Part shown: positions 1-61,457 of the stretch, one piece after another
Numbering within the stretch: the first letter of the stretch is position 1
Layout: each line of letters starts with the position of its first letter
Assembly (NCBI GenBank): GCA_964630555.1
Contig: CAZVVD010000003.1
Span: 1 to 61,457, forward strand
DNA: 61,457 bases
Source: an uncultured Verrucomicrobiota bacterium
GTDB taxonomy: Bacteria > Verrucomicrobiota > Kiritimatiellia > JAAZAB01
Reading direction: 5' to 3'
Position numbers and translations under genes: made by a program
The notes under the pieces: model-generated
Database searches by the model: none
What the model saw: the letters and a program-made list of their open reading frames with translations, nothing else
What the model was told of the DNA's origin: nothing

Positions 1-122
1 ACGGGCTGACCGCCGGCGGCCCCTGACCGGCGCCGCCGCCGGAGGTCTGGCGGCGGAGGCACAACGGGCAACATCCCGCCGAAAGGCGGAAGGAAAAACG
101 ATTCAAGGACCCTTGGCGAACC

Positions 123-3100
123 ATGACCAGCGCCTGCCATTACCTATTGCCTGCGGAAGTGCCGGTCTTCGCGCTTTACCTGGCGGCGGCGGTCGGGTGC
201 TATCTCTGGGGCCGCCTTTACTGGACGGCCGTCCTGGCCCCGGACCGGCGGCCGCCCCTGGGCGGGGTGGGCCTGCGCGTGCTGGCGGGCTTTGCCGCCC
301 TGACGATCGCGGCCCAGGCCCTGCAACGCCACCTGGTTTTCGCCACCTCCTGGCCGCTCTGGCCGATCCTGCTGGCCGGCGCCGGGCTGGTGGAACTCAT
401 CGTCATCCTGTACCAGCGCGAGCAAGCCCACCTCCAGCCGCGCCGCGTGCGCCGCCTGCTGACCGCGACGCGGGTCCTGCTGGTCCTGGCGCTGATCTTC
501 ATCCTGGTCCAGCCCGGGTGTTCCTGGGAACAGCGCCGCACGGTGCGGCGCCAGGTGGCCATCCTGCTGGACACCAGCGCGTCCATGTGCGTTCCCGACA
601 ACCAGGCCACGCCGGCCGAGCAGGTGCGCCTGGCCCACCTGCTGGGCCTGACGAACATCCCACCGCCCAGCGCCTTCATCGAGCACGCCATCCGGCTAAA
701 GGAGCTCGGCCAGCGGCTGAACGCGCAGGCCGACGGCCTGGCAACCCTGGCCGGCGGCGTCGAGGGAGACACGCTCAAAAACCTGCGCAAGCAGCGCCGC
801 GACCTGGACCGGACCTTGGACGCGGCCCAGGAGGAGATCACCCGCCAGACCAACGGGCTGGCCTCCGTCTGGGCGGCGCAGGGCTCGGCGCTCCAGGCCA
901 CCTTGAGGCAGCATGCCGGCCAGTTCACCACCAACGCGCAAGCCCGGCTGAACGATCTCCGCCAGCGGCTTGCCGCCGCGCTGGCGGACCGCGGGGCGAC
1001 CAATCTCGCGGCCCGGTCCGGCCTGCTCGCGCGGGATTTCCGCGCGGCGGCGGCGGCCCTGGCGGCGATGGAGCCCAAGCTGGTCGCGCTGGCTGACCAG
1101 CTGGACGACGCCCTCTACGCCGCCCTGGCCGACCCGGAACGGGCCGCGGTGGAAGCGCTGGCGGCCAGAAAGCGGGTGGAACTCGCCGGCCAGCTGCTGG
1201 GCCGGCCGACGCGCCTGCGGGGCAAGGATCCGGAGATCCTCCTCGAGCGGCTGGGCAAAGACTACGGGCTTCGGCTCTACACCTTCGGCGCCAAGGCCGA
1301 GGAAACGGACGCCCAGCATCTGCCGAGTCTGGTGGCTGCCGCCGTCAACCGGCCCATCACCAACGCCGCCGGGCTGAGCACCGACCTGGCCGCGGCCCTG
1401 GAGCAGGCGGCGGTGGACACGCCGGCCGAGCAGCTGGCCGGGATCCTGGTCTTGACGGACGGCAATCACAACGCAGCCAAACCCATCGAGCCGATCCTGC
1501 GGACCCTGGGCCTCCACGCGCTGCCGGTGAGCACCGTCGTTTTCGGCGGCAACCGCCAGCCGCCCGCCGACGCCGCCATCGCGGCCCTGGAGGCGCCGGC
1601 AGCCGTCAGCACCAACGACCGGGTCAACCTCGTGGCCCACCTTAAGCTGGACGGCGTATCGCAAACCTCGCTAACCGTCAACCTCTACCGGGACGACGCC
1701 CTGATCAGCTCCCAGTCGGTCACGGCGGCCTCGGCCGCCTTTCGCTCGCGCATCCCCCTGGGCGACGTGCCCCGGAGCAACGGGCTGACGACCTACCGGG
1801 TCACGGTCCAGGCCGTCAGCAACGACGTGATCCCGGAAAACAACCGCATGGCAGCGCCGGTCTACGTCGCGGCGGAGCAGACCCGGGTGCTGATGGCGGA
1901 TGGCTGGCCGCGCTGGGAATTCCGCTACCTGAAAAACCTTTTTTCGGCGCGGGACAACGCCGTGCGTTTCCAATACATCCTCTTCCATCCCGACCAGGTT
2001 GACCAAGCCCCGCCCCGCGCGGCGCAACCCGCCTCGGCGGGGCGGTCGGCGGACGATTCCGAGGCCACGGCCTGGCCGGCCAGTCCTGCCGACTGGATGG
2101 CGTTCGACGTGATCATCCTGGGAGACATCGAGCGCGACCTGCTGTCCGACGCCGAGCTGGGGATCCTCAAGGACTTCGTCCTCACCCGGGGCGGGACGCT
2201 GGTGGTCATCGCCGGCCCCATGAGCATGCCGGGCGCCTTCACGCAAGCCGCGCTGGCCGAGCTCCTGCCGGTGACCGTGCCGCCGCCCAACCCGGCGCTG
2301 CCCTCCGGCGGACCTGAGGAGGAATACCGTCTCGTGCTCACCAGTGAGGGGCGGGACAGTCCACTCCTGCGGCTGGCGCTGGACCCGGAGCAGAACGTCG
2401 CGCTTTGGAACACCATGCCCGATCTGTTCTGGCGCCACGCCATCCAGGGCCTCAAGCCCGGCGCCACGGTCCTGGCCTACGCCCTGCCCCTCTTGGCGCC
2501 GGAATTCATGCGCCGCCCCGTGCCCACCGCCGAGGAGCTCGAACGCCGCCGGCAATTCGAGAAGGACCATGCCCTGATCGTGACCCAGCCGGCCGGCGCC
2601 GGCCGGGTCCTGTTCATGGCCTTCGACGAGACCTGGCGTTTCCGCTACCGGGAGGGCGACCTTTGGCATCACAAGTTCTGGGGCCAGGTCCAGCGCTGGG
2701 CCACCGCCGACAAGCTGCCGTTCGGTTCCGGCGGCCTCCGCATGGGCACAGACCAGTGGGTCTACGCGCCGGGCGCCCCGGTCCGCGTGCGTGTCCGGGC
2801 GGTCCAAGCGGACTTTTCGCCGGTCGCCGGCTTGAACATCGCGGTGCGGTGCGTGCGGCGCGGGACCGGCTCCAGCTCGGACAAGCCCCTGCGCAAAACC
2901 CTCAGCCCGGAACCGGGCGTTCCCGGAAGCTACGCCGCCACCCTGGGTGCTTTCCCTGAGGGGCGCTACGAACTCACGCTCGATCCCCGATCATCGCGGG
3001 CCCTGTCGTCCCTGGCCGGCGAGCCGGTCACGGGGGAATTCGCGGTGCAGGCGGGCGCATCCGCCGAACTCATCAACCTGGCCGCGGACCGCGGGCTGTT

Positions 3101-3302
3101 GCAGCGCATGGCCGACCTCACCGGTGGCGGGGTGGCCGACCCGCCGCGCACCCGCGATGTCCTTGACACGCTGGCCGCTCCGACCTTAGAGCGCATCGAG
3201 CGCCGGCACCACAATCTCTGGACTTCCTGGATGGTCTGGAGCATCATCGTAGGGTTGGGAACGTTGGAATGGGCGACCCGCAAGCGGAAGGGCCTGCCAT
3301 GA
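123..3302 (+). CDS. BatB-like multi-pass membrane protein with a vWA-like domain split by a long helical insert, a class-I amidotransferase-like (ThuA/DUF1355-like) region and a C-terminal TM anchor. Paralogue of 36086..38302.
   Basis: ORF track, 1059 aa. N-terminal TM helices. MIDAS-like VAILLDTSASM and ILVLTDGNHN are separated by a roughly 230-aa A/L/Q-rich helical insert. TRVLMADGWPRWEFRYLKNLF ... FDVIILGDI ... GGTLVVIAG block. The C-terminus LWTSWMVWSIIVGLGTLEWATRKRKGLP mirrors LWNRAWVLSLLLGLLGLEWLIRRRNGLL of 36086..38302. The stop overlaps the next start (ATGA at 3299-3302). Confidence 0.75.
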   Translation: MTSACHYLLPAEVPVFALYLAAAVGCYLWGRLYWTAVLAPDRRPPLGGVGLRVLAGFAALTIAAQALQRHLVFATSWPLWPILLAGAGLVELIVILYQREQAHLQPRRVRRLLTATRVLLVLALIFILVQPGCSWEQRRTVRRQVAILLDTSASMCVPDNQATPAEQVRLAHLLGLTNIPPPSAFIEHAIRLKELGQRLNAQADGLATLAGGVEGDTLKNLRKQRRDLDRTLDAAQEEITRQTNGLASVWAAQGSALQATLRQHAGQFTTNAQARLNDLRQRLAAALADRGATNLAARSGLLARDFRAAAAALAAMEPKLVALADQLDDALYAALADPERAAVEALAARKRVELAGQLLGRPTRLRGKDPEILLERLGKDYGLRLYTFGAKAEETDAQHLPSLVAAAVNRPITNAAGLSTDLAAALEQAAVDTPAEQLAGILVLTDGNHNAAKPIEPILRTLGLHALPVSTVVFGGNRQPPADAAIAALEAPAAVSTNDRVNLVAHLKLDGVSQTSLTVNLYRDDALISSQSVTAASAAFRSRIPLGDVPRSNGLTTYRVTVQAVSNDVIPENNRMAAPVYVAAEQTRVLMADGWPRWEFRYLKNLFSARDNAVRFQYILFHPDQVDQAPPRAAQPASAGRSADDSEATAWPASPADWMAFDVIILGDIERDLLSDAELGILKDFVLTRGGTLVVIAGPMSMPGAFTQAALAELLPVTVPPPNPALPSGGPEEEYRLVLTSEGRDSPLLRLALDPEQNVALWNTMPDLFWRHAIQGLKPGATVLAYALPLLAPEFMRRPVPTAEELERRRQFEKDHALIVTQPAGAGRVLFMAFDETWRFRYREGDLWHHKFWGQVQRWATADKLPFGSGGLRMGTDQWVYAPGAPVRVRVRAVQADFSPVAGLNIAVRCVRRGTGSSSDKPLRKTLSPEPGVPGSYAATLGAFPEGRYELTLDPRSSRALSSLAGEPVTGEFAVQAGASAELINLAADRGLLQRMADLTGGGVADPPRTRDVLDTLAAPTLERIERRHHNLWTSWMVWSIIVGLGTLEWATRKRKGLP

Positions 3303-6300
3303 ACACGATTCCGGATCCCATTGTCGCTCTCCTGCGGCAGACCATCCGGCGGGCGCGGACGGTCGTGATCTGGCGCGGGGCCTGCGCGGTGACCGCCATC
3401 GGCCTGGGCGCCTTCCTGCTGGTCATGGCGGCCGACGCCGTCCTGATCCTCAACACCTGGCTGCGCTACGCCCTGAGCTTCCCGGCCTACGCCGTCACCC
3501 TGGCAGCCGTTTTCCGCTTTCTGATCCGCCCGCTGGCGCGCACCTTCAGCCTGGGCGGCATGGCGCGCCTCATCGAGATGAACCACCCGGAAATGCAGGA
3601 GCGCCTGAGTTCATCCGTTGAACTGCTGATGGCCGCCGGGGACCGCCGGGCCGTGCGCGGGTCGGAGGCCCTGATCAACGCCCTGGCCGCCGAGGCCGTG
3701 CGGGATGCCCGCCGCGTGCGGCCCAGGCAGGAAGTCAGCCCGCGGGCCGCCGCACCCTACTTCGCGGCCGCCGCCGGCTTGACCCTGGTGCTGGCCAGCC
3801 TGTTCGCGGCCCTTCCGCGGCAGACCGCCTGTCTGCTGGCCCGCGCCGCGGCGCCCTTCCTGAACCTGCCCAACGTCCATGGCATCACCCTGTCCGTTTC
3901 CCCCGGTGACACCGTTCTCGTCGCCGGCGGGAGCGTGGATGTGCAGGTCACGCTGACCTCCCCGCGCAACCTCGGCGTCAAGCTGCGCCAGTTCACGGCC
4001 GACGGGACCATGACCCGGCACAACCTCAGCCCGGGCGCAGCCGAGAAAGGCCGGGTTGTCTTCAGAAAAGCCTTCGACGACGTGCAGGCGGCCTTCCGGT
4101 ACCAGGTCCAGGCCGGCAATGCTCTCAGCCGCATCTACAGCGTTAAGGTCCTTTACCCCCCGCGCGTCCGGCAGGTGGACATCCGCTACGATTACCCGCC
4201 CTACACCCAGCTTGCCCCCCTGCTGCTGAGCAACAGCGCCGGCGACATCCAGGCGGTCGCCGGCGCCGCGGTCACGGTGAGCGCCGTCCTGAATCAATGG
4301 GTGCCCAGCGCCGTCGTGGAGGTTGAACGCCGGCTCCCCGGTGTGGCGGCGGCCGGCAACCTGGCGAAGCCCGCGGCCGCGGGCTCCAACGCGCCGGCGG
4401 CCGAACTGCTGTTCGCCGTCACCGGCGCCGTCTCCAGGGCCGATTCCAACCTCTTCCGCAGCGTGTTCACCTGGACCATGCCGCCGGCCCTGGCCGGCGA
4501 CTGGCGGGTCAAACTGCTCAACCAGCAAGGGCTTCCCGGCGCCCCCTTCCAGCGCCAGATCCGCACCGACCCGGACCAGGCGCCGGGGGTGCACATCCTC
4601 CACCCGGAACAGAAGCAGTTCCAGCTCAACCCGACCGATCTCATGCCCCTGGTGTTCGCGGCCAACGACGATTACGGCCTGGCATCCGTGGACCTGCTGC
4701 TCGAAGTGGACGGCCGGAGCCAGTCCCCGCAGCGCTTGTGGACCCTGGCCGCGGGCAGCACCCAGGCGGTCAAAACGGTCGGCCGGCAGGTTCTGCTGGA
4801 GATGGCCCAGTTTCCCGCCGCCAGGCAGGTCAAACTGCAATTGCAGGCCACCGACATCCTGCCGTCCGGCGCCCAGGCCGGCCTTTCCGATACCTGCCTG
4901 ATCACCCTCGGCCCGAAAGTGGCGCCCTTCGAGCGCCAAGCCCTGGAAAGCCAGGAAAAAAGCCTGCGCGCGGCCCTGACCCAGATTCACACCCAGCTGG
5001 TATCCGCCAAGGTCCTGGCCCAGCCCCTGCCCGGGGTGCTGGCGGCGGAGAAGACCTTGCCCGCCGCCACCGCCAAGCAGATCGAGCAAATGCGGCGCAA
5101 CCTGAGCACGGCGGAGAGCGCGGCTCACGATGCCGCGGAGCGCATGCGCGGGGGCTACTACCAATCCCTTTCCGAGCGCCTGAAGGCCCTGGCCGACACC
5201 TCCCTGACCCGGGCCGAGAGCCTGACCGACCAGATCAAGCTGGCCGACCTGCCGGACCAGCGCGGCGAATTGGCCGACCGCGTCAACCTTGAAATCAACA
5301 ACTCCCTGACCGAAGTGGCCGACATGCTCAAGCAATTCGACCTTGCCACGGCCGCCATGCGCGACGCCATGGACCTCGACCAGATGGCCAAGGAGCAGAA
5401 AGACCTGGCCCAAGCCCGGCTGGCCATGGAACGCGCCAACCCGACCGCCAGCAACGCGCCGGCCCTTTCGGAAAAGGAGTGGAAAGCCTCCGAGGAGAAA
5501 ATCGCCGACCGCCTGGCCGCCATGGTGCGCAAGGACCCCGGCCTGGCGAGAGAGGTCATGGACCAAGCCAGGCAAAAGACGGCGGACTCCCTGGCCGAAG
5601 CCCAACGCCTGGCGGCGCGCCAGGCCGACTTGTCCCGCGCCCTGACCAACAGCGCCGACGACATCCGCCGCCGGAACCGGGAACTGCAGGCCCTGGGCGA
5701 CCGCCAAAAGCGGCTCGCGGACAGGGCGCAGACGGAACGGATGGCCAAGCCGGCCGTCGAACCGATGAAGGCCATGGGCGACCATCTCAAGGCCGGCCGT
5801 CTTCCGGAAGCCATCCGCGAGCAGGACCGGATGGCCAAGTCCCTGGCCAACCTGGCCAGGCGGATTGAAGACTTCCTTCCGAACTCGGCGCCTTCCCGGG
5901 ACCCTTTGGCGCAACCGCCCGCCCCCGACCGGCAGGCCGAGGCCGCGGCCCGCCAGGCGGCGGAAGCGGCCCGGCAGGCTCAGGCCGCCGCCAAGTCGGC
6001 CCAGAACGCCGAGGAGCAGGCCCAGGCGCGGCTGAAAAAAGCCGAGCGCCTGGCGCAAGACACCGCCCCGCTGCGCTACGAATCGCTGGCCGAGGAAATG
6101 AACAGCCAGCGGGATGAAGCCCGGCAGGCGGCCGCCGCGGTATCCGCGCTGGCCCGCCAGGCTGAAAACGCGGCCAATCAATCCGAGCAGGCGGCCCGGC
6201 AAGCGCGCGCAGCGGCGGACCAGGCGACGGCGCCCGGCGAGGCCGAGCCCGCCGTTCAACAGCACGCCGCGGCAGCCGGGCAAAACGCCCAGGAAGCGCG

Positions 6301-9300
6301 CAAACACGCCGACCAGGCGATGCAAGCGGCCTGGCAGGCCCGGCAGGCGGCGGCCGAACCGGAAGCTCCCGCCGTCCGCGCCGCCGCGGCGGCACGCATG
6401 GCCGCGCAGGCGGCGCTGGACGCCGAGCAGGCGGCGCTGCAGTCCCAACAGGCGGAAAACCAGTTGGCCCGGCAGGTTGAACAGGCGCACCAGACGGAGC
6501 TGGCGGCGCGCCAGGCCGGGGACGAAGAGCAGGCGCAGCAGGCGGTCCGACAGGCCGACCACAAGGAAAACCTCGGACGCCAGGCGCAACAGGCGCGCCA
6601 GCAGGCGCAGCAGGCGGCCCGGCAGGCGGCCCAGTCCGCCCAGGCGGCCCAGGCGGCGGCAGAGCAAAGCGCTTCCACTCCATCGCCAAGGGAGTCGCGC
6701 AAGCAGGCGGGCCTGGCCGAACAAAAAGCCGCGGAAGCGGCCCAGCACCAGGCCCAGGCCGCGCAGGCGGCCCAGCAGGCCCGGCAGGCGGCCTCAGAGT
6801 TGAGTCCGCAGGATCTCGCCCAGCAGGCGGCGCAGATGGCCGAACAGGCTTCGGAGGATGCCCGGCAAAGCATCGAGGCGGCTCAGCAGGCGGCCCAACA
6901 GGCGGCCGGCAACGCCCAACAGGCCGAGCACCTGGCCCGGGCCGCCCAGCAGGAACAGAAGCCGGACCTGGCCCGGACCTTGGCGAGCCAGGCACAGCAG
7001 GCCGAAGAAATCAACCACCACACGCAAACCGCCTTGAAGAACGCCGAACGCGCCAACCAGGCCGCCCAGTCTGAAGCCGCCAGGGCCCGGGAGGCAGCTG
7101 CCCAAGCCGGTCAAGCCCCGAACAACCAGGCGGCAGGACAAAAAGCCCACAACGCCATGCAGCATGCCGAGCAGGCGCTGAACCTGGCGCAACAGGCGCG
7201 CCAGGCGGCCCGGCAGGCGGCGGCTGGCGCTATGCAGACGGCGCACAACATGGACAGCGCGCGCTCCATGGCCCAGCAGGCCTCCCAGCTGGCCGACCTG
7301 GCCAAGAGCCTGGCACAGCAGGCGGCCGAACAGGCGCAGCAGGCGGCCCAGGAAGCGGCGCAGGCCCAGCACCGGGCAAACCAAGCCGCCGCCGAAAAAG
7401 CCGCAATGAAACAGGATGGCGGCAAAGAGGCGGGCGGCGAGAAAAGCGGCGGGGAAAAGGGCGGCGGCAAAGAGGCGGGCGGCGAGAAAAGCAGCGGGGA
7501 AAAGGGTGGCGGCAAAGAGGCGGGCGGCGAGAAAGGCAGCGGGGAAAAGAGCGGCGGCAAAGAGGCAGGCGGTGAGAAAGGCAGCGGGGAAAAGAGCGGC
7601 GGCAAAGAGGCGGGCGGCGAGAAAAGCGGCGGGGAAAAGAGCGGCGGCAAAGAGGCGGGCGGCGAGAAAGGCAGCGGAAAAGGCAAGGGTAAGGGCGAAG
7701 GACAAGGCAAAGGTCAAGGTGAAGGGCAAGGAAAAGGCCAGGGCAAGGGACAAGGCCAGGGACAGGGACAAGGGGGGGGTCCCAGCCAGGCTGAAGTCGC
7801 GAGCCAGGCGGCCCAGGCGGCGCAACAGGCGGCCAAGCAGGCCGCCCAAGCCGCGCAACAGGCCCAGCAGGCCAACAAGCAAGCGGCCAAGTCCGCTTCC
7901 CTGCCGGCTGCTCAGCAGTCCTCCCGGCAGGCCCAGCGGTCGGCCGGGGATGCCCAGCAGGCGGCCTGGCAAGCGCAGGAAGCCATGTTGGCAGCCAGGC
8001 AAGCGCAGGCGGCCTTGCAGGCGGAAGCCATCCAGGCGCTGGCCGAGCAGCAGGCGGCCTTGCAGGAAGACACCCTGGCGCTGCAGGACCAGCAAGCCCG
8101 GGAGTTCCGGCAACTGCAAGCCGACAACCTGCGGATGCTGCAGGACAATCAAAAGGGGATCGTCCAAGAACTTTCCGACACGCTGGAACTGGCCAATGAG
8201 ACCACGCCCCATCTTGCCGACGACGCGTTACGCGCCCTAACCCTGGCCAGGCAGATCGCCGAGGCCCTGCAGCGCGGCCAGCTGGCCGCAGCCCGAACCC
8301 AGGCGGAACTGGCCGCCGGCGACATGCAGCAACTCGCGCACAAGCTGGAGGACGCCGCCTTGGCCTATTCCTCCCACCCGATGGACCCGCAGACGGACCC
8401 GATCAACGACCTGATTGGCGCCGCCGATATGGTCGATGCCGCGGCCGCCCGCCAAAAGCGGATGGCCGACAATCTGCACCTGGCGACGCGCGACAACCCC
8501 ATCGCCCCGCTGGCCATCCGACAGGCCGACCTGTCCGACGAGGTTACCGGCCTGGAAATGAACGCCCGGCTATTGCAGGACCACTTGGGCGATCTCAGCA
8601 TACCGGTTCCACCCCAGGCACCCCAGGCGGCCAGCCAGCTGAACCAGGCGACCACGATGGCCGGACAGGCGGCCAAGCACATGCGTCCCCTGGCCTCAGC
8701 TGCGCCGGGCGCGCCGGTCGACCCAGGGCAGGTCAATCTCAGCCAGCAGGCCCAGCAGACCGCGGCGCAGGCGCTTCAGCAATCCTCGCAATCGCTTGAC
8801 GCGCTCGGCAAGGCGCTGTCGGCAAGTCAGCCGCCGTCCTCGGGCGCGCCGCCGTCTTCATCCGCTCCGCCGTCGGCGGACGCGCCCCCCCCGGCTTCCC
8901 CCACGCAAGGGAAGGGCGAAGGGTCCGGCTCGGGCCCGGGCCAGGCGGGCTCTTCGGAAAGCCAGCCGGCGGGTCCCGATCCAAACCTGATCAACGCCTA
9001 CCTGCAGGCCGCGCAGACTGCGGCCGGCGGCAAGGGCGCCCACGCCGTCAGCACAGCGCAAGCCCTGGCCGCCGCGGCGCAATCGGCGGCGGAGCGCGCC
9101 CAGCAGGCGGGGGCCAACCCCAACGCGCGGGGAGGCTCCGATCCGAATACCCGTTGGGACAGTCGGCCGACGGCGGTCGGCGAGGACGCCCTGCGCCAGG
9201 CATTCGGCTCGGCCATGCGCGACTGGAAAAACCTGCCCGACGAACTGCGCGACGAAATCCTGCAGGCGGCCGAGACCGAGGGCCCCGAGGAATACCGCCT

Positions 9301-9355
9301 GATGATCCGGCAGTATTTCCGGGAAATGCTGGACCCGCAGGCGGGCGCATTGTAG
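3299..9355 (+). CDS. Giant (2,018 aa) DUF4175-like membrane-anchored coiled-coil protein with a Q/A-rich low-complexity core, Gly/Lys/Glu tandem repeats and an S/P-rich segment.
   Basis: ORF track 3269..9355. I moved the start to ATG 3299 (MNTIPDP), which overlaps the upstream stop. N-terminal TM hairpin. Beta-rich region with a DDYGL motif. Helical region from about 4930 to 8750. The C-terminal EEYRLMIRQYF motif matches EKYREALKRYF of 38321..41110. Confidence 0.8.
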   Translation: MNTIPDPIVALLRQTIRRARTVVIWRGACAVTAIGLGAFLLVMAADAVLILNTWLRYALSFPAYAVTLAAVFRFLIRPLARTFSLGGMARLIEMNHPEMQERLSSSVELLMAAGDRRAVRGSEALINALAAEAVRDARRVRPRQEVSPRAAAPYFAAAAGLTLVLASLFAALPRQTACLLARAAAPFLNLPNVHGITLSVSPGDTVLVAGGSVDVQVTLTSPRNLGVKLRQFTADGTMTRHNLSPGAAEKGRVVFRKAFDDVQAAFRYQVQAGNALSRIYSVKVLYPPRVRQVDIRYDYPPYTQLAPLLLSNSAGDIQAVAGAAVTVSAVLNQWVPSAVVEVERRLPGVAAAGNLAKPAAAGSNAPAAELLFAVTGAVSRADSNLFRSVFTWTMPPALAGDWRVKLLNQQGLPGAPFQRQIRTDPDQAPGVHILHPEQKQFQLNPTDLMPLVFAANDDYGLASVDLLLEVDGRSQSPQRLWTLAAGSTQAVKTVGRQVLLEMAQFPAARQVKLQLQATDILPSGAQAGLSDTCLITLGPKVAPFERQALESQEKSLRAALTQIHTQLVSAKVLAQPLPGVLAAEKTLPAATAKQIEQMRRNLSTAESAAHDAAERMRGGYYQSLSERLKALADTSLTRAESLTDQIKLADLPDQRGELADRVNLEINNSLTEVADMLKQFDLATAAMRDAMDLDQMAKEQKDLAQARLAMERANPTASNAPALSEKEWKASEEKIADRLAAMVRKDPGLAREVMDQARQKTADSLAEAQRLAARQADLSRALTNSADDIRRRNRELQALGDRQKRLADRAQTERMAKPAVEPMKAMGDHLKAGRLPEAIREQDRMAKSLANLARRIEDFLPNSAPSRDPLAQPPAPDRQAEAAARQAAEAARQAQAAAKSAQNAEEQAQARLKKAERLAQDTAPLRYESLAEEMNSQRDEARQAAAAVSALARQAENAANQSEQAARQARAAADQATAPGEAEPAVQQHAAAAGQNAQEARKHADQAMQAAWQARQAAAEPEAPAVRAAAAARMAAQAALDAEQAALQSQQAENQLARQVEQAHQTELAARQAGDEEQAQQAVRQADHKENLGRQAQQARQQAQQAARQAAQSAQAAQAAAEQSASTPSPRESRKQAGLAEQKAAEAAQHQAQAAQAAQQARQAASELSPQDLAQQAAQMAEQASEDARQSIEAAQQAAQQAAGNAQQAEHLARAAQQEQKPDLARTLASQAQQAEEINHHTQTALKNAERANQAAQSEAARAREAAAQAGQAPNNQAAGQKAHNAMQHAEQALNLAQQARQAARQAAAGAMQTAHNMDSARSMAQQASQLADLAKSLAQQAAEQAQQAAQEAAQAQHRANQAAAEKAAMKQDGGKEAGGEKSGGEKGGGKEAGGEKSSGEKGGGKEAGGEKGSGEKSGGKEAGGEKGSGEKSGGKEAGGEKSGGEKSGGKEAGGEKGSGKGKGKGEGQGKGQGEGQGKGQGKGQGQGQGQGGGPSQAEVASQAAQAAQQAAKQAAQAAQQAQQANKQAAKSASLPAAQQSSRQAQRSAGDAQQAAWQAQEAMLAARQAQAALQAEAIQALAEQQAALQEDTLALQDQQAREFRQLQADNLRMLQDNQKGIVQELSDTLELANETTPHLADDALRALTLARQIAEALQRGQLAAARTQAELAAGDMQQLAHKLEDAALAYSSHPMDPQTDPINDLIGAADMVDAAAARQKRMADNLHLATRDNPIAPLAIRQADLSDEVTGLEMNARLLQDHLGDLSIPVPPQAPQAASQLNQATTMAGQAAKHMRPLASAAPGAPVDPGQVNLSQQAQQTAAQALQQSSQSLDALGKALSASQPPSSGAPPSSSAPPSADAPPPASPTQGKGEGSGSGPGQAGSSESQPAGPDPNLINAYLQAAQTAAGGKGAHAVSTAQALAAAAQSAAERAQQAGANPNARGGSDPNTRWDSRPTAVGEDALRQAFGSAMRDWKNLPDELRDEILQAAETEGPEEYRLMIRQYFREMLDPQAGAL
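7418..7780 (+). repeat. In-frame tandem repeat: about 6 copies of a 45-bp unit encoding GGKEAGGEKSGGEK(G/S) at 7418-7687, running into GKGQ/GEGQ micro-repeats up to about 7780.
   Basis: Direct reading. The unit ggcggcaaagaggcgggcggcgagaaaagcggcggggaaaagggc recurs at 7418, 7463, 7508, 7553, 7598 and 7643 with a few substitutions. 7418 is in frame with the 3299 CDS. Confidence 0.9.
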
Positions 9356-9385
9356 TTTCAACCGGGCCATCCGGGGGCTTTTTTC

Positions 9386-10426
9386 ATGCGGACATGCACA
9401 TCCAGGCTCCGTTACCCGGCCGCCGCGCTGGCCGCCCTGTTGTGGGCGGGCGGCGCGGCGGCGGACCGGATTTCGCCAGTGGACGAGAAATACCGTCCCC
9501 AGATCGACGCGGCGGTGGACAAGGCCCTGGTGTTTCTCGCCAGGGCGCAACTCCCGAACGGGTCCTATCCCGAGCAGCACACCTCCATCGCCTCCCTGTG
9601 CGTCATGGCCTTCCTGGCCAAGGGCTACACTCCGCTGAGCCCGCTCTACGGCGACACCATCACCCGCAGCGTGGATTTCGTCCTGGCCTCCCAGGCCGAC
9701 GGGGTACTGGGCAACGGGATGTACAATCACGACATCTCCACCCTCATGCTCTCGGAAATTTCGGGCATGCTGGACGCCGCCCGCCGCCACAAAGTGCAAT
9801 CCGGCCTGGCCAAGGCGCTGAAGGTCATTTTGACTGCGCAAGCCCTCCCCAAGCAGGATGCTTTCCGGGGCGGCTGGCGCTATGCGCCCTCCAGCCAGGA
9901 CAGCGACATATCGCATTCCGGCTGGGCGATGATGGCGCTGCGTTCAGCCTATAATAACGGGGCGGGGGTGCCCAAGAAGGCGGTGGACGAAGCCCTGGGA
10001 TTCATCCTGCGCTGCCGGAACCAGGATGGCGGGTTCGGCTACCAGCCGGGCGGCGGCTCGGGCGTCGCCCGCGCCGGCATCGGCCTTTTATGCCTTGAAT
10101 TGAGCGGGCGCCACCGGGACAAGCCGGCGCTCAGCGCCGCCCAGTACATCAACGGGCGATCGGTGTTGAACGGCTGGCAAGGCGAACTGCACTACTACGC
10201 CTTCTACTACACCTCCCAGTCCATGTTCCAACTGGGCGGCGACGAGTGGGAGATCTTCGCGCCCAAGCTCTACGACGCCCTGTTGAAACTGCAGAACGAC
10301 GATGGTTCCTGGAAGGCGGCGGGCAGCCAGGAGGACTCCCTGCCCTGCTATCGCACCGCCATGGCGGTGCTGGCCCTGAGCGCCTCCTACCGGCAGCTGC
10401 CCATTTACCAACGCGAGGTTCAGTAG
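9386..10426 (+). CDS. Secreted protein with prenyltransferase/squalene-oxidase-type (alpha-alpha toroid) repeats.
   Basis: 346 aa. Signal-peptide-like N-terminus (AALAALLWAGGAAA). Recurring motifs LPNGSYPE, FRGGWRY, NQDGGFGYQ and NDDGSWK are typical of terpene-cyclase/prenyltransferase repeats. Lies 30 nt after the giant gene. Confidence 0.7.
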   Translation: MRTCTSRLRYPAAALAALLWAGGAAADRISPVDEKYRPQIDAAVDKALVFLARAQLPNGSYPEQHTSIASLCVMAFLAKGYTPLSPLYGDTITRSVDFVLASQADGVLGNGMYNHDISTLMLSEISGMLDAARRHKVQSGLAKALKVILTAQALPKQDAFRGGWRYAPSSQDSDISHSGWAMMALRSAYNNGAGVPKKAVDEALGFILRCRNQDGGFGYQPGGGSGVARAGIGLLCLELSGRHRDKPALSAAQYINGRSVLNGWQGELHYYAFYYTSQSMFQLGGDEWEIFAPKLYDALLKLQNDDGSWKAAGSQEDSLPCYRTAMAVLALSASYRQLPIYQREVQ

Positions 10427-10464
10427 GCGCCGCCACAACCGGCGCCCGACACCCGGAGGTCGCC

Positions 10465-10863
10465 ATGTCCCCAAGCCAAGCCGAACCCATTCACTGCCCC
10501 GCCTGCGGGCAGGCTTCGCTCCTGAAGCGCGCGCCCCGTTACGACGGCTTCCGCCGCGCCGGCGAAACGCTGTCCTGCGCCGCCTGCGGCCATGTGTTCG
10601 ACGGGGAAGCGGCGGTGCCTTTCCGAAAACGCGCCCCCCTCGCCGGCCTCGATCCCCGAACGCTGCCGCCGCCGCCACGCGTGTTCCGGGGAAACGAGAA
10701 TGCCCGCTTGTGCCGCTACTGCGAGCATTACGTCGTGAACCCCTTTGTCCAGCGCTGTTCCCGGCTCAACAAGGAGGTCGCCGCCACGGACACCTGCGGG
10801 CAGTTCCGGCCCAAGCCCGAACCGCCCCCGGCCCCGCCGGCAGCGTCCAAACCGATCCTCTGA
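10465..10863 (+). CDS. Small Cys-rich protein with a zinc-ribbon CPAC...CAAC and a second CRYC...C...C cluster.
   Basis: The start at ATG 10465 is preceded by GGAGG at 10455-10459. The ORF track gives a longer 10246..10863 frame. 132 aa with a Pro-rich C-terminus. Confidence 0.55.
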   Translation: MSPSQAEPIHCPACGQASLLKRAPRYDGFRRAGETLSCAACGHVFDGEAAVPFRKRAPLAGLDPRTLPPPPRVFRGNENARLCRYCEHYVVNPFVQRCSRLNKEVAATDTCGQFRPKPEPPPAPPAASKPIL

Positions 10864-10972
10864 CCTCCGCTCCCGCCTTCGGAGTGGATTTTCAGACGCA
10901 TTGTGGTAGGGTCCCCCTCCGCGAGCCCCGCGGAGGAAGCTCAACCGCCGCCGCGCCTCGCAAGGAGACCCC

Positions 10973-12658
10973 ATGACTCGTGTTGTTCCCGCGCTGTTCG
11001 ACGTCAACGCCGGCATCGGCAAGAGCTGCACCGGAGCGCCCGATTGCGCGACCCTGCGCGATCGCCTGGCGCACATGGACCGCCTGGGCATCGCCCGGGC
11101 CGTTGTCTGGGACACGGCCTCGCGGACCGACAACGCCACCACCGCCAACGCCCGCCTGCGGGCCGAATGGGAGCGGCTGCCGGCCGGCGGCCGCGGACGG
11201 TTGGCGCCGGCGTTCACGATCTCCCCCCTGCTGGCGTTCGAACGGGGCGGACGCGACGCCCTGGAGCGGAACCTGCGGGCCTGCCGCACCCGCTGCCTGC
11301 GTTTCACCGCCGGCCTGACGAAGTTCAGGCTTTCCCAACTTGAGCCCCTCTGGGACGGTCTGCGGGACCTGCGCCCGGTGCTGGTCATGAACAACGCCGA
11401 GACCGACGCCCGGGACATCCTGGAATTCACGGAAAAGCATCCCGCGATTTCCCTGGTCCTTTGCGACGTCATCTGGGGACGCTGCCTGCACGTCATGGAC
11501 CTCATGCGCCGGCGGCCGAATATCCTGGTGGAGATCTCGCAGATCCACACCTGGGACGGCATCGAACTCCTGGCCCGGCACGGCGGCAGCCACCGCGTTC
11601 TTTTCGGCGCCGGCCCGCGCACGTTTAACGGCGCGGCCATCGCCGCGCTGGCGCAGGCCGATTTGGGCGCCAGCGACCGGGAACGGATCGCCCACGGCAA
11701 CCTGGACCGCCTGCTGGACCTGCGCACCGACCCCCTCCCGGACTCCGCCGCCGGCCCGCGCGGAGGCCGGCGGCTCTGGCAGCGCCTGCTGAACCGCCGG
11801 CCGCTGGGGGTGGACGTCGTGGACGCCCACGTTCACCTGGGCAGCACGGGCGGCTATGTGATCGAGGAAAACGACCCCCGCCGGCAAATTGACCTGGCCC
11901 TGGCGGCGATGCGCCGCCTGGGCATCCGGTCAATGATCGCCTCCGGCATGCAGGCCCTGATGGCATCGCCGGTCGAGGGCAATGACCGCCTCGGAAAACT
12001 CCTGGCGCCCCACGCCGGACGCCTGCGGGGCTACGCGGCCTTTAATCCATTCTACGCGGACGACCTCCTGCCGCGGCTGGACCGGTATTTCTCCGGGAAG
12101 GTGTTCGTGGGATTCAAACTGCTCTGCGATTACTGGCGGGTGCCCGTGACCGATCCGCGCTTCGAGCCCATGTGGACCTATGCCAACCGGCGGCGGCTGC
12201 CCGTCCTGATCCACACCTGGGACGGCCGCTGCAACTCGCCGGCCATGCTGAAAGACCCGGTCGAACGCTATCCGGACATCGCCTTCATCCTGGGGCATGC
12301 CGGGGGCGGCACCGGCGGCCGGGCCGAGGCCGAGGCGCTGGCGGCGGAGCACCCCAACGTCTACCTCGAATGGTGCGGCAGTTTCTGCGCCGCGACCCCC
12401 TGGGAAGACACCCTGAAGAAGGTCAGTCCCCGTCAGGTCTTGTTCGGCAGCGACGCTGTGCTGCACAGCATCCCCTGGGAGCTGGGGCGGCTCCTCTCCC
12501 TGGACGTGCCCGATGCGACGCTGGTCCCCATCCTCGGCGCCAACATGCGGAGGATTTTAAGCGGGAGACGCCTCATCCCGACCTCCCGGAGAGTCGGGAC
12601 GCGGAACGGCGCCCTTCGGAACCGTCATCCCGAGCGTGTCGAGGGATCTTTTTCATAA
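10973..12658 (+). CDS. Amidohydrolase-family (PF04909-like) protein with an internal duplication. The N-terminal half has lost its metal ligands.
   Basis: 561 aa. The second half carries VVDAHVHLG, LIHTWDG, ILGHAGGG and VLFGSDAV. The first half has FDVNAGIG, QIHTWDG and VLFGAGP at the equivalent places. The last ~25 aa (HPERVEGSFS) look like read-through into an intergenic repeat. Confidence 0.7.
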   Translation: MTRVVPALFDVNAGIGKSCTGAPDCATLRDRLAHMDRLGIARAVVWDTASRTDNATTANARLRAEWERLPAGGRGRLAPAFTISPLLAFERGGRDALERNLRACRTRCLRFTAGLTKFRLSQLEPLWDGLRDLRPVLVMNNAETDARDILEFTEKHPAISLVLCDVIWGRCLHVMDLMRRRPNILVEISQIHTWDGIELLARHGGSHRVLFGAGPRTFNGAAIAALAQADLGASDRERIAHGNLDRLLDLRTDPLPDSAAGPRGGRRLWQRLLNRRPLGVDVVDAHVHLGSTGGYVIEENDPRRQIDLALAAMRRLGIRSMIASGMQALMASPVEGNDRLGKLLAPHAGRLRGYAAFNPFYADDLLPRLDRYFSGKVFVGFKLLCDYWRVPVTDPRFEPMWTYANRRRLPVLIHTWDGRCNSPAMLKDPVERYPDIAFILGHAGGGTGGRAEAEALAAEHPNVYLEWCGSFCAATPWEDTLKKVSPRQVLFGSDAVLHSIPWELGRLLSLDVPDATLVPILGANMRRILSGRRLIPTSRRVGTRNGALRNRHPERVEGSFS

Positions 12659-12673
12659 GGAAGGCATCTGGCC

Positions 12674-13765
12674 ATGACGCACGCACGCATTCGGATTCGA
12701 CGACCTCGCGCGGCCTCGGAAAAAGCCGCGGAGATCCCGCTGGCCTGGCACCGGCCCGACCGGCCGCCGTTCCGGCTTTCGGGCTTCGCCTGGTACCGGC
12801 GGGACAAGGTTTTCCGGCGGCTGCCGTTGAAGCCGGCCGAGGCGTTCCGACCGCCGCTGGACGCGCTGGCCAACCACACCGCGGGGGGCCAGGTCAGCTT
12901 CACGACCGACAGCCGGATCGTCAAGCTGGCCGCGACCCTGGCCGGCCGGGCCACGATGGACCACATGGCCGCCACGGGCGCCTGCGGTTTCGACCTGTAT
13001 ATCGGCCGGCCGGGGCGTCAGCTTTTCCGCCGCGTCACGCGTTTCGGCCTGGCCGAGAGCGCTTACGAATCGCTGCTTTTCCAGGAGGAACGCCCGCGCT
13101 GGCGGACGTTCACGATCAACTTCCCGCTTTACCAGGGCGTCCGCAAACTGCGGATCGGCCTGGAGCGCAAGGCGCGGGTGCGGCCGCCGCCCCCCTTCGC
13201 GCTGTCGCGGCCCGTGGCGATCTACGGGACCTCGATCACCCAGGGCGGCTGCGCCTCGCGTCCGGGCATGGCCTACAGCAACATCCTGGGACGGCGCCTG
13301 AACGTGGAAGTGCTCAACCTGGGCTTCTCGGGGAATGGGCAGGCCGAGCCGGAGGTCGCCCGCGCGATCGCCGCGATCCCCGACCCCGCCCTGTGGGTCA
13401 TTGACTGCGAGGCCAACTGCGGGGACGGCCGGCTCGAGGCGCGCCTGCCGGACTTCATCGGCATCCTGCGCGCGGCGCACCCGGCCGCGCCGATCCTGCT
13501 GGTCTCGCGTTTCCGGTTCGCGGGCGACCTGGCGCACCGGAAGAACGAGCTCGACCGCCGGCGGCTGGAGCGTTTCCAGCGGCGGCTGGTGGAGCGGGCG
13601 CGGCGGCGGGGCGACCGCCGGATTACCTTCCTCTCCGGCCGGGATCTGCTCAGCCCCCACCCCGACGAAGGCACCGTGGACGGCGTGCACGCCACCGACC
13701 TGGGCTTCTACCTCATCGCCGGCGCGCTGGAGCCGGTGATCCGGAAGCTGATCTTCCGCGCGTAG
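12674..13765 (+). CDS. SGNH/GDSL-type hydrolase (esterase) with an N-terminal beta-sandwich domain.
   Basis: 363 aa. IAIYGTSITQGGCASRPGMAYSNILGRRL ... LNLGFSGNGQAE ... DGVHATDLG correspond to SGNH blocks I, II/III and V. Confidence 0.75.
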   Translation: MTHARIRIRRPRAASEKAAEIPLAWHRPDRPPFRLSGFAWYRRDKVFRRLPLKPAEAFRPPLDALANHTAGGQVSFTTDSRIVKLAATLAGRATMDHMAATGACGFDLYIGRPGRQLFRRVTRFGLAESAYESLLFQEERPRWRTFTINFPLYQGVRKLRIGLERKARVRPPPPFALSRPVAIYGTSITQGGCASRPGMAYSNILGRRLNVEVLNLGFSGNGQAEPEVARAIAAIPDPALWVIDCEANCGDGRLEARLPDFIGILRAAHPAAPILLVSRFRFAGDLAHRKNELDRRRLERFQRRLVERARRRGDRRITFLSGRDLLSPHPDEGTVDGVHATDLGFYLIAGALEPVIRKLIFRA

Positions 13766-14091
13766 CCCAAGATCGGCCCCAGCACCGCGGATGACGCGGA
13801 TGGGCGTGGATGGGATCCGGCATCCAGCGGCAGTTCAATCGACGTCTTACCCCGGTGGAAGCGGCGCCCTCGCCGCTTGCCACTCCGAAAAAAAGCGACG
13901 AGGGCGTCGCTTCCACTTTTTGAATACGACGATGGGCGGGGTGCGCCTGAATGGCGCCAAGATACTACCACCCACCCCTTTCCCCTCCCGAGAGGGATAA
14001 GACAGTGCAGACCCAATAGTTCCCCTCCTTGGAGGGGATAGGGGTGGGTTTCCTATTTGGCTTACAGAAGCGCCATTCGGGGCATGTCGCG

Positions 14092-15408
14092 TCACGCCCG
14101 GAACAGCCGGTTCCGGCGGCGGGCAAGCGCGGCGCGGTAGGCAGTCAGCCAGGCGGCGCCGCCCCGCGGCGGGCGGCGGGCGGCGCCGGACTCCACGGCG
14201 GCGCGGGCGACGGCGGCGGGAATCTCCACGAACAGGCGGCGGTCAAACGGCTTAGGCACGATGTAGCCCGGCCCGAATTCCAGGCCGGGATCGCGGTATA
14301 ACTTCCTGACCGGGTCCGGGACCGGCCGGCGCGCCAGCTCCGCCAGGGCCCGCGCCGCCGCCTGTTTCATCGCCAGGTTGATCGCGCGCGCGCGGACGTC
14401 GAGGGCGCCGCGGAAAAGGAACGGGAAGCCCAGGACGTTATTGATCTGGTTCGGATAGTCGGATCGGCCGGTGGCCATGACGTAAGGCTTTTTGCCCAGG
14501 GCGGCGGCCACGGCCTCCGGCCGGATTTCCGGATCCGGGTTCGCCATGGCGAATACCGCCGGGAACGGGGCCATGTTCCTGACCCAGGCGGGCTCCACGC
14601 AGTCGGCGGTGGAAACCCCGACAAGCGCGTGGGCGCCGCGGAGCGCCTCGGACAGCGTCCGGAACTTCGTGCGGACCGCGTGCCTCCGCTTCATGGGATT
14701 GAGGTCGGCGCGGTCCTCGCGCACCACGCCCTTGGAGTCGCAGAGAACCACGTCGGCGGCGCCGGCCGCCTTGAGCATCTCGGCGATGCGGATCCCGGCG
14801 GCGCCGGCCCCGCTGATGACGATTTTCAGGTCCGGCAGGCGGCGGTCGGCCAGCAGGGCGTAGTTGAGCACGCCCGCCAGGGTGATCACGGCGGTGCCCC
14901 ACTGGTCGTCGTGGAAGACGGGGATGTCCAGCATGGCGTCCAGCGTCTCCTCGATTTCGAAGCAGGCGGGGGCGGCGATATCCTCCAGGTTGATCCCGCC
15001 GTACAGGCAGGCCAGGCGGGCGACGGTATCGATGACCCGCTGGGGATCGGTGGGGCCGGCGGACTGTCCGCCGGCGCGGCAGAAATCCAGCGGCGCGGGC
15101 CAGGCATCCACGTCGGCGAACGCCTTGAAGAGCACGGCCTTGCCTTCCATGACCGGGATGCTGGCGGTCGCGCCCAGATCGCCCAGACCCAGGATGGCGG
15201 TGCCGTCGCTGACCACGGCCACGAGGTTGGCCTTGGCGGTAAGCGCAAAGGCTTCGCCGGGCGTGGAGGCGATGACCTTGACCGGGTCGGCCACGCCGGG
15301 GGTGTAGGCCAGGCTCAGGTCGCCGGGTCCGGCCAGGGGCTTGGTCAGGCGGACGCCCACCTTCCCGCCCCGGTGATACTTGAGGATTTTTTCTCGACAA
15401 GCACCCAT
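14092..15408 (-). CDS. NAD(P)-dependent malic enzyme (short form, no PTA domain).
   Basis: 438 aa. DLSLAYTPGVA, ILGLGDLG and ISGAGAAG Rossmann motifs. Whole-length resemblance to bacterial malic enzymes. Confidence 0.9.
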   Translation of the reverse strand: MGACREKILKYHRGGKVGVRLTKPLAGPGDLSLAYTPGVADPVKVIASTPGEAFALTAKANLVAVVSDGTAILGLGDLGATASIPVMEGKAVLFKAFADVDAWPAPLDFCRAGGQSAGPTDPQRVIDTVARLACLYGGINLEDIAAPACFEIEETLDAMLDIPVFHDDQWGTAVITLAGVLNYALLADRRLPDLKIVISGAGAAGIRIAEMLKAAGAADVVLCDSKGVVREDRADLNPMKRRHAVRTKFRTLSEALRGAHALVGVSTADCVEPAWVRNMAPFPAVFAMANPDPEIRPEAVAAALGKKPYVMATGRSDYPNQINNVLGFPFLFRGALDVRARAINLAMKQAAARALAELARRPVPDPVRKLYRDPGLEFGPGYIVPKPFDRRLFVEIPAAVARAAVESGAARRPPRGGAAWLTAYRAALARRRNRLFRA

Positions 15409-15537
15409 AGGCCCGGTACTATACCGCTTCGCCTTGGATTTGCAAAACGTTTACGGCGCCGGTGGGAGAGGCCTGCCGCGCACCGCGTGAGAGAATCCCA
15501 AATCAGCAATCAGCAATCGCCGATCAGCAATTCCAGC

Positions 15538-15612
15538 GCCCCCTTCGTCTATCGGCTAGGACATCAGGTTCTCAACCTGAGAAGGTGGGTTCGACTCCCG
15601 CAGGGGGCGCCA
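15538..15612 (+). tRNA. tRNA-Glu (anticodon CTC) with encoded CCA.
   Basis: Cloverleaf folded by hand. Acceptor gccccct/agggggc. D stem gtct/ggac. Anticodon stem tcagg/cctga with loop ttCTCaa (anticodon at 15571-15573). T stem gtggg/cccgc with loop ttcgact. Discriminator g, then cca. The 5' part resembles E. coli tRNA-Glu (GUCCCCUUCGUCUAG). Confidence 0.9.
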
Positions 15613-15733
15613 TGCAGCAGCAGCCAGCGCGCTTTTCTGTTTATTTTGACCGCCATTCGCGCGTTCGTCATCCTTTAAGCTGACAGGTCCATCCTGAAGC
15701 GCGTTCAGGGACAACCTGCTGAGGATGACGGAA

Positions 15734-17611
15734 TCATCCCCCGGCCGCCTCCAGCAGGCGCTTGAACTTGTTCCGCAGTTTCTGGCCCGGGGTCATCTCC
15801 GCCCGGCGCTTGAGCAGGGCCATGAGCTCGGCGGGATCGTTGGTGTAAAGATAGTCCGCGCCCATCTCGATGAAGTTCTCCATGGCGTCAGGGTCGTCCA
15901 CGGTCCAAACGCAGGCCGGCTTGTCCTTGGCGTGCACGCCGCGGAGGAAGCCCGGCGTAACCTGCGCGGCCTGGAGCGCAAACCCGTCGGCGTTGAGCGA
16001 CCCCACGTTCCCGAGGCGGGTGAAGAGGATGTAGAGGGTCTGCAGGCGGCTGTCGCACGCCTTGACCTCCTGCAGGCCCTGGTAGTTCAGGGACGAGATG
16101 ACGCACTGGTCTTGCATTCCCATTTTCCGGATCACCTCCACGGTCCTCTCAGCCAGGCGCTGGTCGTGTCCGTTGTATTTCAGCTCGACGATCAGCCGGA
16201 TCCGGCCGCGGACGAGGTCAAGCGCTTCCTCCAGGGTGGGCAGCTGCTCGCCCTCGAATTCGGGCGAAAACCAGCTCCCGACGTCCAGCTCCCGCGCCTC
16301 GTCGAAGGTCAGCTCCCAGAGCCCCCTGGACACGCCGGCGACCCGCAGGAGATCCTTGTCGTGGAGGACCATGACCACGCCGTCCTTGGTCTCCTGGACG
16401 TCGATCTCGGCGATCTCCGCCTTGAGCTCGATGGCGCGCCGCAGGGCGCTCAGGGTGTTTTCCGGGGCATGCGCGGAATCGCCGCGGTGGGCGATGACAT
16501 GCACGCGGTCGGGCTCGCGGACGGCATAGGCGAGGAACATCCCGATCGCCGCCGCCGCGGCGAGGAACGCGGCGGCGGCGAGTCCGACGGCGGCGGCGCG
16601 GGTCAGGCGGCCCCGGCTCCAGGCGTCCACCCCGGGGGCCCGGACGCAGCGGGCGGCCTCCGGCGCCTCCCCGCCCTGTCGGCGGTAGGCGTCGAAATAG
16701 AGGTCGAGGGTGACGACGCAGACCAGGGGCATGACGAACAGGCCCACGAAGCCGCCGGCGGCGAGCGTACCGGCGCCGACCAGCGCCATGAGGACCACGC
16801 TGGCCTTGCCGCCGCCGACGGCCCCCGCGGCGAGCAGTCCGGCGGGCGCGCCCAGCGCGGCCATGACCACGCCGACGACCAGGAGGCTCACCGCCGTCCA
16901 GGCCAGGAGAATCCCCACGATCCGCCAGAAGGAACCCTGGACCAGCCGGGCGCTCCGCCGGAGCGCCGGTAAAAACGTCAGGCCCTCGAACAGGCAGACG
17001 GGCACGACGAACGTCCAGAGCACGAAATACCGGAATAGCGCCGCCAGCAGGCCTGTCCCCAGCAGGCCCATCACGGAGACGGCGGCGACGAAAGCCGGAG
17101 GCCAGGCCTTGAAATAGTAGTTGATGTCGTGGACGGCCTGCAGGAGGAAGTAGAGCAAGCCGCCCAGGGCCAGGACCGGCGCGGCCCACGCCAGCACCAT
17201 CAGGATTTCGGCCAGGGCCGCGCCGAGCAGGGTCGGGAACTTCCGGGCCACGGCGGCCGCGGCGCGCGGGGCGCTGATGCGCTTGCCCGCCCGGCCGCGG
17301 GCGGCGATGATCTCCAGCCCGGCCTCCTCCGCCATCCGGGCGACCACCATCAGCGCGCCGGCGGTAACGACGGTCGCGCCCCCCAGCGAGCTGAAGAGGA
17401 ACGGGAGGATCTCCAGGTTCGTGACCGTCGGCTTGCCGGAGGAGGCGATCAGCAGGTCAAAGAGTCCCTTCGCCAGAGGCGTCGCCACGAGGGCCAGCAG
17501 GAGTTTGAAGCCCAGCTCGTAGCCGACCAGCGGCGCCCAGCAGCGCCGGAACCAGGCCAGGATCGCCCGCGGCGAGCCGACGCGGGGCACGGGAGTTGGC
17601 TGAGGATACAT
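15734..17611 (-). CDS. Glycerophosphodiester phosphodiesterase with an N-terminal multi-TM membrane domain.
   Basis: 625 aa. About 7 TM helices, then the GDPD catalytic region HVIAHRGDSAHAPENTLSAL ... EIDVQETKDGVVMVLHD. Confidence 0.85.
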   Translation of the reverse strand: MYPQPTPVPRVGSPRAILAWFRRCWAPLVGYELGFKLLLALVATPLAKGLFDLLIASSGKPTVTNLEILPFLFSSLGGATVVTAGALMVVARMAEEAGLEIIAARGRAGKRISAPRAAAAVARKFPTLLGAALAEILMVLAWAAPVLALGGLLYFLLQAVHDINYYFKAWPPAFVAAVSVMGLLGTGLLAALFRYFVLWTFVVPVCLFEGLTFLPALRRSARLVQGSFWRIVGILLAWTAVSLLVVGVVMAALGAPAGLLAAGAVGGGKASVVLMALVGAGTLAAGGFVGLFVMPLVCVVTLDLYFDAYRRQGGEAPEAARCVRAPGVDAWSRGRLTRAAAVGLAAAAFLAAAAAIGMFLAYAVREPDRVHVIAHRGDSAHAPENTLSALRRAIELKAEIAEIDVQETKDGVVMVLHDKDLLRVAGVSRGLWELTFDEARELDVGSWFSPEFEGEQLPTLEEALDLVRGRIRLIVELKYNGHDQRLAERTVEVIRKMGMQDQCVISSLNYQGLQEVKACDSRLQTLYILFTRLGNVGSLNADGFALQAAQVTPGFLRGVHAKDKPACVWTVDDPDAMENFIEMGADYLYTNDPAELMALLKRRAEMTPGQKLRNKFKRLLEAAGG

Positions 17612-17904
17612 AAAAGCCTTTCATCCTCAGATGAATAGCATTGTCGGCCAGACTATATTCTGGATTGTAGGGCGGGAACGCCCTCGGGGCTTCCCGCCTT
17701 TCCGGAACGGACCCGGCGGGCAATCCCGATACACTTCGTGATCGGGACATGCCCGCCCTACAAATGACAAATTCCTATGCAACAAGATAGAGCAATAACT
17801 ACAGTCCGTGCAACCAGCATTTCTAGTCACCGGATCGGCGCGCGGTTGGGATTGCAGCCGGCGGCGGGATTGTGGTAGGGTGGCGTCCCAAGGGGGATTC
17901 GTTC

Positions 17905-18957
17905 ATGGCAACGCCAGCTTCAGCGCGCCGGGGCATCGCCTGCGCCGGCAACTGGATCGTGGACCACGTCAAGCTCATCGACCGCCTGCCCGGGCGCGGC
18001 ATGCTGGGCAACATCCAGTCGGAGACGGCGGGCAGCGGCGGCGCGCCCTTCAACGTCCTGATGGACCTGGCCCGGATGGGCGCCCCCTTTCCCCTGGCCG
18101 GCGTCGGTGTGGTCGGCGACGACGCCGGACGTGATTTCATCCGGCAGACCTGCAGCCGTTTTCCCATCGACCTTTCGCACCTCGCGACCGACCCCGGCGC
18201 CGCCACCTCCTACACCGACGTCATGACCGAGCTTGGGTCCGGCGACCGGGTGTTCTACCACTGCCGGGGCGCCAACGCCCGTTTCGGGATCGAGCACGTG
18301 CCGGTCGCGCGCCTGTCCTGCCGCATTTTCCACCTGGGCTACCTGCTGCTCCTCGACCGCCTGGACCAGCCGGACGCCGAGTTCGGCACCGTCGCGGCGC
18401 GCCTGTTAAAATGTCTGCAGGACGAGGGCATCAAGACCAGCGTGGACGTGGTCAGCGAGGAAAGCGACCGGTTCCATCACATTGTGCCCCCGGCCTTGAG
18501 CCACGTGGATTATCTCATCATTAATGAAATCGAGGCCGGGCGCACCACCGGCCGGGCGGTGCGCGATGCGAACGGCAAGCTATCGGGCGCCGCGGTCGTC
18601 GACGCGGTCGAGGCGCTGTTCGAGCTGGGCGCCATGGACCTGGCGGTGATTCACATGCCGGAGGGCGCCTACGCGCGGACGCGGGCCGGGCGGCGCTGGG
18701 TCCAGGGCGCCCTGGCGCTGCCGCCGGGCTACATCCAGGGCACGGTCGGCGCCGGCGACGCCTTTTGCGCCGGCATCCTCCACGCCCTCCACGAAGACTG
18801 GGACGTGGCTGACGCCCTGCGGCTGGGCGCCTGGGCGGCGGCGGCCAGCCTGGCGCATCCCAGCGCCACCGACGGCATGCTGCCGCTGGAGCAGCTCCGC
18901 GAGCTGGGCCGGCGCCACCCGGAAAAGGATCCGCCCTTCGAGGCGCCCCGGACATGA
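17905..18957 (+). CDS. PfkB-family carbohydrate kinase.
   Basis: ORF track 17872..18957. I chose the start at ATG 17905 (MATPASARRG) after a G-rich AAGGGGGA stretch. GIACAGNWIVDH ... GSGGAPFN ... GTVGAGDAFCAG is the PfkB signature. Confidence 0.8.
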   Translation: MATPASARRGIACAGNWIVDHVKLIDRLPGRGMLGNIQSETAGSGGAPFNVLMDLARMGAPFPLAGVGVVGDDAGRDFIRQTCSRFPIDLSHLATDPGAATSYTDVMTELGSGDRVFYHCRGANARFGIEHVPVARLSCRIFHLGYLLLLDRLDQPDAEFGTVAARLLKCLQDEGIKTSVDVVSEESDRFHHIVPPALSHVDYLIINEIEAGRTTGRAVRDANGKLSGAAVVDAVEALFELGAMDLAVIHMPEGAYARTRAGRRWVQGALALPPGYIQGTVGAGDAFCAGILHALHEDWDVADALRLGAWAAAASLAHPSATDGMLPLEQLRELGRRHPEKDPPFEAPRT

Positions 18958-20267
18958 AACCCGCCCCCCAGCCTGCTCCCCTCCCCCCGGCAGCCTCCGC
19001 GCCGGGCGCGCTCAAGCTGACGCTATCCCAACCGCTCGTCGCCTGTCTCCTGTTGATCCTCGCCCTGCCCTGGGCGGTGGTGATCTGGATCCTGGCAGCG
19101 GACCGCCGGCCGGCGGAGGGGGCCGCGGCGCCCGTCATGACCAGCCGGGAGGGCCTGGGCGCCATCAAGCCCGCCGCCGCCCGGTATGCCGAGGGCCCCT
19201 GGGGGCTGTTGAAGATCGAGCCGATCGTCGTCGAACCCCCATCCACCTTTTTCGGCTGGGGCTATGACGTCAGCCCCAGCCGGCGCTGGATCATCGCCCA
19301 CGCCACCCCGGATCAAGCCCGCGCCCTGTTGCAAACGTCGGGCCTGGATGCCGCCGCGGTCGAGGTCCTGATGGGCACGGCCGTCCCCGACCCAACCTGC
19401 GGCGGGCAGATTCTGCACCCGCCCGACGAGCTTCTGCGCGCCCTGGCGCCCGGAGTGCGCTCGGCCCTGTATGCCGAGCTGGGCAAAAACCAGGCCAATT
19501 CCCTGCACGCCACGCCCATGCGTTTTCGCGGCGCCAGCCTGCATGAGTGGTTCGCCAACAGCGGCCTCCCCGCCGAGATCACCGCCCGCGTCGAGCCCCT
19601 GGTGTACCCGAGCGGCAAGGACCTATGTTTCACCGACCTGCACCTGGTCCTGCCCGACATCGAGTCGCCCCTGACGCGCATCCGCCTGCTGCGCGCCCTG
19701 CACCGGGCGGCCACCTACAGTCTGCGCCTGGAATTCAAGCCGGACGACTCGATCGGGCACCTGCTGGCCTACTGGGGCCGCGGCGATCGCGATTACCAGA
19801 TCGAACCCATTTTGGAGTCCATGCAGCACCAGGCCGGCGGCGAGGGACTGGATGTGTCCTACCTGCTGCCCGACTTCGCCCGCACCCGCCTCTACACCTA
19901 CATCAACCCCACCCGCAGTGACCCCGGGGTGCGGCGCGACTGCCATTGGACCTCGTTCAATTTCTTCAACGACCTCCCGGACGACCAGTATGGGCGTCAG
20001 ACCGACCTGAGCGAAATCATCCGCCGGGACTACGCGCCGATCAATCCGCCCCTGCAGTTCGGCGATCTCATTTTCTTCATCTCCGGCTCGAACGCGGCCA
20101 TTCATTCCTGCGTCTACATCGCCGCGGACCTCGTTTTCACCAAGAACGGCGCTGGCTTCGGCATGCCGTTTGTCTTCGAGCAGCTCGAGGATGTCGTTGC
20201 CCTGTACCGGGCCCGGTTCGGCGAATTCCTCTTGCAGTATTGCCGGCGGCGCCGGAGCGAGAATTAG
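18954..20267 (+). CDS. Membrane-anchored hypothetical protein with a possible C-terminal papain/NlpC-like Cys...His pair.
   Basis: 437 aa. One N-terminal TM (LVACLLLILALPWAVVIWIL). RRDCHWTSFNFF and AIHSCVYIAADLVFTKNG near the C-terminus. The start overlaps the kinase stop (ATGA at 18954-18957). Confidence 0.6.
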   Translation: MKPAPQPAPLPPAASAPGALKLTLSQPLVACLLLILALPWAVVIWILAADRRPAEGAAAPVMTSREGLGAIKPAAARYAEGPWGLLKIEPIVVEPPSTFFGWGYDVSPSRRWIIAHATPDQARALLQTSGLDAAAVEVLMGTAVPDPTCGGQILHPPDELLRALAPGVRSALYAELGKNQANSLHATPMRFRGASLHEWFANSGLPAEITARVEPLVYPSGKDLCFTDLHLVLPDIESPLTRIRLLRALHRAATYSLRLEFKPDDSIGHLLAYWGRGDRDYQIEPILESMQHQAGGEGLDVSYLLPDFARTRLYTYINPTRSDPGVRRDCHWTSFNFFNDLPDDQYGRQTDLSEIIRRDYAPINPPLQFGDLIFFISGSNAAIHSCVYIAADLVFTKNGAGFGMPFVFEQLEDVVALYRARFGEFLLQYCRRRRSEN

Positions 20268-20332
20268 TCGGCCCATCAGGGCGGGCCCGCCCGGAAGGAC
20301 GGGTCGCCCTGGATTCGGCCTGCGAGAACCAC

Positions 20333-20851
20333 ATGCGACAAGGATACGTCCAGGTCTACACCGGCGGGGGCAAGGGCAAGACCACCGCGGCTCTGGGACT
20401 GGCGCTGCGGGCTGTGGGCGCCGGACTCAGGGTCTACATCGGGCAGTTCATCAAAAAGGGCTGTTTCAGCGAAATCCGCGCCCTCCGGCGCCGCTTGCCG
20501 GAGATTCGCCTGCGGCAGTACGGCTGCGGCCGGTTCATCCGCGGCCGGCCCGGCCCCGAGGACCTCCGCTGCGCCCGCCGCGGCCTGGCCGACCTGCGAA
20601 AAGCGGTCGCCGGCGGACGCTATGACGTCGTCATCGCCGACGAGGCCAACTGCGCCGTCGCCTGCGGCGCGCTGGCGGTCGAGGACCTGCTGGGGCTGAT
20701 CGAGGCCAAGCCGGCCGGGGTGGAGCTGGTCTTCACCGGCTGCAACGCCCACCCCCGCCTGGTCCGCCGCGCCGACCTCGTCACCCGCATGGTGGCGGTC
20801 AAGCATTATTTCCGGCAACGTGTCCTGGCCCGCAAGGGGATCGAGTGCTGA
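20333..20851 (+). CDS. cobO: Cob(I)yrinic acid a,c-diamide adenosyltransferase.
   Basis: Start at ATG 20333 (MRQGYVQVYTGGGKGKTTAALGLALRAVGAG), inside the longer ORF 19946..20851. P-loop plus FIKKG ... DEANCAV ... KHYF are typical of CobO/BtuR. Confidence 0.85.
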   Translation: MRQGYVQVYTGGGKGKTTAALGLALRAVGAGLRVYIGQFIKKGCFSEIRALRRRLPEIRLRQYGCGRFIRGRPGPEDLRCARRGLADLRKAVAGGRYDVVIADEANCAVACGALAVEDLLGLIEAKPAGVELVFTGCNAHPRLVRRADLVTRMVAVKHYFRQRVLARKGIEC

Positions 20852-21017
20852 GCATCTCGTGCGCTTCAAGCCACTGTGCTTTTTTGCTTGACAGGGATGC
20901 ATAAAGGAAGCATTCTGACAGCATAAAGAGCAAGAGAAGACGACTGCGTCAACCTGATTCGCCCAAGGGACGCAGGTCGGGAGCTACGGTTTCCGGCAAA
21001 GCAGAGAGATTCGCGTT

Positions 21018-21236
21018 ATGCCCACGATCGTCATCAAAGAGTTTCCGACCGAGCTACACCGGCAGTTGAAGGAAGACGCCGAACGACATCATCGTTCCAT
21101 GACCAAGCACGTGGTGGCGATTTTGGAGGCCAACCTCCGTCCGCCCGCCATCCGCCCTTACTCCCCTCCCGTCAAACTGGCTACCCCCTTGACAGATGCT
21201 TTTTTGGCCAAGGCCAAGCATTGGGGTCGCGCATGA
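21018..21236 (+). CDS. vapB: Ribbon-helix-helix (Arc/FitA/VapB-like) antitoxin.
   Basis: 72 aa. MPTIVIKEFPTELHRQLKEDAERHHRSMTKHVVAIL is an RHH pattern. The stop overlaps the PIN gene start. Confidence 0.75.
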   Translation: MPTIVIKEFPTELHRQLKEDAERHHRSMTKHVVAILEANLRPPAIRPYSPPVKLATPLTDAFLAKAKHWGRA

Positions 21237-21697
21237 TCGTTGTGGACGCCAACATCCTCGCCTACTTTTTCATGGAAGGCGGGAAGACGCGCTTGGCGCG
21301 ACAGTTGCGCGAGGCCGATGCGCGCTGGGTGGCGCCCGAGATGTGGCGGCATGAGTTCGCCAATATTCTCGTGAGCGCGTGTCTGTTTTCGAAGCTGCCG
21401 TTACCGCAGGCCCAGCGCATCTGGCAGGAGGCCGAAGAGATGATGCGCGGCTGTGAATACGCGTCCGACGTATGCAGCATCCTACCGCTGGCGGCCCAAG
21501 GCGGCGCAACCGCGTACGACGCGGAATACATCTTGCTGGCCCGAGCGCTTGGCGTGCCCTGCGTCACCGAAGACGGCCCCTTGCGCGAACGGTTCCCGTC
21601 CCACGCCGTGTCCATGGAAGCGTTCCTCGGCTCGCGAGGCGCCGCGCCGATGGTACGGGAAAAGAAAACCGCCTATGGCGCCCGGCGCAAGCGATAA
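21233..21697 (+). CDS. vapC: PIN-domain ribonuclease toxin.
   Basis: Start at ATG 21233 (MIVVDANILAYFF) overlaps the vapB stop by 4 nt. Acidic PIN residues are present (D5, E.. and YDAEYILLA). Confidence 0.8.
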   Translation: MIVVDANILAYFFMEGGKTRLARQLREADARWVAPEMWRHEFANILVSACLFSKLPLPQAQRIWQEAEEMMRGCEYASDVCSILPLAAQGGATAYDAEYILLARALGVPCVTEDGPLRERFPSHAVSMEAFLGSRGAAPMVREKKTAYGARRKR

Positions 21698-21840
21698 CCG
21701 GCCGGGCAGGCTTCACCTGCCGAGCGAAAACGCCCGGCATCGTCACGCGTTACGGGACGATGGCGGGCAGGCCGGGTTCACCTTGAAGAGCAGACCCTTG
21801 GCGTCCGGGGGCGCGCCCCCAAAGCCTTTCATGCTTTCGT

Positions 21841-23286
21841 TTATTTGACCCACTGGGCGTCCGGCAGGTTCCAGCCGCCGCCCAGGGCTTTGTAGAGCTG
21901 GATGACGGCGAGCAGGCGGGCGAGCTGGGTCTGGGCCAGGGCGTTTTCGGCGGGAAAGAGCTGCTGCTGGGCTTCGAGGACCTCGAAGTAGCCGGCCTTG
22001 CCGGCCAGGTAGCGTTCGCGGGAGACGACCACGGCGTCGGCATAGCAACGCACGCAGCGCGCCTGCTGGGCAAACACGTCTTCCAGCTTGAGGCGGGTGA
22101 CCAGGGCATCGGCCACCTCCTTGAACGCCGTGCGCACGGTCTGTTCGTAGGCCAGGGATTGCTCCTCGGTCTGGGCGCGCGCCTGGCGGATCTGGGCCAG
22201 CAGGGCGCCGCCCTGGAACAGCGGCCCGACCAGGTTGCCGCCCAGGCCCCAGGAAGCGGCGTCGCTGTTGAACGAATCCAGGTCCGGGCTGATGCGTCCC
22301 AAGACCGCGGTCAGCCCGATTTTGGGAAAACACTGGGCGATGGCCACCCCGATCTGGGCGTTGGCGGCGCGCAGGGTCTGTTCCGCCGCCAGGATATCCG
22401 GTCGGCGCTGGAGCAGGTCGGACGGCAGGCCGGCGGGCACGTCCGGCGGCGAATCCTGCGCGTCCAGAGAGGCGCGGCGCAAAACCGGCCCGGGATTGCG
22501 TCCGAGCAGGAGATTGATCTCGTTTTCCTTGATCGTCCGGCGGCGTTCGAGGTCGGGGATGGCGGCGGCGGTGAAGGCCAGGGCGGCCTCGGCCCGCGCC
22601 GTTTCCAGGCGCGAGGCGGCGCCGCCGGCCAGCTTACGGCTGAAAAGATCCAGGCTTTCCTGGAACGAGACGGCGGTGCGCTTGGCGATCTCGAGTTCCA
22701 GGTCGATTTCCAGGAGCTCAAAATAGGACTGGGCGACGTTGCAGACCAGGGTCAGCATCACCCCGCGGCGGGCGGCTTCGCTGGCGGCCAGCTGGGCGCG
22801 GGCGGCCTCGTTCAGGCGGCGGATCCGGCCCCACAGGTCCAGTTCCCAGGCGGCGGTGCCGGCGAGCATGACGGGATTGCCGGCCGTGCCGGTGCCCATG
22901 ACGGGATTGCCGTCGAACGCGTTGCGGCTGCGCTCCAGATCGCCGGCGTAACCGATCTGGGGGAAGAATTTTCCGCGCGACTGGGCCGCCAGGGCCTGGG
23001 CGCTCTCGACGCGCTTGACGGCCATGCGCAGGTCGTAGCCGTTGGTCAGGGCGGTGCGGACCAGGTCCTGGAGCACGGCATCGTCGAACACCTCCCACCA
23101 GGGCAGGTCGGCCAGGGCGGGCTCCCCGGCGACGGGCGCCCGGCCGGCGGTTTCCGGCTCCGCGAATCCGGCCGGGACATCCATCTCCGGCGCCTTGAAA
23201 CGGGGTCCCAGGGCGCAGCCGCCGGCGAGCGCCAGCCCCAGGCACGGCGTGATCAAGCGCGCCAGCGTTGTGCATCGTGGTTGCAT
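21841..23286 (-). CDS. RND efflux outer-membrane factor lipoprotein (NodT family).
   Basis: ORF track 21841..23439. Start set at ATG 23286 (MQPRCTTLARLITPCLGLALAGGC lipobox). Two OEP repeats. C-terminal LYKALGGGW. Confidence 0.85.
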   Translation of the reverse strand: MQPRCTTLARLITPCLGLALAGGCALGPRFKAPEMDVPAGFAEPETAGRAPVAGEPALADLPWWEVFDDAVLQDLVRTALTNGYDLRMAVKRVESAQALAAQSRGKFFPQIGYAGDLERSRNAFDGNPVMGTGTAGNPVMLAGTAAWELDLWGRIRRLNEAARAQLAASEAARRGVMLTLVCNVAQSYFELLEIDLELEIAKRTAVSFQESLDLFSRKLAGGAASRLETARAEAALAFTAAAIPDLERRRTIKENEINLLLGRNPGPVLRRASLDAQDSPPDVPAGLPSDLLQRRPDILAAEQTLRAANAQIGVAIAQCFPKIGLTAVLGRISPDLDSFNSDAASWGLGGNLVGPLFQGGALLAQIRQARAQTEEQSLAYEQTVRTAFKEVADALVTRLKLEDVFAQQARCVRCYADAVVVSRERYLAGKAGYFEVLEAQQQLFPAENALAQTQLARLLAVIQLYKALGGGWNLPDAQWVK

Positions 23287-23463
23287 TGAGGTTGTGCTCC
23301 GCCGGGCGGGGCGGCTACCAGTGTTCAACGTCAGCTCCCCGTTCGGCTGGAAGGCGGCGCAGCCTTGCCATTCCAGCCCTACAATTCGCACCCCTAACCG
23401 CTGACGGCATTCGTGGGTATCCGCGCCCATCCGCGTCATCCGCGGTGGATATCTTTTCCAATC

Positions 23464-26400
23464 CTATTCGTGTTTATTCGTGTCCCTTCGCGGTTGCGGT
23501 TCTTTCTTCTCCGGCGCCCGGTCGCCGATCAGGCGCTGGACGAAGGAGAAGGACACGGGAATGATGAAGATGGCGATGCAGGTGGCGGCCAGCATGCCGC
23601 CGATCACGGCGGTGCCAAGCACCTGGCGCGAGACCGCGCCGGAGCCGGAGGCGACCCAGAGGGGCACACAGCCGAGGATGAAGGCGAAGGCGGTCATCAG
23701 GATCGGGCGCAACCGGACCTGGGCGCCGTGCAGGGCGGCCTCGACCGCCGACATCCCCCCCTCGTGGCTGGTCTTGGCGAACTCCACGATCAGGATCGCG
23801 TTCTTGGCGGCCAGCCCGATGAGCATGATCAGGCCGATCTGGACATAGATGCTGACCTCCATCCGGCGCAGGAAGACCGCCAGGAAAGCCCCGAAGACAG
23901 CCACCGGCGTGCCCAGCAGCACGCTGAAAGGCAGGCCCCAGCTCTCGTACTGGGCCGCCAGGATCAGGAACACGAACACCAGCGAAAGCCCGTAGATCAC
24001 CCACACCGGCACGCCCTCCTGGGCCTCCTTTTCCTGGGCCGACATCCCCAGGTAATCATAGCCCATGTCGTCCGGCATGGTCCGGCCGAAGACCTCTTCC
24101 AGGGCCCGCATGGCCTGGGCCGAGCTGTAGCCCGGCGCCGCCGTGACGTTGAACTGGGCGCAGCGATAGAGGTTGAAGCGCATGGTGAATTCCGGGCCCA
24201 CCCGGGATTCGATGCGGGTCAGGGCGGACAGCGGCACCATCTCGCCCTGATCGTTGCGCACGTAGAACTGGCCCAGGTTCTCGGCGCTGGCGCGGTAATC
24301 CCCCTCGGCCTGGACATAGACCTGCCACTGCCGGCCGAAGCGGTTGAAATAATTGATGAAATAACCGCCCATGAACGCCTGCAGGGTCTTATAGACCTGG
24401 CTGATGTCCACCCCCTGCTTGAGCACCTTGTCGCGGTCGACGTCGACAAAGATCTGCGGCACGTCGGGCAGGAAGGTGGTGTTGATGGACGCGATTTCCG
24501 GGCGCTTGCGGACCGCCGCCGTGAAAACATCCGCCTGTTCCGCCAGGAAGGCGATGTCCTTCCCGGCCCGATCCTCGAGCAGGAAGGTCACCCCGCCGGC
24601 CGTGCCGATCCCCGGGATGGCCGGCGGCGGGAAGGCAAAGGCCACGGCTTCCGGGAGCGCCGCGAGGGAGCGGTTGATGTGCCGGGCGATGGCCTCGTAA
24701 CGCTCCTCCGGCCGCTTGCGGTCCTCCCAGGGTTTCAGCGAGACGAAGAAAAAGGCGCTGTAGGTGTCCGAGACCCAGCTTAGCATGCTGAAGCCGCAGA
24801 CCGTGGTGGCATACTGCACCCCCGGCGTCTTGGCAAGGATATCCTCGATCCGGCGGCAGACGGCGTCCGTGCGCTGCAGCGAGGCGGCGTCCGGCAGCTG
24901 GACATTGAGATACATGTAGCCCTGGTCCTCCTCCGGGATGAACGAGCCCGGCAGGATTTTGCCGAACAGGCCCACCCCGGCGGAGACCAGGACCAGGAAC
25001 AGCAGGCTGAACCCGGTTTTACGGATGCAGGCCGCGCAGACCGCGACGTAGCCGCGGGTGGCGCGGTCGAACCCCCGGTTGAAAGCGTCGAAAAACCTGC
25101 CGACCAGGCCGCGGGTTTTGGCGCGCGGCCGCAGGAGCAGGGCGGCCAGGGCCGGGCTGAGCGAGAGGGCGTTGAAGGCCGAGATGATCACGGAAATCGC
25201 GATGGTCACGGCGAACTGCTGGTAGAGCCGGCCGGTGATCCCGGGGATGAACACGGTCGGGATGAACACCGCCGCCAGGATCAGGGCGATGGCGATCACC
25301 GGGCCGGAGACCTCGTCCATGGCCTTGAGCGCCGCGTCCCGGGGCGCCAGGCCCTCCTCAATGTGGCGCTCCACGGCCTCCACCACCACGATGGCGTCAT
25401 CCACCACCAGCCCGATGGCCAGCACCAGTCCGAAGAGCGAGAGGGTGTTGATCGAAAAGCCGAACAGCGGGAAGAACATGAACGTGCCGATGAGCGAGAC
25501 CGGCACGGCCAACAGCGGGATCAGGGTGGCGCGCCAGCTCTGCAGGAAGAGGAATACGACCAGGATCACCAGCAGCAGCGCCTCGAACAGGGTCTTGGTG
25601 ATCTCGTGCATTCCCGCCCGGACCGCCTCGGTCGTGTCCAGCGCGACGACGTAGTCCAGGTCCGCCGGAAAGCGTTTTTTCAATTCGGCCATGAGTTTCT
25701 TGGCGCCGTCCGCCGCCTTGATCGCGTTGGAACCGGGCAGCTGGTAGAGGGCGATGACGGCCGAGGGTTTGCCGTTCAGCCGGCTGATGACGTTGTAGGT
25801 TTGAGAACCCAGCTCCACGCGGGCGACATCCTTGAGCCGGATCAGCGAACCGTCGGGGGCGGCCCGGATCACGATCTCCCCGAACTCGTCCTCCGTGACC
25901 AGCCGGCTCTGGGCGCGCACGGCGTAGGTGAACTCCTGGCCCGACGGCACCGGCTCGCTGCCGATCTGGCCGGCGGGATTGACCGTGTTCTGACTGCTGA
26001 CGGCGTTGATGATATCCGGGATCGTGATGCCCAGCTTGGCCAGGATGTCCGGCCGCACCCAGAAGCGCATGGCGTACTGCCCGGCGCCGAAGATCTGGAT
26101 GCTGGCGATGCCCGGCACGCGGGTCAGCTGGTCGTTCAGGTTGATGAAGGCGTAGTTGGCCAGGAAGATGGCGTCGTAGGAGCCGTTGGGGGAGAAGAGG
26201 GCGAACAGCATCAGGGGCGCGGCGGTGGATTTCTGGACCGTGACCCCGTAATTGCGGACGTCGGCCGGGAGCTGGCTCTCGGCCTGGGAGCAGCGCATCT
26301 GGGCCAGGATCTGGTCGGTGTTCGGGTCGGTGGTGATGTCGAAATCGACGCGCATCGACATCGAGCCGTTGTTGGCGTTGACCGAATACATGTATTTCAT

Positions 26401-26622
26401 GTGGTCCACGCCGCTCATCTGCTGCTCGATGGGCGTGGCCACCGACTGCTCCACGGTCTGAGCATCGGCCCCGACGTACATGGTTGAGATCTGGACCTCG
26501 GGCGGGACGATATCGGGGAACTGCGCCGTGGGCAGGGCGATCATCATCACCAGGCCGACGATCACCATGATGATCGAAATCACCATGGCCACGATCGGGC
26601 GGTTGATGAAGAAGCGGGTCAT
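23464..26622 (-). CDS. RND multidrug efflux permease (AcrB/HAE1-type).
   Basis: 1052 aa. MTRFFINRPIVAMVISIIMVIVG ... classic 12-TM AcrB layout and motifs. Confidence 0.95.
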   Translation of the reverse strand: MTRFFINRPIVAMVISIIMVIVGLVMMIALPTAQFPDIVPPEVQISTMYVGADAQTVEQSVATPIEQQMSGVDHMKYMYSVNANNGSMSMRVDFDITTDPNTDQILAQMRCSQAESQLPADVRNYGVTVQKSTAAPLMLFALFSPNGSYDAIFLANYAFINLNDQLTRVPGIASIQIFGAGQYAMRFWVRPDILAKLGITIPDIINAVSSQNTVNPAGQIGSEPVPSGQEFTYAVRAQSRLVTEDEFGEIVIRAAPDGSLIRLKDVARVELGSQTYNVISRLNGKPSAVIALYQLPGSNAIKAADGAKKLMAELKKRFPADLDYVVALDTTEAVRAGMHEITKTLFEALLLVILVVFLFLQSWRATLIPLLAVPVSLIGTFMFFPLFGFSINTLSLFGLVLAIGLVVDDAIVVVEAVERHIEEGLAPRDAALKAMDEVSGPVIAIALILAAVFIPTVFIPGITGRLYQQFAVTIAISVIISAFNALSLSPALAALLLRPRAKTRGLVGRFFDAFNRGFDRATRGYVAVCAACIRKTGFSLLFLVLVSAGVGLFGKILPGSFIPEEDQGYMYLNVQLPDAASLQRTDAVCRRIEDILAKTPGVQYATTVCGFSMLSWVSDTYSAFFFVSLKPWEDRKRPEERYEAIARHINRSLAALPEAVAFAFPPPAIPGIGTAGGVTFLLEDRAGKDIAFLAEQADVFTAAVRKRPEIASINTTFLPDVPQIFVDVDRDKVLKQGVDISQVYKTLQAFMGGYFINYFNRFGRQWQVYVQAEGDYRASAENLGQFYVRNDQGEMVPLSALTRIESRVGPEFTMRFNLYRCAQFNVTAAPGYSSAQAMRALEEVFGRTMPDDMGYDYLGMSAQEKEAQEGVPVWVIYGLSLVFVFLILAAQYESWGLPFSVLLGTPVAVFGAFLAVFLRRMEVSIYVQIGLIMLIGLAAKNAILIVEFAKTSHEGGMSAVEAALHGAQVRLRPILMTAFAFILGCVPLWVASGSGAVSRQVLGTAVIGGMLAATCIAIFIIPVSFSFVQRLIGDRAPEKKEPQPRRDTNKHE

Positions 26623-26892
26623 GGCGGCGCAAGTCTTTCAGTCGCAATTATTATCGCGCGTCGAGGGCGTGTTGCCCAAACCGGGAAGGATAAGATTCTT
26701 CTCCGCCAGCCGGCGGATCAGAATGACACCCCCTTCGTTATTCCGCGTGTTGGGTCAGGTGTCATGCTGAGCGAAGCGAAGCCTCTCGTTTTGGGCAACC
26801 TCCCCCCGCGAAGCGACGAGGGGGTCGCTTCCACCAACACACCCATGGCAGCTGGGGTCTATCAGCAAGCTGCAATCGCCATCAACATTTCT

Positions 26893-28092
26893 TCAGGGGG
26901 CCGGCGCGTTCGTCGCGGCGGCGGCGACAAAGGGTTTGGGGTTGACCGTCGCGCCTGCGCGCGCCCGCTGCAGCCCCTCGACCACCACCTGCTCGCCGGG
27001 GTTCAAGCCCTGCTCGATGACCCACAGCGGCCCGATGCGGTCGGCGGTCCGCACGGGCCGGATCGAGACCTTGTGGTCCCGATCCACGACCGCCACGTGG
27101 AAGCTGCCCTGGGTCTCGACCACCGCGCGCTGGGGCACCAGGAGCGCGCCGGCGCGCAGCTTGATGGGCAGGCGGACATGGGCATACTGACCGGGCCGCA
27201 GAATGCTGTTCGGATTCGGAAACAGGCCGGCGATCCGGATCGTGCCGGTTTTGGGGTTGACCTGGCGGTCGGCAAGGATGATGGCGCCCTTGTGGGGATA
27301 CTCCTCGCCGTTGGCCAAAACCAGCTCCAGGTTGTTGGTCGTTTTGCCGGAGCTCAGGTCGCCCCGACCCTGCGCCAGCCGGGACTCCATGGCAAGCATG
27401 TATTCCTGTTCGCTGAGCGGGAAGTAGACCTTGATCGGATCCACCTGGGACACGGCGGTCAATTCGGACGTGTTGGGCCCCACCAGGTCGCCGACCTGGG
27501 CCTCGGCGATGCCGGCGATGCCGGCGATGGGGGACGTGATCCGGGTGAATTCAAGGTTCAGCTCGGCCTGTTGAACCGCCGCCTGGGCGGCCTCCAACGC
27601 CGCCTGGGCGGCCTTGTTGGCCTGGATGGCGTCGTCCAGTTCCTGCTGGCTGATGGCGTTGTCCTTGGCCAGGGGGGTGTAGCGTTTGACATTGATTTCC
27701 GTCAGGTCCAGGTTGGCCCGGGCCTGGGCCATTTCGCCACGGGCGCGGTCCAGGGCCGCCTGGAAGGGGCGCGGATCGATCTCGAACAGCAGGTCGCCCT
27801 GGCGGACCAGATCACCTTCCTTGTAATGCTGGGCTTTCAAGTACCCGCTGACCTGGGCATGGATCCGGGCGTTGACCATCCCGTCCAGGGTGCCGATCCA
27901 ATCGGCGTACACGGGGACATCCCGCTGGATGACCTCCGTCACCAGCACTTCCGGGGGCCCGGCCGGGGGCGCATGCCCGGCCGGCCGACAGCCGCCGGCG
28001 GCCAGCGTCAAGGCGAAAACCGCGAGAAAGACCCCGCGCGCCGGCAGGGCCATCAAGGGCTTTGGGTTCGAAAGGAGTGACCTCGCTGCCAT
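26893..28092 (-). CDS. RND efflux periplasmic adaptor (MFP, AcrA-like) lipoprotein.
   Basis: ORF track 26893..28212. Start set at ATG 28092 (MAARSLL...FALTLAAGGC lipobox); a later Met (MALPARG) is also possible. Coiled-coil hairpin and barrel-sandwich motifs. Confidence 0.8.
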   Translation of the reverse strand: MAARSLLSNPKPLMALPARGVFLAVFALTLAAGGCRPAGHAPPAGPPEVLVTEVIQRDVPVYADWIGTLDGMVNARIHAQVSGYLKAQHYKEGDLVRQGDLLFEIDPRPFQAALDRARGEMAQARANLDLTEINVKRYTPLAKDNAISQQELDDAIQANKAAQAALEAAQAAVQQAELNLEFTRITSPIAGIAGIAEAQVGDLVGPNTSELTAVSQVDPIKVYFPLSEQEYMLAMESRLAQGRGDLSSGKTTNNLELVLANGEEYPHKGAIILADRQVNPKTGTIRIAGLFPNPNSILRPGQYAHVRLPIKLRAGALLVPQRAVVETQGSFHVAVVDRDHKVSIRPVRTADRIGPLWVIEQGLNPGEQVVVEGLQRARAGATVNPKPFVAAAATNAPAP

Positions 28093-28350
28093 GAGTGGGA
28101 ACACTATCCTATTGGCGGGGGCCTCGGCAACGAAATATTTTACCCCGATTTCAAAACAGGGTTTGATCGCGAAGCCGTCAGGGGGTCCGCCCCCCCGTTC
28201 AGCCGCGGCCATCCGGGCGATCCGCGGTCAGAGTTTTCCATTTGGTCCCCGGTAAAAAACACTTTGAACTTGTTCCGGGGGATGGTACTCTTGGAAAAAA
28301 CACGGCGCGCCGCGCTCCGGCGGGCGGCCACCCTACAGGGAGGACGGAAC

Positions 28351-28887
28351 ATGCAAGACGGGATCGCGGGCATCCGCAACTGGTGGTCGCTGGCCCTGCG
28401 CGGTGTGGTCGCCGTGCTGTTCGGGCTGGCCATTTTCATCTGGCCGGGAATCACCCTGGAGGCGCTGGTCGTGCTCTTCGGCGCCTTCGCCTTCCTGAGC
28501 GGCGTGTGCTCGTTTTTCGCCGCCTTGAAAACCCACGCCGGCTGGATCCTGGCGCTGCAGGGTGTTCTCGGGTTGCTCATCGGCCTGGGCGCCCTGTTTT
28601 TCCCCCTGCTGGTCCTGACGATCCTGTTGGCCGTGATCGCGGTCTGGGCCGTGATCACCGGCGGGCTGGAACTGGTCATGGCCCTGCGGCTCGGGCGCCT
28701 TGGACCGGTCCGGGGTCTGCTGGTCCTCAACGGGTTGCTCTCGCTGTTCTTCGGCGTGCTGCTGATGATGCGGCCCGACACCGGCGCGCTGGTCATCGTC
28801 TGGCTGATCGGCGCCTACGCGATTCTTGACGGCTTCCTGCTGTTCGGGCTGGCCTGCCACCTGCATGGCTTGCAGAAGCGAGTGTGA
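28351..28887 (+). CDS. HdeD/DUF308-family membrane protein.
   Basis: Start at ATG 28351 (MQDGIAGIRNWWSLALRGVVAVLFGLAIFIWPG) after GGGAGGA. Repeated DUF308 TM units. Confidence 0.75.
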   Translation: MQDGIAGIRNWWSLALRGVVAVLFGLAIFIWPGITLEALVVLFGAFAFLSGVCSFFAALKTHAGWILALQGVLGLLIGLGALFFPLLVLTILLAVIAVWAVITGGLELVMALRLGRLGPVRGLLVLNGLLSLFFGVLLMMRPDTGALVIVWLIGAYAILDGFLLFGLACHLHGLQKRV

Positions 28888-28915
28888 TTCGGAAACCATC
28901 AACAAAAGGATGATC

Positions 28916-31900
28916 ATGAACACACGTTTCAGGTTGCGTTGGCAACCCTGGATGGGCGTGCTAGGGCTGGCGATCGCCGCTATTTCAGGGCCAGTGGCCG
29001 GACAAACCCCGGCGGCGGACTACAGCAAGGGATTCGCCAGGTTTTACGCCCTGGGGCTGCCCGTCCTGACCACTAACGCCGCCTATGTCAAGCTGGAGGT
29101 CTGGATGGACTACATGCAATTCGGGCGTGACCTCTCCTTCTCCGATCTGAAGCAGGAGGGCAACGCCTGGATGCTGACGCAGGATCCGGCCGAAGGCAAA
29201 GCCTGGTTCGTCGCCGATTATTGCCGGAGGGTGGAAGTCTACGATCAAAAGACGCTCCTGGCAAAGCGCAACGCCAAAATGAAAGAAGAGCGCGCCAAAA
29301 CCAAAAACGCAAAAACACTGGCCGCCAAGATCAGCGCCTGGATGATGGACGATCAGGACAGAAAGCCGGCGGGACAGTGGAAACCGGCCGATCCGAAAAA
29401 AGACATCGCGCGCATCATTGAGTTTCTCAAGAAAAGATCCGCTACGGGCTCTGCGCGCTACGACCCCTTGAAAGCCTATTCCGGTTACGGCGCCCTGCTG
29501 CTTGCCGCCATTCATTTCCACCGGATGGGATACACCCATGAAGCCAATGAAATCGTCGGCCTGCTCTTCGAAGTGTCCCAGGATCAACGCCTGGTGCTCA
29601 CCCAGGGACTGGGCCGGCTTGCTGACGCCTGTTATTCGGACATCACGGATGCGTTCTTCGCGACCGGCGACTGGAATGCCTACGCCCAGGCCCTCCATTC
29701 CCTCCTGACCGAGTTTTCCACGTCCTGGGACAAGTCGCCCGCGGTCCAGCGCCTCGCAGAACGCGTGACCGCCCGCGCCGCCCAGAAACAGGCGCCCCCT
29801 ATTGCCGGCGAAGATCTCACCGACGAGGACCGTCAGCTCGCCAACGAACTGGCCGCCGCCACCAACCTGAACCGGTCCCTCATGGCCGGCATGCTCCGGG
29901 GCCAGAACTGGATTCTGCCCGACCCCTCGCTGGCGCAACACCTGCCGCCGGGATCGAGCAATGTTCTTTCGCGCATCCTGGACCGCGGCATCAAGTCCGT
30001 CCCCCTGCTGCTTGCCCTGGTCAAGGACGACCGCATGACCATGGTGAATATCCAAAGTTTGAATCGAACCAGCTTCACCTCCTTCTCGGACGACGAGGGC
30101 ATGACCGAGGAACGCATCCAGCAGACGTACGATTCCCTGCAGCGTCCGGCGTCACGCTCCGAAATCGCCGTGATGCTCCTTGCACCGCTCTTAAAGCAGG
30201 AAGACGATCTGCGCGGCAATCGTCCGAAGCCGACGCGCGACGAGATTCACGAGCAGGCCGCCGCCTTCTACGCAGCGCACAAGAACCAATCGCCCGCGGA
30301 ACTGGCGCACTATTTTCTCAAAGAAGGCGACGACAACCAGCGCAACATGGCGATCCATTTGCTGATCCAGTCCGGCGGCACCCAGGACGTGGCGGCCATC
30401 GAAGGCTTCCTGCTGAACCCGGACAACCTGATGCGCCGATTGCAGCTGGCCAGCATGTATGTGATGCAGCGCAAAGAAAAGGCGAAGGATTTTGTCGGGC
30501 ACTATGCAGACCTGCTCAACCAACAGATGACCAACACCAGCGATAACGAGATGTTCAAGCGGGACGATTTCAAGCAGGCGGTCGAGCGGAACCTGACCCA
30601 GATGCAACTCATGACCGCCGCGCCCAAACCCTTCGCGGAGATCCTGGACAAGATCACGGCGGGAACGAACGACTGGGATATATCCGCCACAGGTTTATAC
30701 CAGGCCATGCAGGGGAAAAAGCCGGACGAACTTTTGCCGCCGCTGCTCAGCGCCGCCGGAAAGGCAACCAACGCGGACTTGCGGATCAAATTGATCGGCA
30801 TGACCATGGCGGCGACCCACATGCAAAACGCCGAGGAGGAGGAGGAGGAGATTCCGCCGCCCCTCGATATCGCGAAAACGGCCGCCTTGTGGAAACCCCT
30901 GCTGGCCGACAACCGCGCCGCCGAAACCGAGACCCCCTTTTCCGACCGGCTCGGCACGGTCGGCGACACGGCCGCGCAAGCGATCGAAATGCTTTACAGC
31001 GATGAAGCGCAGATGGATCCCTACGCGCGCTACTGGAGCCAGGGCCCGAAGATAGCGCGGGTCATGAAAGCCCGGGCCGAGGCCCGGCTGGCTGGAAAAA
31101 AAGCCGGCGAACTGCCGCCCTTGCCGTCGGCCGACAAAGTGAGCAAGGCGGAGAGAAAGAAAATTGTTGATCAACTCCTGCGGACCAAGGCGGACGAACT
31201 GGCGGCGCAGATCAAAGCCCTGGGCCCGGATAGCCTGGCGGCCCTCGGCGAGGAAGCCGATGATAACACCGTCCTCAGCGCCAAGCTGGCGCCGTTGGCC
31301 AACACCATCACCGAGGTTGCCTTCAAGCCGCACAAGGGAGAAAAAGCCACGGAACTGGATGCGCTCAAAGGCAAACAGCTCGACAAAATACAGATTGAGC
31401 TGCTGCTGGGAGTTTGCCGCCGATTCACGGAGGAGGGCAAACCCTGTTATCTCGCCATTAAACGCCAGGCCGATTTGGACGGCACCACGGTCCGAATGCA
31501 GGTGTTGTCAGCCACAAACATGAGCGCCGACACACGTCAGTATTTCGGACACTTCAGTTTCGGTTCCAACAAGAAGGCCATGATCAACGCCCTCTTGCAT
31601 GGTCCGGAGCTGAATGCCGGGGCCATGTGGTTCGTCGAACAGAAGGCCTCGCCGGCGCCGGGCACGAACACCCCGGCAGCGCAGGCCCACGAGACCGACG
31701 AGTTGACCGAAAAGGACATGCTGGAAGAAGCCAGCGCTTCGATGAATGAACGCCTCGCCGAACAGCAACTGGAATTCTGGAAAACAGCGGAGGAATTATG
31801 CCAAGGCAGCGGCAACAGCTGCCAGGCGGCGGCAATCATGTTTTTCGGAGTTCCGGTGCTTCCCGAGGGCGCAAAGACCCAGGGGAATGTGCGGAACCGC

Positions 31901-31936
31901 ACACGCTTTTCCTCCGGCGAGGGGATCATCGAATAA
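28916..31936 (+). CDS. Orphan secreted, predominantly alpha-helical 1,006-aa protein with no family recognised.
   Basis: ORF track 28826..31936. Start at ATG 28916 (or 28910) after AAGGA. Signal peptide MNTRFRLRWQPWMGVLGLAIAAISGPVAGQ. K/E/N/M-rich composition and visibly lower G+C than its neighbours. E6 run at 30835-30852. Confidence 0.7.
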   Translation: MNTRFRLRWQPWMGVLGLAIAAISGPVAGQTPAADYSKGFARFYALGLPVLTTNAAYVKLEVWMDYMQFGRDLSFSDLKQEGNAWMLTQDPAEGKAWFVADYCRRVEVYDQKTLLAKRNAKMKEERAKTKNAKTLAAKISAWMMDDQDRKPAGQWKPADPKKDIARIIEFLKKRSATGSARYDPLKAYSGYGALLLAAIHFHRMGYTHEANEIVGLLFEVSQDQRLVLTQGLGRLADACYSDITDAFFATGDWNAYAQALHSLLTEFSTSWDKSPAVQRLAERVTARAAQKQAPPIAGEDLTDEDRQLANELAAATNLNRSLMAGMLRGQNWILPDPSLAQHLPPGSSNVLSRILDRGIKSVPLLLALVKDDRMTMVNIQSLNRTSFTSFSDDEGMTEERIQQTYDSLQRPASRSEIAVMLLAPLLKQEDDLRGNRPKPTRDEIHEQAAAFYAAHKNQSPAELAHYFLKEGDDNQRNMAIHLLIQSGGTQDVAAIEGFLLNPDNLMRRLQLASMYVMQRKEKAKDFVGHYADLLNQQMTNTSDNEMFKRDDFKQAVERNLTQMQLMTAAPKPFAEILDKITAGTNDWDISATGLYQAMQGKKPDELLPPLLSAAGKATNADLRIKLIGMTMAATHMQNAEEEEEEIPPPLDIAKTAALWKPLLADNRAAETETPFSDRLGTVGDTAAQAIEMLYSDEAQMDPYARYWSQGPKIARVMKARAEARLAGKKAGELPPLPSADKVSKAERKKIVDQLLRTKADELAAQIKALGPDSLAALGEEADDNTVLSAKLAPLANTITEVAFKPHKGEKATELDALKGKQLDKIQIELLLGVCRRFTEEGKPCYLAIKRQADLDGTTVRMQVLSATNMSADTRQYFGHFSFGSNKKAMINALLHGPELNAGAMWFVEQKASPAPGTNTPAAQAHETDELTEKDMLEEASASMNERLAEQQLEFWKTAEELCQGSGNSCQAAAIMFFGVPVLPEGAKTQGNVRNRTRFSSGEGIIE

Positions 31937-32206
31937 CGTCCCGCCGTTCCAGCAACGCTGCCGGCGCGCTCACGATGCGGGCTGTGCCCGCAACCCAAGG
32001 TACCGCAGGGGTTTCCTTCAACGGCGGGCAAGGCCAGCTTTGGCTGGAGGCAGGCACGCGGCGCACCGCGCTCTACTCGTGTAAGCGCAAGCGCCGGAAG
32101 CCTGCAGACGGCTCAAGATCGCCGCCGCATTTTGCGAACCCAATTCGAAACACGCGCAGCATAAAACAGACGAGGAAGCAGTACTCATCATAGGAGGGAA
32201 ATCACG

Positions 32207-33186
<980 letters not shown>

Positions 33187-33190
<4 letters not shown>

Positions 33191-34062
33191 GCCATTCCCT
33201 GTTCAAGTATCTCAAGGCGGAAGATATCCGGAAACTGGCTAGCTTCGAGTTCGCGCCCCGCGCGCTCGTGGAAGGCTACCTGGCCGGCCGGCACAAGGCC
33301 TACACGCGCGGCTCGTCCATCGATTTCCGCGATTACCGCGAGTACGTGCCGGGCGACGACCTGGCCCTGGTGGACTGGCGGGTCTTTGCCCGCACCGACC
33401 GCCAATACCTGCGCACCTACGACCAGGAATCGCACCTGGAATGCCATGTCTTCCTGGACAGCAGCGCGTCCATGGGGTTCGGCCGCAGCCTGACCAAGCT
33501 GGAGTACGCGTCATTCTTCGCCGCCGCGCTCTGTTACCTCGTGATCAAAAACACCGACCGCGTTTCGCTCCAGATTTTCGACGATAAGATCAGGAAGTAT
33601 TATCCGCTGGGCAGCACCGGGCGCCACCTGCAAACCCTGATGCACGCCCTGGAGCACAACCGGCCCGGCAACAGGACCTCGGCGGCCGAGGCCCTGAAGC
33701 GTTCCTTTCCCCTGCTGAAGACCAAGGGAAGCCTGGTGGTCATTTCCGACTTCTTCGACGATCCCGCCGCCATTTTCAACGCCCTGAACCCCTACCTGCA
33801 CCGCGGCTTCCGCGTTCATTTCTTTCATATCCTGACGCCCGAGGAAATCGATCTTGAAGACCGCGGGTTGCTGACGTTCGCGGACATGGAAACCGGCCGG
33901 CGGGTCATCGCCCACAGCGCCAACCTGCGCGTCCCGTACCGCCAGGCCATCCAGCGCCACGTCGACAGCCTGCGCGAACTCGCCATGCGCCGGCAGGTCG
34001 ATTACATGCTCGCCCGGACCGACACCCATTATTTCAAACTCTTTGACAGGTTGACGCAATGA
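33187..34062 (+). CDS. DUF58-family protein (vWA-like partner of MoxR).
   Basis: 291 aa. GSSIDFRDYREYVPGDDLALVDWRVFARTDRQYLRTY ... VFLDSSASMGFG. ATGA overlap with moxR. Confidence 0.9.
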
Positions 34063-36089
34063 CGTTTGTCATCGGCAATAGCGCCCTGTGGCCGTTCCTG
34101 TTGCTGCTGGCCGTGCCCCTGGCGCTGCATTTGTTTGCGCGCAGCCGGCCGCCGGTCTATTTCTTCAGCTCCGTCGAGTTCATCCGGCGCATCGTCCGTT
34201 CCACCCTGCGCATCAAGCGTCCCAAGGACTGGCTGCTGCTGCTGCTGCGCACGCTGATATTTGCCGCCGTGATCCTGCTGTTCCTGCGCCCGGTGTATTT
34301 CGCGCAACGCAAGCTGGCCGGGCCGTTCCAGAAGAGACATGTCGCGATCGTCGTTGATGCCACGGCGTCCATGGCTTACCCGGACGGCGCGCAGACGCGC
34401 TTTGCCACGGCCTGCGCCGAAGCCGCCGCCATTCTCTCCGGGCTCTCCGCGCGCGATACCGCCAACCTCGTCTGGCTCAGCGCGAACCCCGAATCCGTTT
34501 TTCCGGAAATGGGCGTCAACTTCGGTTTTTTGCAGGAGGTCCTGCGCCAGCGGACGGTGACGGTCGAGGCCGGCGCCATCGACAAGACTCTGAGCCTGGC
34601 CGTCAACCTGCTGGAAGGACAGGAAGGACGCCGCGAAATCTGCGTCATTTCCGATTTTCAGAAATCGGCCTGGGAATCGGTGCAAATCACCCTGCCGCCC
34701 GCCATCGATTTGATCAAGATCAAAATCGGCGCCGTTGACGGCGCCAATGCTGCCCTGATGGACATCCGCCTGGATCCTTGCCGTCCGCTGGTTGGCGAGG
34801 ATACCGCGATTTCTTGCGAGGTCTGCAATTATTCGCCCCAACCCGTGCGCAAAACCGTATTCCTCAGCGTTGGCGAGCGCCGCCTTTCCCATGATTTGAT
34901 GGTTCCGGCCTGGAACAAAGCCACGGCCGTTTTCAAGCACCGTTTCACCGCGGCCGGGGTTGTGCCGCTAACCGCCCGCCTGTCCGAAGACCTATTCCCA
35001 GCCGACGACCGCATGGCATCGGTCGCAGAAGTCAGCGAGTTCGTGCGCGTCGGCATGTTGCCCGCGGAGCCGCTTACCGCGGCAGCCTGGCAGCGCGCCC
35101 TGCGGGCCCTCGGCTGGGTCAAGCTGGATGTCTTGGCGTCCGCCGGCCAGGCTGGGAGTCCCTCGCGGGACGCCCTTTTTCTATCCGGCTGGGATGGCGG
35201 CGACAGCGCGCCATTGCGCCAGGCCCTCCTGGCCGGCCGCGCGATCGTCTGTACCCCGGCCCGCGACCTGCCGCTCAGCCGCATCGCGGCCCTGGTGGAC
35301 GGCGCGCAGCGGCCGGACGGCGACCTTTTCCGCTGGGAGCAGGACAAGGCCGGGCATACGCTCTCCATCAGGCGGGAGCAGGATCCAGTCTTCCGCATTT
35401 TCAGCAACGGCGAATTCGGCGATTTGTCGCGGGCTTCCTTCGGCGGGCGTTTCATGTTTCCGGCGGCGGCCCTGCCAGCGGGCGACCTGCTCCTGGCCTA
35501 TGACGACGGGCAGCCGGCGCTCATTCGGTACCCGGCCGGCCTGGGCCTCCTCTACCTGTGGAACATGCCGCTCGACCCCGAATTCAGCAACTGGCCGAAA
35601 CGCTCCGACTTTCTCCCCTTCCTCGCCGAGTTGCTGCTCGCCAGCCGAAGCGGGTCGGGTGGGGAATACGAGGTGTCCCGGCTGACCACCGGTGAACAAG
35701 CGGGACTGCGGCTGGACCGCGACCTGCCGTCTTCGGAACTGGCCCTGCGCGACGAGGACGGGCAGGCGATCCCCTTGCGCGAGACGCGCGGATCGGGCCA
35801 CGCGATGTGGCTGGCCGGGCAATCCCTTAACCCGGGACTCTACACCTGGCAGCACCTGGACAAACCGCTGGCCTGGACCGTGGTGGAATTTCCGTCCGTC
35901 GAATCCGACTTGCGCGTCATTCCGCCGGAAGAATTGCAGCAACGGAACCTGGGCGCCGCCATCGTCGCGCGCGGCTTGAGCCTGCGCGACATGCACGAAG
36001 GCATAGCGCTTTGGCCCTACCTGCTGGCGCTTGCCCTGGCGGCTCTGCTGGCGGAGGGCCTGGCGGCCTGGTGGGCGGAACGATCATGA
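34059..36089 (+). CDS. BatA-type protein: aerotolerance-regulator N-terminal double-TM domain plus vWA domain plus C-terminal TM.
   Basis: 676 aa. FLLLLAVPLALHLFARSRPPVYFFSSVEFI (BatA_N pattern). HVAIVVDATASMAY (MIDAS). ATGA overlaps at both ends. Confidence 0.85.
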   Translation: MTFVIGNSALWPFLLLLAVPLALHLFARSRPPVYFFSSVEFIRRIVRSTLRIKRPKDWLLLLLRTLIFAAVILLFLRPVYFAQRKLAGPFQKRHVAIVVDATASMAYPDGAQTRFATACAEAAAILSGLSARDTANLVWLSANPESVFPEMGVNFGFLQEVLRQRTVTVEAGAIDKTLSLAVNLLEGQEGRREICVISDFQKSAWESVQITLPPAIDLIKIKIGAVDGANAALMDIRLDPCRPLVGEDTAISCEVCNYSPQPVRKTVFLSVGERRLSHDLMVPAWNKATAVFKHRFTAAGVVPLTARLSEDLFPADDRMASVAEVSEFVRVGMLPAEPLTAAAWQRALRALGWVKLDVLASAGQAGSPSRDALFLSGWDGGDSAPLRQALLAGRAIVCTPARDLPLSRIAALVDGAQRPDGDLFRWEQDKAGHTLSIRREQDPVFRIFSNGEFGDLSRASFGGRFMFPAAALPAGDLLLAYDDGQPALIRYPAGLGLLYLWNMPLDPEFSNWPKRSDFLPFLAELLLASRSGSGGEYEVSRLTTGEQAGLRLDRDLPSSELALRDEDGQAIPLRETRGSGHAMWLAGQSLNPGLYTWQHLDKPLAWTVVEFPSVESDLRVIPPEELQQRNLGAAIVARGLSLRDMHEGIALWPYLLALALAALLAEGLAAWWAERS

Positions 36090-38302
36090 ATATCAACCCG
36101 ATCTTGCCTTTGGATTATCTCGTGCTGTTGCTGGCCGCGGTCTGCGTCGCCGGCGTATTCCTGGCATGGCACAGTGCCGCCAAGGCTCCGCGCCGGTTGC
36201 GCCTGCTGCTGGCGGCCCTGCGTCTGCTGGCCCTGAGCGGCCTTGGATTGCTTGCCTTGAATCCCGGGCGCTGGCAGGCGCAAGCCGTGGATCCCAAGGC
36301 CGCCTGGGCCCTGCTGATCGACCGCAGCCTCAGTATGTCCACCCCGGACGCCAACGGAACCACCCGCTGGACCGAAGCCTGCCGCCTGGCCGGCAAGGCC
36401 GTGGCCACCGCGCGCAAGGATAGCGCGCGGATTTTCACTTTTGCCGGAGAGCTCGAAGCGCCGGTCGCCGATCCCGCCCGGCTGGGCAACCTCACACCCG
36501 ACGGACCGGATACCGACATCCCCGATTCCATCTTCGCGGCGCTCACCGCCTTCCGCGCCGGCGACACCAGGCTGACCGGCCTGCTCGTGCTTTCCGACGG
36601 ACGCCAGGTGGCCGCGACTGAGCCCCGCAAGGCAACGCTCCTGGCGCGTTCCCGCGGATCGCCGATCTTCACCCTCGCGCTGGGCGGGCCCGTGACCAAC
36701 AAGGACCTTTCCATCGCCATGGAACGCAGGCAATACGTGACGTTCACGGGCCAGAAGCTGAAACTCATGGCGCGCGTGACCAACGCCGGATTGGGCGCGG
36801 TCTCCCCGACCGTCCAACTGATCGATCCGGCCGGAAAAGTCGTTGCCGAACAGAAGGTGGTTTTTACCAATGACGGCGTCATGCCCGTCCAACTCGAGAT
36901 CGCGCCGCCGGAGCACGGTTATTTCCAGTATCGCGCCCGCCTGCCGGCCTGGGGCGGCGACGTCCGCGAGGCCAACAACGAGTCCGTCGCCGGCGTCGCC
37001 GTGCTGGCCAGTAAAATCCGGATTTTCATGGCGGAAGGCACCCCGTTCTGGGACAGCAAGTTTTTGACCCAGCTCCTGCGCCAGCAAACCAACATGGACG
37101 TCACCTCCGTTTACCGCCTCTCGGCGAACCGCTACTTCAGGGTGGATACCGACGCCTCCCGGGTGGCCGACGCGTCCGAACCGATATTCCCGGATGACGC
37201 CGCGCTGGCAAAATACGATTTGATGATCTTCGGGCGCGGCGCGGAATATTTTCTGACGCCGGACCGCATCCAAGGCTTGAAGAACTTTGTCGGCCGCCAG
37301 GGCGGCTGCGTCATCTTTGCCCGCGGCAAACCCTACAGCGGCAGCTTTCCTGAATTGGAACCACTCGAACCGGCCTCATGGGGCGAGATCATCGGGCAGC
37401 CGTTTCGTTTGCGGCCGACCCAGGAAGGCGAATACGCGGGCTTGTTCGGCGAACTGCTGCCCGACCGCGGCAACCCCGTCTGGACCCAATTGTCGCCGCT
37501 GCGGCAGGCGCATCGCTGCCAGCGGCTGAAAGCTTTTACCCGCGTGCTGGCCGAGGGCGTCGGCGCCGCCACCGACGCCGGCGCCGCTTTCTCGTTCCCG
37601 CTCGTCTTCAGCCAGCGCTACGGCAAGGGCATCGTGGTCGTGGTCAACGCCGAGGACCTCTGGCAATGGTTCTTTTTTCCCGCCCTCAGCACGGCCGGCG
37701 AAATTTACCAGGATTTCTGGATTCAATTGTTCACCTGGGCGGGAACATATTCCGATTTCCTGCCCGGCCGGCAATATGCCCTGCGCCTTGGCGAAAGCCT
37801 GGTCTATCCGGACGTGCCCGTCCGGGCCCGAATTTTCCGGCGGGCCGCCGCGGCCGAAACCAATGCGCCCTCGATCCGGGTGTTGCAGGGCGACCGGCAG
37901 GTGCTCGAACTGCCCGCCACCCCCGCCGGCGACGATGGGCGCTGGGACGCTATTTTCAGCCTCAAGCAGCCCGGGATGTACCGCGTGGAACTGGCCGGAT
38001 TGGACCCGACCTCGGTCGAGGGCGTGTATGCCACGCTCGGCATCAGGGCGCCGCCTTCGGAAATCGATGATTTCAGCGCTGACCCGGCTTTCCTGGCCAA
38101 ACTGGCTGAGGCTTCCGGCGGACGCTCGATCGGGGAGCAAGATCTGGAATCCGCGATCCATGAACTCGACCCGGCCACCCGGCCAATGAACCTGGAGAAA
38201 GCCGCATGGGCGCCGCTGTGGAACCGCGCCTGGGTGCTGAGCCTGCTGTTGGGTCTGCTCGGCCTCGAATGGTTGATCCGGCGCCGCAACGGATTATTAT
38301 AG
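36086..38302 (+). CDS. BatB-like membrane protein: vWA-like domain plus amidotransferase-like domain plus C-terminal TM anchor. Paralogue of 123..3302.
   Basis: Start at ATG 36086 (MNINPILPLDYLVLLL) overlaps the upstream stop. ALLIDRSLSMS. KIRIFMAEGTPFWDSKFLTQLL. C-terminal GLLGLEWLIRRRNGLL. Confidence 0.8.
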   Translation: MNINPILPLDYLVLLLAAVCVAGVFLAWHSAAKAPRRLRLLLAALRLLALSGLGLLALNPGRWQAQAVDPKAAWALLIDRSLSMSTPDANGTTRWTEACRLAGKAVATARKDSARIFTFAGELEAPVADPARLGNLTPDGPDTDIPDSIFAALTAFRAGDTRLTGLLVLSDGRQVAATEPRKATLLARSRGSPIFTLALGGPVTNKDLSIAMERRQYVTFTGQKLKLMARVTNAGLGAVSPTVQLIDPAGKVVAEQKVVFTNDGVMPVQLEIAPPEHGYFQYRARLPAWGGDVREANNESVAGVAVLASKIRIFMAEGTPFWDSKFLTQLLRQQTNMDVTSVYRLSANRYFRVDTDASRVADASEPIFPDDAALAKYDLMIFGRGAEYFLTPDRIQGLKNFVGRQGGCVIFARGKPYSGSFPELEPLEPASWGEIIGQPFRLRPTQEGEYAGLFGELLPDRGNPVWTQLSPLRQAHRCQRLKAFTRVLAEGVGAATDAGAAFSFPLVFSQRYGKGIVVVVNAEDLWQWFFFPALSTAGEIYQDFWIQLFTWAGTYSDFLPGRQYALRLGESLVYPDVPVRARIFRRAAAAETNAPSIRVLQGDRQVLELPATPAGDDGRWDAIFSLKQPGMYRVELAGLDPTSVEGVYATLGIRAPPSEIDDFSADPAFLAKLAEASGGRSIGEQDLESAIHELDPATRPMNLEKAAWAPLWNRAWVLSLLLGLLGLEWLIRRRNGLL

Positions 38303-38320
38303 CGGCATTGTTTCCATATC

Positions 38321-41110
38321 ATGAACACGACGGATCACACCGCGGGCTGCGATCTCAATGCCGCGCTGACGCGAATGAAGCACAGCTGGCAATCTGGCTT
38401 GCTGCTGTGCGCCGCCGTGCGCCTGGCCGGCGAAGCGCTGGTGGCCCTCTCCGTCTACGGTGTGGCCGACGCCTTCCTCGCCCTGGCGGACGGCGTCCGC
38501 ATCGTCCTGGGAATCCTGCTGGCCGCCGCGCTGGCCGCGCTCGCCGTGGCGCGGGTGATCCGCATGTTACGGATCACGAACGAACAGATGGCCCGGCGGG
38601 GCGACTCCCTTCTGCGGAGTTCCCGACGCGCCGTGCTCAGCGCCTGGGAACTGGACCGTTGGATTTCCGCCGGCGGAGCCGGCGGAGTCAGCGCCGGGCT
38701 CACGCGCTTCCTGGTCGAACGCAGCATCGGGCTGGCGACCGCCAGCCTGCGCGGCCTGCAATGGAAGGAGTATTTCCCTTTCGCCGAAGTCCGGCGCGAA
38801 TTGAAAGCGGCGGGCTTGAAACTGCTGATCCCCGTTTTCCTGCTGATCCTCAATCCAAACGCCGCCAGGACGGTTTTGGGACGCATGCTCCTGCCAGGGC
38901 GCGACATTCCCCCCTATAGCCGCTACACCCTCACGGTTTCCCCAGCCCAACCTTCCGTGTTTTATGGCGGCACGGTCGAATTGGCCGTGGACATCGTCGG
39001 CGGCCCGGTCAACTCGCCGGTCGCCTTCGTCACCCGTTACCAGGGCCGGCGCCAATCGGTGGCCTGTTTCCAGGAAAGCCCCCAACGGTTCGCCCAGCGC
39101 CTGGAGCGGGTCGTCAGCCCGGTCGAGGTGTGTTTCAGCATGGGCAAAGCCCGCAGCCGCTGGCATCCGGTGCAGGTCATTTACCAGCCGATCATCACCC
39201 TGGCCGAGGTGGCCATCAGCCCGCCGGCGTATACCCTCCTTCCCCAGCGCCGATTCTTCGCCGGAACCGAAAGCCTGGCGGGCATCCGGGGCTCGCGGGC
39301 CTCCTTGACCCTCACCAGCAACCGCCCCCTCCTGGACGGCGTCATGACCCTTACTTACCGCAGCGGCACGGGACGCGACGAAGCCATGCGCGGCCTGAAA
39401 ACCGGCGCGCACACCGTCACGTTCGACTGGACCCTCAAGGAGCCGGCCCAGCTGGAGCTGTCCGTGCGCGACATGCGCGGCGCAAAAAACAAGGAGCCCT
39501 ACAAGCTGGATCAAAAGGTCCTACCGGATAATCCTCCGGAAGCGGCCATCACCGAGCCGGTCGGCTTTGCCCTGGCCACGCCCAAAATTACGCTGGCACT
39601 GCAGGGGTATGCCGCCGACGATTACGGGCTGCGCCGGGTGGAATTGGTCCAGACGGTGGCCGGCTACCGCGACCGGGCCAAATTCATTGGTCCGGCAAGC
39701 CCGGAGCGCCGCTTCGATTTCGACGCGCCGGCCGATCTGCAGGCGATCGGCGTCGAGGCGGGGCAGCTCCTGGAATTCTACCTCGAAGCCTCGGACCAGA
39801 ACCCGCTCATGACCGGGGCCACGGCCTCCGATATCGTTCGCGTTCGCATCATATCCGAGGACGACTACGCGGCCATCCTACGGGAGCGCACGACCCTGGA
39901 CGCCTTCCTAAACCGCTACCGCCGGCTGACGGAAAGCCTGGCCGAGGTAAAAACCGCCTTGCGCGAATTCAAGGCGGCAGCCGAGTCGGGCCGCGCCCCG
40001 GCGTCCGAACTGGAACGCCTTCGGGAGCGGGCGGCGCGGGTTCATGAGACGGCGGCGGACCTGTTCTACAAGACCTCGACGGATTTCCCGATTTTCGATT
40101 GCGAAGCGACCCTGGCGGACGCGCTGGCGGCCCTGATCAATCCCCTGCGGAAGAACGAACAAATGCTGGCGCTGGTCATGACCTCGGACCCGCGTCTGCC
40201 ACAAATCATCGACCTCATGCTGGCGCGGCTGGGGGAGCAGGAAGCAAGCCTGGGCGCCGAAACCCAACGCGCCGAAGATATCGCCCGCGTGGCGCGCGTG
40301 ATGGAAGCAGCCGCCGTCTTCAATGCCATCGTGCTCCGGCAGACTGCCCTGGTCAGGCGGCTGGCCCGCTTCGAGCCGCCGGCCTCCGAAAAAAGCAATG
40401 CGCTCCTGGCCGCCCTCGGCCGGAACCAGGCCGAAATCCGGGAGGCCCTGGCCGCCCTGTGCGACCGCATCGAGGAGGCGGCGGGCCGCCTGCCGGAAGA
40501 CTATGCCGAGCTTGGGGACAGCGCCCGGGAATTTGTCGACGCCCTCGCCGAAAGTGGCATCGCGGAACTGATGCAGGCGGCGGTCACGGCGGCGGGAAAC
40601 CAAGCCGGCCCGCAAACGGCCCGCCATGCCCGCCATGCCCTGGAGAAACTGCTCGAACTGGCCAAGTCCCAGGGCAACTCGCCCTTCGGGGGCTTAACCG
40701 GCAAGCGCATGAATTTCGGCGTCGGCCCGGGCTTGAAAGACACCCTGGAACAGATGCTGGCGGCGATGAACCCGGGACAGGGCAACGGCGCCAAACCGGG
40801 CTTCTTCGGCGTCGGCTGGGGCGGCGGCAATACCGACGACGGCTTCGCGATGGCGCAAACGTCGCTGCTCGACATCCCGGTCTTCGGTCCGGCGCGTGAC
40901 ATGCCGCCCGCTCCCGGCGGCGGCAGCGGGACGGGCCAGTCGAATGCCACCTGCCAAGCCGGCGCGCCGGTCACCGCCACGGCCGCCGACACGCTGACGG
41001 TGCCGGCAAAAGGGCCGCCGCCGGGCGAAAGCCTGCCGGCGGAAAACATTCCCGAGAAATACCGCGAAGCGCTCAAGCGTTACTTCAACCAGGAGGGCAA
41101 CCCTTCATGA
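38321..41110 (+). CDS. DUF4175-like membrane-anchored coiled-coil protein (929 aa). Short paralogue of 3299..9355.
   Basis: N-terminal TM pair. DDYGLRRVELV motif. Roughly 280-aa helical region. C-terminal PEKYREALKRYFNQ. 18-nt gap upstream and ATGA overlap downstream. Confidence 0.8.
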   Translation: MNTTDHTAGCDLNAALTRMKHSWQSGLLLCAAVRLAGEALVALSVYGVADAFLALADGVRIVLGILLAAALAALAVARVIRMLRITNEQMARRGDSLLRSSRRAVLSAWELDRWISAGGAGGVSAGLTRFLVERSIGLATASLRGLQWKEYFPFAEVRRELKAAGLKLLIPVFLLILNPNAARTVLGRMLLPGRDIPPYSRYTLTVSPAQPSVFYGGTVELAVDIVGGPVNSPVAFVTRYQGRRQSVACFQESPQRFAQRLERVVSPVEVCFSMGKARSRWHPVQVIYQPIITLAEVAISPPAYTLLPQRRFFAGTESLAGIRGSRASLTLTSNRPLLDGVMTLTYRSGTGRDEAMRGLKTGAHTVTFDWTLKEPAQLELSVRDMRGAKNKEPYKLDQKVLPDNPPEAAITEPVGFALATPKITLALQGYAADDYGLRRVELVQTVAGYRDRAKFIGPASPERRFDFDAPADLQAIGVEAGQLLEFYLEASDQNPLMTGATASDIVRVRIISEDDYAAILRERTTLDAFLNRYRRLTESLAEVKTALREFKAAAESGRAPASELERLRERAARVHETAADLFYKTSTDFPIFDCEATLADALAALINPLRKNEQMLALVMTSDPRLPQIIDLMLARLGEQEASLGAETQRAEDIARVARVMEAAAVFNAIVLRQTALVRRLARFEPPASEKSNALLAALGRNQAEIREALAALCDRIEEAAGRLPEDYAELGDSAREFVDALAESGIAELMQAAVTAAGNQAGPQTARHARHALEKLLELAKSQGNSPFGGLTGKRMNFGVGPGLKDTLEQMLAAMNPGQGNGAKPGFFGVGWGGGNTDDGFAMAQTSLLDIPVFGPARDMPPAPGGGSGTGQSNATCQAGAPVTATAADTLTVPAKGPPPGESLPAENIPEKYREALKRYFNQEGNPS

Positions 41111-41874
41111 TCGCGGCCTCCAAGCAAACGGGTCCATCGCAAGCGGTGAAACAGGCAAGCTGCGCCGGCCGCAGCCTGCCCGCAAGGCTTTGCCCGCCGA
41201 TGCCGGCGGGTCAAACGCGTCCCTCCAAAAGCGCCCTGGCGGGAGTGATCCTGGCCGCCGGCCTGCTGGCGGGGCCGGTTGCGGCCAAGGAAGGCACCAT
41301 CCAGTGCGCCAATTTGATTTACGGCGGAACGCATACCTCGCGTTGTTTCAGCGACGAATTCCTCAGCGCGGTCCAGAAACAGACCACGATTCCCACCGAG
41401 CGCCGCTTCAAGAGCGTTAAGCTCGGTTCCGATGAGTTATTCCAATACCCGTTCGTGGTGATGACTGGCGAGTCGAATTTTCATTTCACCGGGCCGGAAC
41501 GCGAGAACCTGAAAAAGTATTTGACCCGCGGCGGTTTCCTGCTGGCTTCCGCCGGATGTTCCAACAAGGACTGGGACCGCGCCTTCCGGCGAGAAATGCG
41601 CGTGATGTTCGGCGATCACAGCCTGAAGAATATCGAGATGACCCATCCCCTCTTCCACACCGTGCACGAGATCAAGGAGTTAAAGCTGCAACACGCCGGC
41701 GACAACGCGCAGCTGCAGGGCATCGAATCGAACGGCAAGCTGGCGGTCGTCTATTCACCCCACGGCTTGAACGACACCTCCCACACCGTGGGTTGCTGCT
41801 GTTGCGGCGGCAACGAGATCGTCAATTCGCTAGAAATGAACGTGAATATCGTCGTCTACGCCTTGTTGTATTAA
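41107..41874 (+). CDS. DUF4159-like exported protein with a C-terminal GCCCCGG motif.
   Basis: 255 aa. Signal/TM ALAGVILAAGLLAGPVAA. CANLIYGGTHTSRCF. GGFLLASAGCSNKDWDRAFRREM. CCCC is encoded at 41794-41805. Confidence 0.8.
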   Translation: MIAASKQTGPSQAVKQASCAGRSLPARLCPPMPAGQTRPSKSALAGVILAAGLLAGPVAAKEGTIQCANLIYGGTHTSRCFSDEFLSAVQKQTTIPTERRFKSVKLGSDELFQYPFVVMTGESNFHFTGPERENLKKYLTRGGFLLASAGCSNKDWDRAFRREMRVMFGDHSLKNIEMTHPLFHTVHEIKELKLQHAGDNAQLQGIESNGKLAVVYSPHGLNDTSHTVGCCCCGGNEIVNSLEMNVNIVVYALLY

Positions 41875-41878
41875 ACCC

Positions 41879-44800
41879 ATGAACCAGCTCCGGCCATGCC
41901 TGCTCATTGTTAGCGCCCTCCTGGCGGCAAGCCTTCCGGCGCCGGCCATCCCGACCGCGCCCAGGATCGAACCGACCCCGGCCGTCATCTCGAACGCCCC
42001 GCCCCCCCTGGTATGGCACACCAGCCTGAAGCCGGCACTGCTCAAGGCCGCCGCCGAATACCAGCCGGCGCTCGTGCTTTTCAGCACGCCCGCCTGCCCG
42101 TGGTGCCTGCGCCTGAAAGCAGAAATGATGGATGACCCCGACACCCACGCCCTGCTTCAACATTTTGCGCTGGTTGAAATCGACGCCGGCGACGATCCCG
42201 AAATGGCCGCCGCCTACCAGATCGCCGGTGTGCCGACCCTGGTTGTTCTTTCGGCCGGCGGCGACGTTCAGCAATATGCCTCGGGCTATCGAACACCGCA
42301 AGAGGTGCGCGAGGTCTTGAAGGCCGCCTTGAATCCGGAATTCCTGCGCCGCCAGGACCCCGCCTATTCCGCCCTGATGAAAATGCTGGCCGACCAGAAA
42401 GTGCCCGCCGATCAATGGCCGGATATCCTGACCGCCCTGGGTTCTCCCGTAAAGCGCAAGACGCTGCATGACGCCATCCTAGGCCTGGCGCCGTTTCCCA
42501 AACAAGACCTGGCCGGCATGCTGCGCCATCCCCGCCTGGCCGTGCGCCTGGGCGCGCTGGAAATATTGGAGGAAATGACCGGGGACGCCTTCGGGTTCGA
42601 CCCCTGGCTCGCCCCGGGCGCGACCGAAAACCAGGCTGCCGCGGATCAATGGTCGGCCTGGGTCTCGTCCACCAACAGACAGGCCACCCTATATGCCACC
42701 TTGACCCAGGACCAGATCAACGCCTATATCCGCGACTTGATTTCCGATCATCCCGATCGCGCGCGGCGCGCCCGGCAGATGCTTCATAACGGCGGCCCGT
42801 CAGTGGCCGGCGCCCTGGCCGGGTTCCTGGAGGAAAATCCGGGATTACCCCCGGCCGCCGCCATGACCGTCAAGGAGGTGCAATATGCCAATCTGCTGGC
42901 GGGGATCGACGGCAGCGACCCCCATTCCCTGGCGCACCATCTGGTCTTCGGTTCGCTGGATGTCCGCCAGAGCAGTATTCCCAAATTGATGACGGCCGGA
43001 GCCGGCGCGCTGGTGATCCTGCAGGATTTCCTGAACGATCCCGACCCCATGCTGCGCGAGGCCGCGATCGACACCTTGATCGCCGCCAACAGCATGAGCG
43101 CGCCCGCCTTGCTGGAAAAACGGCTCAAGGTGGAAAACGATCCGGAAGTGGTCTGCGCGATGCTGCGCGGTCTGGGCCGCGTCAAGAGCAAGCGGGGGCT
43201 GGCCGTGCTGATCTCGTACCTGGACCATGCCAACGAGGACCTGGCCGTCACCGCCCTGAACAGCGTCACCCGTTTGAAGGCCAAAGCAGCCGTGGCCCCC
43301 GTGGAAGCATGCCTGAAAGACCCGCGTTGGCGCGTCCGGGTCGCGGCCCTGGAGGCGATCGGCGCCTTGAAAACAAGCACTCTGACCGATAAGGTCGTCG
43401 CGCTATTGAACGATCCCGACGAATTCGCGCGTTATACCGCGGTTAAGACGCTGTCCTTGATTGCCGATAAAAAAGCGGCGCCCAAGCTCGAAAAGGTTTT
43501 CCTCAAGGAGGACGGGCTGAAGGGCGCTGTGGTCGCGGCCTTTGTCAGTATGGAACTGCCCCTGCCGGCAAGTTTCAAGCCGGCTTTGGCCGGCAAAAAC
43601 CCGGAGGTGCTGCTCTCCGTCATCGAGGCCATCGACTCGGACCAGAAGCCCTGCATCGACCTGGCCTCCGATTTCATTAATCACGAAAACCCCGATGTCG
43701 CCTGCGCCGCTATTCGCATTGCGGCCGCGCACGGCATGAAGATCCCCGCCATCCGCGCCCGAATCGTCGAGACGCTCATATCCGGCTCTCGGGAAAGAAA
43801 ATTGGCAGCGCTGGAGGCCATCCCCCCGCCCGAGGCCAAGGATCGGCTGCCTTCTTTTGGGGCTCCCGCACCGCCGCCGGCGCTTGCGGCGCCGGGAACA
43901 AACCCTCCGGCCCCCATCGATTCCCTCTTCGACGATTTCCTTGGCGCCGGCGGGGCCAGCCCGACTCCTGCAGCCCAGCCCGCTCCTGCAACCCCCGCCC
44001 CGGCAGCCCCGCAAGGGGTTGCGCTGGACGATATCCTGACCGCATTTTCTCAGGCCGACGCCGGCCGGACGACAGGCGGCGTGTCCGCCGCCGCGTCCCC
44101 GGAAAGCGCACACCCCGGAGAGCGGTCCCCTGCGCGCTACACCACGGAACGGTTATTGCAGGAAGTCGACACACTGCGGGCCGGGTCCGACCCCGAAATC
44201 TCTTTCCGGGCCGCCCTGTTGCTTACCCGCTACGGCAGTCCGGCGGGCCTGGCCTATCTCCAGAACGGGCTGGCGGAGCGGTCCGTCGCGGAACGGCTGG
44301 CGGTCGCCGACAGTCTCGACGGCGTGGCCGGCAGGGCGCCGAGCCATTGCCTGCGTTTGCTGCTGAACGATCCCGCCGACACGGTCCGCCAAACGGTCAT
44401 CGCGTCTGCCCTGGAAAGTCTCGATACCCCTGCGATCCTGGATTTCTTGTTCGAAGAGCTTTTGCGCCGCGGCACACGCCTCAAGCCCTACGAATTATAC
44501 ACCTACGAATTATCGAACGCGGACCGCAACCCGGCGGCCAGGCAGAACCTGCTCAAGTGGGCCCGGCGCCTGATCGCGGAAAGCACGGACCCGGAGACCC
44601 AGGATCTGGGAATATTCCTGCTGGAAGGATATGGAACCAAGCAGGATGCCCAACGCATCCGTCCTTTCCTGCAAGCCGAGAACCCCTTCCTGCGCCGCGC
44701 GGCCTATCATGCGCTCGGCAAACTGGATACCCCGGCATTTACCAACCTGGCCGGCGCCGCCGCGTCCGATTCGTCCGAATATGTCCGCACCGTCGTGCCC

Positions 44801-46393
44801 GACATTTACAACCGCGGAAGATCGCAATGGATTAATTATTTCGACCTGGAGCATTTCTCGTACAATTATTCTTCTTTCTCCTCGTATGACCGGCAAAGCC
44901 GCCCCTTGCCGCCGGATATCGAAGCGCTCTTGTTCAGGCTGACCCGCGACGCATCGCCCAAGGTGCGGATCGAGGCGTTTTTCAGTCTGCTCGAAAACCG
45001 CAAAGCACTGAACCTGGCCGAATTTGCCGCGACCATTGACAGTTTTCCCGACCGCATGGAAATCCGTTCGCGCGTTACGGATTATCTCAGCTCCAACTTC
45101 GAGAATCTCGGTAAGGGGTTCGGCATCCTGTTGCGCTACCTTGATGACAACCGCGGGGACAGCGAGCGCTTCCAAAAGATACGCAAGCATTTCGACATGG
45201 GGGACGAGGAAGAGGCGGATGCCGCGGCCCTGTCGGCCCGGTTGGCCAAACCGTCCGCTCGCATGGCGGTTTACCTGAGCACAAACGACAACCGGCAAGC
45301 CGCCAACGCGCAACGGATCAAGATGGTGTTTTTCACCAGCGCGGGCTGCGCCGACTGCGCCCGCGTGAAGAGATTCCTGCCGGAGCTGCGCGAATTGTTC
45401 CCGTGGCTGGATGCTCGGACCCACGACTTACGCACGATCAGGGCCATGAAGCTGAACGAGGCCTTGTGCGAAAGATTCGGCGTGCCCGACAACCTGCGCC
45501 TGGTCTCCCCCGCCGTCTTCGCCAACGGCGGCTTTCTCATCAAGAAGGACATCACCTTCGAACGGCTGGCTGATCTCCTCGCGCGTTCGGCGACCATGTC
45601 CGCAGAGGACTGGCTGGCCGCGCCGGAAGTGGACTTGGCGGCGGCCGGACATGCCATCGCCCGGCGCTACGCGGCACTTTCGCCGCTGCTTGTGGCCGGC
45701 AGTGGATTTCTGGACGGCATCAACCCCTGCGCTTTCGCGACCCTGATCTTCCTCGTTTCGTACCTGCAGATCGCGCGCCACAAACCGCGCGAAACCGTCC
45801 AGGTTGCCGCCGCCTTCATCAGCGGCGTGTTCCTGGCCTATCTCGGGCTGGGCCTCGGGTTGGCACAGATCATCTCCCGGATGATGGTGCTCAACAAAGC
45901 AAGCCTGGTGCTCAACTGGGGATTGGCTGCCTTGGTCCTGGTATTGATGGTGTTGAACATACGGGATGGCATTTTATGCCTGCAGGGGCGCTTGGCGGAA
46001 ACGGCGCTTCAGCTTCCCGCATTTTTAAAGAAGGCCACTCACATCGTCATTCGCCGCGGCGCCCGTCACGCCCGTTTTGTAGTCGCCGCGTTTATCGTCG
46101 GCTTGGTCATCTCCCTGTTGGAATTGGCCTGCACGGGCCAGGTCTATGCCCCGACGATCGGATTTATCGTCCAGACCCAGGGACTTTCGGCTCGCGCTGT
46201 CGGCCTGCTCATCCTGTATAATGCTGCGTTTATTCTGCCGCTGATCGCCGTGTTCACGCTGGTTCTTTTCGGTCTGACCGCAGGGCGAATGACGCTCTGG
46301 CTCCAGCGGCACGCCGCGGCCGTCAAGTTCGGCACGGCCGGCCTCTTCCTGGCTCTCTTTATCCTTTTCTTTATCTGGGCCGGGCCGCGCTGA
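41879..46393 (+). CDS. 1,504-aa fusion: signal peptide, thioredoxin-like domain (CPWC), HEAT array, P/A linker, HEAT array, second thioredoxin/glutaredoxin-like domain (CADC), and a 6-TM DsbD/CcdA-like thiol-disulfide transporter domain.
   Basis: CPWC at 42095-42106 in the context ALVLFSTPACPWCLRLK. HEAT-like units: PRLAVRLGALEILEE, DPMLREAAIDTLI, DPRWRVRVAALEAIGAL, DEFARYTAVKTLSLI, NPFLRRAAYHALGKL, SPKVRIEAFFSLL. P/A-rich linker at about 43800-44080. CADC at 45347-45358 in MVFFTSAGCADCARVK. TM Cys in GINPCAF (45728-45730) and LELACTGQ (46130-46132). Starts 4 nt after the DUF4159-like gene. Confidence 0.85.
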   Translation: MNQLRPCLLIVSALLAASLPAPAIPTAPRIEPTPAVISNAPPPLVWHTSLKPALLKAAAEYQPALVLFSTPACPWCLRLKAEMMDDPDTHALLQHFALVEIDAGDDPEMAAAYQIAGVPTLVVLSAGGDVQQYASGYRTPQEVREVLKAALNPEFLRRQDPAYSALMKMLADQKVPADQWPDILTALGSPVKRKTLHDAILGLAPFPKQDLAGMLRHPRLAVRLGALEILEEMTGDAFGFDPWLAPGATENQAAADQWSAWVSSTNRQATLYATLTQDQINAYIRDLISDHPDRARRARQMLHNGGPSVAGALAGFLEENPGLPPAAAMTVKEVQYANLLAGIDGSDPHSLAHHLVFGSLDVRQSSIPKLMTAGAGALVILQDFLNDPDPMLREAAIDTLIAANSMSAPALLEKRLKVENDPEVVCAMLRGLGRVKSKRGLAVLISYLDHANEDLAVTALNSVTRLKAKAAVAPVEACLKDPRWRVRVAALEAIGALKTSTLTDKVVALLNDPDEFARYTAVKTLSLIADKKAAPKLEKVFLKEDGLKGAVVAAFVSMELPLPASFKPALAGKNPEVLLSVIEAIDSDQKPCIDLASDFINHENPDVACAAIRIAAAHGMKIPAIRARIVETLISGSRERKLAALEAIPPPEAKDRLPSFGAPAPPPALAAPGTNPPAPIDSLFDDFLGAGGASPTPAAQPAPATPAPAAPQGVALDDILTAFSQADAGRTTGGVSAAASPESAHPGERSPARYTTERLLQEVDTLRAGSDPEISFRAALLLTRYGSPAGLAYLQNGLAERSVAERLAVADSLDGVAGRAPSHCLRLLLNDPADTVRQTVIASALESLDTPAILDFLFEELLRRGTRLKPYELYTYELSNADRNPAARQNLLKWARRLIAESTDPETQDLGIFLLEGYGTKQDAQRIRPFLQAENPFLRRAAYHALGKLDTPAFTNLAGAAASDSSEYVRTVVPDIYNRGRSQWINYFDLEHFSYNYSSFSSYDRQSRPLPPDIEALLFRLTRDASPKVRIEAFFSLLENRKALNLAEFAATIDSFPDRMEIRSRVTDYLSSNFENLGKGFGILLRYLDDNRGDSERFQKIRKHFDMGDEEEADAAALSARLAKPSARMAVYLSTNDNRQAANAQRIKMVFFTSAGCADCARVKRFLPELRELFPWLDARTHDLRTIRAMKLNEALCERFGVPDNLRLVSPAVFANGGFLIKKDITFERLADLLARSATMSAEDWLAAPEVDLAAAGHAIARRYAALSPLLVAGSGFLDGINPCAFATLIFLVSYLQIARHKPRETVQVAAAFISGVFLAYLGLGLGLAQIISRMMVLNKASLVLNWGLAALVLVLMVLNIRDGILCLQGRLAETALQLPAFLKKATHIVIRRGARHARFVVAAFIVGLVISLLELACTGQVYAPTIGFIVQTQGLSARAVGLLILYNAAFILPLIAVFTLVLFGLTAGRMTLWLQRHAAAVKFGTAGLFLALFILFFIWAGPR

Positions 46394-46536
46394 ATGGATT
46401 TGCGGTCAATTCTCAACCCACCTTCAAGCAGCGGTCAACCTGAAGGACACGAATAAGGAACAGGCTAGAATCGATTCGGTTTTTATCCGGAGCCATCAGC
46501 GCCATCCGCGGTCAACAAACTCCGGAATCGAAGTTA

Positions 46537-46764
46537 TTAACCGCAAAGAACGCAGAGATCGCAAAGATAAAACAGATTCTGGTTTAAGGCGGGCTTGCGC
46601 CCGCCGCGGCTGGCGTCACGCCGGCCCTCCCAAAACAAACACGCAAAAAAGTGTATCTTCACGGGATAGCGTCTAATAATATTTCTATTGAAATCAGCGC
46701 CATCTTATTTTTTGGTGGTTAACAACCTGCATTTCTATGTGTTCTTTGCGATCTTTGCGGTTAT
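46537..46764. repeat. MITE-like element of about 228 bp bounded by inverted termini (TT)AACCGCAAAGAACGCAGAGATCGCAAAG / reverse complement ATAACCGCAAAGATCGCAAAGAAC. It encloses a REP-2 copy (46588-46665).
   Basis: The left terminus (46537-46573) and right terminus (46741-46764) were read as reverse complements. The element ends 7 nt before the GT28 start codon. Confidence 0.7.
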
Positions 46765-46771
46765 TCTGGTT

Positions 46772-47902
46772 ATGAAAATACTATTGCTTCATGCCTCGGC
46801 CGGGGCGGGCCACAAGCGGGCGGCGGAAGCGCTCGCCGCCGCCTTGGGCGGGCTCGGCGCCGAGCCCGTCGTGCGCGATATCCTCGATTTCACCGTGCCC
46901 CTGTTCCGGAAAACCTACGTCGAGGGATACCTGGACATCGTCCGGACCGTCCCCGAACTCTGGGGCTACATGTACGCCCGAACCGATCGGGCGGCCCAAC
47001 CGCCATGGAAAAAGGCCACCCGCTCCCTCTTCAACCAGCTGAACACCCTGACCTTTGCGCGATTCTTCGACCGGCTGCGGCCGGATGCCACGGTCTGCAC
47101 GCATTTCCTGCCGCTCGAGATCCTGGCCTCCCGGATCCCAAGGAAAGGCGTCACCACCCCCCTGCACGCAGTGGTGACGGATTTCGCGGTGCATGCGCTG
47201 TGGATATGTCCCAACGTCTCCCGCTACTACGTCGCCACCGAGGAAGCGCGCCGGCACACAATCCGGAAAGGCCAGCCCGCGGATCGCGTCAAGGTCACGG
47301 GGATCCCGATCCACCCGGTTTTTTCCACCCGGGAACCCCCGGAGTCCGCGCGCCGGCGTCTGGGGTTGAAGCCCGACCTGCCCGCGATCCTGCTCATCAG
47401 CGGCGGGTTCGGCGTCGGGCCGACAGTCCAGCTGCTGCGCTCCTTCCGGAACGACGCCTGTCCCTGCCAGATCCTGGTGGTGGTGGGAAAGAACGCGGCC
47501 ATGCAACGGAAGGCGGAGGAAGCGGCCCGGGCCCTGCCGATCGCAGTCAAGGTTTACGGATTCGTGGAGAACGTCCACGAACTGATGGACGCGGCGGACC
47601 TGGTCATCAGCAAGCCCGGCGGGCTGACCAGTTCCGAGGTGCTCGCCAAGGGCAAGCCGCTGGTGATCGTCGATCCCATCCCCGGCCAAGAGCAGCGCAA
47701 CTGCGAATACCTGCTTGAAGCCGGCGCGGCGGTCCGCCTGTTCGAAATCGAGGACGCGCCGGACACGATCCAGGCGCTCCTGGGCGACCGGCGACGCCTG
47801 GAGCGGATGGCCCGCCAGGCCCGGCTGACCGGCAAACCGCAGGCCGCCCTGGCCATTGCCCGGGATATCCTCGCCTCCATCCCCGGTATTTACCGGCAGT
47901 GA
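46772..47902 (+). CDS. GT28-family glycolipid synthase (MGDG-synthase/UgtP-like diacylglycerol glycosyltransferase).
   Basis: Start at ATG 46772 (MKILLLHASAGAGHKRAAEALAAAL). C-terminal SKPGGLTSSEVLAKGKPLVIVDPIPGQEQRN. Confidence 0.85.
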   Translation: MKILLLHASAGAGHKRAAEALAAALGGLGAEPVVRDILDFTVPLFRKTYVEGYLDIVRTVPELWGYMYARTDRAAQPPWKKATRSLFNQLNTLTFARFFDRLRPDATVCTHFLPLEILASRIPRKGVTTPLHAVVTDFAVHALWICPNVSRYYVATEEARRHTIRKGQPADRVKVTGIPIHPVFSTREPPESARRRLGLKPDLPAILLISGGFGVGPTVQLLRSFRNDACPCQILVVVGKNAAMQRKAEEAARALPIAVKVYGFVENVHELMDAADLVISKPGGLTSSEVLAKGKPLVIVDPIPGQEQRNCEYLLEAGAAVRLFEIEDAPDTIQALLGDRRRLERMARQARLTGKPQAALAIARDILASIPGIYRQ

Positions 47903-48033
47903 GTTGACGGCAGCCTGGACATCGGCTTATGCTATACCCCGGCGGTGAGGAACAGGGGCGCGGACGGTCGCGTCGGGTGTGGGTGAACAATTCACGCTGC
48001 GTAACTTATTCAGGCCAGGGGAGAACAACGGAA

Positions 48034-48486
48034 ATGATGCCGACATCCGTTCGCGGCCTTCGTTTGCGTTCGGCGGCAGTCTGGGGCGGTCTGCCGCTGC
48101 TCGCGATCGCCATCGGCCCCGACCCATCCCGGGGCGAAAGCCGCGGGCACGCCCGGGGGGTGGTCGCCATCGGCGACATCGCCACCGGCTGGATCGCGCT
48201 CGGCGGGGTGGCGCGGAGCGGTCTGGCCATCGGCGGAGTGGCCTTCGGTCTCGTCGCCCTCGGGGGCCTTGGCCTTGGCGGCCTGGCTTTGGGCGGACTC
48301 GCCGTGGGACTGCTGGCGGCCGGCGGAGCGGCGATCGGCGGCGTCGCCTTCGGCGGCTTGGCCGTGGGCGTCTACGCCCTGGGCGGCGCCGCCTTCGGTC
48401 AGCACGTCCTTTCGGCCGTCCAGCGCAGCCCCGAGGCCGTGGAGTTTTTCAAGCACTGGCTGCCGTGGCTGCCGCTGCCGCAATGA
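48034..48486 (+). CDS. Small membrane protein made of Gly-zipper-like GG(V/L)A(F/L)GGLA repeats.
   Basis: Start at ATG 48034 (MMPTSVRG) inside ORF 47929..48486. The stretch IALGGVARSGLAIGGVAFGLVALGGLGLGGLALGGLAVGLLAAGGAAIGGVAFGGLAVGVYALGGAAFG. Coding status is less certain because of the biased composition. Confidence 0.5.
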   Translation: MMPTSVRGLRLRSAAVWGGLPLLAIAIGPDPSRGESRGHARGVVAIGDIATGWIALGGVARSGLAIGGVAFGLVALGGLGLGGLALGGLAVGLLAAGGAAIGGVAFGGLAVGVYALGGAAFGQHVLSAVQRSPEAVEFFKHWLPWLPLPQ

Positions 48487-48679
48487 CTGCCGCCGGCCGC
48501 CAAGGCCCCGGACACTTTCCGTCCGACGCTCGCCTCCGCCACCGCCAGGGCTGATCCTGCGACCGCCCGCATGGGCCGGCAGAATAGGATTGATCCGCCG
48601 CGTCATCCCGCAGACGGGACAGGGAACGCGGCAACACCCCAGGAACATCGACCGCGCCCGACACAAGGCCGGATGCCCG

Positions 48680-48719
48680 CTTACCAATTAATTTGACGAT
48701 CGTCAAATTAATTGGTAAG
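48680..48719. other. Perfect 40-bp AT-rich palindrome (cttaccaattaatttgacga|tcgtcaaattaattggtaag) between convergent genes.
   Basis: Read directly. The 20-nt arms are exact reverse complements, centred at 48699/48700 on a cgatcg core. Confidence 0.95.
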
Positions 48720-48807
48720 TCGCAAAACCGAAAGGCGGCATGACCTGCAGCCCGGCAAGGCCCCGCTCGCCGGCATCAGCGGAGGCAGCGCGTGTCCGGA
48801 AAACCGG

Positions 48808-49572
48808 TCATCGGCCACCCCGCGTTCCCCGGCCGCCGCCGCACCATGGGCAGGCGGGATTGCGCCTGACAGGCACGCAGCGGAAAGACATATCCAGGCA
48901 ATCGAACATCAGCAGGCGGTTGGTCAGCGGCGCCCCGAGCTTCAGCAGGTGCTTGATCGCCTCCGCGGCCTGGATCGTCCCGATCACCCCCGGCACGACC
49001 CCCAGCGGACCCCGGTCCCGCCCGCCGGCCGCGGGGGACAGGGCGGGAAACACGCAGCGCAGGCAGGCGCTCCGGCCCGGGTGGACGGTCAAAGTCTGCC
49101 CCCGGTAGCGGTCAATGCCGCCGTAGGAACAGGGCTTACCCAGCCGCCGGCAGACTTTCGCGATCAGCCATTTTGTCCTGGCGTTGTCGACGGCATCGAT
49201 GATGAAATCAAAATGCCGAAAAATGGCCGGCGCATTGCGGGCGGTCAGGCGCGCCGGGATGGCGTGGATCTTGACGGCCGGCTGAAGCGCCCGGAGTTTT
49301 TCGGCCGCGGAGTCCGTTTTCAAGCGTCCGATGTCCGCCGTGGCATGCAGAACCTGGCGCTGGAGGTTAGCCAACTCCACCACATCGTGGTCAACCAGCC
49401 CGAGGGTTCCGACGCCGGCGGCGGCCAGGTAGAGGGCGGCCGGCGAGCCCAGGCCGCCGGCGCCGACGACCAGGACGCGCCCGGCCAGCAGGCGCCGCTG
49501 GCCGCGCACCCCGATTTCCGGGAGCGTGACCTGGCGTTCAAACCGCCGCCGCTGTTCGCGGGTCAGCATCAT
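48808..49572 (-). CDS. ThiF/MoeB/HesA-family E1-like adenylyltransferase.
   Basis: Start set at ATG 49572 (MMLTREQRRRFERQVTLPEIG). VLVVGAGGLGSPAALYLAAAGVG nucleotide loop. CLRC and CPWC zinc-site pairs. Confidence 0.85.
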   Translation of the reverse strand: MMLTREQRRRFERQVTLPEIGVRGQRRLLAGRVLVVGAGGLGSPAALYLAAAGVGTLGLVDHDVVELANLQRQVLHATADIGRLKTDSAAEKLRALQPAVKIHAIPARLTARNAPAIFRHFDFIIDAVDNARTKWLIAKVCRRLGKPCSYGGIDRYRGQTLTVHPGRSACLRCVFPALSPAAGGRDRGPLGVVPGVIGTIQAAEAIKHLLKLGAPLTNRLLMFDCLDMSFRCVPVRRNPACPWCGGGRGTRGGR

Positions 49573-49670
49573 GCGGTGCCTTCCAATGACGGCGATGCCC
49601 ACACCCCAAAGAGATCAACCACGAAGGAACACCCGTACACACGAAACTCGGCTCATTTCCGGGACTATGG

Positions 49671-49762
49671 ACCGGGGATTTCCCGCGCAACGGCCTGCCC
49701 GCCTAGCCCGAGCCCGGCCAGGGAGCGCGCGGGCCACCTGCGATCATCCGGATTATTAAGAG
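49671..49762 (+). repeat. REP-1 intergenic repeat, copy a (accggggatttcccgcgc...cctagcccgagcccggccagggagcgcgcgggccacctg...atccggat).
   Basis: About 70 nt nearly identical to 51671-51741 (a few substitutions and a 1-nt indel), with similarity continuing about 20 nt further. A shorter copy lies at 59041-59093 and a partial one at 57952-57990. Confidence 0.85.
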
Positions 49763-49771
49763 CACATGAGT

Positions 49772-49852
49772 AACCACAAAGATCGCAAAGGACGCAAAGA
49801 AACCATCATTATAAACATTTCTTTTATGCGATCTTTGCGTTCTTTGCGGTTA
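49772..49852. repeat. Minimal MITE-like inverted repeat: AACCaCAAAGAtCGCAAAGgaCGCAAAG, a 27-nt AT-rich loop, then its inverted copy.
   Basis: The reverse complement of the right arm (49828-49852) reads aaccgcaaagaacgcaaagatcgca and aligns with the left arm. The same termini bound 46537-46764. A related pair lies at 61133-61230. Confidence 0.8.
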
Positions 49853-49905
49853 AACAATCCGGTATCAACCTGGAAGAGGGAATAATTTTCCGCAGCCACC
49901 GCCCC

Positions 49906-50487
49906 CTACCCTTTCCCGAAGAGCGACTCCTCGATGATCCCGCAGAGGATATGCGCGATCAGGATGTGGGCCTCCTGGACGCGCGGGGTTTCCGCCGAGG
50001 GCACCTGGAGGCAGAGATCGCAATGGGCTTTCAGGACCCCCCCGCCGCGACCGGTCAGGCCGATCCGGACGATCCTCCGCCGGCGGCATTCCTGGAAGGC
50101 CTTGACGATATTGGGCGAATGGCCGGAGGTTGAAATACCGATGAACACGTCGCCGGCCCGGCCCAGGGCCTGGACTTGCCGGGCGAAGATATCCCGGAAA
50201 TCAGCATCGTTGCCGATGGCGGTCAGCACGGACGTATCCGTGGAGAGGGCGATGGCGGGCAGCGGGGGGCGGTCGAAGCGGAAGCGGTTCACCATTTCGC
50301 CGGCGATATGCTGGGCGTCGGCGGCGCTGCCGCCGTTCCCGGCCAGGAGCAGCTTGTGCCCGGCGCGGAACGCGGCTACGACGCGCCCGGCCGCCGCCTG
50401 GATGTCGTCGAGAAAGGCGGGACTCTTGAGAATGGCCTGCTTGACCCGGATGGATGCGGCGATTTGTTCCTTGATGGAATTTTTCAT
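49906..50487 (-). CDS. gmhA: Phosphoheptose (sedoheptulose-7-phosphate) isomerase, SIS domain.
   Basis: 193 aa. LLAGNGGSAADAQHIAGEMVNRF ... ALSTDTSVLTAIGND ... GISTSGHSPNI. Confidence 0.85.
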   Translation of the reverse strand: MKNSIKEQIAASIRVKQAILKSPAFLDDIQAAAGRVVAAFRAGHKLLLAGNGGSAADAQHIAGEMVNRFRFDRPPLPAIALSTDTSVLTAIGNDADFRDIFARQVQALGRAGDVFIGISTSGHSPNIVKAFQECRRRRIVRIGLTGRGGGVLKAHCDLCLQVPSAETPRVQEAHILIAHILCGIIEESLFGKG

Positions 50488-50569
50488 AAGATTCCTCGCT
50501 TTCCTCAGAGATGACCAACGGCTCGTTCACGCTGTTATTTATGACGCCTCTCAAAATGAGTCCGACAGT

Positions 50570-51631
50570 TCATTTCGGGATCCTGCCGATGACGGACAAC
50601 ACTCCGCGCAGCGGGGCCGCCAGCATCCGCCGCCGGCGGGTGCCGGGCGGCAGGAGCCGGTCGACACCCCGGCAGGCGGCGCGCAGCAGGCGGTAGCCGT
50701 AGGAGGTTTGGATTTCGGCGAGCACCGCGGTTCGAACCCGCAGCTCCGCCTCGAGCGCCGCGAAGCGCGCCTGCAGTTCCTGGAGCGCCTGCGCCTGCTC
50801 CTGGAGGCGGCGGGCCTGGTCGGCGACGATCTCCTGGACATGGGGCAAGGTCTCGACCTCCTTCAGGAAGCGCAGGTTGAAATTCAGGCGCTCGGCCCCG
50901 CAGACGTACGTCTGGAAATGATCTTCCATCTCGCGGTAGCGGGCCGCGGCCTCCGCGTCGATGCCGCAGCGCCGCAGGGCCTCCGCATACGGCGCGAAGC
51001 GCTCGACCCCGAACTCGCGCCACTTCAGCTGGTAGAACTCGAACAGGGCGCGGAAGGCGACGTAACCCGCCGGCACGCTCCCGGCAAACACCCACTCGTT
51101 GTCCACCAGCACCCGGCGCTCGCCGGCGACGATCACGTTGTCGAAGATCAGGTCCACCATCGCCACGGACAGGAAGGCGCCGGGCGCCTCCGCCACCCAG
51201 GGAAAGTCGGTCCGCCCGAACACGCGCCCGATTTCCTCCTGGCCCTCCGGCGCCGGGCGAGCGGCGGTCCCGAGGGCAATCTGCAGGCGGCGGAGGTAAT
51301 CATCCAGCAGGGCCCAGAACCGGCTGCGGTCCCCCTGCCGGAAGGCCGCGAACAAAAGGGTGTCCAGGCTGGCCCCCTCGACGAAGTCATAGACCAGCGC
51401 CTCCGGCCCAGCGGCCTCCCGCAGCCCCGCGGGCTCGAAGCCGCCGGGAGCGGCGGCGGCGGCCTCCGCGAACCGGAGGTGCGCGCGCCGCACGCGTTCC
51501 AGGTGACCGCGCGCCTGCGGAGCCAGCGCGCGCTTGACCACCCGCTTCCGGCCACCCTCCCGGACGATCGAGGTGGCCACCTGGAACTCCGGCAGGCGGT
51601 GGTAGTTATATTTTGTGTACAGGACGTCCAT
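50570..51631 (-). CDS. Protein-kinase/aminoglycoside-phosphotransferase-like fold with a C-terminal coiled coil and a basic tail (WbdD kinase-half-like).
   Basis: 353 aa. VDLIFDNVIV matches the APH/ChoK catalytic loop D-x4-N. VLVDNEWV matches the metal-binding Dxx motif. The coiled coil is VQEIVADQARRLQEQAQALQELQARFAALEAELRVRTAVLAEIQ, followed by an R-rich amphipathic tail. Confidence 0.65.
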   Translation of the reverse strand: MDVLYTKYNYHRLPEFQVATSIVREGGRKRVVKRALAPQARGHLERVRRAHLRFAEAAAAAPGGFEPAGLREAAGPEALVYDFVEGASLDTLLFAAFRQGDRSRFWALLDDYLRRLQIALGTAARPAPEGQEEIGRVFGRTDFPWVAEAPGAFLSVAMVDLIFDNVIVAGERRVLVDNEWVFAGSVPAGYVAFRALFEFYQLKWREFGVERFAPYAEALRRCGIDAEAAARYREMEDHFQTYVCGAERLNFNLRFLKEVETLPHVQEIVADQARRLQEQAQALQELQARFAALEAELRVRTAVLAEIQTSYGYRLLRAACRGVDRLLPPGTRRRRMLAAPLRGVLSVIGRIPK

Positions 51632-51670
51632 GGAACCTTCGCAAATTTCTCAAAACGATCCGCCTAGCTG

Positions 51671-51763
51671 ACCGGGGATTTTCCCGCGCGAGGGCCTGCC
51701 CGCCTAGCCCGAGCCCGGCCAGGGAGCGCGCGGGCCACCTGGTTCATCCGGATGATCAAGAAA
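51671..51763 (+). repeat. REP-1 intergenic repeat, copy b, in the 216-nt spacer between the methyltransferase and kinase-like genes.
   Basis: See 49671-49762. Confidence 0.85.
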
Positions 51764-51847
51764 ACCTCAGACCCTTTTTCGGAAATCATCATGCGTGTTG
51801 TTTCGTGTGTCTCGTGGTGATCATTCCGGGTTGCGGGCCATAGCGCC

Positions 51848-52741
51848 CTATCCCCTGGCGGCCTCCACCAGGAACGCGTTGGCGAAGAGCGGGAACAATC
51901 CGCGTTCCACGACCTGGAACAGCGCCTTTGGCTCGCTGAAGAGCTGGAACCGGTCGCGGTCGTAATTCGGCGCGTTGGCGAACTTGTGGTTGGGCGCGGG
52001 CAGGCGGTCGTCGCTGAAGATCTCGGAAGGAAACTTGTAGTCGGGGTGCGGATAATGCCAGCGGCAGGCGGCGAAACCGGCTTCGGCCAGCAGGGCGGCC
52101 AGCTCGTCGCGGGCGTAGGTCACGGCGGCGGCCTCGGCGGGATAGCCCTCGATCCCCTCGAAAAATCGGCCGCTATGATCCTCCCGGGCGCCGGCGAAGT
52201 ACTTGAGGCCCAGCCGGTTTTCCACCGCCAGGAGCAGGCATCCCCCCGGCGCCAGCAGGGCGCCGGCCCGGCGCAGGAGGTCCGCCGCCGGCCGGGGCGA
52301 GTGGACGAAGCTGGGGGCGTATTCCAGAACGCCCACCAGGGTCACGCGGTCGAAGGCGGCGTCCAGGGGCATGTCCATCACGTTCCCCGCCAGCACCTCC
52401 AGGTTCGGCGCCGCCACGTGCCGGTGGAAAACGATCCGGCTGCGTTTCTCCGCGAGCTCCACGGCCGTCACCCGCGCCGCTTTTTCGCACAGCAGGCCGG
52501 TCAGCGCGCCGCAGCCGGCCCCGATTTCCAGCACTCGGGCGCCGGGCGCGAACGGGTACCACTCCAGCAAGGCGCGCCGCGCCGGCGACAGGTGGTAGAG
52601 GATCGGCCAGCGCCGGTCCCGGTCCAGGAGGGCCGGGATTTCCTCCCGGCGGCCGCGGACGATCTCCAGCAGCTCGTCCTCGACGGCCCCTTCCGAGTAG
52701 GCGTCGGGTCCGCGGTAATGTTCCAGGTTGAGGGTTGCCAT
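51848..52741 (-). CDS. Class I SAM-dependent methyltransferase (polysaccharide-locus type).
   Basis: Start at ATG 52741 (MATLNLEHYRG) inside the longer ORF 51848..53209. VLEIGAGCGALTG motif I. ENRLGLKYFAGAREDHSGRFFEGIEGY block. Confidence 0.8.
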   Translation of the reverse strand: MATLNLEHYRGPDAYSEGAVEDELLEIVRGRREEIPALLDRDRRWPILYHLSPARRALLEWYPFAPGARVLEIGAGCGALTGLLCEKAARVTAVELAEKRSRIVFHRHVAAPNLEVLAGNVMDMPLDAAFDRVTLVGVLEYAPSFVHSPRPAADLLRRAGALLAPGGCLLLAVENRLGLKYFAGAREDHSGRFFEGIEGYPAEAAAVTYARDELAALLAEAGFAACRWHYPHPDYKFPSEIFSDDRLPAPNHKFANAPNYDRDRFQLFSEPKALFQVVERGLFPLFANAFLVEAARG

Positions 52742-52746
52742 ATGCG

Positions 52747-53091
52747 TCACTCGATCAAAACGGTCGCCAGGGCGTAATCGCCGGCATGGGAGAGCGAGAG
52801 CCGGACCGCGCGGCGTCCGACGGCCCGGCCGGCGTCGCCGCGCAAGTGGAATCCGGGCGCGCCGCGCGCGTCGCGGACCACCTCGACCTCCTGCCAATTC
52901 AAGGGAACCCCGAGGGCCTTGGCCAGGGCCTCCTTGGCGCAGAAGCGCGCGGCGTAGTGCTGGGCCGGGCGACCCCGCTGGTCGCAGTAATCCCGCTCGG
53001 CCGGCGTGAACACCTTGTCCGCGAACCGCGGCGTCCGCGCCAGGGCCCGCTCGATCCGCGAAATCTGCTCGATATCCGTGCCGATCAGCAT
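52747..53091 (-). CDS. acpS: Holo-[acyl-carrier-protein] synthase (4'-phosphopantetheinyl transferase).
   Basis: Start at ATG 53091 (MLIGTDIEQISRIERAL). FTPAERDYC ... FCAKEALAKALG ... LSLSHAGDYA. The stop lies 5 nt before the methyltransferase start. Confidence 0.85.
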   Translation of the reverse strand: MLIGTDIEQISRIERALARTPRFADKVFTPAERDYCDQRGRPAQHYAARFCAKEALAKALGVPLNWQEVEVVRDARGAPGFHLRGDAGRAVGRRAVRLSLSHAGDYALATVLIE

Positions 53092-53363
53092 TTGAAGGGT
53101 TCCAGGGTTTCCCGTCGCCCGCAACGGGCAAGGGACCACTTGCCCCGCATGCGGGGCGACGTGGCAGGCCTTGCCCCGCGTTTCGCGGGGCACCGCCGCG
53201 GACGCCCATTTCCGACGTTAAAAAAGTTCATGCGGGCTTGCGCCCACAATCCAATGAAAGAAAGAATACAACCACGGAGGCACGGAGAAAACAAGAGAAG
53301 CCTCCGTGGTTAGTCCTTTTCTTGCTTCTTATCGCGGTTCACGATGGTTTACGGACCAAGGTC

Positions 53364-54653
53364 CTACGGCTTCGGGCCGGCATGCTCCTCTTTCTCGATC
53401 GTGACCGCGCTATGGAGGTCATAGAAGCCCACCATTTGCGGGCCGGAGACCACCTCGAACAGGATGACGTCGTAGAGGCGGTGGAAGACCGCCAGCTTAT
53501 CGCGCTCGAACCCGGTGCAGCCGAGGGAGAGCGCGTAGCGGCCCGACTGGATGTTGAGGGTCTGCCGGAACTCCACCAGGGCGCCCTCCCCTTCCCGGAA
53601 CGCGCCGGTATCCATCTGCTTGAAAAACGTGTTGGTGCCCGTCACCTCCAGGCCTTTCAAATCCTTCAGCGTGAAGGCGAAAATGGGCTGCTCGATCGCG
53701 GCGTGAAAACGGACCTTCATTTTGACGGTAAACGGGCACTCGTTGTGCAGAATCTGGACCGCCTGGCCGTCCTCGTCGAACAGGCCGAAATCCTCGATCA
53801 CCGCCCGGCGGTCGCCGTAGGACAGCGCGTGGGGATCCAGCGAAAACTGGTCCTTCAGCAGCGCGGCGACCGGCGTGGCGGCCGGCGCGGCCGCCGCGGC
53901 GCGCGATCCCGGAGCATCGCACTCGGCCGTCAGTTTCTTGTAGGCATCCACGGCCGCCTTGGGCGAGCCCTCCATGAGCTTCCGGCCCCGGTCGAGGACC
54001 AGGGCGCGGTCGCACTGCCGGATGACGCTGTCCAGGGCGTGGGTCACGAACAGGATCGTCTTGCCCGCTTTCCGGAAGTCGTTGAACTTGCGGAAGCATT
54101 TCGCCTGGAAGCTGAGGTCCCCCACCGCCATGGCCTCATCCACGATGAGGATGTCCGGGTCCACGTTGACGGCCACGGCGAAGGCCAGGCGCACGAACAT
54201 GCCGCTGGAATAGGTTTTCACCGGCTGGTCCAGGTACTCGCCGATATCCGCGAACGCCCGGATCGCCTCCAGGCGCGCGGCCATCTGGGCGCGGCGATAG
54301 CCCATGATCGTGCCGCTGAAGAACACGTTGTCCAGTCCGCTCAGCTCCGGGTTGAACCCGGCGCCCAGCTCCAGCAGCGCGGACGCCCGGCCCCGGACCG
54401 CCGCCTGCCCGGCGGTGGGCGTCAGGATGCCGGCCAGGATCTTGAGCAGCGTGGACTTCCCCGACCCGTTTCGCCCGATGATCCCCACGGTCTCGCCCCG
54501 GCGGACCTCGAAGCCCAGGTCGCACAGCGCGTAAAAATCCTGGTGGTACTTGCGCCGGCGCGGATCCAGGGCCTCCTTCATCCGGTCCAGGGGATGATGG
54601 TAGAGGCGGTAGACCTTGCTGAGTCCTTCGACGCTGACGGCCACATCGTTCAT
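53364..54653 (-). CDS. wzt: Wzt/TagH-type polysaccharide-export ABC ATPase with a C-terminal beta-sandwich (Wzt_C-like) glycan-binding domain.
   Basis: Start at ATG 54653 (MNDVAVSVEGLSKVYRLYHHPLDRMKEAL). GRNGSGKST Walker A. YSSGMFVRLAFA signature. ILIVDEA Walker B. A roughly 180-aa extra C-terminal domain. Confidence 0.85.
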   Translation of the reverse strand: MNDVAVSVEGLSKVYRLYHHPLDRMKEALDPRRRKYHQDFYALCDLGFEVRRGETVGIIGRNGSGKSTLLKILAGILTPTAGQAAVRGRASALLELGAGFNPELSGLDNVFFSGTIMGYRRAQMAARLEAIRAFADIGEYLDQPVKTYSSGMFVRLAFAVAVNVDPDILIVDEAMAVGDLSFQAKCFRKFNDFRKAGKTILFVTHALDSVIRQCDRALVLDRGRKLMEGSPKAAVDAYKKLTAECDAPGSRAAAAAPAATPVAALLKDQFSLDPHALSYGDRRAVIEDFGLFDEDGQAVQILHNECPFTVKMKVRFHAAIEQPIFAFTLKDLKGLEVTGTNTFFKQMDTGAFREGEGALVEFRQTLNIQSGRYALSLGCTGFERDKLAVFHRLYDVILFEVVSGPQMVGFYDLHSAVTIEKEEHAGPKP

Positions 54654-54950
54654 GGTTGACACGAGGAGAGCAGCTGATCCGAAAACCCAACCCTGCCAGC
54701 GCCGGCGACGGCCGCCGCGGAGCAACCTGCCGCGGCGTCACTGAATCCAGGTATAATGACGCCGCAAACCCAGCAGGGTTTCGTCAATTGGACTTTATCA
54801 AATTCAACCAGTTTGTCATCCAGTTTGTCGCCCGCCGTGGCCGGCCTCGGTTCTTAGCGCCTTATCCTCTCGAAACCGCTATGAATAACGAGATATTATT
54901 CATCCGGATTATAATGAGAACCTTATGAAGCGGACTGTGCCCTCAACCTA

Positions 54951-55008
54951 GGGAGGGCGCGCATGTTGCGCGCCGATTGCGGCCGGCGGCACGCCAGCCC
55001 TCCCAACC
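54951..55008 (+). repeat. REP-2 structured intergenic repeat, copy a (gggagggcgcgcatgttgcgcgccgattgcggccggcggcacgccagccctccc).
   Basis: Nested stems gggagggc/gccctccc and ggcgcgca/tgcgcgcc. Related copies at 57861-57947 and 46588-46665 share a tail (ccctcccaaaaca.acacgcaaaa..gtg.atct). Confidence 0.8.
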
Positions 55009-55144
55009 GGCCAATCCATCGTCCCTGCCGCGCAAGGCGGCAGGAGACGCAGACCAGCAGGCGGCCGGCGGCACGCCAGCCCTCCCAACCAGCCAATCCA
55101 TCGTCCCTGCCGCGCAAGGCGGCAGGAGACACAGCCCAGCATGC
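54981..55144 (+). repeat. Tandem duplication of an 82-bp unit (2 copies plus the start of a third), seeded in the 3' half of REP-2.
   Basis: ggccggcggcacgccagccctcccaacc.gccaatccatcgtccctgccgcgcaaggcggcaggagac.cag.ccagca.gc occurs at 54981 and 55063 with 4 mismatches. Each unit holds the hairpin ctgccg-cgcaag-cggcag. Confidence 0.9.
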
Positions 55145-55160
55145 GGCCGCCGCGCGCTCA

Positions 55161-55550
55161 TCAGCCGCCGCCGGGGACGCGGCGCAGTAGGCTCAGTCCC
55201 GCACCCAAGACCGCCCCGGCCAGGTTGGCCAGCGCATCCCCCCAGGAGCATTCCCGGCCGGTCCAAGGCAGGGCCGCCTGCAGCAGCTCCATGAGCAGGC
55301 CGTAGGTCCCGGCCAGCGCCGCGATCCCGGCCAGCCAGGCGGCCGCCGGGCGGCGTCCAATCCGGTCCCGCAGGGCCCAGGCCAGGACGACGGCCCAGCC
55401 CGCGTAGGCCAGGGCGTGGGCCAGTTTATCCTGGTGCGGGACGAGCGTAGGCGTCTCCGCCAGGGCGCCCGAGGGCATGACGGACACGCCCAGCAGCATG
55501 AGCGCGTAGGCCGCGACGACCAGCCGGCGTTGGACGGGAGTGCTGTTCAT
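55161..55550 (-). CDS. VanZ-like membrane protein.
   Basis: 129 aa, 4 TM. HQDKLAHALAYAG and WGDALANLAGAVLG motifs. Confidence 0.7.
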   Translation of the reverse strand: MNSTPVQRRLVVAAYALMLLGVSVMPSGALAETPTLVPHQDKLAHALAYAGWAVVLAWALRDRIGRRPAAAWLAGIAALAGTYGLLMELLQAALPWTGRECSWGDALANLAGAVLGAGLSLLRRVPGGG

Positions 55551-55699
55551 CTAAAAAGAAGCGTTCGGACAGGGGAGTTCCGCGCTTTCAGCGTGGTTAC
55601 GAGGCGCGGAAATTTCCGGTACCTGCCGGACAAGCCGGCAGGGAAGCCCCGAATAATTCCGACCGGTTACCGGAGTCCGACGGTTCCGATTCACACGCC

Positions 55700-57643
55700 T
55701 CAAAGCGCCGGCGGCGAGTAATTGGGAACGATCTCCCGCAGCAGACGGCGGACCTCCTCCGGACCGCCGGTTTCCGCCGCCTGCAGCAGCCGATCCACCA
55801 TCCGGTCCAAAGCCTCCTCCTCCGCCCCGGCCGTCGGCGCCGCGGCCTCCGTCGGCCGGCCGCCGGCCACTAAAATTTTTTCATGACGCGTCCGGCGGTA
55901 ATGCTCGCCGTCCCGGAACAGCTCCTCGAACAACTTTTCCCCGGGCCGCAAGCCGGTGAAAACGATTTCGATATCCCGCCCCACCTGCTTGCCGGAGAGC
56001 TCGATCAGGTCCCGGGCCAAATCCACGATCCGGATCGGCTCGCCCATATCCAGCACGAACACGCCGTTCCGGCACTCCACCCCCGCCAGGGTGGCCGCCT
56101 GGAGCACGAGCTGGACGGCCTCGGGGATGGTCATGAAGTAGCGCTTGACGTCGGGATGCGTGACCGTCACCGGCCCGCCGCGGGCGATCTGTTCCCGGAA
56201 CATGGGCACCACGCTCCCCCGGCTGCCGAGCACGTTGCCGAAGCGCACGGCCACGTAGGGCCGTCCGGTGCGGACGGCCGCGGCCTGCACGATCCGCTCG
56301 GCCACCCGCTTGGTGGCCCCCATGATGTTCGTCGGATTCACGGCCTTATCGGACGAAATCAGCACGAAGCGTTCGACGCCGAAGCGCTCCGCCAGGCGCG
56401 CCAGCTCCCGCGTGCCCCCGACGTTGTTGGTCACCGCGTCCTCGCAATTCGTCTCCATCATGGGCACATGCTTATGGGCGGCGGCGTGGAACACGACCTG
56501 GGGCCGGAGGGCCTCGAACACCGCCCGCAACCTGACCCGGTCGCGGACATCGGCCACGACCACGCCCAGCGGCAGCTTGGGCCAGCGGGCGCGCAGCTCG
56601 TTTTCAAAGGTAAACAGGCTGTTCTCGCCATGCCCCAGCAGCGTCAGCCGCTCGGGCGCGCAGCGGGCGATCTGGCGGCACAGCTCCGACCCGATCGAGC
56701 CGCCGCCGCCGGTCACCAGCACCCGCTTGCCGGCCAGCATGCGTTCCACCTCCTGGGCGTTGATCCGGATCGGCTCGCGGCGCAGAAGATCCTCGATATC
56801 GAGGTTGCGCAACTGGCTGACACTGACCTGGCCCGAAAGGAGCTCGTAGACCCCCGGCATCGTGCGCGACGGCACCCGGGCGGCCTCGCAGAGAGTCATG
56901 ATCTCGCGGACCACCTTGCCGGGCGCGGTGGGAATGGCGATCACCACCTCGTCCACCCCGAGTTTTTCGGCCAGGCGGGGAATATCCTTGCGGGTCCCCA
57001 GCACCGGCACACCGTGGATGGACTTATGGCCCTTGGCGGGATCGTCGTCCACGAACCCCACCGGCGTGATATTGATATGCCGGCTGGAGAGCATTTCGCG
57101 GGCGATCATGGACCCGGCGTCCCCGGCGCCCACGATCAGGACGTTCTTGCCTTCGTCCCCGGGGTCGGCGCGCCGGCGGCGGCGGTGAGTCACCACCCGC
57201 ACGCTGAAACGCGACCCCCCGACCACCAGCAGGGTCAGCAGTCCGTCGATGAACGGCACCGAGCGCGGCAGGCTGCGCCCCACGTCCTGCCCGAAGACAT
57301 CCAGCCCCAGGATCCCGGCCCCGAAGACCAGTCCCGCAGCGACCAGGGTGGCGCTGCCGACGGCGAGCACGATGCTGAGCAGCTCGTCCACGCTGGCGTA
57401 GCGCCAGTAGCGTCGGTAGAGGCCGAACAGGAAAAACGTCGCCAGCTTCACGGCCAGGGCCAGGAGCGTGAAGCGCAGCAGGGCCGGCCCGTAGCGGGAC
57501 ACCCAGGCCGCGGCATCCAGGCGCAGGACCAGGGCCAGGACCGGGGTCACCGACAGGAGGACGACATCCAAAATGAATAAATAGCGATTGCGCATCTCAG
57601 GCAATTCCACCGGCTCGCCTTTGACATCCCGAAGAACCCGCAA
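55700..57643 (-). CDS. Membrane-bound polysaccharide biosynthesis protein, CapD/PglF/WbpM-type NDP-sugar 4,6-dehydratase/epimerase.
   Basis: 647 aa. 4 N-terminal TM helices. NVLIVGAGDAG and VLVTGGGGSIGSELCRQI Rossmann motifs. GATKRVAE. Confidence 0.9.
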   Translation of the reverse strand: MRVLRDVKGEPVELPEMRNRYLFILDVVLLSVTPVLALVLRLDAAAWVSRYGPALLRFTLLALAVKLATFFLFGLYRRYWRYASVDELLSIVLAVGSATLVAAGLVFGAGILGLDVFGQDVGRSLPRSVPFIDGLLTLLVVGGSRFSVRVVTHRRRRRADPGDEGKNVLIVGAGDAGSMIAREMLSSRHINITPVGFVDDDPAKGHKSIHGVPVLGTRKDIPRLAEKLGVDEVVIAIPTAPGKVVREIMTLCEAARVPSRTMPGVYELLSGQVSVSQLRNLDIEDLLRREPIRINAQEVERMLAGKRVLVTGGGGSIGSELCRQIARCAPERLTLLGHGENSLFTFENELRARWPKLPLGVVVADVRDRVRLRAVFEALRPQVVFHAAAHKHVPMMETNCEDAVTNNVGGTRELARLAERFGVERFVLISSDKAVNPTNIMGATKRVAERIVQAAAVRTGRPYVAVRFGNVLGSRGSVVPMFREQIARGGPVTVTHPDVKRYFMTIPEAVQLVLQAATLAGVECRNGVFVLDMGEPIRIVDLARDLIELSGKQVGRDIEIVFTGLRPGEKLFEELFRDGEHYRRTRHEKILVAGGRPTEAAAPTAGAEEEALDRMVDRLLQAAETGGPEEVRRLLREIVPNYSPPAL

Positions 57644-57860
57644 AGCATGGCATTAATCGAACCCCGGGATTCCGCGCCAGCCCGCCCGGAACAACTGAAA
57701 AGGAATTAATAATCATAGTCGCCCGCCCCTGGGCGTCAATCACGAAAGGCGGGTCGTCACGGAACAAGGGGCGATCAAGCAAGCCGGCGTTGCAGTGTTC
57801 ATTCCTTGCGTCCTGGCGCCGCAGGGGCCGCGATGAGACCGACAAAGAAGCGTTCGGCCA

Positions 57861-57947
57861 GGGAGGGCGCGCATGTTGCGCGCCGATAGCGGCCGGCGGT
57901 ACGCCAGCCCTCCCAAAACACACACGCAAAAGTGCATCTGTTTACGG
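57861..57947 (+). repeat. REP-2 repeat, copy b, with the extended tail.
   Basis: gggagggcgcgcatgttgcgcgccgatagcggccggcggtacgccagccctcccaaaacacacacgcaaaagtgcatctgtttacgg. Confidence 0.8.
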
Positions 57948-58160
57948 AAAAGGGGATTTCCCGCGCGACGGCCGGCCCGGGCCGCCAATCTCCACCACCC
58001 CGGCGGCCGGTGTAAGTCGCCAGCCAGACGTTCGGTGTAAGGTCCGGTGAACGCCAGGCAACCCAGCCAGGCCGGCAGGAACGTCAGACGACGGAGATTG
58101 AGCGCATCCACCAGGCACAGGTCCGGCAGGAACAAGAGCAGTGCGCCAGTAGATAAAGCG

Positions 58161-58637
58161 TCAGGGCCCGGATTCGGCTGACGCCTCCAGCAAGCGCCGC
58201 AAAACGGACGCGTCTATCCGATCCTTGTCACGCCGGCTGTTTTGCTTCAGGCGCAACAGCCCCGCCGGATTAAGATACGGAATGCGCGCGGCGCCGGCAT
58301 CGTGTTCCCGGCAATAGGGCAACAGGTCATGATAACGCAGGCCGCTCATGCGCACAAAAATATCCAGCGGAAACTCCTCGACCACTCGCAAGGCGCCTTC
58401 TTCGTCCGTGAAGTCATCCGGTTGCAGCTCGGCCGCACACCCTTCCCCCCAGGCGCTAAGAAATGCGATCAGGCGCTTGATGTTTTCGACGGCGGCGTCC
58501 ACGATGATGTCAACGTCTTCCGTCGCCCGGACGAAGCCGCACATGGCGCAAGCCAGTCCGCCCACGGTGATGAAGCGCACTTCAGCGCGCACCAGTCCCG
58601 CCAACAGTTTTTCGTATTCGCACGATGTGGTCTTCAT
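58161..58637 (-). CDS. Minimal nucleotidyltransferase-fold protein (MNT-like).
   Basis: 158 aa. VGGLACAMCGFVRATEDVDIIV fits the GG-x(n)-DxD NTase motif. No HEPN partner recognised. Confidence 0.55.
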   Translation of the reverse strand: MKTTSCEYEKLLAGLVRAEVRFITVGGLACAMCGFVRATEDVDIIVDAAVENIKRLIAFLSAWGEGCAAELQPDDFTDEEGALRVVEEFPLDIFVRMSGLRYHDLLPYCREHDAGAARIPYLNPAGLLRLKQNSRRDKDRIDASVLRRLLEASAESGP

Positions 58638-59040
58638 GTCCGGGGTCGATGCGCAATCCGCGCAGGGCCGCGTTCAACCGCGCCAGCCGCTGCAGCGGAC
58701 GCAGCGTCGAATCGCGTCCGACCTGACGGCGCGGCGCGCCGTCAGGACGCGGGGATTTATCAGGCCAACCGGCTGGGCCGCGTGTATGCATACGCAACAT
58801 TTACATTGAATTCCCGGCGATCACAAGCCGTTTATTCGCGCGCCATTCGCGGCGGTTAATCCGGCGAAATATCAGCAAGGACTCACCACTGATTTCGGAT
58901 GCCGCTGATCGAACTTATAAAGAGAAGTTGAACCACGAATGGACACCAATGACCGCCAATACTCAGCTGTTTATGAATATCAAGCACCTCACCCGGCAGG
59001 TGATCTCCCTTGTGGATCGCATCATATGAGATCCGTATCA

Positions 59041-59093
59041 GGGGATTCCCGCGCGACGGCCCGCCCGCCTAACCCGAGCCCGGCCAGGGAGCG
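59041..59093 (+). repeat. REP-1 repeat, short copy c.
   Basis: ggggattcccgcgcgacggcccgcccgcctaacccgagcccggccagggagcg aligns with copies a and b. Confidence 0.75.
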
Positions 59094-59126
59094 TTTTCCC
59101 CATGGAACATACATCGCGGGTTGCAC

Positions 59127-60374
59127 CTATTCAATGGCAAGATCGAAAGGAACAGCCAGGCAACGCTCCGAGATGCGCAGCGCCTGTCTTCCGCCATAGA
59201 CAATTAGTCCCGCCCCGGCCTGCTTGCCACTCAGATCCTGAAACCGCGAAACACCCGCCGCATCATGCGGTTTCACAGAAGAGGCGGCCTTGATTTCAAT
59301 GGGGTAATATTTTCCGTTGATTTCCGCGATCAAATCCACCTCCATGCCACTGTGCAGTCGAAAGTGCTGGAATGCTGGAAGCGTTCCAAGTCCTTGAACT
59401 TGCTTGATCAAATCCAGCATCACAAAGGTCTCAAACAACGCGCCAAACAACGGGTGGCCCAACACCGCTTCGGACGACGACAGACGCAATAGATAACATG
59501 CCAACCCGGTATCGGTAAGATATCCTTTCGGTTTTTGACTGAGATTCTTGATTGGATTCCGTGAGAACGCCGGTATTTCCAGCCACTGAAACGTGCCGCG
59601 CAGCGTGGCAATCCAGGCCTGGACAGCCGGCGTGGAAAGCCCGATATCCCGTCCCATCTGGCTGTAATTGCATTCCTGCGCGGTGAGCGCCGCGCACAGC
59701 CCGAGAAAAGCGCCGAATTGTGTCTCGTCTTTTACGGCCAGCAGGCTGCGCACATCGCGTTGCAGATAGGTGCTGACATAGCCCCGCATCCAACCGGGAA
59801 TCACATCGTCTGCCAACGCCTGCACTTCGGGATAAGAACCCCGCCATATCAATTGAGTGGGACTCTGACCGGAACTGGCGCCGCGCAATAACCGATCAAA
59901 AGCAGCCGATGAATCCTCCGCGGTCTCAAGCCAACATTTAAACCAGTTAAGCCGCGCATCCTCCTGTTGTTCACTCAAGGAGAAAGCCGGCAACTCAATG
60001 ATCGCCACACGACCGGCCAGGGATTCTGAAAGATTCCGCATGACTTCCCATTGCTGAGATCCCGTGATAAGGAAAAGCCCCGGCGCACGATGGGCATCAA
60101 CGTATCTCTTCAGCGCCGGAACCAGTTCCGGAGCATATTGAATTTCATCCAGGATCAGCGGCGCCGGATTATTACGCAGAAACAGATCAGGATCTGCCCG
60201 TGCCCCATAAATGTCCTGCACAGGATCAAAGGTGAACGCGTTAATTTTTTCCCCATAGAGGTGCTGCAATAACGTGCTCTTTCCCGTTTGGCGAGACCCT
60301 ACGAGCAACACACAGGAAAAAGACTCAAAATATCTACGGACTTTTGTCTCAATATTTCTTTGATGATATTTCAT
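59127..60374 (-). CDS. AAA-family ATPase with a DUF4143-type C-terminal domain.
   Basis: 415 aa. LLVGSRQTGKST Walker A. LILDEIQ Walker B. The C-terminal EVDLI.E.....YPIEIK pattern is typical of the DUF4143 nuclease-like fold. Markedly lower G+C than the rest of the window. Confidence 0.85.
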   Translation of the reverse strand: MKYHQRNIETKVRRYFESFSCVLLVGSRQTGKSTLLQHLYGEKINAFTFDPVQDIYGARADPDLFLRNNPAPLILDEIQYAPELVPALKRYVDAHRAPGLFLITGSQQWEVMRNLSESLAGRVAIIELPAFSLSEQQEDARLNWFKCWLETAEDSSAAFDRLLRGASSGQSPTQLIWRGSYPEVQALADDVIPGWMRGYVSTYLQRDVRSLLAVKDETQFGAFLGLCAALTAQECNYSQMGRDIGLSTPAVQAWIATLRGTFQWLEIPAFSRNPIKNLSQKPKGYLTDTGLACYLLRLSSSEAVLGHPLFGALFETFVMLDLIKQVQGLGTLPAFQHFRLHSGMEVDLIAEINGKYYPIEIKAASSVKPHDAAGVSRFQDLSGKQAGAGLIVYGGRQALRISERCLAVPFDLAIE

Positions 60375-60594
60375 GGCTCGAAATCATAAACTGCCGGTTT
60401 ACAAAATCAAGGATATTCTTCTTGCCATGGAATGGTGCGTCTGGTCTAGACATGCCTCGGCGGGCGGCATAGATCTATCGCCAACTTGGTGTTCCTGCCG
60501 GGTATTACCTGAATTTTGCGCCGAACTGGCGCAAAATTCACCCGAAGGGCCGTGATGGCCGCGAAAACGCGGCCAAACGGGGTTTAACCACGTT

Positions 60595-60703
60595 AGTTTT
60601 GCAGATAACCGGATAGGTTATCTGCAAAACTTCACGTCTTTTGCCAGCGGGCAATGCCCGCTTAGGCAAAAGTGAATATTGCACGATCATCGTGCAATAT
60701 TCA
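60595..60703. other. Train of three unrelated back-to-back hairpins: a 16-bp perfect stem at 60595-60631, a 15-bp stem with a 2-nt bulge at 60638-60672, and 15-bp perfect arms at 60673-60703. A 7-bp GC hairpin lies at 60557-60574.
   Basis: Read directly: agttttgcagataacc-ggata-ggttatctgcaaaact; cttttgccagcgggc-aat-gcccgct(ta)ggcaaaag; tgaatattgcacgat-c-atcgtgcaatattca. Confidence 0.9.
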
Positions 60704-60718
60704 GGTATTATGAGAACG

Positions 60719-60957
60719 TCATCGCTTCATGGCCGCCAACGCCTGATCGCATTCCTCGCGCACCAGGCCGGTCAAGTACTGCCAGAAGTCCGGCTTCGTA
60801 ACGGTCTCCTCCACAACGGATGCCGGCAGGAATCGCCGCATTTCCCCGACAAAGTCGGCTTGGGTGGAGGGGTTGTCGGACAATGCCTTTATCCGGGCGC
60901 CCAGCAGGCGGATGAATTCAGCGGGGGGTCTCCGGTGATCGGCGACTTTCTATACAT
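60719..60957 (-). pseudogene. Small ORF (about 79 aa if repaired) interrupted by a frameshift at a C6/G6 homopolymer (60923-60928).
   Basis: ATG at 60957 reads MYRKSPITGDPP and then stops. In the -1 frame the text continues AEFIRLLGARIKALSDNPSTQADFVGEMRRFLPASVVEETVTKPDFWQYLTGLVREECDQALAAMKR to the TGA at 60719-60721. One extra G/C in the tract would join the two frames. Confidence 0.4.
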
Positions 60958-60970
60958 TATAATTTAGTCA

Positions 60971-60998
60971 AACTATTTTATATATTCATATAAAATAG
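60971..60998. promoter_or_regulatory. AT-only 12-bp-arm palindrome (actattttatat-attc-atataaaatagt) just upstream of the frameshifted ORF. Possible operator or promoter region.
   Basis: Read directly. On the minus strand it is followed by TTGACTaaaTATAATG, which contains the ORF start. Confidence 0.4.
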
Positions 60999-61132
60999 TC
61001 ATTGCCGGGCACGGAGCGGAGTGAGGGAAAGGTGCTGGTGACGGCCATCGCAACCTTGTTGCCCAACAGGTTCATCGGTCGCCTCCCGGTTGACCAGGTC
61101 CAATACCATCCCATAGAAATAAGGAATAATCT

Positions 61133-61230
61133 CGCGCAAAGACGCAGAGGCGCGGAGTTATAAGCCGTTAATGAATAAAAAGATAAAAACGATCTGCTCC
61201 GATCTCTGCGCCCCTGCGCCTCTGCGCGAT
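61133..61230. repeat. Inverted-repeat element related to the MITE-like family (cgcgcaaagacgcagaggcgcggag ... ctccgatctctgcgcccctgcgcctctgcgcgat) around an AT-rich loop.
   Basis: The reverse complement of the right arm reads atcgcgcagaggcgcaggggcgcagagatcggag and aligns imperfectly with the left arm. Confidence 0.6.
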
Positions 61231-61457
61231 AACGTCTTCCGTCAACTCATCCATCCCATCGCTTGCTATGATCGGATGTTTTCCGGCATACCGGCGCCGG
61301 TCTGTGGGACGCTACTGGACCAGGTCCATGGTGCGGCGCGCGAGCCGCATGTCCCGCAGGGCCAGCGGCACCGATGAACAGCATTTTGTTTAAGCCTTAT
61401 CCCAGTCCCAAGGCAAACCAGATTGCCGACTGGACTTCTTGCATCTTTGATTGCGAA

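What the first reader, a model, noticed from the sequence alone, without database searches (positions are those of the whole stretch)
28916..46393. Eight-gene, ~17.5-kb expanded MoxR-vWA (Bat-like) envelope cluster bracketed by an orphan secreted protein and a thiol-redox giant
Seen: the seven ORFs from 32207 to 46393 are packed with four ATGA stop/start overlaps (33187, 34059, 36086, 41107) and gaps of only 18 and 4 nt, so they form one translationally coupled unit. A 1,006-aa secreted protein with no recognisable family lies 270 nt upstream on the same strand. Established: MoxR AAA+ ATPase, DUF58 and BatA-type double-TM vWA proteins form the widespread Bacteroides-aerotolerance-type operon, whose biochemical function is still unresolved. 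Inference: here that core is extended by a vWA/amidotransferase-like membrane protein, a DUF4175-like coiled-coil protein, a DUF4159-like exported protein with a CCCC motif, and a thioredoxin-HEAT-thioredoxin-DsbD fusion. Together these would give the machine an explicit trans-membrane reductant supply. I do not know of this complete architecture having been described as a system.
Basis: partly seen in the sequence, partly recalled or inferred. Interest (0 to 1): 0.72.

Follow-up and report, generated by a model that had tools for sequence, protein, structure and literature searches.

The report
Conserved MoxR-vWA envelope cluster with reductase
The eight genes are a real cluster kept in the same order across the phylum Verrucomicrobiota (Lentisphaeria and Kiritimatiellia included), and it joins a poorly understood MoxR/vWA "Bat-type" envelope machine to its own DsbD-like channel for sending reducing power into the periplasm, which makes the old idea that such machines work by periplasmic thiol chemistry testable.

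Summary
Eight same-strand ORFs lie at the stated coordinates, with four ATGA overlaps, gaps of 18 and 4 nt, and a 270-nt gap after the first gene.

**Domain calls**
- Strong: MoxR AAA_3, DUF58, BatA_N+vWA, DUF4159, Trx+HEAT.
- Weak but supported: g5 is a full-length paralog of g4. g6 is DUF4175-like. The g8 C-terminus aligns to E. coli DsbD with both catalytic cysteines matched.

- I took the 80 best genome loci encoding g5, all Verrucomicrobiota in the broad sense.
- Of 59 loci with enough downstream flank, 57 carry g6, 57 carry g7 and 56 carry g8.
- Of 60 loci with enough upstream flank, 57 carry g2-g4 and 55 carry g1.
- Gene order and strand are kept, so the test was passed.

**New points**
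- The exported DUF4159 protein carries seven near-invariant cysteines, including the CCCC. The solved DUF4159 structure (4i66) lacks most of them; a plasmid homolog lacks all seven.
- In g8, the Trx2 CxxC is invariant and the two membrane cysteines are 95% conserved. The N-terminal Trx1 is lost or degenerate in some clades.
- The "orphan" g1 belongs to an unnamed family of about 680 clusters.

**Best reading** (architecture shown, function inferred): an ATP-driven trans-envelope vWA scaffold whose cysteine-rich subunit is kept reduced by a dedicated electron conduit. This is a new variant of a known kind. I found no description of it in the literature I searched.

The parts
28916..31936 (+). 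g1: secreted ~1000-aa protein of an unnamed family, predicted to be mostly alpha-helical (solenoid-like)
   Evidence: The N-terminus looks like a signal peptide. None of 25 orthologs has a Pfam or PDB hit. The AF2 model has pLDDT 68.7 and is mostly helices; Foldseek returns only weak alpha-solenoid hits with E>0.07. A profile search finds 678 cluster representatives, 451 of them at E<=1e-30. A g1 homolog sits directly upstream of MoxR in 55 of 60 loci.
31937..32206 (+). 270-nt g1-g2 spacer; AGGAGG-type ribosome-binding site just before the MoxR start
   Evidence: The sequence is shown. No promoter- or terminator-like site above chance was found. In relatives this gap has a median of 24 nt, and 81% are 50 nt or less.
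32207..33190 (+). g2: MoxR-type AAA+ ATPase (cytoplasmic motor)
   Evidence: AAA_3 8e-62 and AAA_lid_2 2e-15. Walker A (GVPGLAKT, aa 51-58) and Walker B (ADE, aa 116-118) are at least 90% conserved in 62 orthologs.
33187..34062 (+). g3: DUF58 protein, a cytoplasmic vWA-like partner of MoxR
   Evidence: DUF58 5e-41 and VWA_2 3e-9. No TM segment was predicted. The DxSxS motif (D91/S93/S95) and a later SDF motif are conserved. Its vWA region is related to those of g4 and g5 (hhalign 95% and 85%).
34059..36089 (+). g4: BatA-type membrane protein: two N-terminal TM helices around a basic loop, then vWA(MIDAS), a long extension and a C-terminal TM helix
   Evidence: BatA 6e-11, VWA_2 5e-9 and TIGR02226 1.6e-10. 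TM-like segments lie at about 9-27, 58-76 and 655-673. The MIDAS-type D100-x-T-x-S and SDFQ motifs are conserved. The experimentally mapped homolog BB0173 has the same layout, with its vWA domain in the periplasm (PMC5700661).
36086..38302 (+). g5: paralog of g4: 2 TM, vWA(MIDAS), Ig/CARDB-like domain, GATase1-like region without a conserved Cys, C-terminal TM with an RRR tail
   Evidence: hhalign g4 vs g5 gives 99.5% over about 600 columns. D79/S81/S83 and D171 are invariant. The profile hits vWA structure 5a8j at 9e-7 and Ig-like domains over aa 222-305. Distant homologs carry PF07090 GATase1_like. No cysteine is conserved.
38321..41110 (+). g6: DUF4175-like membrane protein: N-terminal TM helices, beta-rich domain, ~250-aa helical/coiled-coil region, Gly-rich tract, conserved C-terminal VPEKYRxAVKRYF motif
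   Evidence: TM-like segments lie at 27-77 and 161-186. Three of 24 orthologs hit PF13779 DUF4175, best 8e-7, and 2 hit Big_7. Aa 520-770 match helical-bundle and coiled-coil structures.
41107..41874 (+). g7: exported DUF4159 protein (class-I glutamine-amidotransferase-like fold family) with seven conserved cysteines. CCCC is at aa 230-233 (nt 41794-41805). Alternative start at 41200.
   Evidence: DUF4159 5e-31. It matches PDB 4i66 at 8.6e-11. C67, C80, C151 and C231-233 are 98-100% conserved and C230 89%, in 65 orthologs. 4i66 lacks C151 and keeps only one Cys across the CCCC motif (its alignment does not cover C67/C80); a plasmid DUF4159 lacks all seven.
41879..46393 (+). g8: 1504-aa fusion of signal peptide, Trx1, long HEAT solenoid, Trx2 and a DsbD-like 6-TM domain
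   Evidence: Pfam hits are, and the translation. About 85 full-length orthologs are found in Lentisphaerae, Verrucomicrobia and Kiritimatiellia, several named CcdA/HEAT/thioredoxin-related by JGI. g8 is adjacent to g7 in 56 of 59 loci.
42014..42319 (+). g8 Trx1 domain (aa 46-147), CPWC at aa 73-76
   Evidence: Thioredoxin_2 8e-13. The CxxC is intact in 31 of 57 orthologs. In the others it is degenerate (CxxS, SxxC or none) or the domain is deleted.
42476..45268 (+). g8 HEAT-repeat region (about aa 200-1130), predicted periplasmic scaffold
   Evidence: HEAT_2 6e-39 with 6 stretches in the first half and 1.4e-16 with 4 stretches in the second half. Repeat motifs are conserved in 40 orthologs.
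45311..45628 (+). g8 Trx2 domain (about aa 1145-1250), CADC at aa 1157-1160
   Evidence: Both cysteines are 100% conserved. Eight of 10 orthologs hit Glrx-like. The AF2 model has pLDDT above 90 here, and Foldseek gives thioredoxin-fold hits at probability 1.0.
45686..46390 (+). g8 DsbD/CcdA-like domain of six TM helices, with Cys1284 (GINPC, TM1) and Cys1418 (ELACTG, TM4)
   Evidence: Both cysteines are 95% conserved. hhalign to E. coli DsbD gives 87%, E 3.8e-6, 170 columns, and matches NPC to TPC and ACTG to SPCT. One of 10 orthologs hits DsbD_TM/DsbD_2 at 2.4e-5. The AF2 model shows six long helices. Foldseek found no PDB match for the TM part.

Best explanation
**What it is.** The eight genes encode one conserved, vertically inherited envelope module of Verrucomicrobiota in the broad sense. 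It is an enlarged MoxR-DUF58-BatA ("Bat-type") system with a private thiol-reducing arm.

**Proposed working model.** Steps are marked as shown or inferred.
1. In the cytoplasm, the MoxR hexamer (g2) and the DUF58 vWA protein (g3) form the usual AAA+/vWA motor pair. Shown: intact Walker and MIDAS motifs. Inferred: that they interact.
2. Two paralogous BatA-type proteins (g4, g5) and the DUF4175-like protein (g6) sit in the inner membrane. They expose only short basic loops and tails to the cytoplasm. Their large vWA(MIDAS), Ig-like, GATase1-like and coiled-coil parts face the periplasm. The topology is inferred from hydrophobicity and charge, and from the experimentally mapped homolog BB0173. 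The motor is inferred to act on the cytoplasmic loops and so remodel or assemble the periplasmic complex.
3. The exported DUF4159 protein (g7) carries a subfamily-specific set of seven cysteines. One lies at a position that resembles the nucleophile elbow of its fold (judged from the motif, not from a structural comparison). The others include a CCCC run.
4. g8 is anchored by a DsbD-like six-helix domain. Electrons from cytoplasmic thioredoxin are inferred to pass through Cys1284/Cys1418 to the adjacent Trx2 CxxC. Where Trx1 is present, they pass on to it at the far end of a roughly 1000-residue HEAT solenoid that serves as a scaffold.
5. The most likely client is the g7 cysteine cluster, kept reduced or cyclically re-reduced for catalysis or metal binding. 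Trx1 may additionally act on a cysteine pair in g6.
6. The secreted alpha-helical g1 is a further periplasmic subunit or substrate.

**Physiological role (inferred).** Maintenance or assembly of the cell envelope under oxidising conditions.
For: **Linkage.**
- The cluster keeps the same order and strand across Lentisphaeria, Kiritimatiellia, Verrucomicrobiae, Opitutae and Chthoniobacter.
- g6, g7 and g8 follow g5 in 57, 57 and 56 of 59 loci. g2-g4 precede it in 57 of 60 loci, and g1 in 55 of 60.
- Median gaps range from -4 to 32 nt.
- Flanking genes differ between loci, so the conserved unit is g1 to g8.
- When the cluster is split (L009, L011), g5-g8 stay together.

**Redox relay.**
- The Trx2 CxxC is 100% conserved and the two TM cysteines 95%.
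- The TM cysteines align to the two DsbD TM cysteines in TM1 and TM4.
- Trx2 has a thioredoxin fold in a confident model.

**Client candidate.**
- Six of the seven g7 cysteines are 98-100% conserved and the seventh (C230) 89%.
- Most are missing from DUF4159 proteins outside this cluster type: 4i66 (aligned region only) and all seven in a Corynebacterium plasmid protein.
- They are retained in a distant cluster variant (L085) that also has a Trx-HEAT protein next to DUF4159.

**Topology.** BB0173 (BatA_N, vWA, C-terminal TM) is an inner-membrane protein with a periplasmic vWA domain (PMC5700661).

**Link to older work.**
- The B. fragilis bat mutant was partly rescued by reducing agents. Bat proteins were proposed to reduce periplasmic proteins or export reducing power (as quoted in PMC3557215).
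- The Rhizobium MRP-type MoxR RL3499 is needed for membrane integrity and cell morphology (PMC3893208).

**Trx1 and g6.** The g6 Cys249/Cys271 pair is present in 28-29 of 31 orthologs with an intact Trx1 CxxC. Where Trx1 is lost or degenerate, C249 is present in 8 and C271 in 2 of 26.
Against: - Nothing here is experimental. Every functional step rests on linkage and conserved motifs.
- The DsbD assignment is weak. The window's own sequence has no Pfam hit, only 1 of 10 orthologs hits, and Foldseek found no TM match.
- The distant variant L085 has Trx-HEAT but no fused DsbD-like domain, so the conduit is not obligatory in cis.
- Trx1 is dispensable in many lineages.
- The g6-Trx1 association is confounded by phylogeny, reflects few independent events, and has exceptions in both directions.
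- A few genomes have the cluster split or incomplete (L041, L080, L009, L011).
- Leptospira bat deletion mutants showed no redox or morphology phenotype (PMC3557215).
- The seven cysteines could equally be structural disulfides made by the ordinary oxidative pathway.
Confidence: 0.5

Rival explanations
1. There are two independent systems that happen to be neighbours. One is a Bat-type MoxR-vWA envelope complex (g1-g7). The other is a general-purpose periplasmic reductase (g8) that serves cytochrome c maturation, disulfide isomerisation or oxidative-damage repair for the whole periplasm, as DsbD, CcdA or ScsB do.
For: - DsbD-family proteins normally serve several clients (established knowledge).
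- The Trx-HEAT protein of the distant variant L085 lacks the conduit.
- Trx1 is lost in many lineages without loss of the cluster.
- No direct interaction data exist.
Against: - g8 follows g7 in 56 of 59 loci across several classes, with short or overlapping junctions, while outer flanks vary.
- g5-g8 stay together when g1-g4 are elsewhere.
- The cysteine-rich form of DUF4159 was seen only next to Trx-HEAT genes.
- A 1000-residue HEAT scaffold is not a feature of housekeeping DsbD or CcdA (E. coli DsbD is 565 aa).
Confidence: 0.17
2. The cluster is a metal-centre assembly machine. As in NorQ/NorD, CoxD/E/F or the Mg and Co chelatases, the MoxR-vWA pair inserts a metal or metal-sulfur cofactor. 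The g7 polycysteine site is the metal-binding centre or carrier, and g8 only keeps the ligating thiols reduced.
For: - Characterised MoxR/vWA pairs act in metal insertion or cofactor maturation (PMC9976466 and PMC13036017 abstracts; PMC3893208).
- Three vWA domains have intact MIDAS motifs.
- Seven conserved cysteines, including a CCCC run, sit in an exported protein.
Against: - No recognised metalloenzyme target, metal transporter or metallochaperone gene lies in or next to the cluster.
- The motor is cytoplasmic and the cysteine protein is periplasmic.
- Four consecutive cysteines are geometrically poor as ligands for a single cluster (inference).
Confidence: 0.18
3. The cluster is a MoxR-vWA conflict or defence system, like the MoxR-vWA-beta-propeller ternary systems, or else a mobile adhesion island.
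For: - g2 gives a secondary hit to the bpMoxR model (1.4e-9, 37.8 bits).
- vWA domains are common in adhesins and in conflict systems (PMC7159879 abstract).
Against: - PADLOC returns nothing except generic HEAT-repeat matches.
- There is no beta-propeller, effector or mobility gene.
- The cluster is collinear across a whole phylum, the opposite of the patchy distribution of defence islands. Copy number per genome was not examined.
- GC content is like that of the surroundings.
Confidence: 0.03

Closest known systems
Bacteroides aerotolerance (Bat) operon and its spirochaete homologs (MoxR, DUF58, BatA, BatB, BatC, BatD, BatE)
   Same: Both have a MoxR AAA+ ATPase, a DUF58 protein and BatA-type proteins (double-TM N-terminus, vWA with MIDAS, C-terminal TM) in one operon-like cluster. 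The vWA domain of a BatA-type protein is periplasmic (PMC5700661). A link to periplasmic reducing power was proposed long ago (PMC3557215).
   Different: No TPR (BatC), BatD or SH3/TPR (BatE) proteins were detected here. The BatA-type proteins here are about 700 aa with Ig-like and GATase1-like extensions. The cluster adds a DUF4175-like protein, a cysteine-rich DUF4159 protein, a Trx-HEAT-Trx-DsbD-like giant and a 1000-aa secreted helical protein.
Alphaproteobacterial RL3499-RL3502 operon of Rhizobium leguminosarum (MRP-type MoxR)
   Same: Both contain an MRP-type MoxR, and the Rhizobium one has a cell-envelope and morphology phenotype (PMC3893208). From my own recollection, not checked here, that operon also encodes DUF58, a BatA_N membrane protein with a DUF4159 region, and a DUF4175 protein. 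If so, it has the same domain set as g2-g7 in fewer genes.
   Different: As far as I recall it has no thioredoxin, HEAT or DsbD component and no g1 homolog. Whether its DUF4159 region has the cysteine set is unknown. The primary paper was not available.
DsbD / CcdA / ScsB family of thiol:disulfide electron transporters
   Same: Both have two essential cysteines in TM1 and TM4 of a pseudo-symmetric helical domain, and these align between g8 and E. coli DsbD. Both have a thioredoxin-fold domain with CxxC fused next to the membrane domain. The passenger domains are periplasmic.
   Different: The Trx-like domain precedes the membrane domain instead of following it. The N-terminal Ig-like DsbD-alpha domain is replaced by a thioredoxin plus about 1000 residues of HEAT repeats. 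Sequence similarity is so low that Pfam DsbD models miss the window protein. The gene is embedded in a MoxR-vWA cluster.
DUF4159 (PF13709; crystal structure 4i66, Hoch_4089 of Haliangium ochraceum)
   Same: g7 matches the Pfam model at 108 bits (cut-off 25.9) and matches 4i66 at 8.6e-11 over aa 88-253.
   Different: The g7 subfamily has seven conserved cysteines (C67, C80, C151, C230-233). 4i66 lacks C151 and keeps only one Cys across the CCCC motif, while the plasmid DUF4159 protein lacks all seven.

Membership tests
MoxR AAA+ ATPase with vWA partner | AAA_3-type AAA+ domain with Walker A/B motifs and an AAA lid | tested here: met
   AAA_3 8e-62 and AAA_lid_2 1.7e-15. Walker A GVPGLAKT and Walker B ADE are conserved in 62 orthologs.
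MoxR AAA+ ATPase with vWA partner | Adjacent gene encoding a vWA/DUF58 protein with a MIDAS motif | tested here: met
   g3 hits DUF58 at 5e-41 and overlaps g2 by 4 nt. DxSxS is conserved.
Bat (Bacteroides aerotolerance) operon | BatA/BatB-type protein: BatA_N double-TM domain plus a vWA domain | tested here: met
   g4 hits BatA at 5.7e-11, TIGR02226 at 1.6e-10 and VWA_2 at 4.7e-9. g5 is its paralog.
Bat (Bacteroides aerotolerance) operon | TPR protein (BatC), BatD and SH3/TPR protein (BatE) in the same operon | tested here: not met
   None of the eight products hits a TPR, BatD or SH3 family in Pfam at E<=0.01. The operon composition is taken from PMC5700661.
Alphaproteobacterial RL3499-RL3502-type operon | MoxR + DUF58 + BatA_N/DUF4159 membrane protein + DUF4175 protein | tested here: inconclusive
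   MoxR, DUF58, BatA_N and DUF4159 are all present here but on separate proteins. DUF4175 is hit by only 3 of 24 g6 orthologs and not by the window protein. The composition of the Rhizobium operon is from memory, and the paper was not available.
DsbD/CcdA/ScsB electron transporters | Two conserved cysteines in TM1 and TM4 of the membrane domain | tested here: met
   C1284 and C1418 are 95% conserved. They align to the TM1 (TPC) and TM4 (SPCT) cysteines of E. coli DsbD (hhalign 87%, E 3.8e-6).
DsbD/CcdA/ScsB electron transporters | Significant match to the family profile (Pfam DsbD_TM or DsbD_2) or to a solved member by fold | tested here: inconclusive
   The window protein has no hit even at E<=10. 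One of 10 orthologs hits at 2.4e-5. Foldseek of the model returned only thioredoxin-fold hits. JGI names several orthologs CcdA.
DsbD/CcdA/ScsB electron transporters | Fused or partner periplasmic thioredoxin-fold domain with CxxC | tested here: met
   The Trx2 CADC is 100% conserved. It has a thioredoxin fold in a model with pLDDT above 90.
DsbD/CcdA/ScsB electron transporters | Electron transfer from cytoplasmic thioredoxin to periplasmic clients | not testable with these tools
   This needs biochemistry or genetics.
DUF4159 (PF13709) | Match to the Pfam model above the gathering threshold | tested here: met
   108.2 bits against a cut-off of 25.9. PDB 4i66 matches at 8.6e-11.
DUF4175 (PF13779) | Match to the Pfam model | tested here: inconclusive
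   The window's g6 has no hit. Three of 24 orthologs hit, best 8.2e-7.
MoxR-vWA-beta-propeller ternary conflict systems | Beta-propeller component and effector domains next to MoxR and vWA | tested here: not met
   There are no propeller or effector families in the eight products. PADLOC has no hits apart from generic HEAT matches. Only a secondary bpMoxR hit was found, at 1.4e-9.

The most novel reading that the evidence does not exclude
The cluster is a single ATP- and thiol-powered trans-envelope machine, and the polycysteine site of the DUF4159 subunit is its catalytic or metal centre. The DsbD-like/Trx/HEAT giant is its dedicated electron wire. If so, this cluster shows that MoxR-DUF58-BatA (Bat-type) systems in general are periplasmic redox machines, which would give the first molecular handle on a function left unresolved since 1999.
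Probability: 0.3. Interest if true: 0.8.

Novelty: new variant of a known kind. Interest (0 to 1): 0.62.

Why it matters
MoxR-DUF58-BatA clusters are very widespread, yet what they do biochemically is still unresolved. Phenotypes range from aerotolerance to envelope integrity to none at all.

In this cluster the same core is linked, across a whole phylum, to two things:
- a transmembrane thiol-electron conduit with thioredoxin domains;
- an exported subunit with a lineage-specific set of seven cysteines.

That turns a vague idea, "Bat proteins export reducing power", into concrete experiments with named residues and partners. The experiments can be done in organisms that include cultured Verrucomicrobiota: Verrucomicrobium, Persicirhabdus and Luteolibacter appear among the loci.

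The work also defines three sizeable protein families with no usable annotation. These are g1 (about 680 clusters at 50% identity), the g5 type (relatives in at least 490 species-representative genomes) and the roughly 1500-aa Trx-HEAT-Trx-DsbD-like fusion.

Tried and rejected
1. I recalled that Kamneva et al. 2012 had described this cluster as a PVC-specific module. Reading the paper shows their module is DUF1501/PSCyt/PSD1, which is unrelated.
2. I suspected that the Akkermansia mucin utilisation loci included a MoxR/Bat cluster. The papers I could read describe MUL1 as Sus-like and MUL2 as a pilus locus, and do not mention MoxR. Searches for Akkermansia with MoxR or with vWA found nothing relevant.
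3. Foldseek of the g8 C-terminal model was meant to confirm a CcdA/DsbD fold. Only the thioredoxin domain matched, and the membrane part found nothing. I used profile alignment to E. coli DsbD instead.
4. The AF2 model of g1 built from 6 sequences has only medium confidence (pLDDT 68.7). Foldseek gave nothing significant.
5. A tblastn of g7 against plasmids was meant to find alphaproteobacterial clusters. It found only one isolated Corynebacterium DUF4159 gene, which was still useful as a cysteine-less comparison.
6. hhalign between g5 and g7 (GATase1-like versus DUF4159), g1 and g8, and g6 and the others found nothing at 50% probability or above.
7. The first genome scan with a 16-sequence g5 alignment failed because no stretch was conserved enough. 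I repeated it with 12 sequences.
8. Literature searches for DUF4159, DUF4175, DUF1355 and TIGR02226 found no functional study of this cluster.
9. The defence-system reading was rejected.
10. The promoter and terminator scan was uninformative.

Full report
**1. The observation**

The window has about 65% G+C. Eight + strand ORFs occupy 28916-46393, each with one terminal stop. Four junctions are ATGA overlaps (33187, 34059, 36086, 41107). The g5-g6 and g7-g8 junctions are gaps of 18 and 4 nt, and g1 ends 270 nt before g2.

There is one qualification. The g7 start at 41107 gives 255 aa, while orthologs have a median of 217 aa. An ATG at 41200 lies immediately before the signal-peptide-like segment and is an alternative start.

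Consensus promoter and terminator scans show no excess over shuffled sequence anywhere in the cluster, including the 270-nt gap.

**2. What the eight products are**

Clear Pfam assignments:
- g2: MoxR AAA_3 (8e-62) plus lid.
- g3: DUF58 (5e-41).
- g4: BatA_N (6e-11; TIGR02226 1.6e-10) plus VWA_2.
- g7: DUF4159 (5e-31).
- g8: thioredoxin (8e-13) plus many HEAT repeats (6e-39).

*g5.* It has only a sub-threshold vWA hit, but three results place it:
- It is a paralog of g4 over about 600 columns (hhalign 99.5%).
- It has an invariant DxSxS MIDAS motif.
- Its profile matches a vWA structure (5a8j, 9e-7) followed by Ig/CARDB-like domains. Distant relatives carry PF07090 GATase1_like.

*g6.* The window copy has no Pfam hit. 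Three of 24 orthologs hit DUF4175 (8e-7). The protein has N-terminal TM helices, a beta-rich part, about 250 residues of helical bundle or coiled coil, a Gly-rich tract and a conserved C-terminal motif.

*g8.* Its C-terminal 370 residues contain a second thioredoxin-like domain (CADC at 1157-1160) and six hydrophobic helices.
- Pfam DsbD models miss the window protein and hit only one of ten orthologs (2.4e-5).
- JGI names several orthologs CcdA/HEAT/thioredoxin-related.
- A profile of this region aligns to E. coli DsbD at 87% probability (E 3.8e-6, 170 columns). GINPC aligns to the DsbD TM1 cysteine (TPC) and ELACTG to the TM4 cysteine (SPCT).
- An AlphaFold model built from 40 orthologs is confident (pLDDT 85.5). 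It shows a thioredoxin fold plus six long helices. Foldseek confirms only the thioredoxin part.

*g1.* It has a signal peptide and no Pfam, NCBIfam or PDB relative in any of 25 orthologs. A medium-confidence model (pLDDT 68.7) is mostly helical, and its only weak fold neighbours are alpha-solenoids. It is not an orphan: a profile search of 1.84 billion representatives finds 678 relatives (451 at E<=1e-30), nearly all about 1000 aa long.

**3. Is the extended cluster a unit?

Orthologs of g8 occur in Lentisphaerae, Verrucomicrobia and Kiritimatiellia. Three of their contigs were inspected directly:
- Two show upstream-large-ORF, MoxR, DUF58, BatA, ~735 aa, ~920 aa, DUF4159 and giant, all in the same order.
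- The third keeps only the g5-g8 equivalents together.

A scan of one genome per GTDB species with a g5 alignment found relatives at 490 places. The best 80 loci were fetched with 10-kb flanks, and the eight window proteins were then mapped onto them by tblastn.

| Loci considered | Gene(s) | Loci carrying them |
|---|---|---|
| 59 with at least 8.4 kb downstream of g5 | g6 | 57 |
| | g7 | 57 |
| | g8 | 56 |
| 60 with at least 7.3 kb upstream of g5 | g2-g4 | 57 |
| | g1 (tblastn) | 52 |
| | g1 (adding a profile search of the ORF upstream of MoxR) | 55 |

- Order and strand are always the same. All eight genes are collinear in 41 of 50 fully covered loci by tblastn alone.
- Median intergenic distances range from -4 to 32 nt. 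The g1-g2 gap has a median of 24 nt, so the 270-nt gap in this window is unusual.
- Genes outside g1 and g8 differ between loci. In this window they are an RND efflux operon upstream and an MGDG-synthase-like glycosyltransferase downstream.
- Exceptions are few. L009 and L011 have g5-g8 only, L041 has g1-g5 only, L080 has g5 alone, and three loci have insertions.

The flanking giant and the "orphan" therefore belong to the conserved unit.

**4. Conserved chemistry**

Motor and vWA motifs:
- MoxR keeps Walker A and B.
- DUF58, g4 and g5 keep MIDAS motifs.

Cysteine conservation across syntenic orthologs is the most informative result:
- In g8, the Trx2 CxxC is invariant and the two membrane cysteines are 95% conserved.
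- The N-terminal Trx1 CxxC is intact in only 31 of 57 orthologs. Elsewhere it is CxxS, SxxC or absent, or the domain is deleted, mainly in Verrucomicrobiales-type lineages.
- g7 has seven cysteines: C67, C80, C151, C231-233 (98-100% conserved) and C230 (89%). They lie in the motifs QCaNLIY..TSrC, LLASAGCS and GCCCCGGNEI.
- The solved DUF4159 structure 4i66 has no Cys at the C151 position and only one across the CCCC motif (its alignment starts at aa 88, past C67/C80); a Corynebacterium plasmid DUF4159 protein lacks all seven.
- A distant cluster variant (L085: MoxR, DUF58, BatA, g5-like, g6-like, DUF4159, then a 1110-aa Trx-HEAT protein without the DsbD-like part) keeps all seven.

So, in this small sample, the cysteine set goes with the Trx-HEAT neighbour and not with DUF4159 as such.

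One lead needs caution. A g6 cysteine pair (C249/C271) is present in 28-29 of 31 orthologs with an intact Trx1 CxxC. Where Trx1 is lost or degenerate, C271 remains in 2 of 26. The pattern involves few independent events and has exceptions in both directions.

**5. Topology (inference)**

- g4 and g5 have two N-terminal hydrophobic helices around a strongly basic loop, and a C-terminal helix followed by basic residues. This puts the roughly 600-residue middle part in the periplasm.
- That matches the experimentally determined topology of the BatA-type protein BB0173 (PMC5700661).
- g6 has a basic segment of about 80 residues between its second and third hydrophobic helices. This segment is probably cytoplasmic, and the rest is outside.
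- g1 and g7 have signal peptides.
- g8 has a signal peptide and ends in the six-helix domain. Trx1, the HEAT solenoid and Trx2 would therefore all be periplasmic, consistent with the periplasmic N-terminus of the DsbD membrane domain (established knowledge).
- Only MoxR and DUF58 are fully cytoplasmic.

**6. Mechanism**

My preferred reading is one trans-envelope machine.
- The MoxR-DUF58 pair acts from the cytoplasm on the short loops of g4, g5 and g6. This assembles or remodels a periplasmic vWA/GATase1-like/coiled-coil scaffold.
- The DsbD-like domain of g8 passes electrons to Trx2 and, where present, along the HEAT scaffold to Trx1.
- The relay keeps the cysteine cluster of g7 reduced, either for catalysis or for metal binding. 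It may also service a disulfide in g6.

The conserved linkage, the motifs and the alignment to the DsbD cysteines are shown. The interactions, the direction of electron flow and the client are inferred.

The reading fits older observations. The B. fragilis bat mutant was partly rescued by reductants, and Bat proteins were proposed to export reducing power (as quoted in PMC3557215). A Rhizobium MRP-type MoxR is needed for envelope integrity (PMC3893208). Against it, Leptospira bat mutants had no phenotype, the conduit is not fused in the L085 variant, and there is no experiment.

Rivals:
- g8 is a general periplasmic reductase that merely sits next door.
- The cluster is a metal-insertion machine, with g7 as the metal site.
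- The cluster is a conflict or adhesion island. PADLOC found nothing apart from generic HEAT matches, and phylum-wide collinearity argues strongly against this one.

**7. Comparison with what is known, and novelty**

- The core (MoxR, DUF58, BatA-type vWA) is the known Bat/MRP type. The Bat-specific TPR, BatD and SH3 proteins are absent.
- The g4-g7 domain set resembles what I recall of the alphaproteobacterial RL3499-RL3502 operon. I could not verify that operon's composition.
- g8 works like a DsbD/ScsB-type transporter, but it is very divergent, is permuted, and carries a HEAT solenoid.
- Full-text searches for the relevant domain names and organisms found no description of this eight-gene architecture. 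Two recollections of mine proved wrong when checked: the Kamneva 2012 PVC module and the Akkermansia MUL loci.

I classify the finding as a new variant of a known kind. It is a phylum-wide, redox-equipped expansion of the MoxR-BatA system, and it includes three sizeable unnamed protein families.

**8. Verdict**

The functional coupling is plausible but untested. Interest is 0.62.

Noticed in passing
window 3269-9355 (+), with 123-3302 (+) upstream: Two very large ORFs (2028 aa and 1059 aa) have no Pfam match. The longer one contains a long Ala/Gln/Glu-rich, coiled-coil-like low-complexity stretch, which produces an extreme AT skew (0.66 at 6001-8000).
   Followed up: partly
window 21841-28212 (- strand): An RND efflux operon (outer-membrane factor, AcrB-type pump, HlyD/CusB-type adaptor) is transcribed divergently from g1. 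It is not conserved next to the cluster in relatives.
   Followed up: partly
window 46688-47902 (+): An MGDG-synthase-like / GT28 glycosyltransferase lies 294 nt downstream of g8. It is not part of the conserved unit in the other loci inspected.
   Followed up: partly
L085:470-16685 (metagenome contig ERZ19978631): A distant variant of the cluster has a 1110-aa Trx-HEAT protein that lacks the Trx2/DsbD-like module. It is followed by two exported proteins of 529 and 573 aa with no known family. Its DUF4159 keeps all seven cysteines. The taxon is unknown.
   Followed up: partly
g8 aa 66-82 across loci L014, L019, L039, L051, L057, L066: In several lineages the Trx1 domain is kept but its CxxC has decayed: CxxS in Victivallales loci, SxxC or no cysteine in some Verrucomicrobia. 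This suggests either a shift to monothiol chemistry or loss of function.
   Followed up: partly
L009/L001 and L011 (Lentisphaerae GWF2_49_21, Victivallis sp.): Here g5-g8 stand without g1-g4. Kinase genes and small unknown genes lie upstream instead. I did not determine whether MoxR, DUF58, g4 and g1 sit elsewhere in those genomes.
   Followed up: no
protein P0263 (2834 aa): A protein nearly three times the usual length matches the g1 profile in eight stretches. It may be a tandem or fused g1-like protein.
   Followed up: no
L086:7842-8459 (Corynebacterium crudilactis plasmid pCRULAC1): A stand-alone, cysteine-free DUF4159 gene sits among IS26 copies and aminoglycoside and sulfonamide resistance genes. 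This is an odd context for this family.
   Followed up: no

Follow-up and report, generated by a model that had tools for sequence, protein, structure and literature searches.

At the end of a tightly packed operon in the window, the whole stretch of 61,457 nucleotides that was analysed, lies a gene for a protein of 1504 aa. It is preceded by genes for a MoxR-type ATPase, a DUF58/VWA protein, a BatA-N/VWA protein, two further large membrane proteins and an exported DUF4159 protein (Table 1). From the MoxR gene onwards neighbouring genes either overlap at an ATGA or lie 4 or 18 nt apart, and the stop codon of the last gene is followed by a gap of 295 nt. The order of the operon is identical in all loci looked up in Kiritimatiellia, Lentisphaerae and Verrucomicrobia, and in 65 of the 68 loci with enough upstream DNA the adjoining upstream gene, on the same strand, encodes a DUF4159 protein. 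The view that this is the terminal gene of a Bat-like operon, put forward in a preliminary description of the DNA, is therefore borne out by the upstream genes as well as by their repeated order.

Table 1. Features of the operon and of the 1504-aa protein. Positions are those of the window; aa, residues of the respective protein.
Feature	Residues	Position (nt)	Strand	Basis
MoxR AAA_3 ATPase		32207-33190	+	Pfam
DUF58/VWA protein		33187-34062	+	Pfam
BatA-N/VWA membrane protein		34059-36089	+	Pfam; NCBIfam two_anch (TIGR02226)
Membrane protein of ~738 aa, weak VWA		36086-38302	+	Pfam
Membrane protein of 929 aa, no family match		38321-41110	+	Pfam
Exported DUF4159 protein, upstream partner		41107-41874	+	Pfam DUF4159, 5e-31
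DUF4159 motif GCCCCGGNEI	C230-C233	41794-41805	+	
Whole gene of the 1504-aa protein	1-1504	41879-46393	+	ATG start; ORF list and translation
Predicted Sec-type signal peptide (MNQLRPCLLIVSALLAASLPAPA then IP)	1-23	41879-41947	+	hydrophobic segment aa 6-28; low N-terminal pLDDT
N-terminal thioredoxin-fold domain	45-150	42011-42328	+	CPWC and cis-Pro-type GVPT
CPWC	C73/C76	42095-42106	+	read from sequence
HEAT/alpha-solenoid array 1	153-647	42335-43819	+	Pfam HEAT_2; ~30 helices at pLDDT >90
Disordered Ala/Pro-rich linker	650-755	43826-44143	+	pLDDT 37-48
HEAT/alpha-solenoid array 2	756-1122	44144-45244	+	HEAT_2 4e-17, 62.6 bits; high-pLDDT helical repeats
Glutaredoxin-like thioredoxin-fold domain	1147-1238	45317-45592	+	CADC; Grx-type 'SPAVF..GG' cis-Pro motif
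CADC	C1157/C1160	45347-45358	+	read from sequence
Six-helix membrane domain	1269-1501	45683-46381	+	six long helices, pLDDT 80-95
TM1 cysteine, GINPCAF	C1284	45728-45730	+	invariant motif G..DG.NPCAF.T
TM4 cysteine, LELACTGQ	C1418	46130-46132	+	invariant motif E..CTGQ.Y.P

The label 'Bat-like' is a fair one for this operon. The Bacteroides aerotolerance (Bat) operon and the Bat homologues of spirochaetes likewise bring together MoxR, DUF58 and BatA-type proteins with an N-terminal double-TM/VWA arrangement. They differ in that they contain TPR proteins and BatD, whereas the operon described here has two large uncharacterised membrane proteins, a DUF4159 protein with a CCCC motif and the thioredoxin (Trx)-HEAT-glutaredoxin (Grx)-TM protein, and gave no TPR or BatD family match in Pfam or NCBIfam. 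BatC and BatE are TPR proteins, and we know of no thioredoxin or DsbD-type protein described for a classical Bat operon. BatB contains a TPR domain (PMC3557215). A tie to periplasmic reducing power is common to both systems as proposed; for the Bat proteins, the suggested roles are the reduction of periplasmic proteins or the export of reducing power (PMC3557215). Leptospira bat mutants have no oxidative-stress phenotype (PMC3557215), and the 'aerotolerance' label itself is therefore weak. The MoxR-vWA-YebA system (PMC3495828) is a different operon. Literature searches on the operon described here, on DUF4159, on ArsG/DsbD and on an Akkermansia link returned nothing specific.

Architecture and conservation of the 1504-aa protein

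From its N-terminus the protein consists of a signal peptide, a thioredoxin domain, a first HEAT array, a disordered linker, a second HEAT array, a Grx-like domain and a six-TM domain with two cysteines. All parts that had been listed from the letters alone were recovered in the ORF and in the order first stated, and the coordinates of all four cysteine sites agree exactly. The N-terminal domain matches Pfam Thioredoxin_2 at aa 58-147 (E 8e-13, 49.1 bits) and Thioredoxin_7 (E 1e-8, 35.5 bits), both above the gathering cut-off, and its matches in the PDB are thioredoxins and PDI, down to 4e-10. Its CxWC is kept wherever the domain occurs. HEAT_2 matches seven stretches (E 5.7e-39, 132.7 bits), so that Pfam confirms the N-terminal thioredoxin as well as the HEAT assignment made beforehand. 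In an AlphaFold2 model of aa 1-1128 (pLDDT 85.9) a beta-alpha-beta pattern is visible in the Trx fold at aa 45-150, followed by alpha-solenoids at 153-647 and 756-1122.

The two arrays together make up ~860 residues of HEAT repeats, in which the model places ~55 helices with high confidence, and Foldseek matches the solenoid to CAND1, karyopherin-beta and SF3B1 (1e-10 to 1e-6). Within the N-terminal half, conservation is highest in array 1, at aa ~190-262 (AVRLGALEILEE...GFDPW...W..W). Invariant in both full-length alignments are R223, W243 and W484, and D512 is invariant in one of them and nearly so in the other. Array 2 contains a small beta-hairpin (aa 984-996). The linker between the arrays is rich in Ala and Pro (25 and 21 of 106 residues, with 10 Gly) and has no consensus among homologues; a linker of this kind had been reported, but its limits are those of Table 1 and not about 43800-44080.

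A protein search retrieved ~85 full-length homologues of 35-64% identity, with E values no higher than 1e-107 and in many cases given as 0; 150 GTDB species genomes, some of them cultured, contain relatives. The full-length architecture (1,410-1,640 aa) is found in many independent assemblies (NCBI, JGI, ENA, Logan) and in the cultured Haloferula sargassicola, Luteolibacter pohnpeiensis and a Verrucomicrobium sp. The 1504-aa protein is thus a real, widely conserved envelope protein of Lentisphaerae, Kiritimatiellia and Verrucomicrobia. That the long ORF might be a chimera of separate genes, joined by an assembly error or a frameshift, had been raised as a concern. This idea is rejected because the full-length fusion is conserved across independent assemblies and cultured strains, and the chance of an artefact is practically negligible. 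No support for it was found, yet separately encoded Grx-6TM proteins and shorter Trx-HEAT(-Grx) forms do exist. A true split pair with a separate Grx-TM gene was not found at the two loci checked for it. Downstream of a Trx-HEAT-only homologue (locus L014) the two genes compared are unrelated to the Grx-TM module. At a TM-less locus (P0190), available without DNA, no same-strand gene comes next, and none of the nearby genes, which were judged there by size and Pfam family instead of by sequence, looks like the module.

The homologues vary in their redox modules, and nothing but the HEAT arrays is shared by every variant. The N-terminal Trx domain is absent from the homologues of Verrucomicrobiales; other homologues stop after the Grx domain or carry a single anchor helix, retain six helices with one or both TM cysteines lost, or consist of Trx and HEAT only. 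Variants without the conduit occupy the same operon slot, with the DUF4159-CCCC protein retained. The putative relay is modular, and its membrane conduit is dispensable in some lineages. The HEAT region is hence not an insertion between the redox modules of a DsbD, as it had been portrayed; in the last gene of the operon it forms the core that is conserved, and the redox modules come and go. Likewise, the architecture is unusual, as claimed, beside those DsbD proteins that have been characterised, yet within Lentisphaerae, Kiritimatiellia and Verrucomicrobia it is a common one.

Several features bear on the topology. The cleavage site of the predicted signal peptide was placed by eye, and the N-termini of homologues are similar to it. 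In the complete stand-alone Grx-6TM homologues (see below) a signal peptide precedes the Grx domain. Lys and Arg residues number ~14 in the cytoplasmic loops vs ~4 in the periplasmic ones, by a hand count that takes the helix limits from the structure model. The product is accordingly predicted to be a single inner-membrane protein with its N-terminus out and its entire N-terminal 1,250 residues, both thioredoxin-fold domains among them, in the periplasm. A cytoplasmic location of the HEAT and Grx parts was rejected because signal peptides are present and the charge bias is positive-inside. The same features give a topology that suits a relay, where CxxC modules and TM cysteines on incompatible sides had been named as a possible objection.

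The Grx-like and membrane module and its relation to DsbD and CcdA

The CxxC of the Grx-like domain is invariant in the 82 sequences of the family alignment and in 78/78 genome hits. Of the 82 family members, 62 match Pfam Glutaredoxin with E <= 1, the strongest at 3.7e-8; a profile of the domain matches PDB glutaredoxins at 2.6e-4, and the Foldseek probability to thioredoxins is 1.0. Each of the two soluble redox domains has a genuine thioredoxin fold and a conserved CxxC. The two TM cysteines are invariant in the same family alignment, and among 74 genome hits NPC is present in all 74 and the TM4 cysteine in 70. The model of aa 1129-1504 (pLDDT 86.9, pTM 0.79) consists of a Trx/Grx fold and then six long membrane helices; its pTM suggests that the two domains are docked in a defined way.

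This Grx-like and 6-TM module constitutes a separate large family (~3,200 clusters at 50% identity), which is also found in stand-alone proteins of the form 'signal peptide - (Grx-like)1-2 - six-TM'. These share 35-60% identity and the same invariant motifs with the C-terminal module described here. They differ in that HEAT repeats and an N-terminal Trx_7-type domain are absent and a MoxR/DUF4159 neighbourhood is not conserved, and no conserved neighbourhood of their genes pointed to clients. Stand-alone members are annotated as CcdA/glutaredoxin, with some fused to DUF1573, and JGI labels many module members 'cytochrome c biogenesis protein CcdA/glutaredoxin'. The sole plasmid match of the module, in Roseburia, is an unannotated hypothetical protein. 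A literature search found no publication on the module.

The membrane domain had been taken for a DsbD/CcdA-like conduit. This holds insofar as its cysteines lie in TM1 and TM4 and are invariant; the match to a DsbD family that had been looked for in Pfam is lacking, and the similarity is that of remote homology. Neither DsbD_TM (PF02683) nor DsbD_2 (PF13386) matches the whole protein or the isolated membrane domain, even at E <= 10, and at this threshold NCBIfam gives no DsbD match for the isolated domain. Among the 82 family members, four match DsbD_2 and three DsbD_TM (both ~5e-5), and six match NCBIfam DsbD at 8e-5. In hhalign, a comparison with the single E. coli DsbD sequence gave P = 6e-4 (probability 28%) and one with a six-sequence DsbD/ScsB profile P = 3.5e-3 over 199 columns (probability 9%); C1284 is paired with the FTPC cysteine in TM1 of E. 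coli DsbD and C1418 with the SPC cysteine in its TM4. When the Grx-TM model was compared with the PDB by Foldseek, thioredoxins were returned, with a thioredoxin-GPCR fusion-like artefact (6ibl) at rank 1 and no CcdA/DsbD structure among the top 50 matches. Searches of PDB sequences with phmmer and profiles gave Grx, Trx and DsbA-like matches only and no CcdA. The absence of CcdA from the sequence search says little, because E. coli DsbD-beta, used as a control, likewise retrieved no CcdA/DsbD chain, only spurious CAAX-protease matches. An internal TM1-3/TM4-6 repeat was not significant in hhalign. The best NCBIfam model for the membrane domain is the ArsG-family permease (NF040495), which matches 79 of the 82 members (best E 1.6e-8), all far under the curated cut-off; the 1504-aa protein scores 11.7-13.5 bits against a cut-off of 200 bits, over the whole membrane domain. 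These comparisons point weakly to membership of the DsbD/CcdA group, as a remote homologue below curated thresholds.

The DsbD superfamily is defined by a pair of membrane cysteines in similar positions, which supply a thioredoxin-like domain in the periplasm (PMC3322552). As in E. coli DsbD, a single polypeptide, with a predicted N-out topology, here combines TM1 and TM4 cysteines with periplasmic CxxC domains, and a multi-step relay is plausible. However, DsbD has eight helices instead of six, its thioredoxin-fold acceptor follows the membrane domain instead of preceding it, and its TM4 motif is SPC instead of LACTGQ, with similarity under the Pfam thresholds. The distal domain of DsbD, DsbD-alpha, is an immunoglobulin-like domain, whereas here it is a thioredoxin, and the HEAT residues and the disordered linker separate the two periplasmic redox domains. 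The NMR structure of Thermus thermophilus CcdA (Zhou and Bushweller, 2018) is that of a minimal six-TM electron transporter; in the summary given in PMC7329351, CcdA consists of two inverted repeats with active cysteines on TM1 and TM4, and it works with a thioredoxin-like acceptor, separate or attached, outside the membrane. The six TMs and cysteine positions agree with those predicted for the 1504-aa protein, but the solved CcdA was matched neither by sequence (with the equally negative DsbD-beta control) nor among the first 50 matches of Foldseek, sequence comparison does not reveal the inverted repeat in the membrane domain described here, and the canonical form has no exported N-terminal Grx-like domain, which is always fused here. 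ScsB, the third DsbD class (PMC3322552), offers a precedent for lineage-specific periplasmic domains, neighbouring dedicated clients and split or fused variants, but has eight TMs, an alpha-beta-gamma order, a different alpha domain, no HEAT repeats and no MoxR/VWA context.

A proposed thiol-redox relay and its alternatives

We propose, with moderate confidence, that reducing equivalents pass from cytoplasmic thioredoxin through the TM cysteines to CADC and on to clients held by the HEAT arrays, most likely the DUF4159 protein. In a step modelled on DsbD, CcdA and ScsB, the buried C1284 and C1418 would receive reducing equivalents from cytoplasmic thioredoxin. The membrane domain would pass them to the Grx-like CADC domain directly before TM1, from which they would reach clients on the two HEAT solenoids either directly or via the N-terminal CPWC thioredoxin, tethered through a flexible linker of ~100 residues. 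The HEAT arrays probably dock other products of the MoxR/DUF58/VWA/DUF4159 operon. In an alignment of six DUF4159 orthologues seven cysteines are invariant, C67, C80, C151 (SAGCS) and C230-C233. The CCCC formed by the last four is present in 70 of 72 neighbouring DUF4159 genes and in 120/120 nearest homologues, and the solved DUF4159 relative 4I66 lacks it. Invariant cysteines among the operon partners are limited to DUF4159, which is therefore the best candidate client; encoded 4 nt upstream, it may be kept reduced by the relay. That a redox gene closes the operon suggests that the operon needs reducing power in the periplasm.

Alternatively, the protein may be a HEAT scaffold that assembles a MoxR/VWA/DUF4159 envelope complex, with the six helices as its anchor and CxxC motifs that are structural, metal-binding (e.g., Cu/Zn with CCCC) or redox sensors, and with no catalytic relay fed from the cytoplasm. 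The HEAT arrays alone are common to all variants, Trx-HEAT-only forms occur, homologues in the same slot have no TM domain, a single anchor helix or six Cys-less helices, and the nearest structural analogues, CAND1 and karyopherins, are cargo-wrapping solenoids. We nevertheless consider it unlikely: where the TM domain is present, conservation within the module is highest at both cysteines and their flanking motifs, a plain anchor has no need of an invariant polar NPC/ELACTGQ core, and the Grx CxxC is invariant in a Grx and 6-TM module that occurs in thousands of HEAT-less proteins. In another reading the relay would run in reverse or shuffle disulfides, with the CxxC domains forming or isomerising disulfides in exported operon partners and being re-oxidised by the membrane domain. 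CxxC thioredoxin folds can work either way, the N-terminal domain is also PDI-like, and several of the invariant DUF4159 cysteines could pair as disulfides. CxxC pairs are typical of DsbB and VKOR, however, and are missing from the membrane domain, whose single TM1 and TM4 cysteines align with those of the reductase DsbD; four adjacent cysteines are also hard to square with structural disulfides, and an oxidase or isomerase seems very unlikely to us.

Transport of a small molecule or metal would be a different role for the six helices, as a permease belonging to the broader DsbD_2/LysE-type group, to which ArsG is assigned by annotation, for instance an exporter of low-molecular-weight thiols. 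The ArsG-family model, as the best curated match along the whole membrane domain in nearly all members, and the missing Pfam DsbD match of the 1504-aa protein speak for it. We judge it highly improbable, since 13.5 bits fall far short of the ArsG cut-off and an invariant TM1/TM4 cysteine pair with an obligatory periplasmic CxxC fusion is a hallmark of electron transporters (PMC3322552).

Beyond the relay itself, we tentatively raise the possibility, which we regard as somewhat doubtful, that the Grx-like and six-helix two-cysteine module represents an unrecognised fourth class of the DsbD superfamily in thousands of bacterial lineages, and that in Lentisphaerae, Kiritimatiellia and Verrucomicrobia it is wired by HEAT repeats to a MoxR/VWA machine, where it would keep the CCCC of DUF4159 reduced. 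If true, this would be the first concrete molecular handle on a Bat-type delivery of periplasmic reducing power. For the very widespread MoxR/VWA 'Bat-like' operons, whose function has been unknown since 1999, a testable biochemical requirement would be gained. A proposed thiol-redox relay in the last gene and the invariant four-cysteine motif of its neighbour turn the 'reducing power' idea into testable questions on the identity of the reduced cysteines, on their reductant and on the purpose of the reduction. The picture of DsbD, CcdA and ScsB would be widened by a thioredoxin-fold acceptor ahead of the membrane domain and by a very common, uncharacterised module that lies under current Pfam detection. 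To our knowledge, ~860 periplasmic HEAT residues are unusual for bacteria. Experiments are feasible, as cultured carriers exist.

Architecture, predicted topology and spread of the terminal operon protein

The last gene of the operon has an ATG start and, as the preliminary description had it, encodes 1504 aa (ORF list and translation), and all cysteine coordinates given there were exact on re-reading of the sequence. The thioredoxin segment and the two HEAT-like arrays noted at that stage were recovered with Pfam (Thioredoxin_2, 8e-13, and Thioredoxin_7, 1e-8, at aa 58-147; HEAT_2 in seven stretches, 5.7e-39, and at 4e-17 when array 2 was scanned by itself) and in an AlphaFold2 model that draws on 75 homologues and covers aa 1-1128 (pLDDT 85.9, pTM 0.77), in which the boundaries of the parts are clear-cut. 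The Pro/Ala-rich linker described between the arrays contains 25 Ala and 21 Pro per 106 residues and has low pLDDT. In a second model, of aa 1129-1504 (pLDDT 86.9, pTM 0.79), a beta-alpha thioredoxin/glutaredoxin fold is followed by six long helices, in agreement with the second redox segment (Grx-like domain) and the six transmembrane (TM) helices described earlier. With Foldseek, the model of aa 1-1128 matches three classical HEAT solenoids that wrap cargo: CAND1, karyopherin-beta and SF3B1.

Genes of the operon and parts of the terminal protein
Feature	Nucleotides (strand)	Residues	Remark
MoxR AAA_3 ATPase	32207-33190 (+)		
DUF58/VWA	33187-34062 (+)		
BatA-N double-TM + VWA protein	34059-36089 (+)		
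~738-aa membrane protein	36086-38302 (+)		likely true start ATG 36086, overlaps BatA stop
929-aa membrane protein	38321-41110 (+)		no family match
DUF4159	41107-41874 (+)		
Terminal gene	41879-46393 (+)	1504 aa	begins 4 nt past DUF4159
Signal peptide		about 1-23	AlphaFold2 model, aa 1-1128
Thioredoxin fold		45-150	same model
CPWC	42095-42106	C73/C76	
Alpha-solenoid 1		153-647	same model
Disordered Ala/Pro-rich linker	43826-44143	650-755	same model, pLDDT 37-48
Alpha-solenoid 2		756-1122	same model
CADC	45347-45358	C1157/C1160	
GINPCAF	45728	C1284	
LELACTGQ	46130	C1418	

Signal peptides are present in this protein, in its full-length homologues and at the start of complete stand-alone relatives of its C-terminal module, and about 14 Lys/Arg residues lie in the membrane-domain loops that follow helices 1, 3 and 5, against about 4 on the other side (hand count, helices taken from the model). 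Because of these two features an N-out topology is predicted, in which the HEAT arrays and the two CxxC domains are periplasmic, so that the CxxC modules and the membrane cysteines, whose compatibility had been left to be checked, would lie on compatible sides. Helices 1 and 4 are predicted to be antiparallel, as in DsbD and CcdA.

A search for full-length homologues, proposed in the preliminary description, retrieved about 85 (most 1,410-1,640 aa; 26-64% identity, most 35-64%) from NCBI, JGI, ENA and Logan assemblies, and the fusion is genuine. Together with the cultured carriers Haloferula sargassicola NBRC 104335, Luteolibacter pohnpeiensis KCTC 22041 and Verrucomicrobium sp. BvORR034, they rule out an assembly or frameshift chimera. 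When each GTDB species was represented by a single genome, relatives turned up in 150 genomes, of Lentisphaerae/Victivallales, Kiritimatiellota and many Verrucomicrobiota; the three cultured carriers are among these. The gene family is already in public databases under generic names, annotated, where at all, just as 'HEAT repeat domain-containing protein' or 'hypothetical protein'.

The C-terminal redox module and its probable relation to DsbD and CcdA

Judged by sequence, the Grx-like domain and the six helices (Grx-6TM) form a separate family in its own right, with more than 1,487 matches in a word-indexed search. An exhaustive HMMER search at E <= 1e-3 gave 3,199 clusters (50% identity), of which 2,193 reach E <= 1e-10. 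Many members stand alone, at about 365-650 aa; some have two tandem Grx-like domains or a DUF1573 domain, and many carry the JGI label 'cytochrome c biogenesis protein CcdA/glutaredoxin'. Invariant in an alignment of 82 sequences are the CxxC, G..DG.NPCAF.T in helix 1 and E..CTGQ.Y.P in helix 4; the Grx-type cis-Pro motif 'APAVF..G' is also conserved. Tandem Grx-like or DUF1573/HYDIN-type Ig domains occur in the homologous proteins P0046, P0051 and P0071 and in other stand-alone relatives. The NCBIfam OS_HP2 (seleno)protein family matches 11 of the 82 members, at up to 7.8e-15. The membrane domain of the terminal protein has a third cysteine, C1367 (nt 45977-45979, 'DGILCLQGR'), at the cytoplasmic end of TM3, kept in most full-length homologues and replaced by Ala in the Verrucomicrobiales group devoid of the thioredoxin.

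The hmmscan comparison suggested in the preliminary description gave a divided result: the thioredoxin and HEAT_2 families were found, whereas at a cut-off as loose as E <= 10 the Pfam models DsbD_TM and DsbD_2 match neither the full-length protein nor its membrane domain alone. The claim of a two-cysteine CcdA/DsbD-type arrangement probably holds at the level of remote homology. With hhalign, the family profile gives P = 6e-4 (probability 28%) against E. coli DsbD and P = 3.5e-3 against a small DsbD/ScsB profile, over 199 columns across all six helices, and in both comparisons C1284 and C1418 align to the TM1 (FTPC) and TM4 (SPC) cysteines of DsbD. A few members reach Pfam DsbD_2 or DsbD_TM (about 5e-5) or NCBIfam DsbD (8e-5); the top curated model overall is the NCBIfam ArsG-family permease, matched by 79 of the 82 members with a best value of 1.6e-8, far under its cut-off. 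CcdA appeared neither among the top 50 Foldseek matches listed for the Grx-6TM model nor in a profile search of PDB sequences. Both tests say little; E. coli DsbD-beta likewise fails to retrieve CcdA by sequence, and no inverted repeat was detectable in the membrane domain by sequence comparison. By its predicted helices and the placing of its cysteines, the module would fit both the functional definition of the DsbD superfamily by Cho et al., in which a pair of cysteines at similar positions in the membrane supplies a thioredoxin-like domain in the periplasm (PMC3322552), and the description of CcdA, with six TMs in two inverted repeats and cysteines on TM1 and TM4 (PMC7329351). The membrane domain is probably related to DsbD/CcdA by remote homology, and probably represents a divergent branch of that superfamily, outside current family definitions, that would work like CcdA. 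The terminal protein would then be a new architecture among the DsbD/CcdA/ScsB electron transporters, with a membership suggested by weak homology and a function that we infer.

Exchangeable redox modules, DUF4159 and a proposed relay

The majority of homologues retain the thioredoxin CxWC, the Grx CxxC and both TM cysteines. In Verrucomicrobiales (Luteolibacter, Haloferula, Prosthecobacter, Akkermansiaceae) the N-terminal thioredoxin is absent and the Grx-like domain, helices and cysteines are retained. A shortened variant stops right after the Grx-like domain or has a single anchor helix; at the one such locus looked up, no nearby gene resembles Grx-6TM by size or Pfam family. A Cys-less sub-clade of full-length homologues (P0194-P0204; homologous loci L018:10001-14371, L032, L040, L046 and L047) keeps the six helices and both CxxC pairs, with the loss of one TM cysteine or of both (NPL..., LALGN...), and proteins of ~1,100 aa consist of thioredoxin and HEAT only; both occupy the same operon slot. 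Because of these variants, the HEAT scaffold is the constant part, with the redox modules as interchangeable additions, which argues that the partners of the scaffold are the point of the protein. The variants without conduit parts are also what speaks most strongly against a conduit from cytoplasm to periplasm as an obligatory feature.

Among the operon partners, only the DUF4159 protein has invariant cysteines, seven in number: C67, C80, C151 (SAGCS) and C230-233 (GCCCCGGNEI, nt 41794-41805). It has a signal peptide, is predicted to be exported and is, with MoxR (median identity 68%), the best conserved operon protein (median 62%). The CCCC is present in 70 of 72 neighbouring DUF4159 genes, and none of the 120 nearest database homologues lacks it. 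Both reverse look-ups (n=2), with CCCC-type DUF4159 proteins as starting points, found a Trx-HEAT-Grx gene immediately downstream. Since the solved DUF4159 structure 4I66 (E 2.3e-14) is without it, the motif is, on present sequences, specific to this operon type. Adjacency and cysteine content make DUF4159 the candidate client. We infer a relay in which cytoplasmic thioredoxin would reduce C1284/C1418, which would pass electrons to the CADC of the docked Grx-like domain and from there to the CPWC thioredoxin on its flexible arm, and/or straight to the partner; the electrons would end on the cysteines of whichever partner the HEAT solenoids hold, in the first place DUF4159. Such a relay agrees with an older proposal, summarised in PMC3557215, by which Bat proteins would act as reductants of periplasmic proteins or as exporters of reducing power; in the same paper, Leptospira bat mutants had no oxidative-stress phenotype. 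No description of the terminal protein family, the Grx-6TM family or the CCCC-type DUF4159 was found in the literature. The architecture is real and surprising, it sits in a very widespread MoxR/VWA context, and the link is testable.

The operon and its surroundings

The position at the end of a Bat-like operon, as first proposed, stands: the genes are tightly packed, and their order is identical in every locus examined. Of 80 GTDB loci, 68 reach far enough upstream for comparison, and in 65 of these DUF4159 is the gene directly before, on the same strand. For the ~738-aa protein, the mechanical TTG start at 36011 is likely over-extended (36011-36089); the ATGA overlap at its ATG recurs at three other junctions. 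No counterpart of the TPR proteins or of BatD, known from the Bacteroides operon, was detected in this one, so orthology of the whole operon does not follow, although the 'Bat-like' position is correct.

The terminal gene is followed by a 295-nt gap and a glycosyltransferase gene not conserved among related loci. Between the stop and that next gene, a consensus scan detected no intrinsic terminator of canonical type; a perfect 7-bp GC hairpin without T tract (GGCGGGC-TTGC-GCCCGCC, 46588-46605) lies about 200 nt past the stop. Elsewhere in the window are two very large ORFs without Pfam match at E <= 1e-5 (123-3302 and 3269-9355, +; 1,059 and 2,028 aa) and an ordinary RND efflux operon (21841-28212, -; outer-membrane factor, AcrB-type pump, HlyD-type adaptor). 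A secreted protein of ~1,000 aa without family match (28913-31936, +) is encoded 270 nt upstream of MoxR and may be part of the same system; several related loci (L001, L005, L020, L055) have a similar-sized protein ahead of MoxR.
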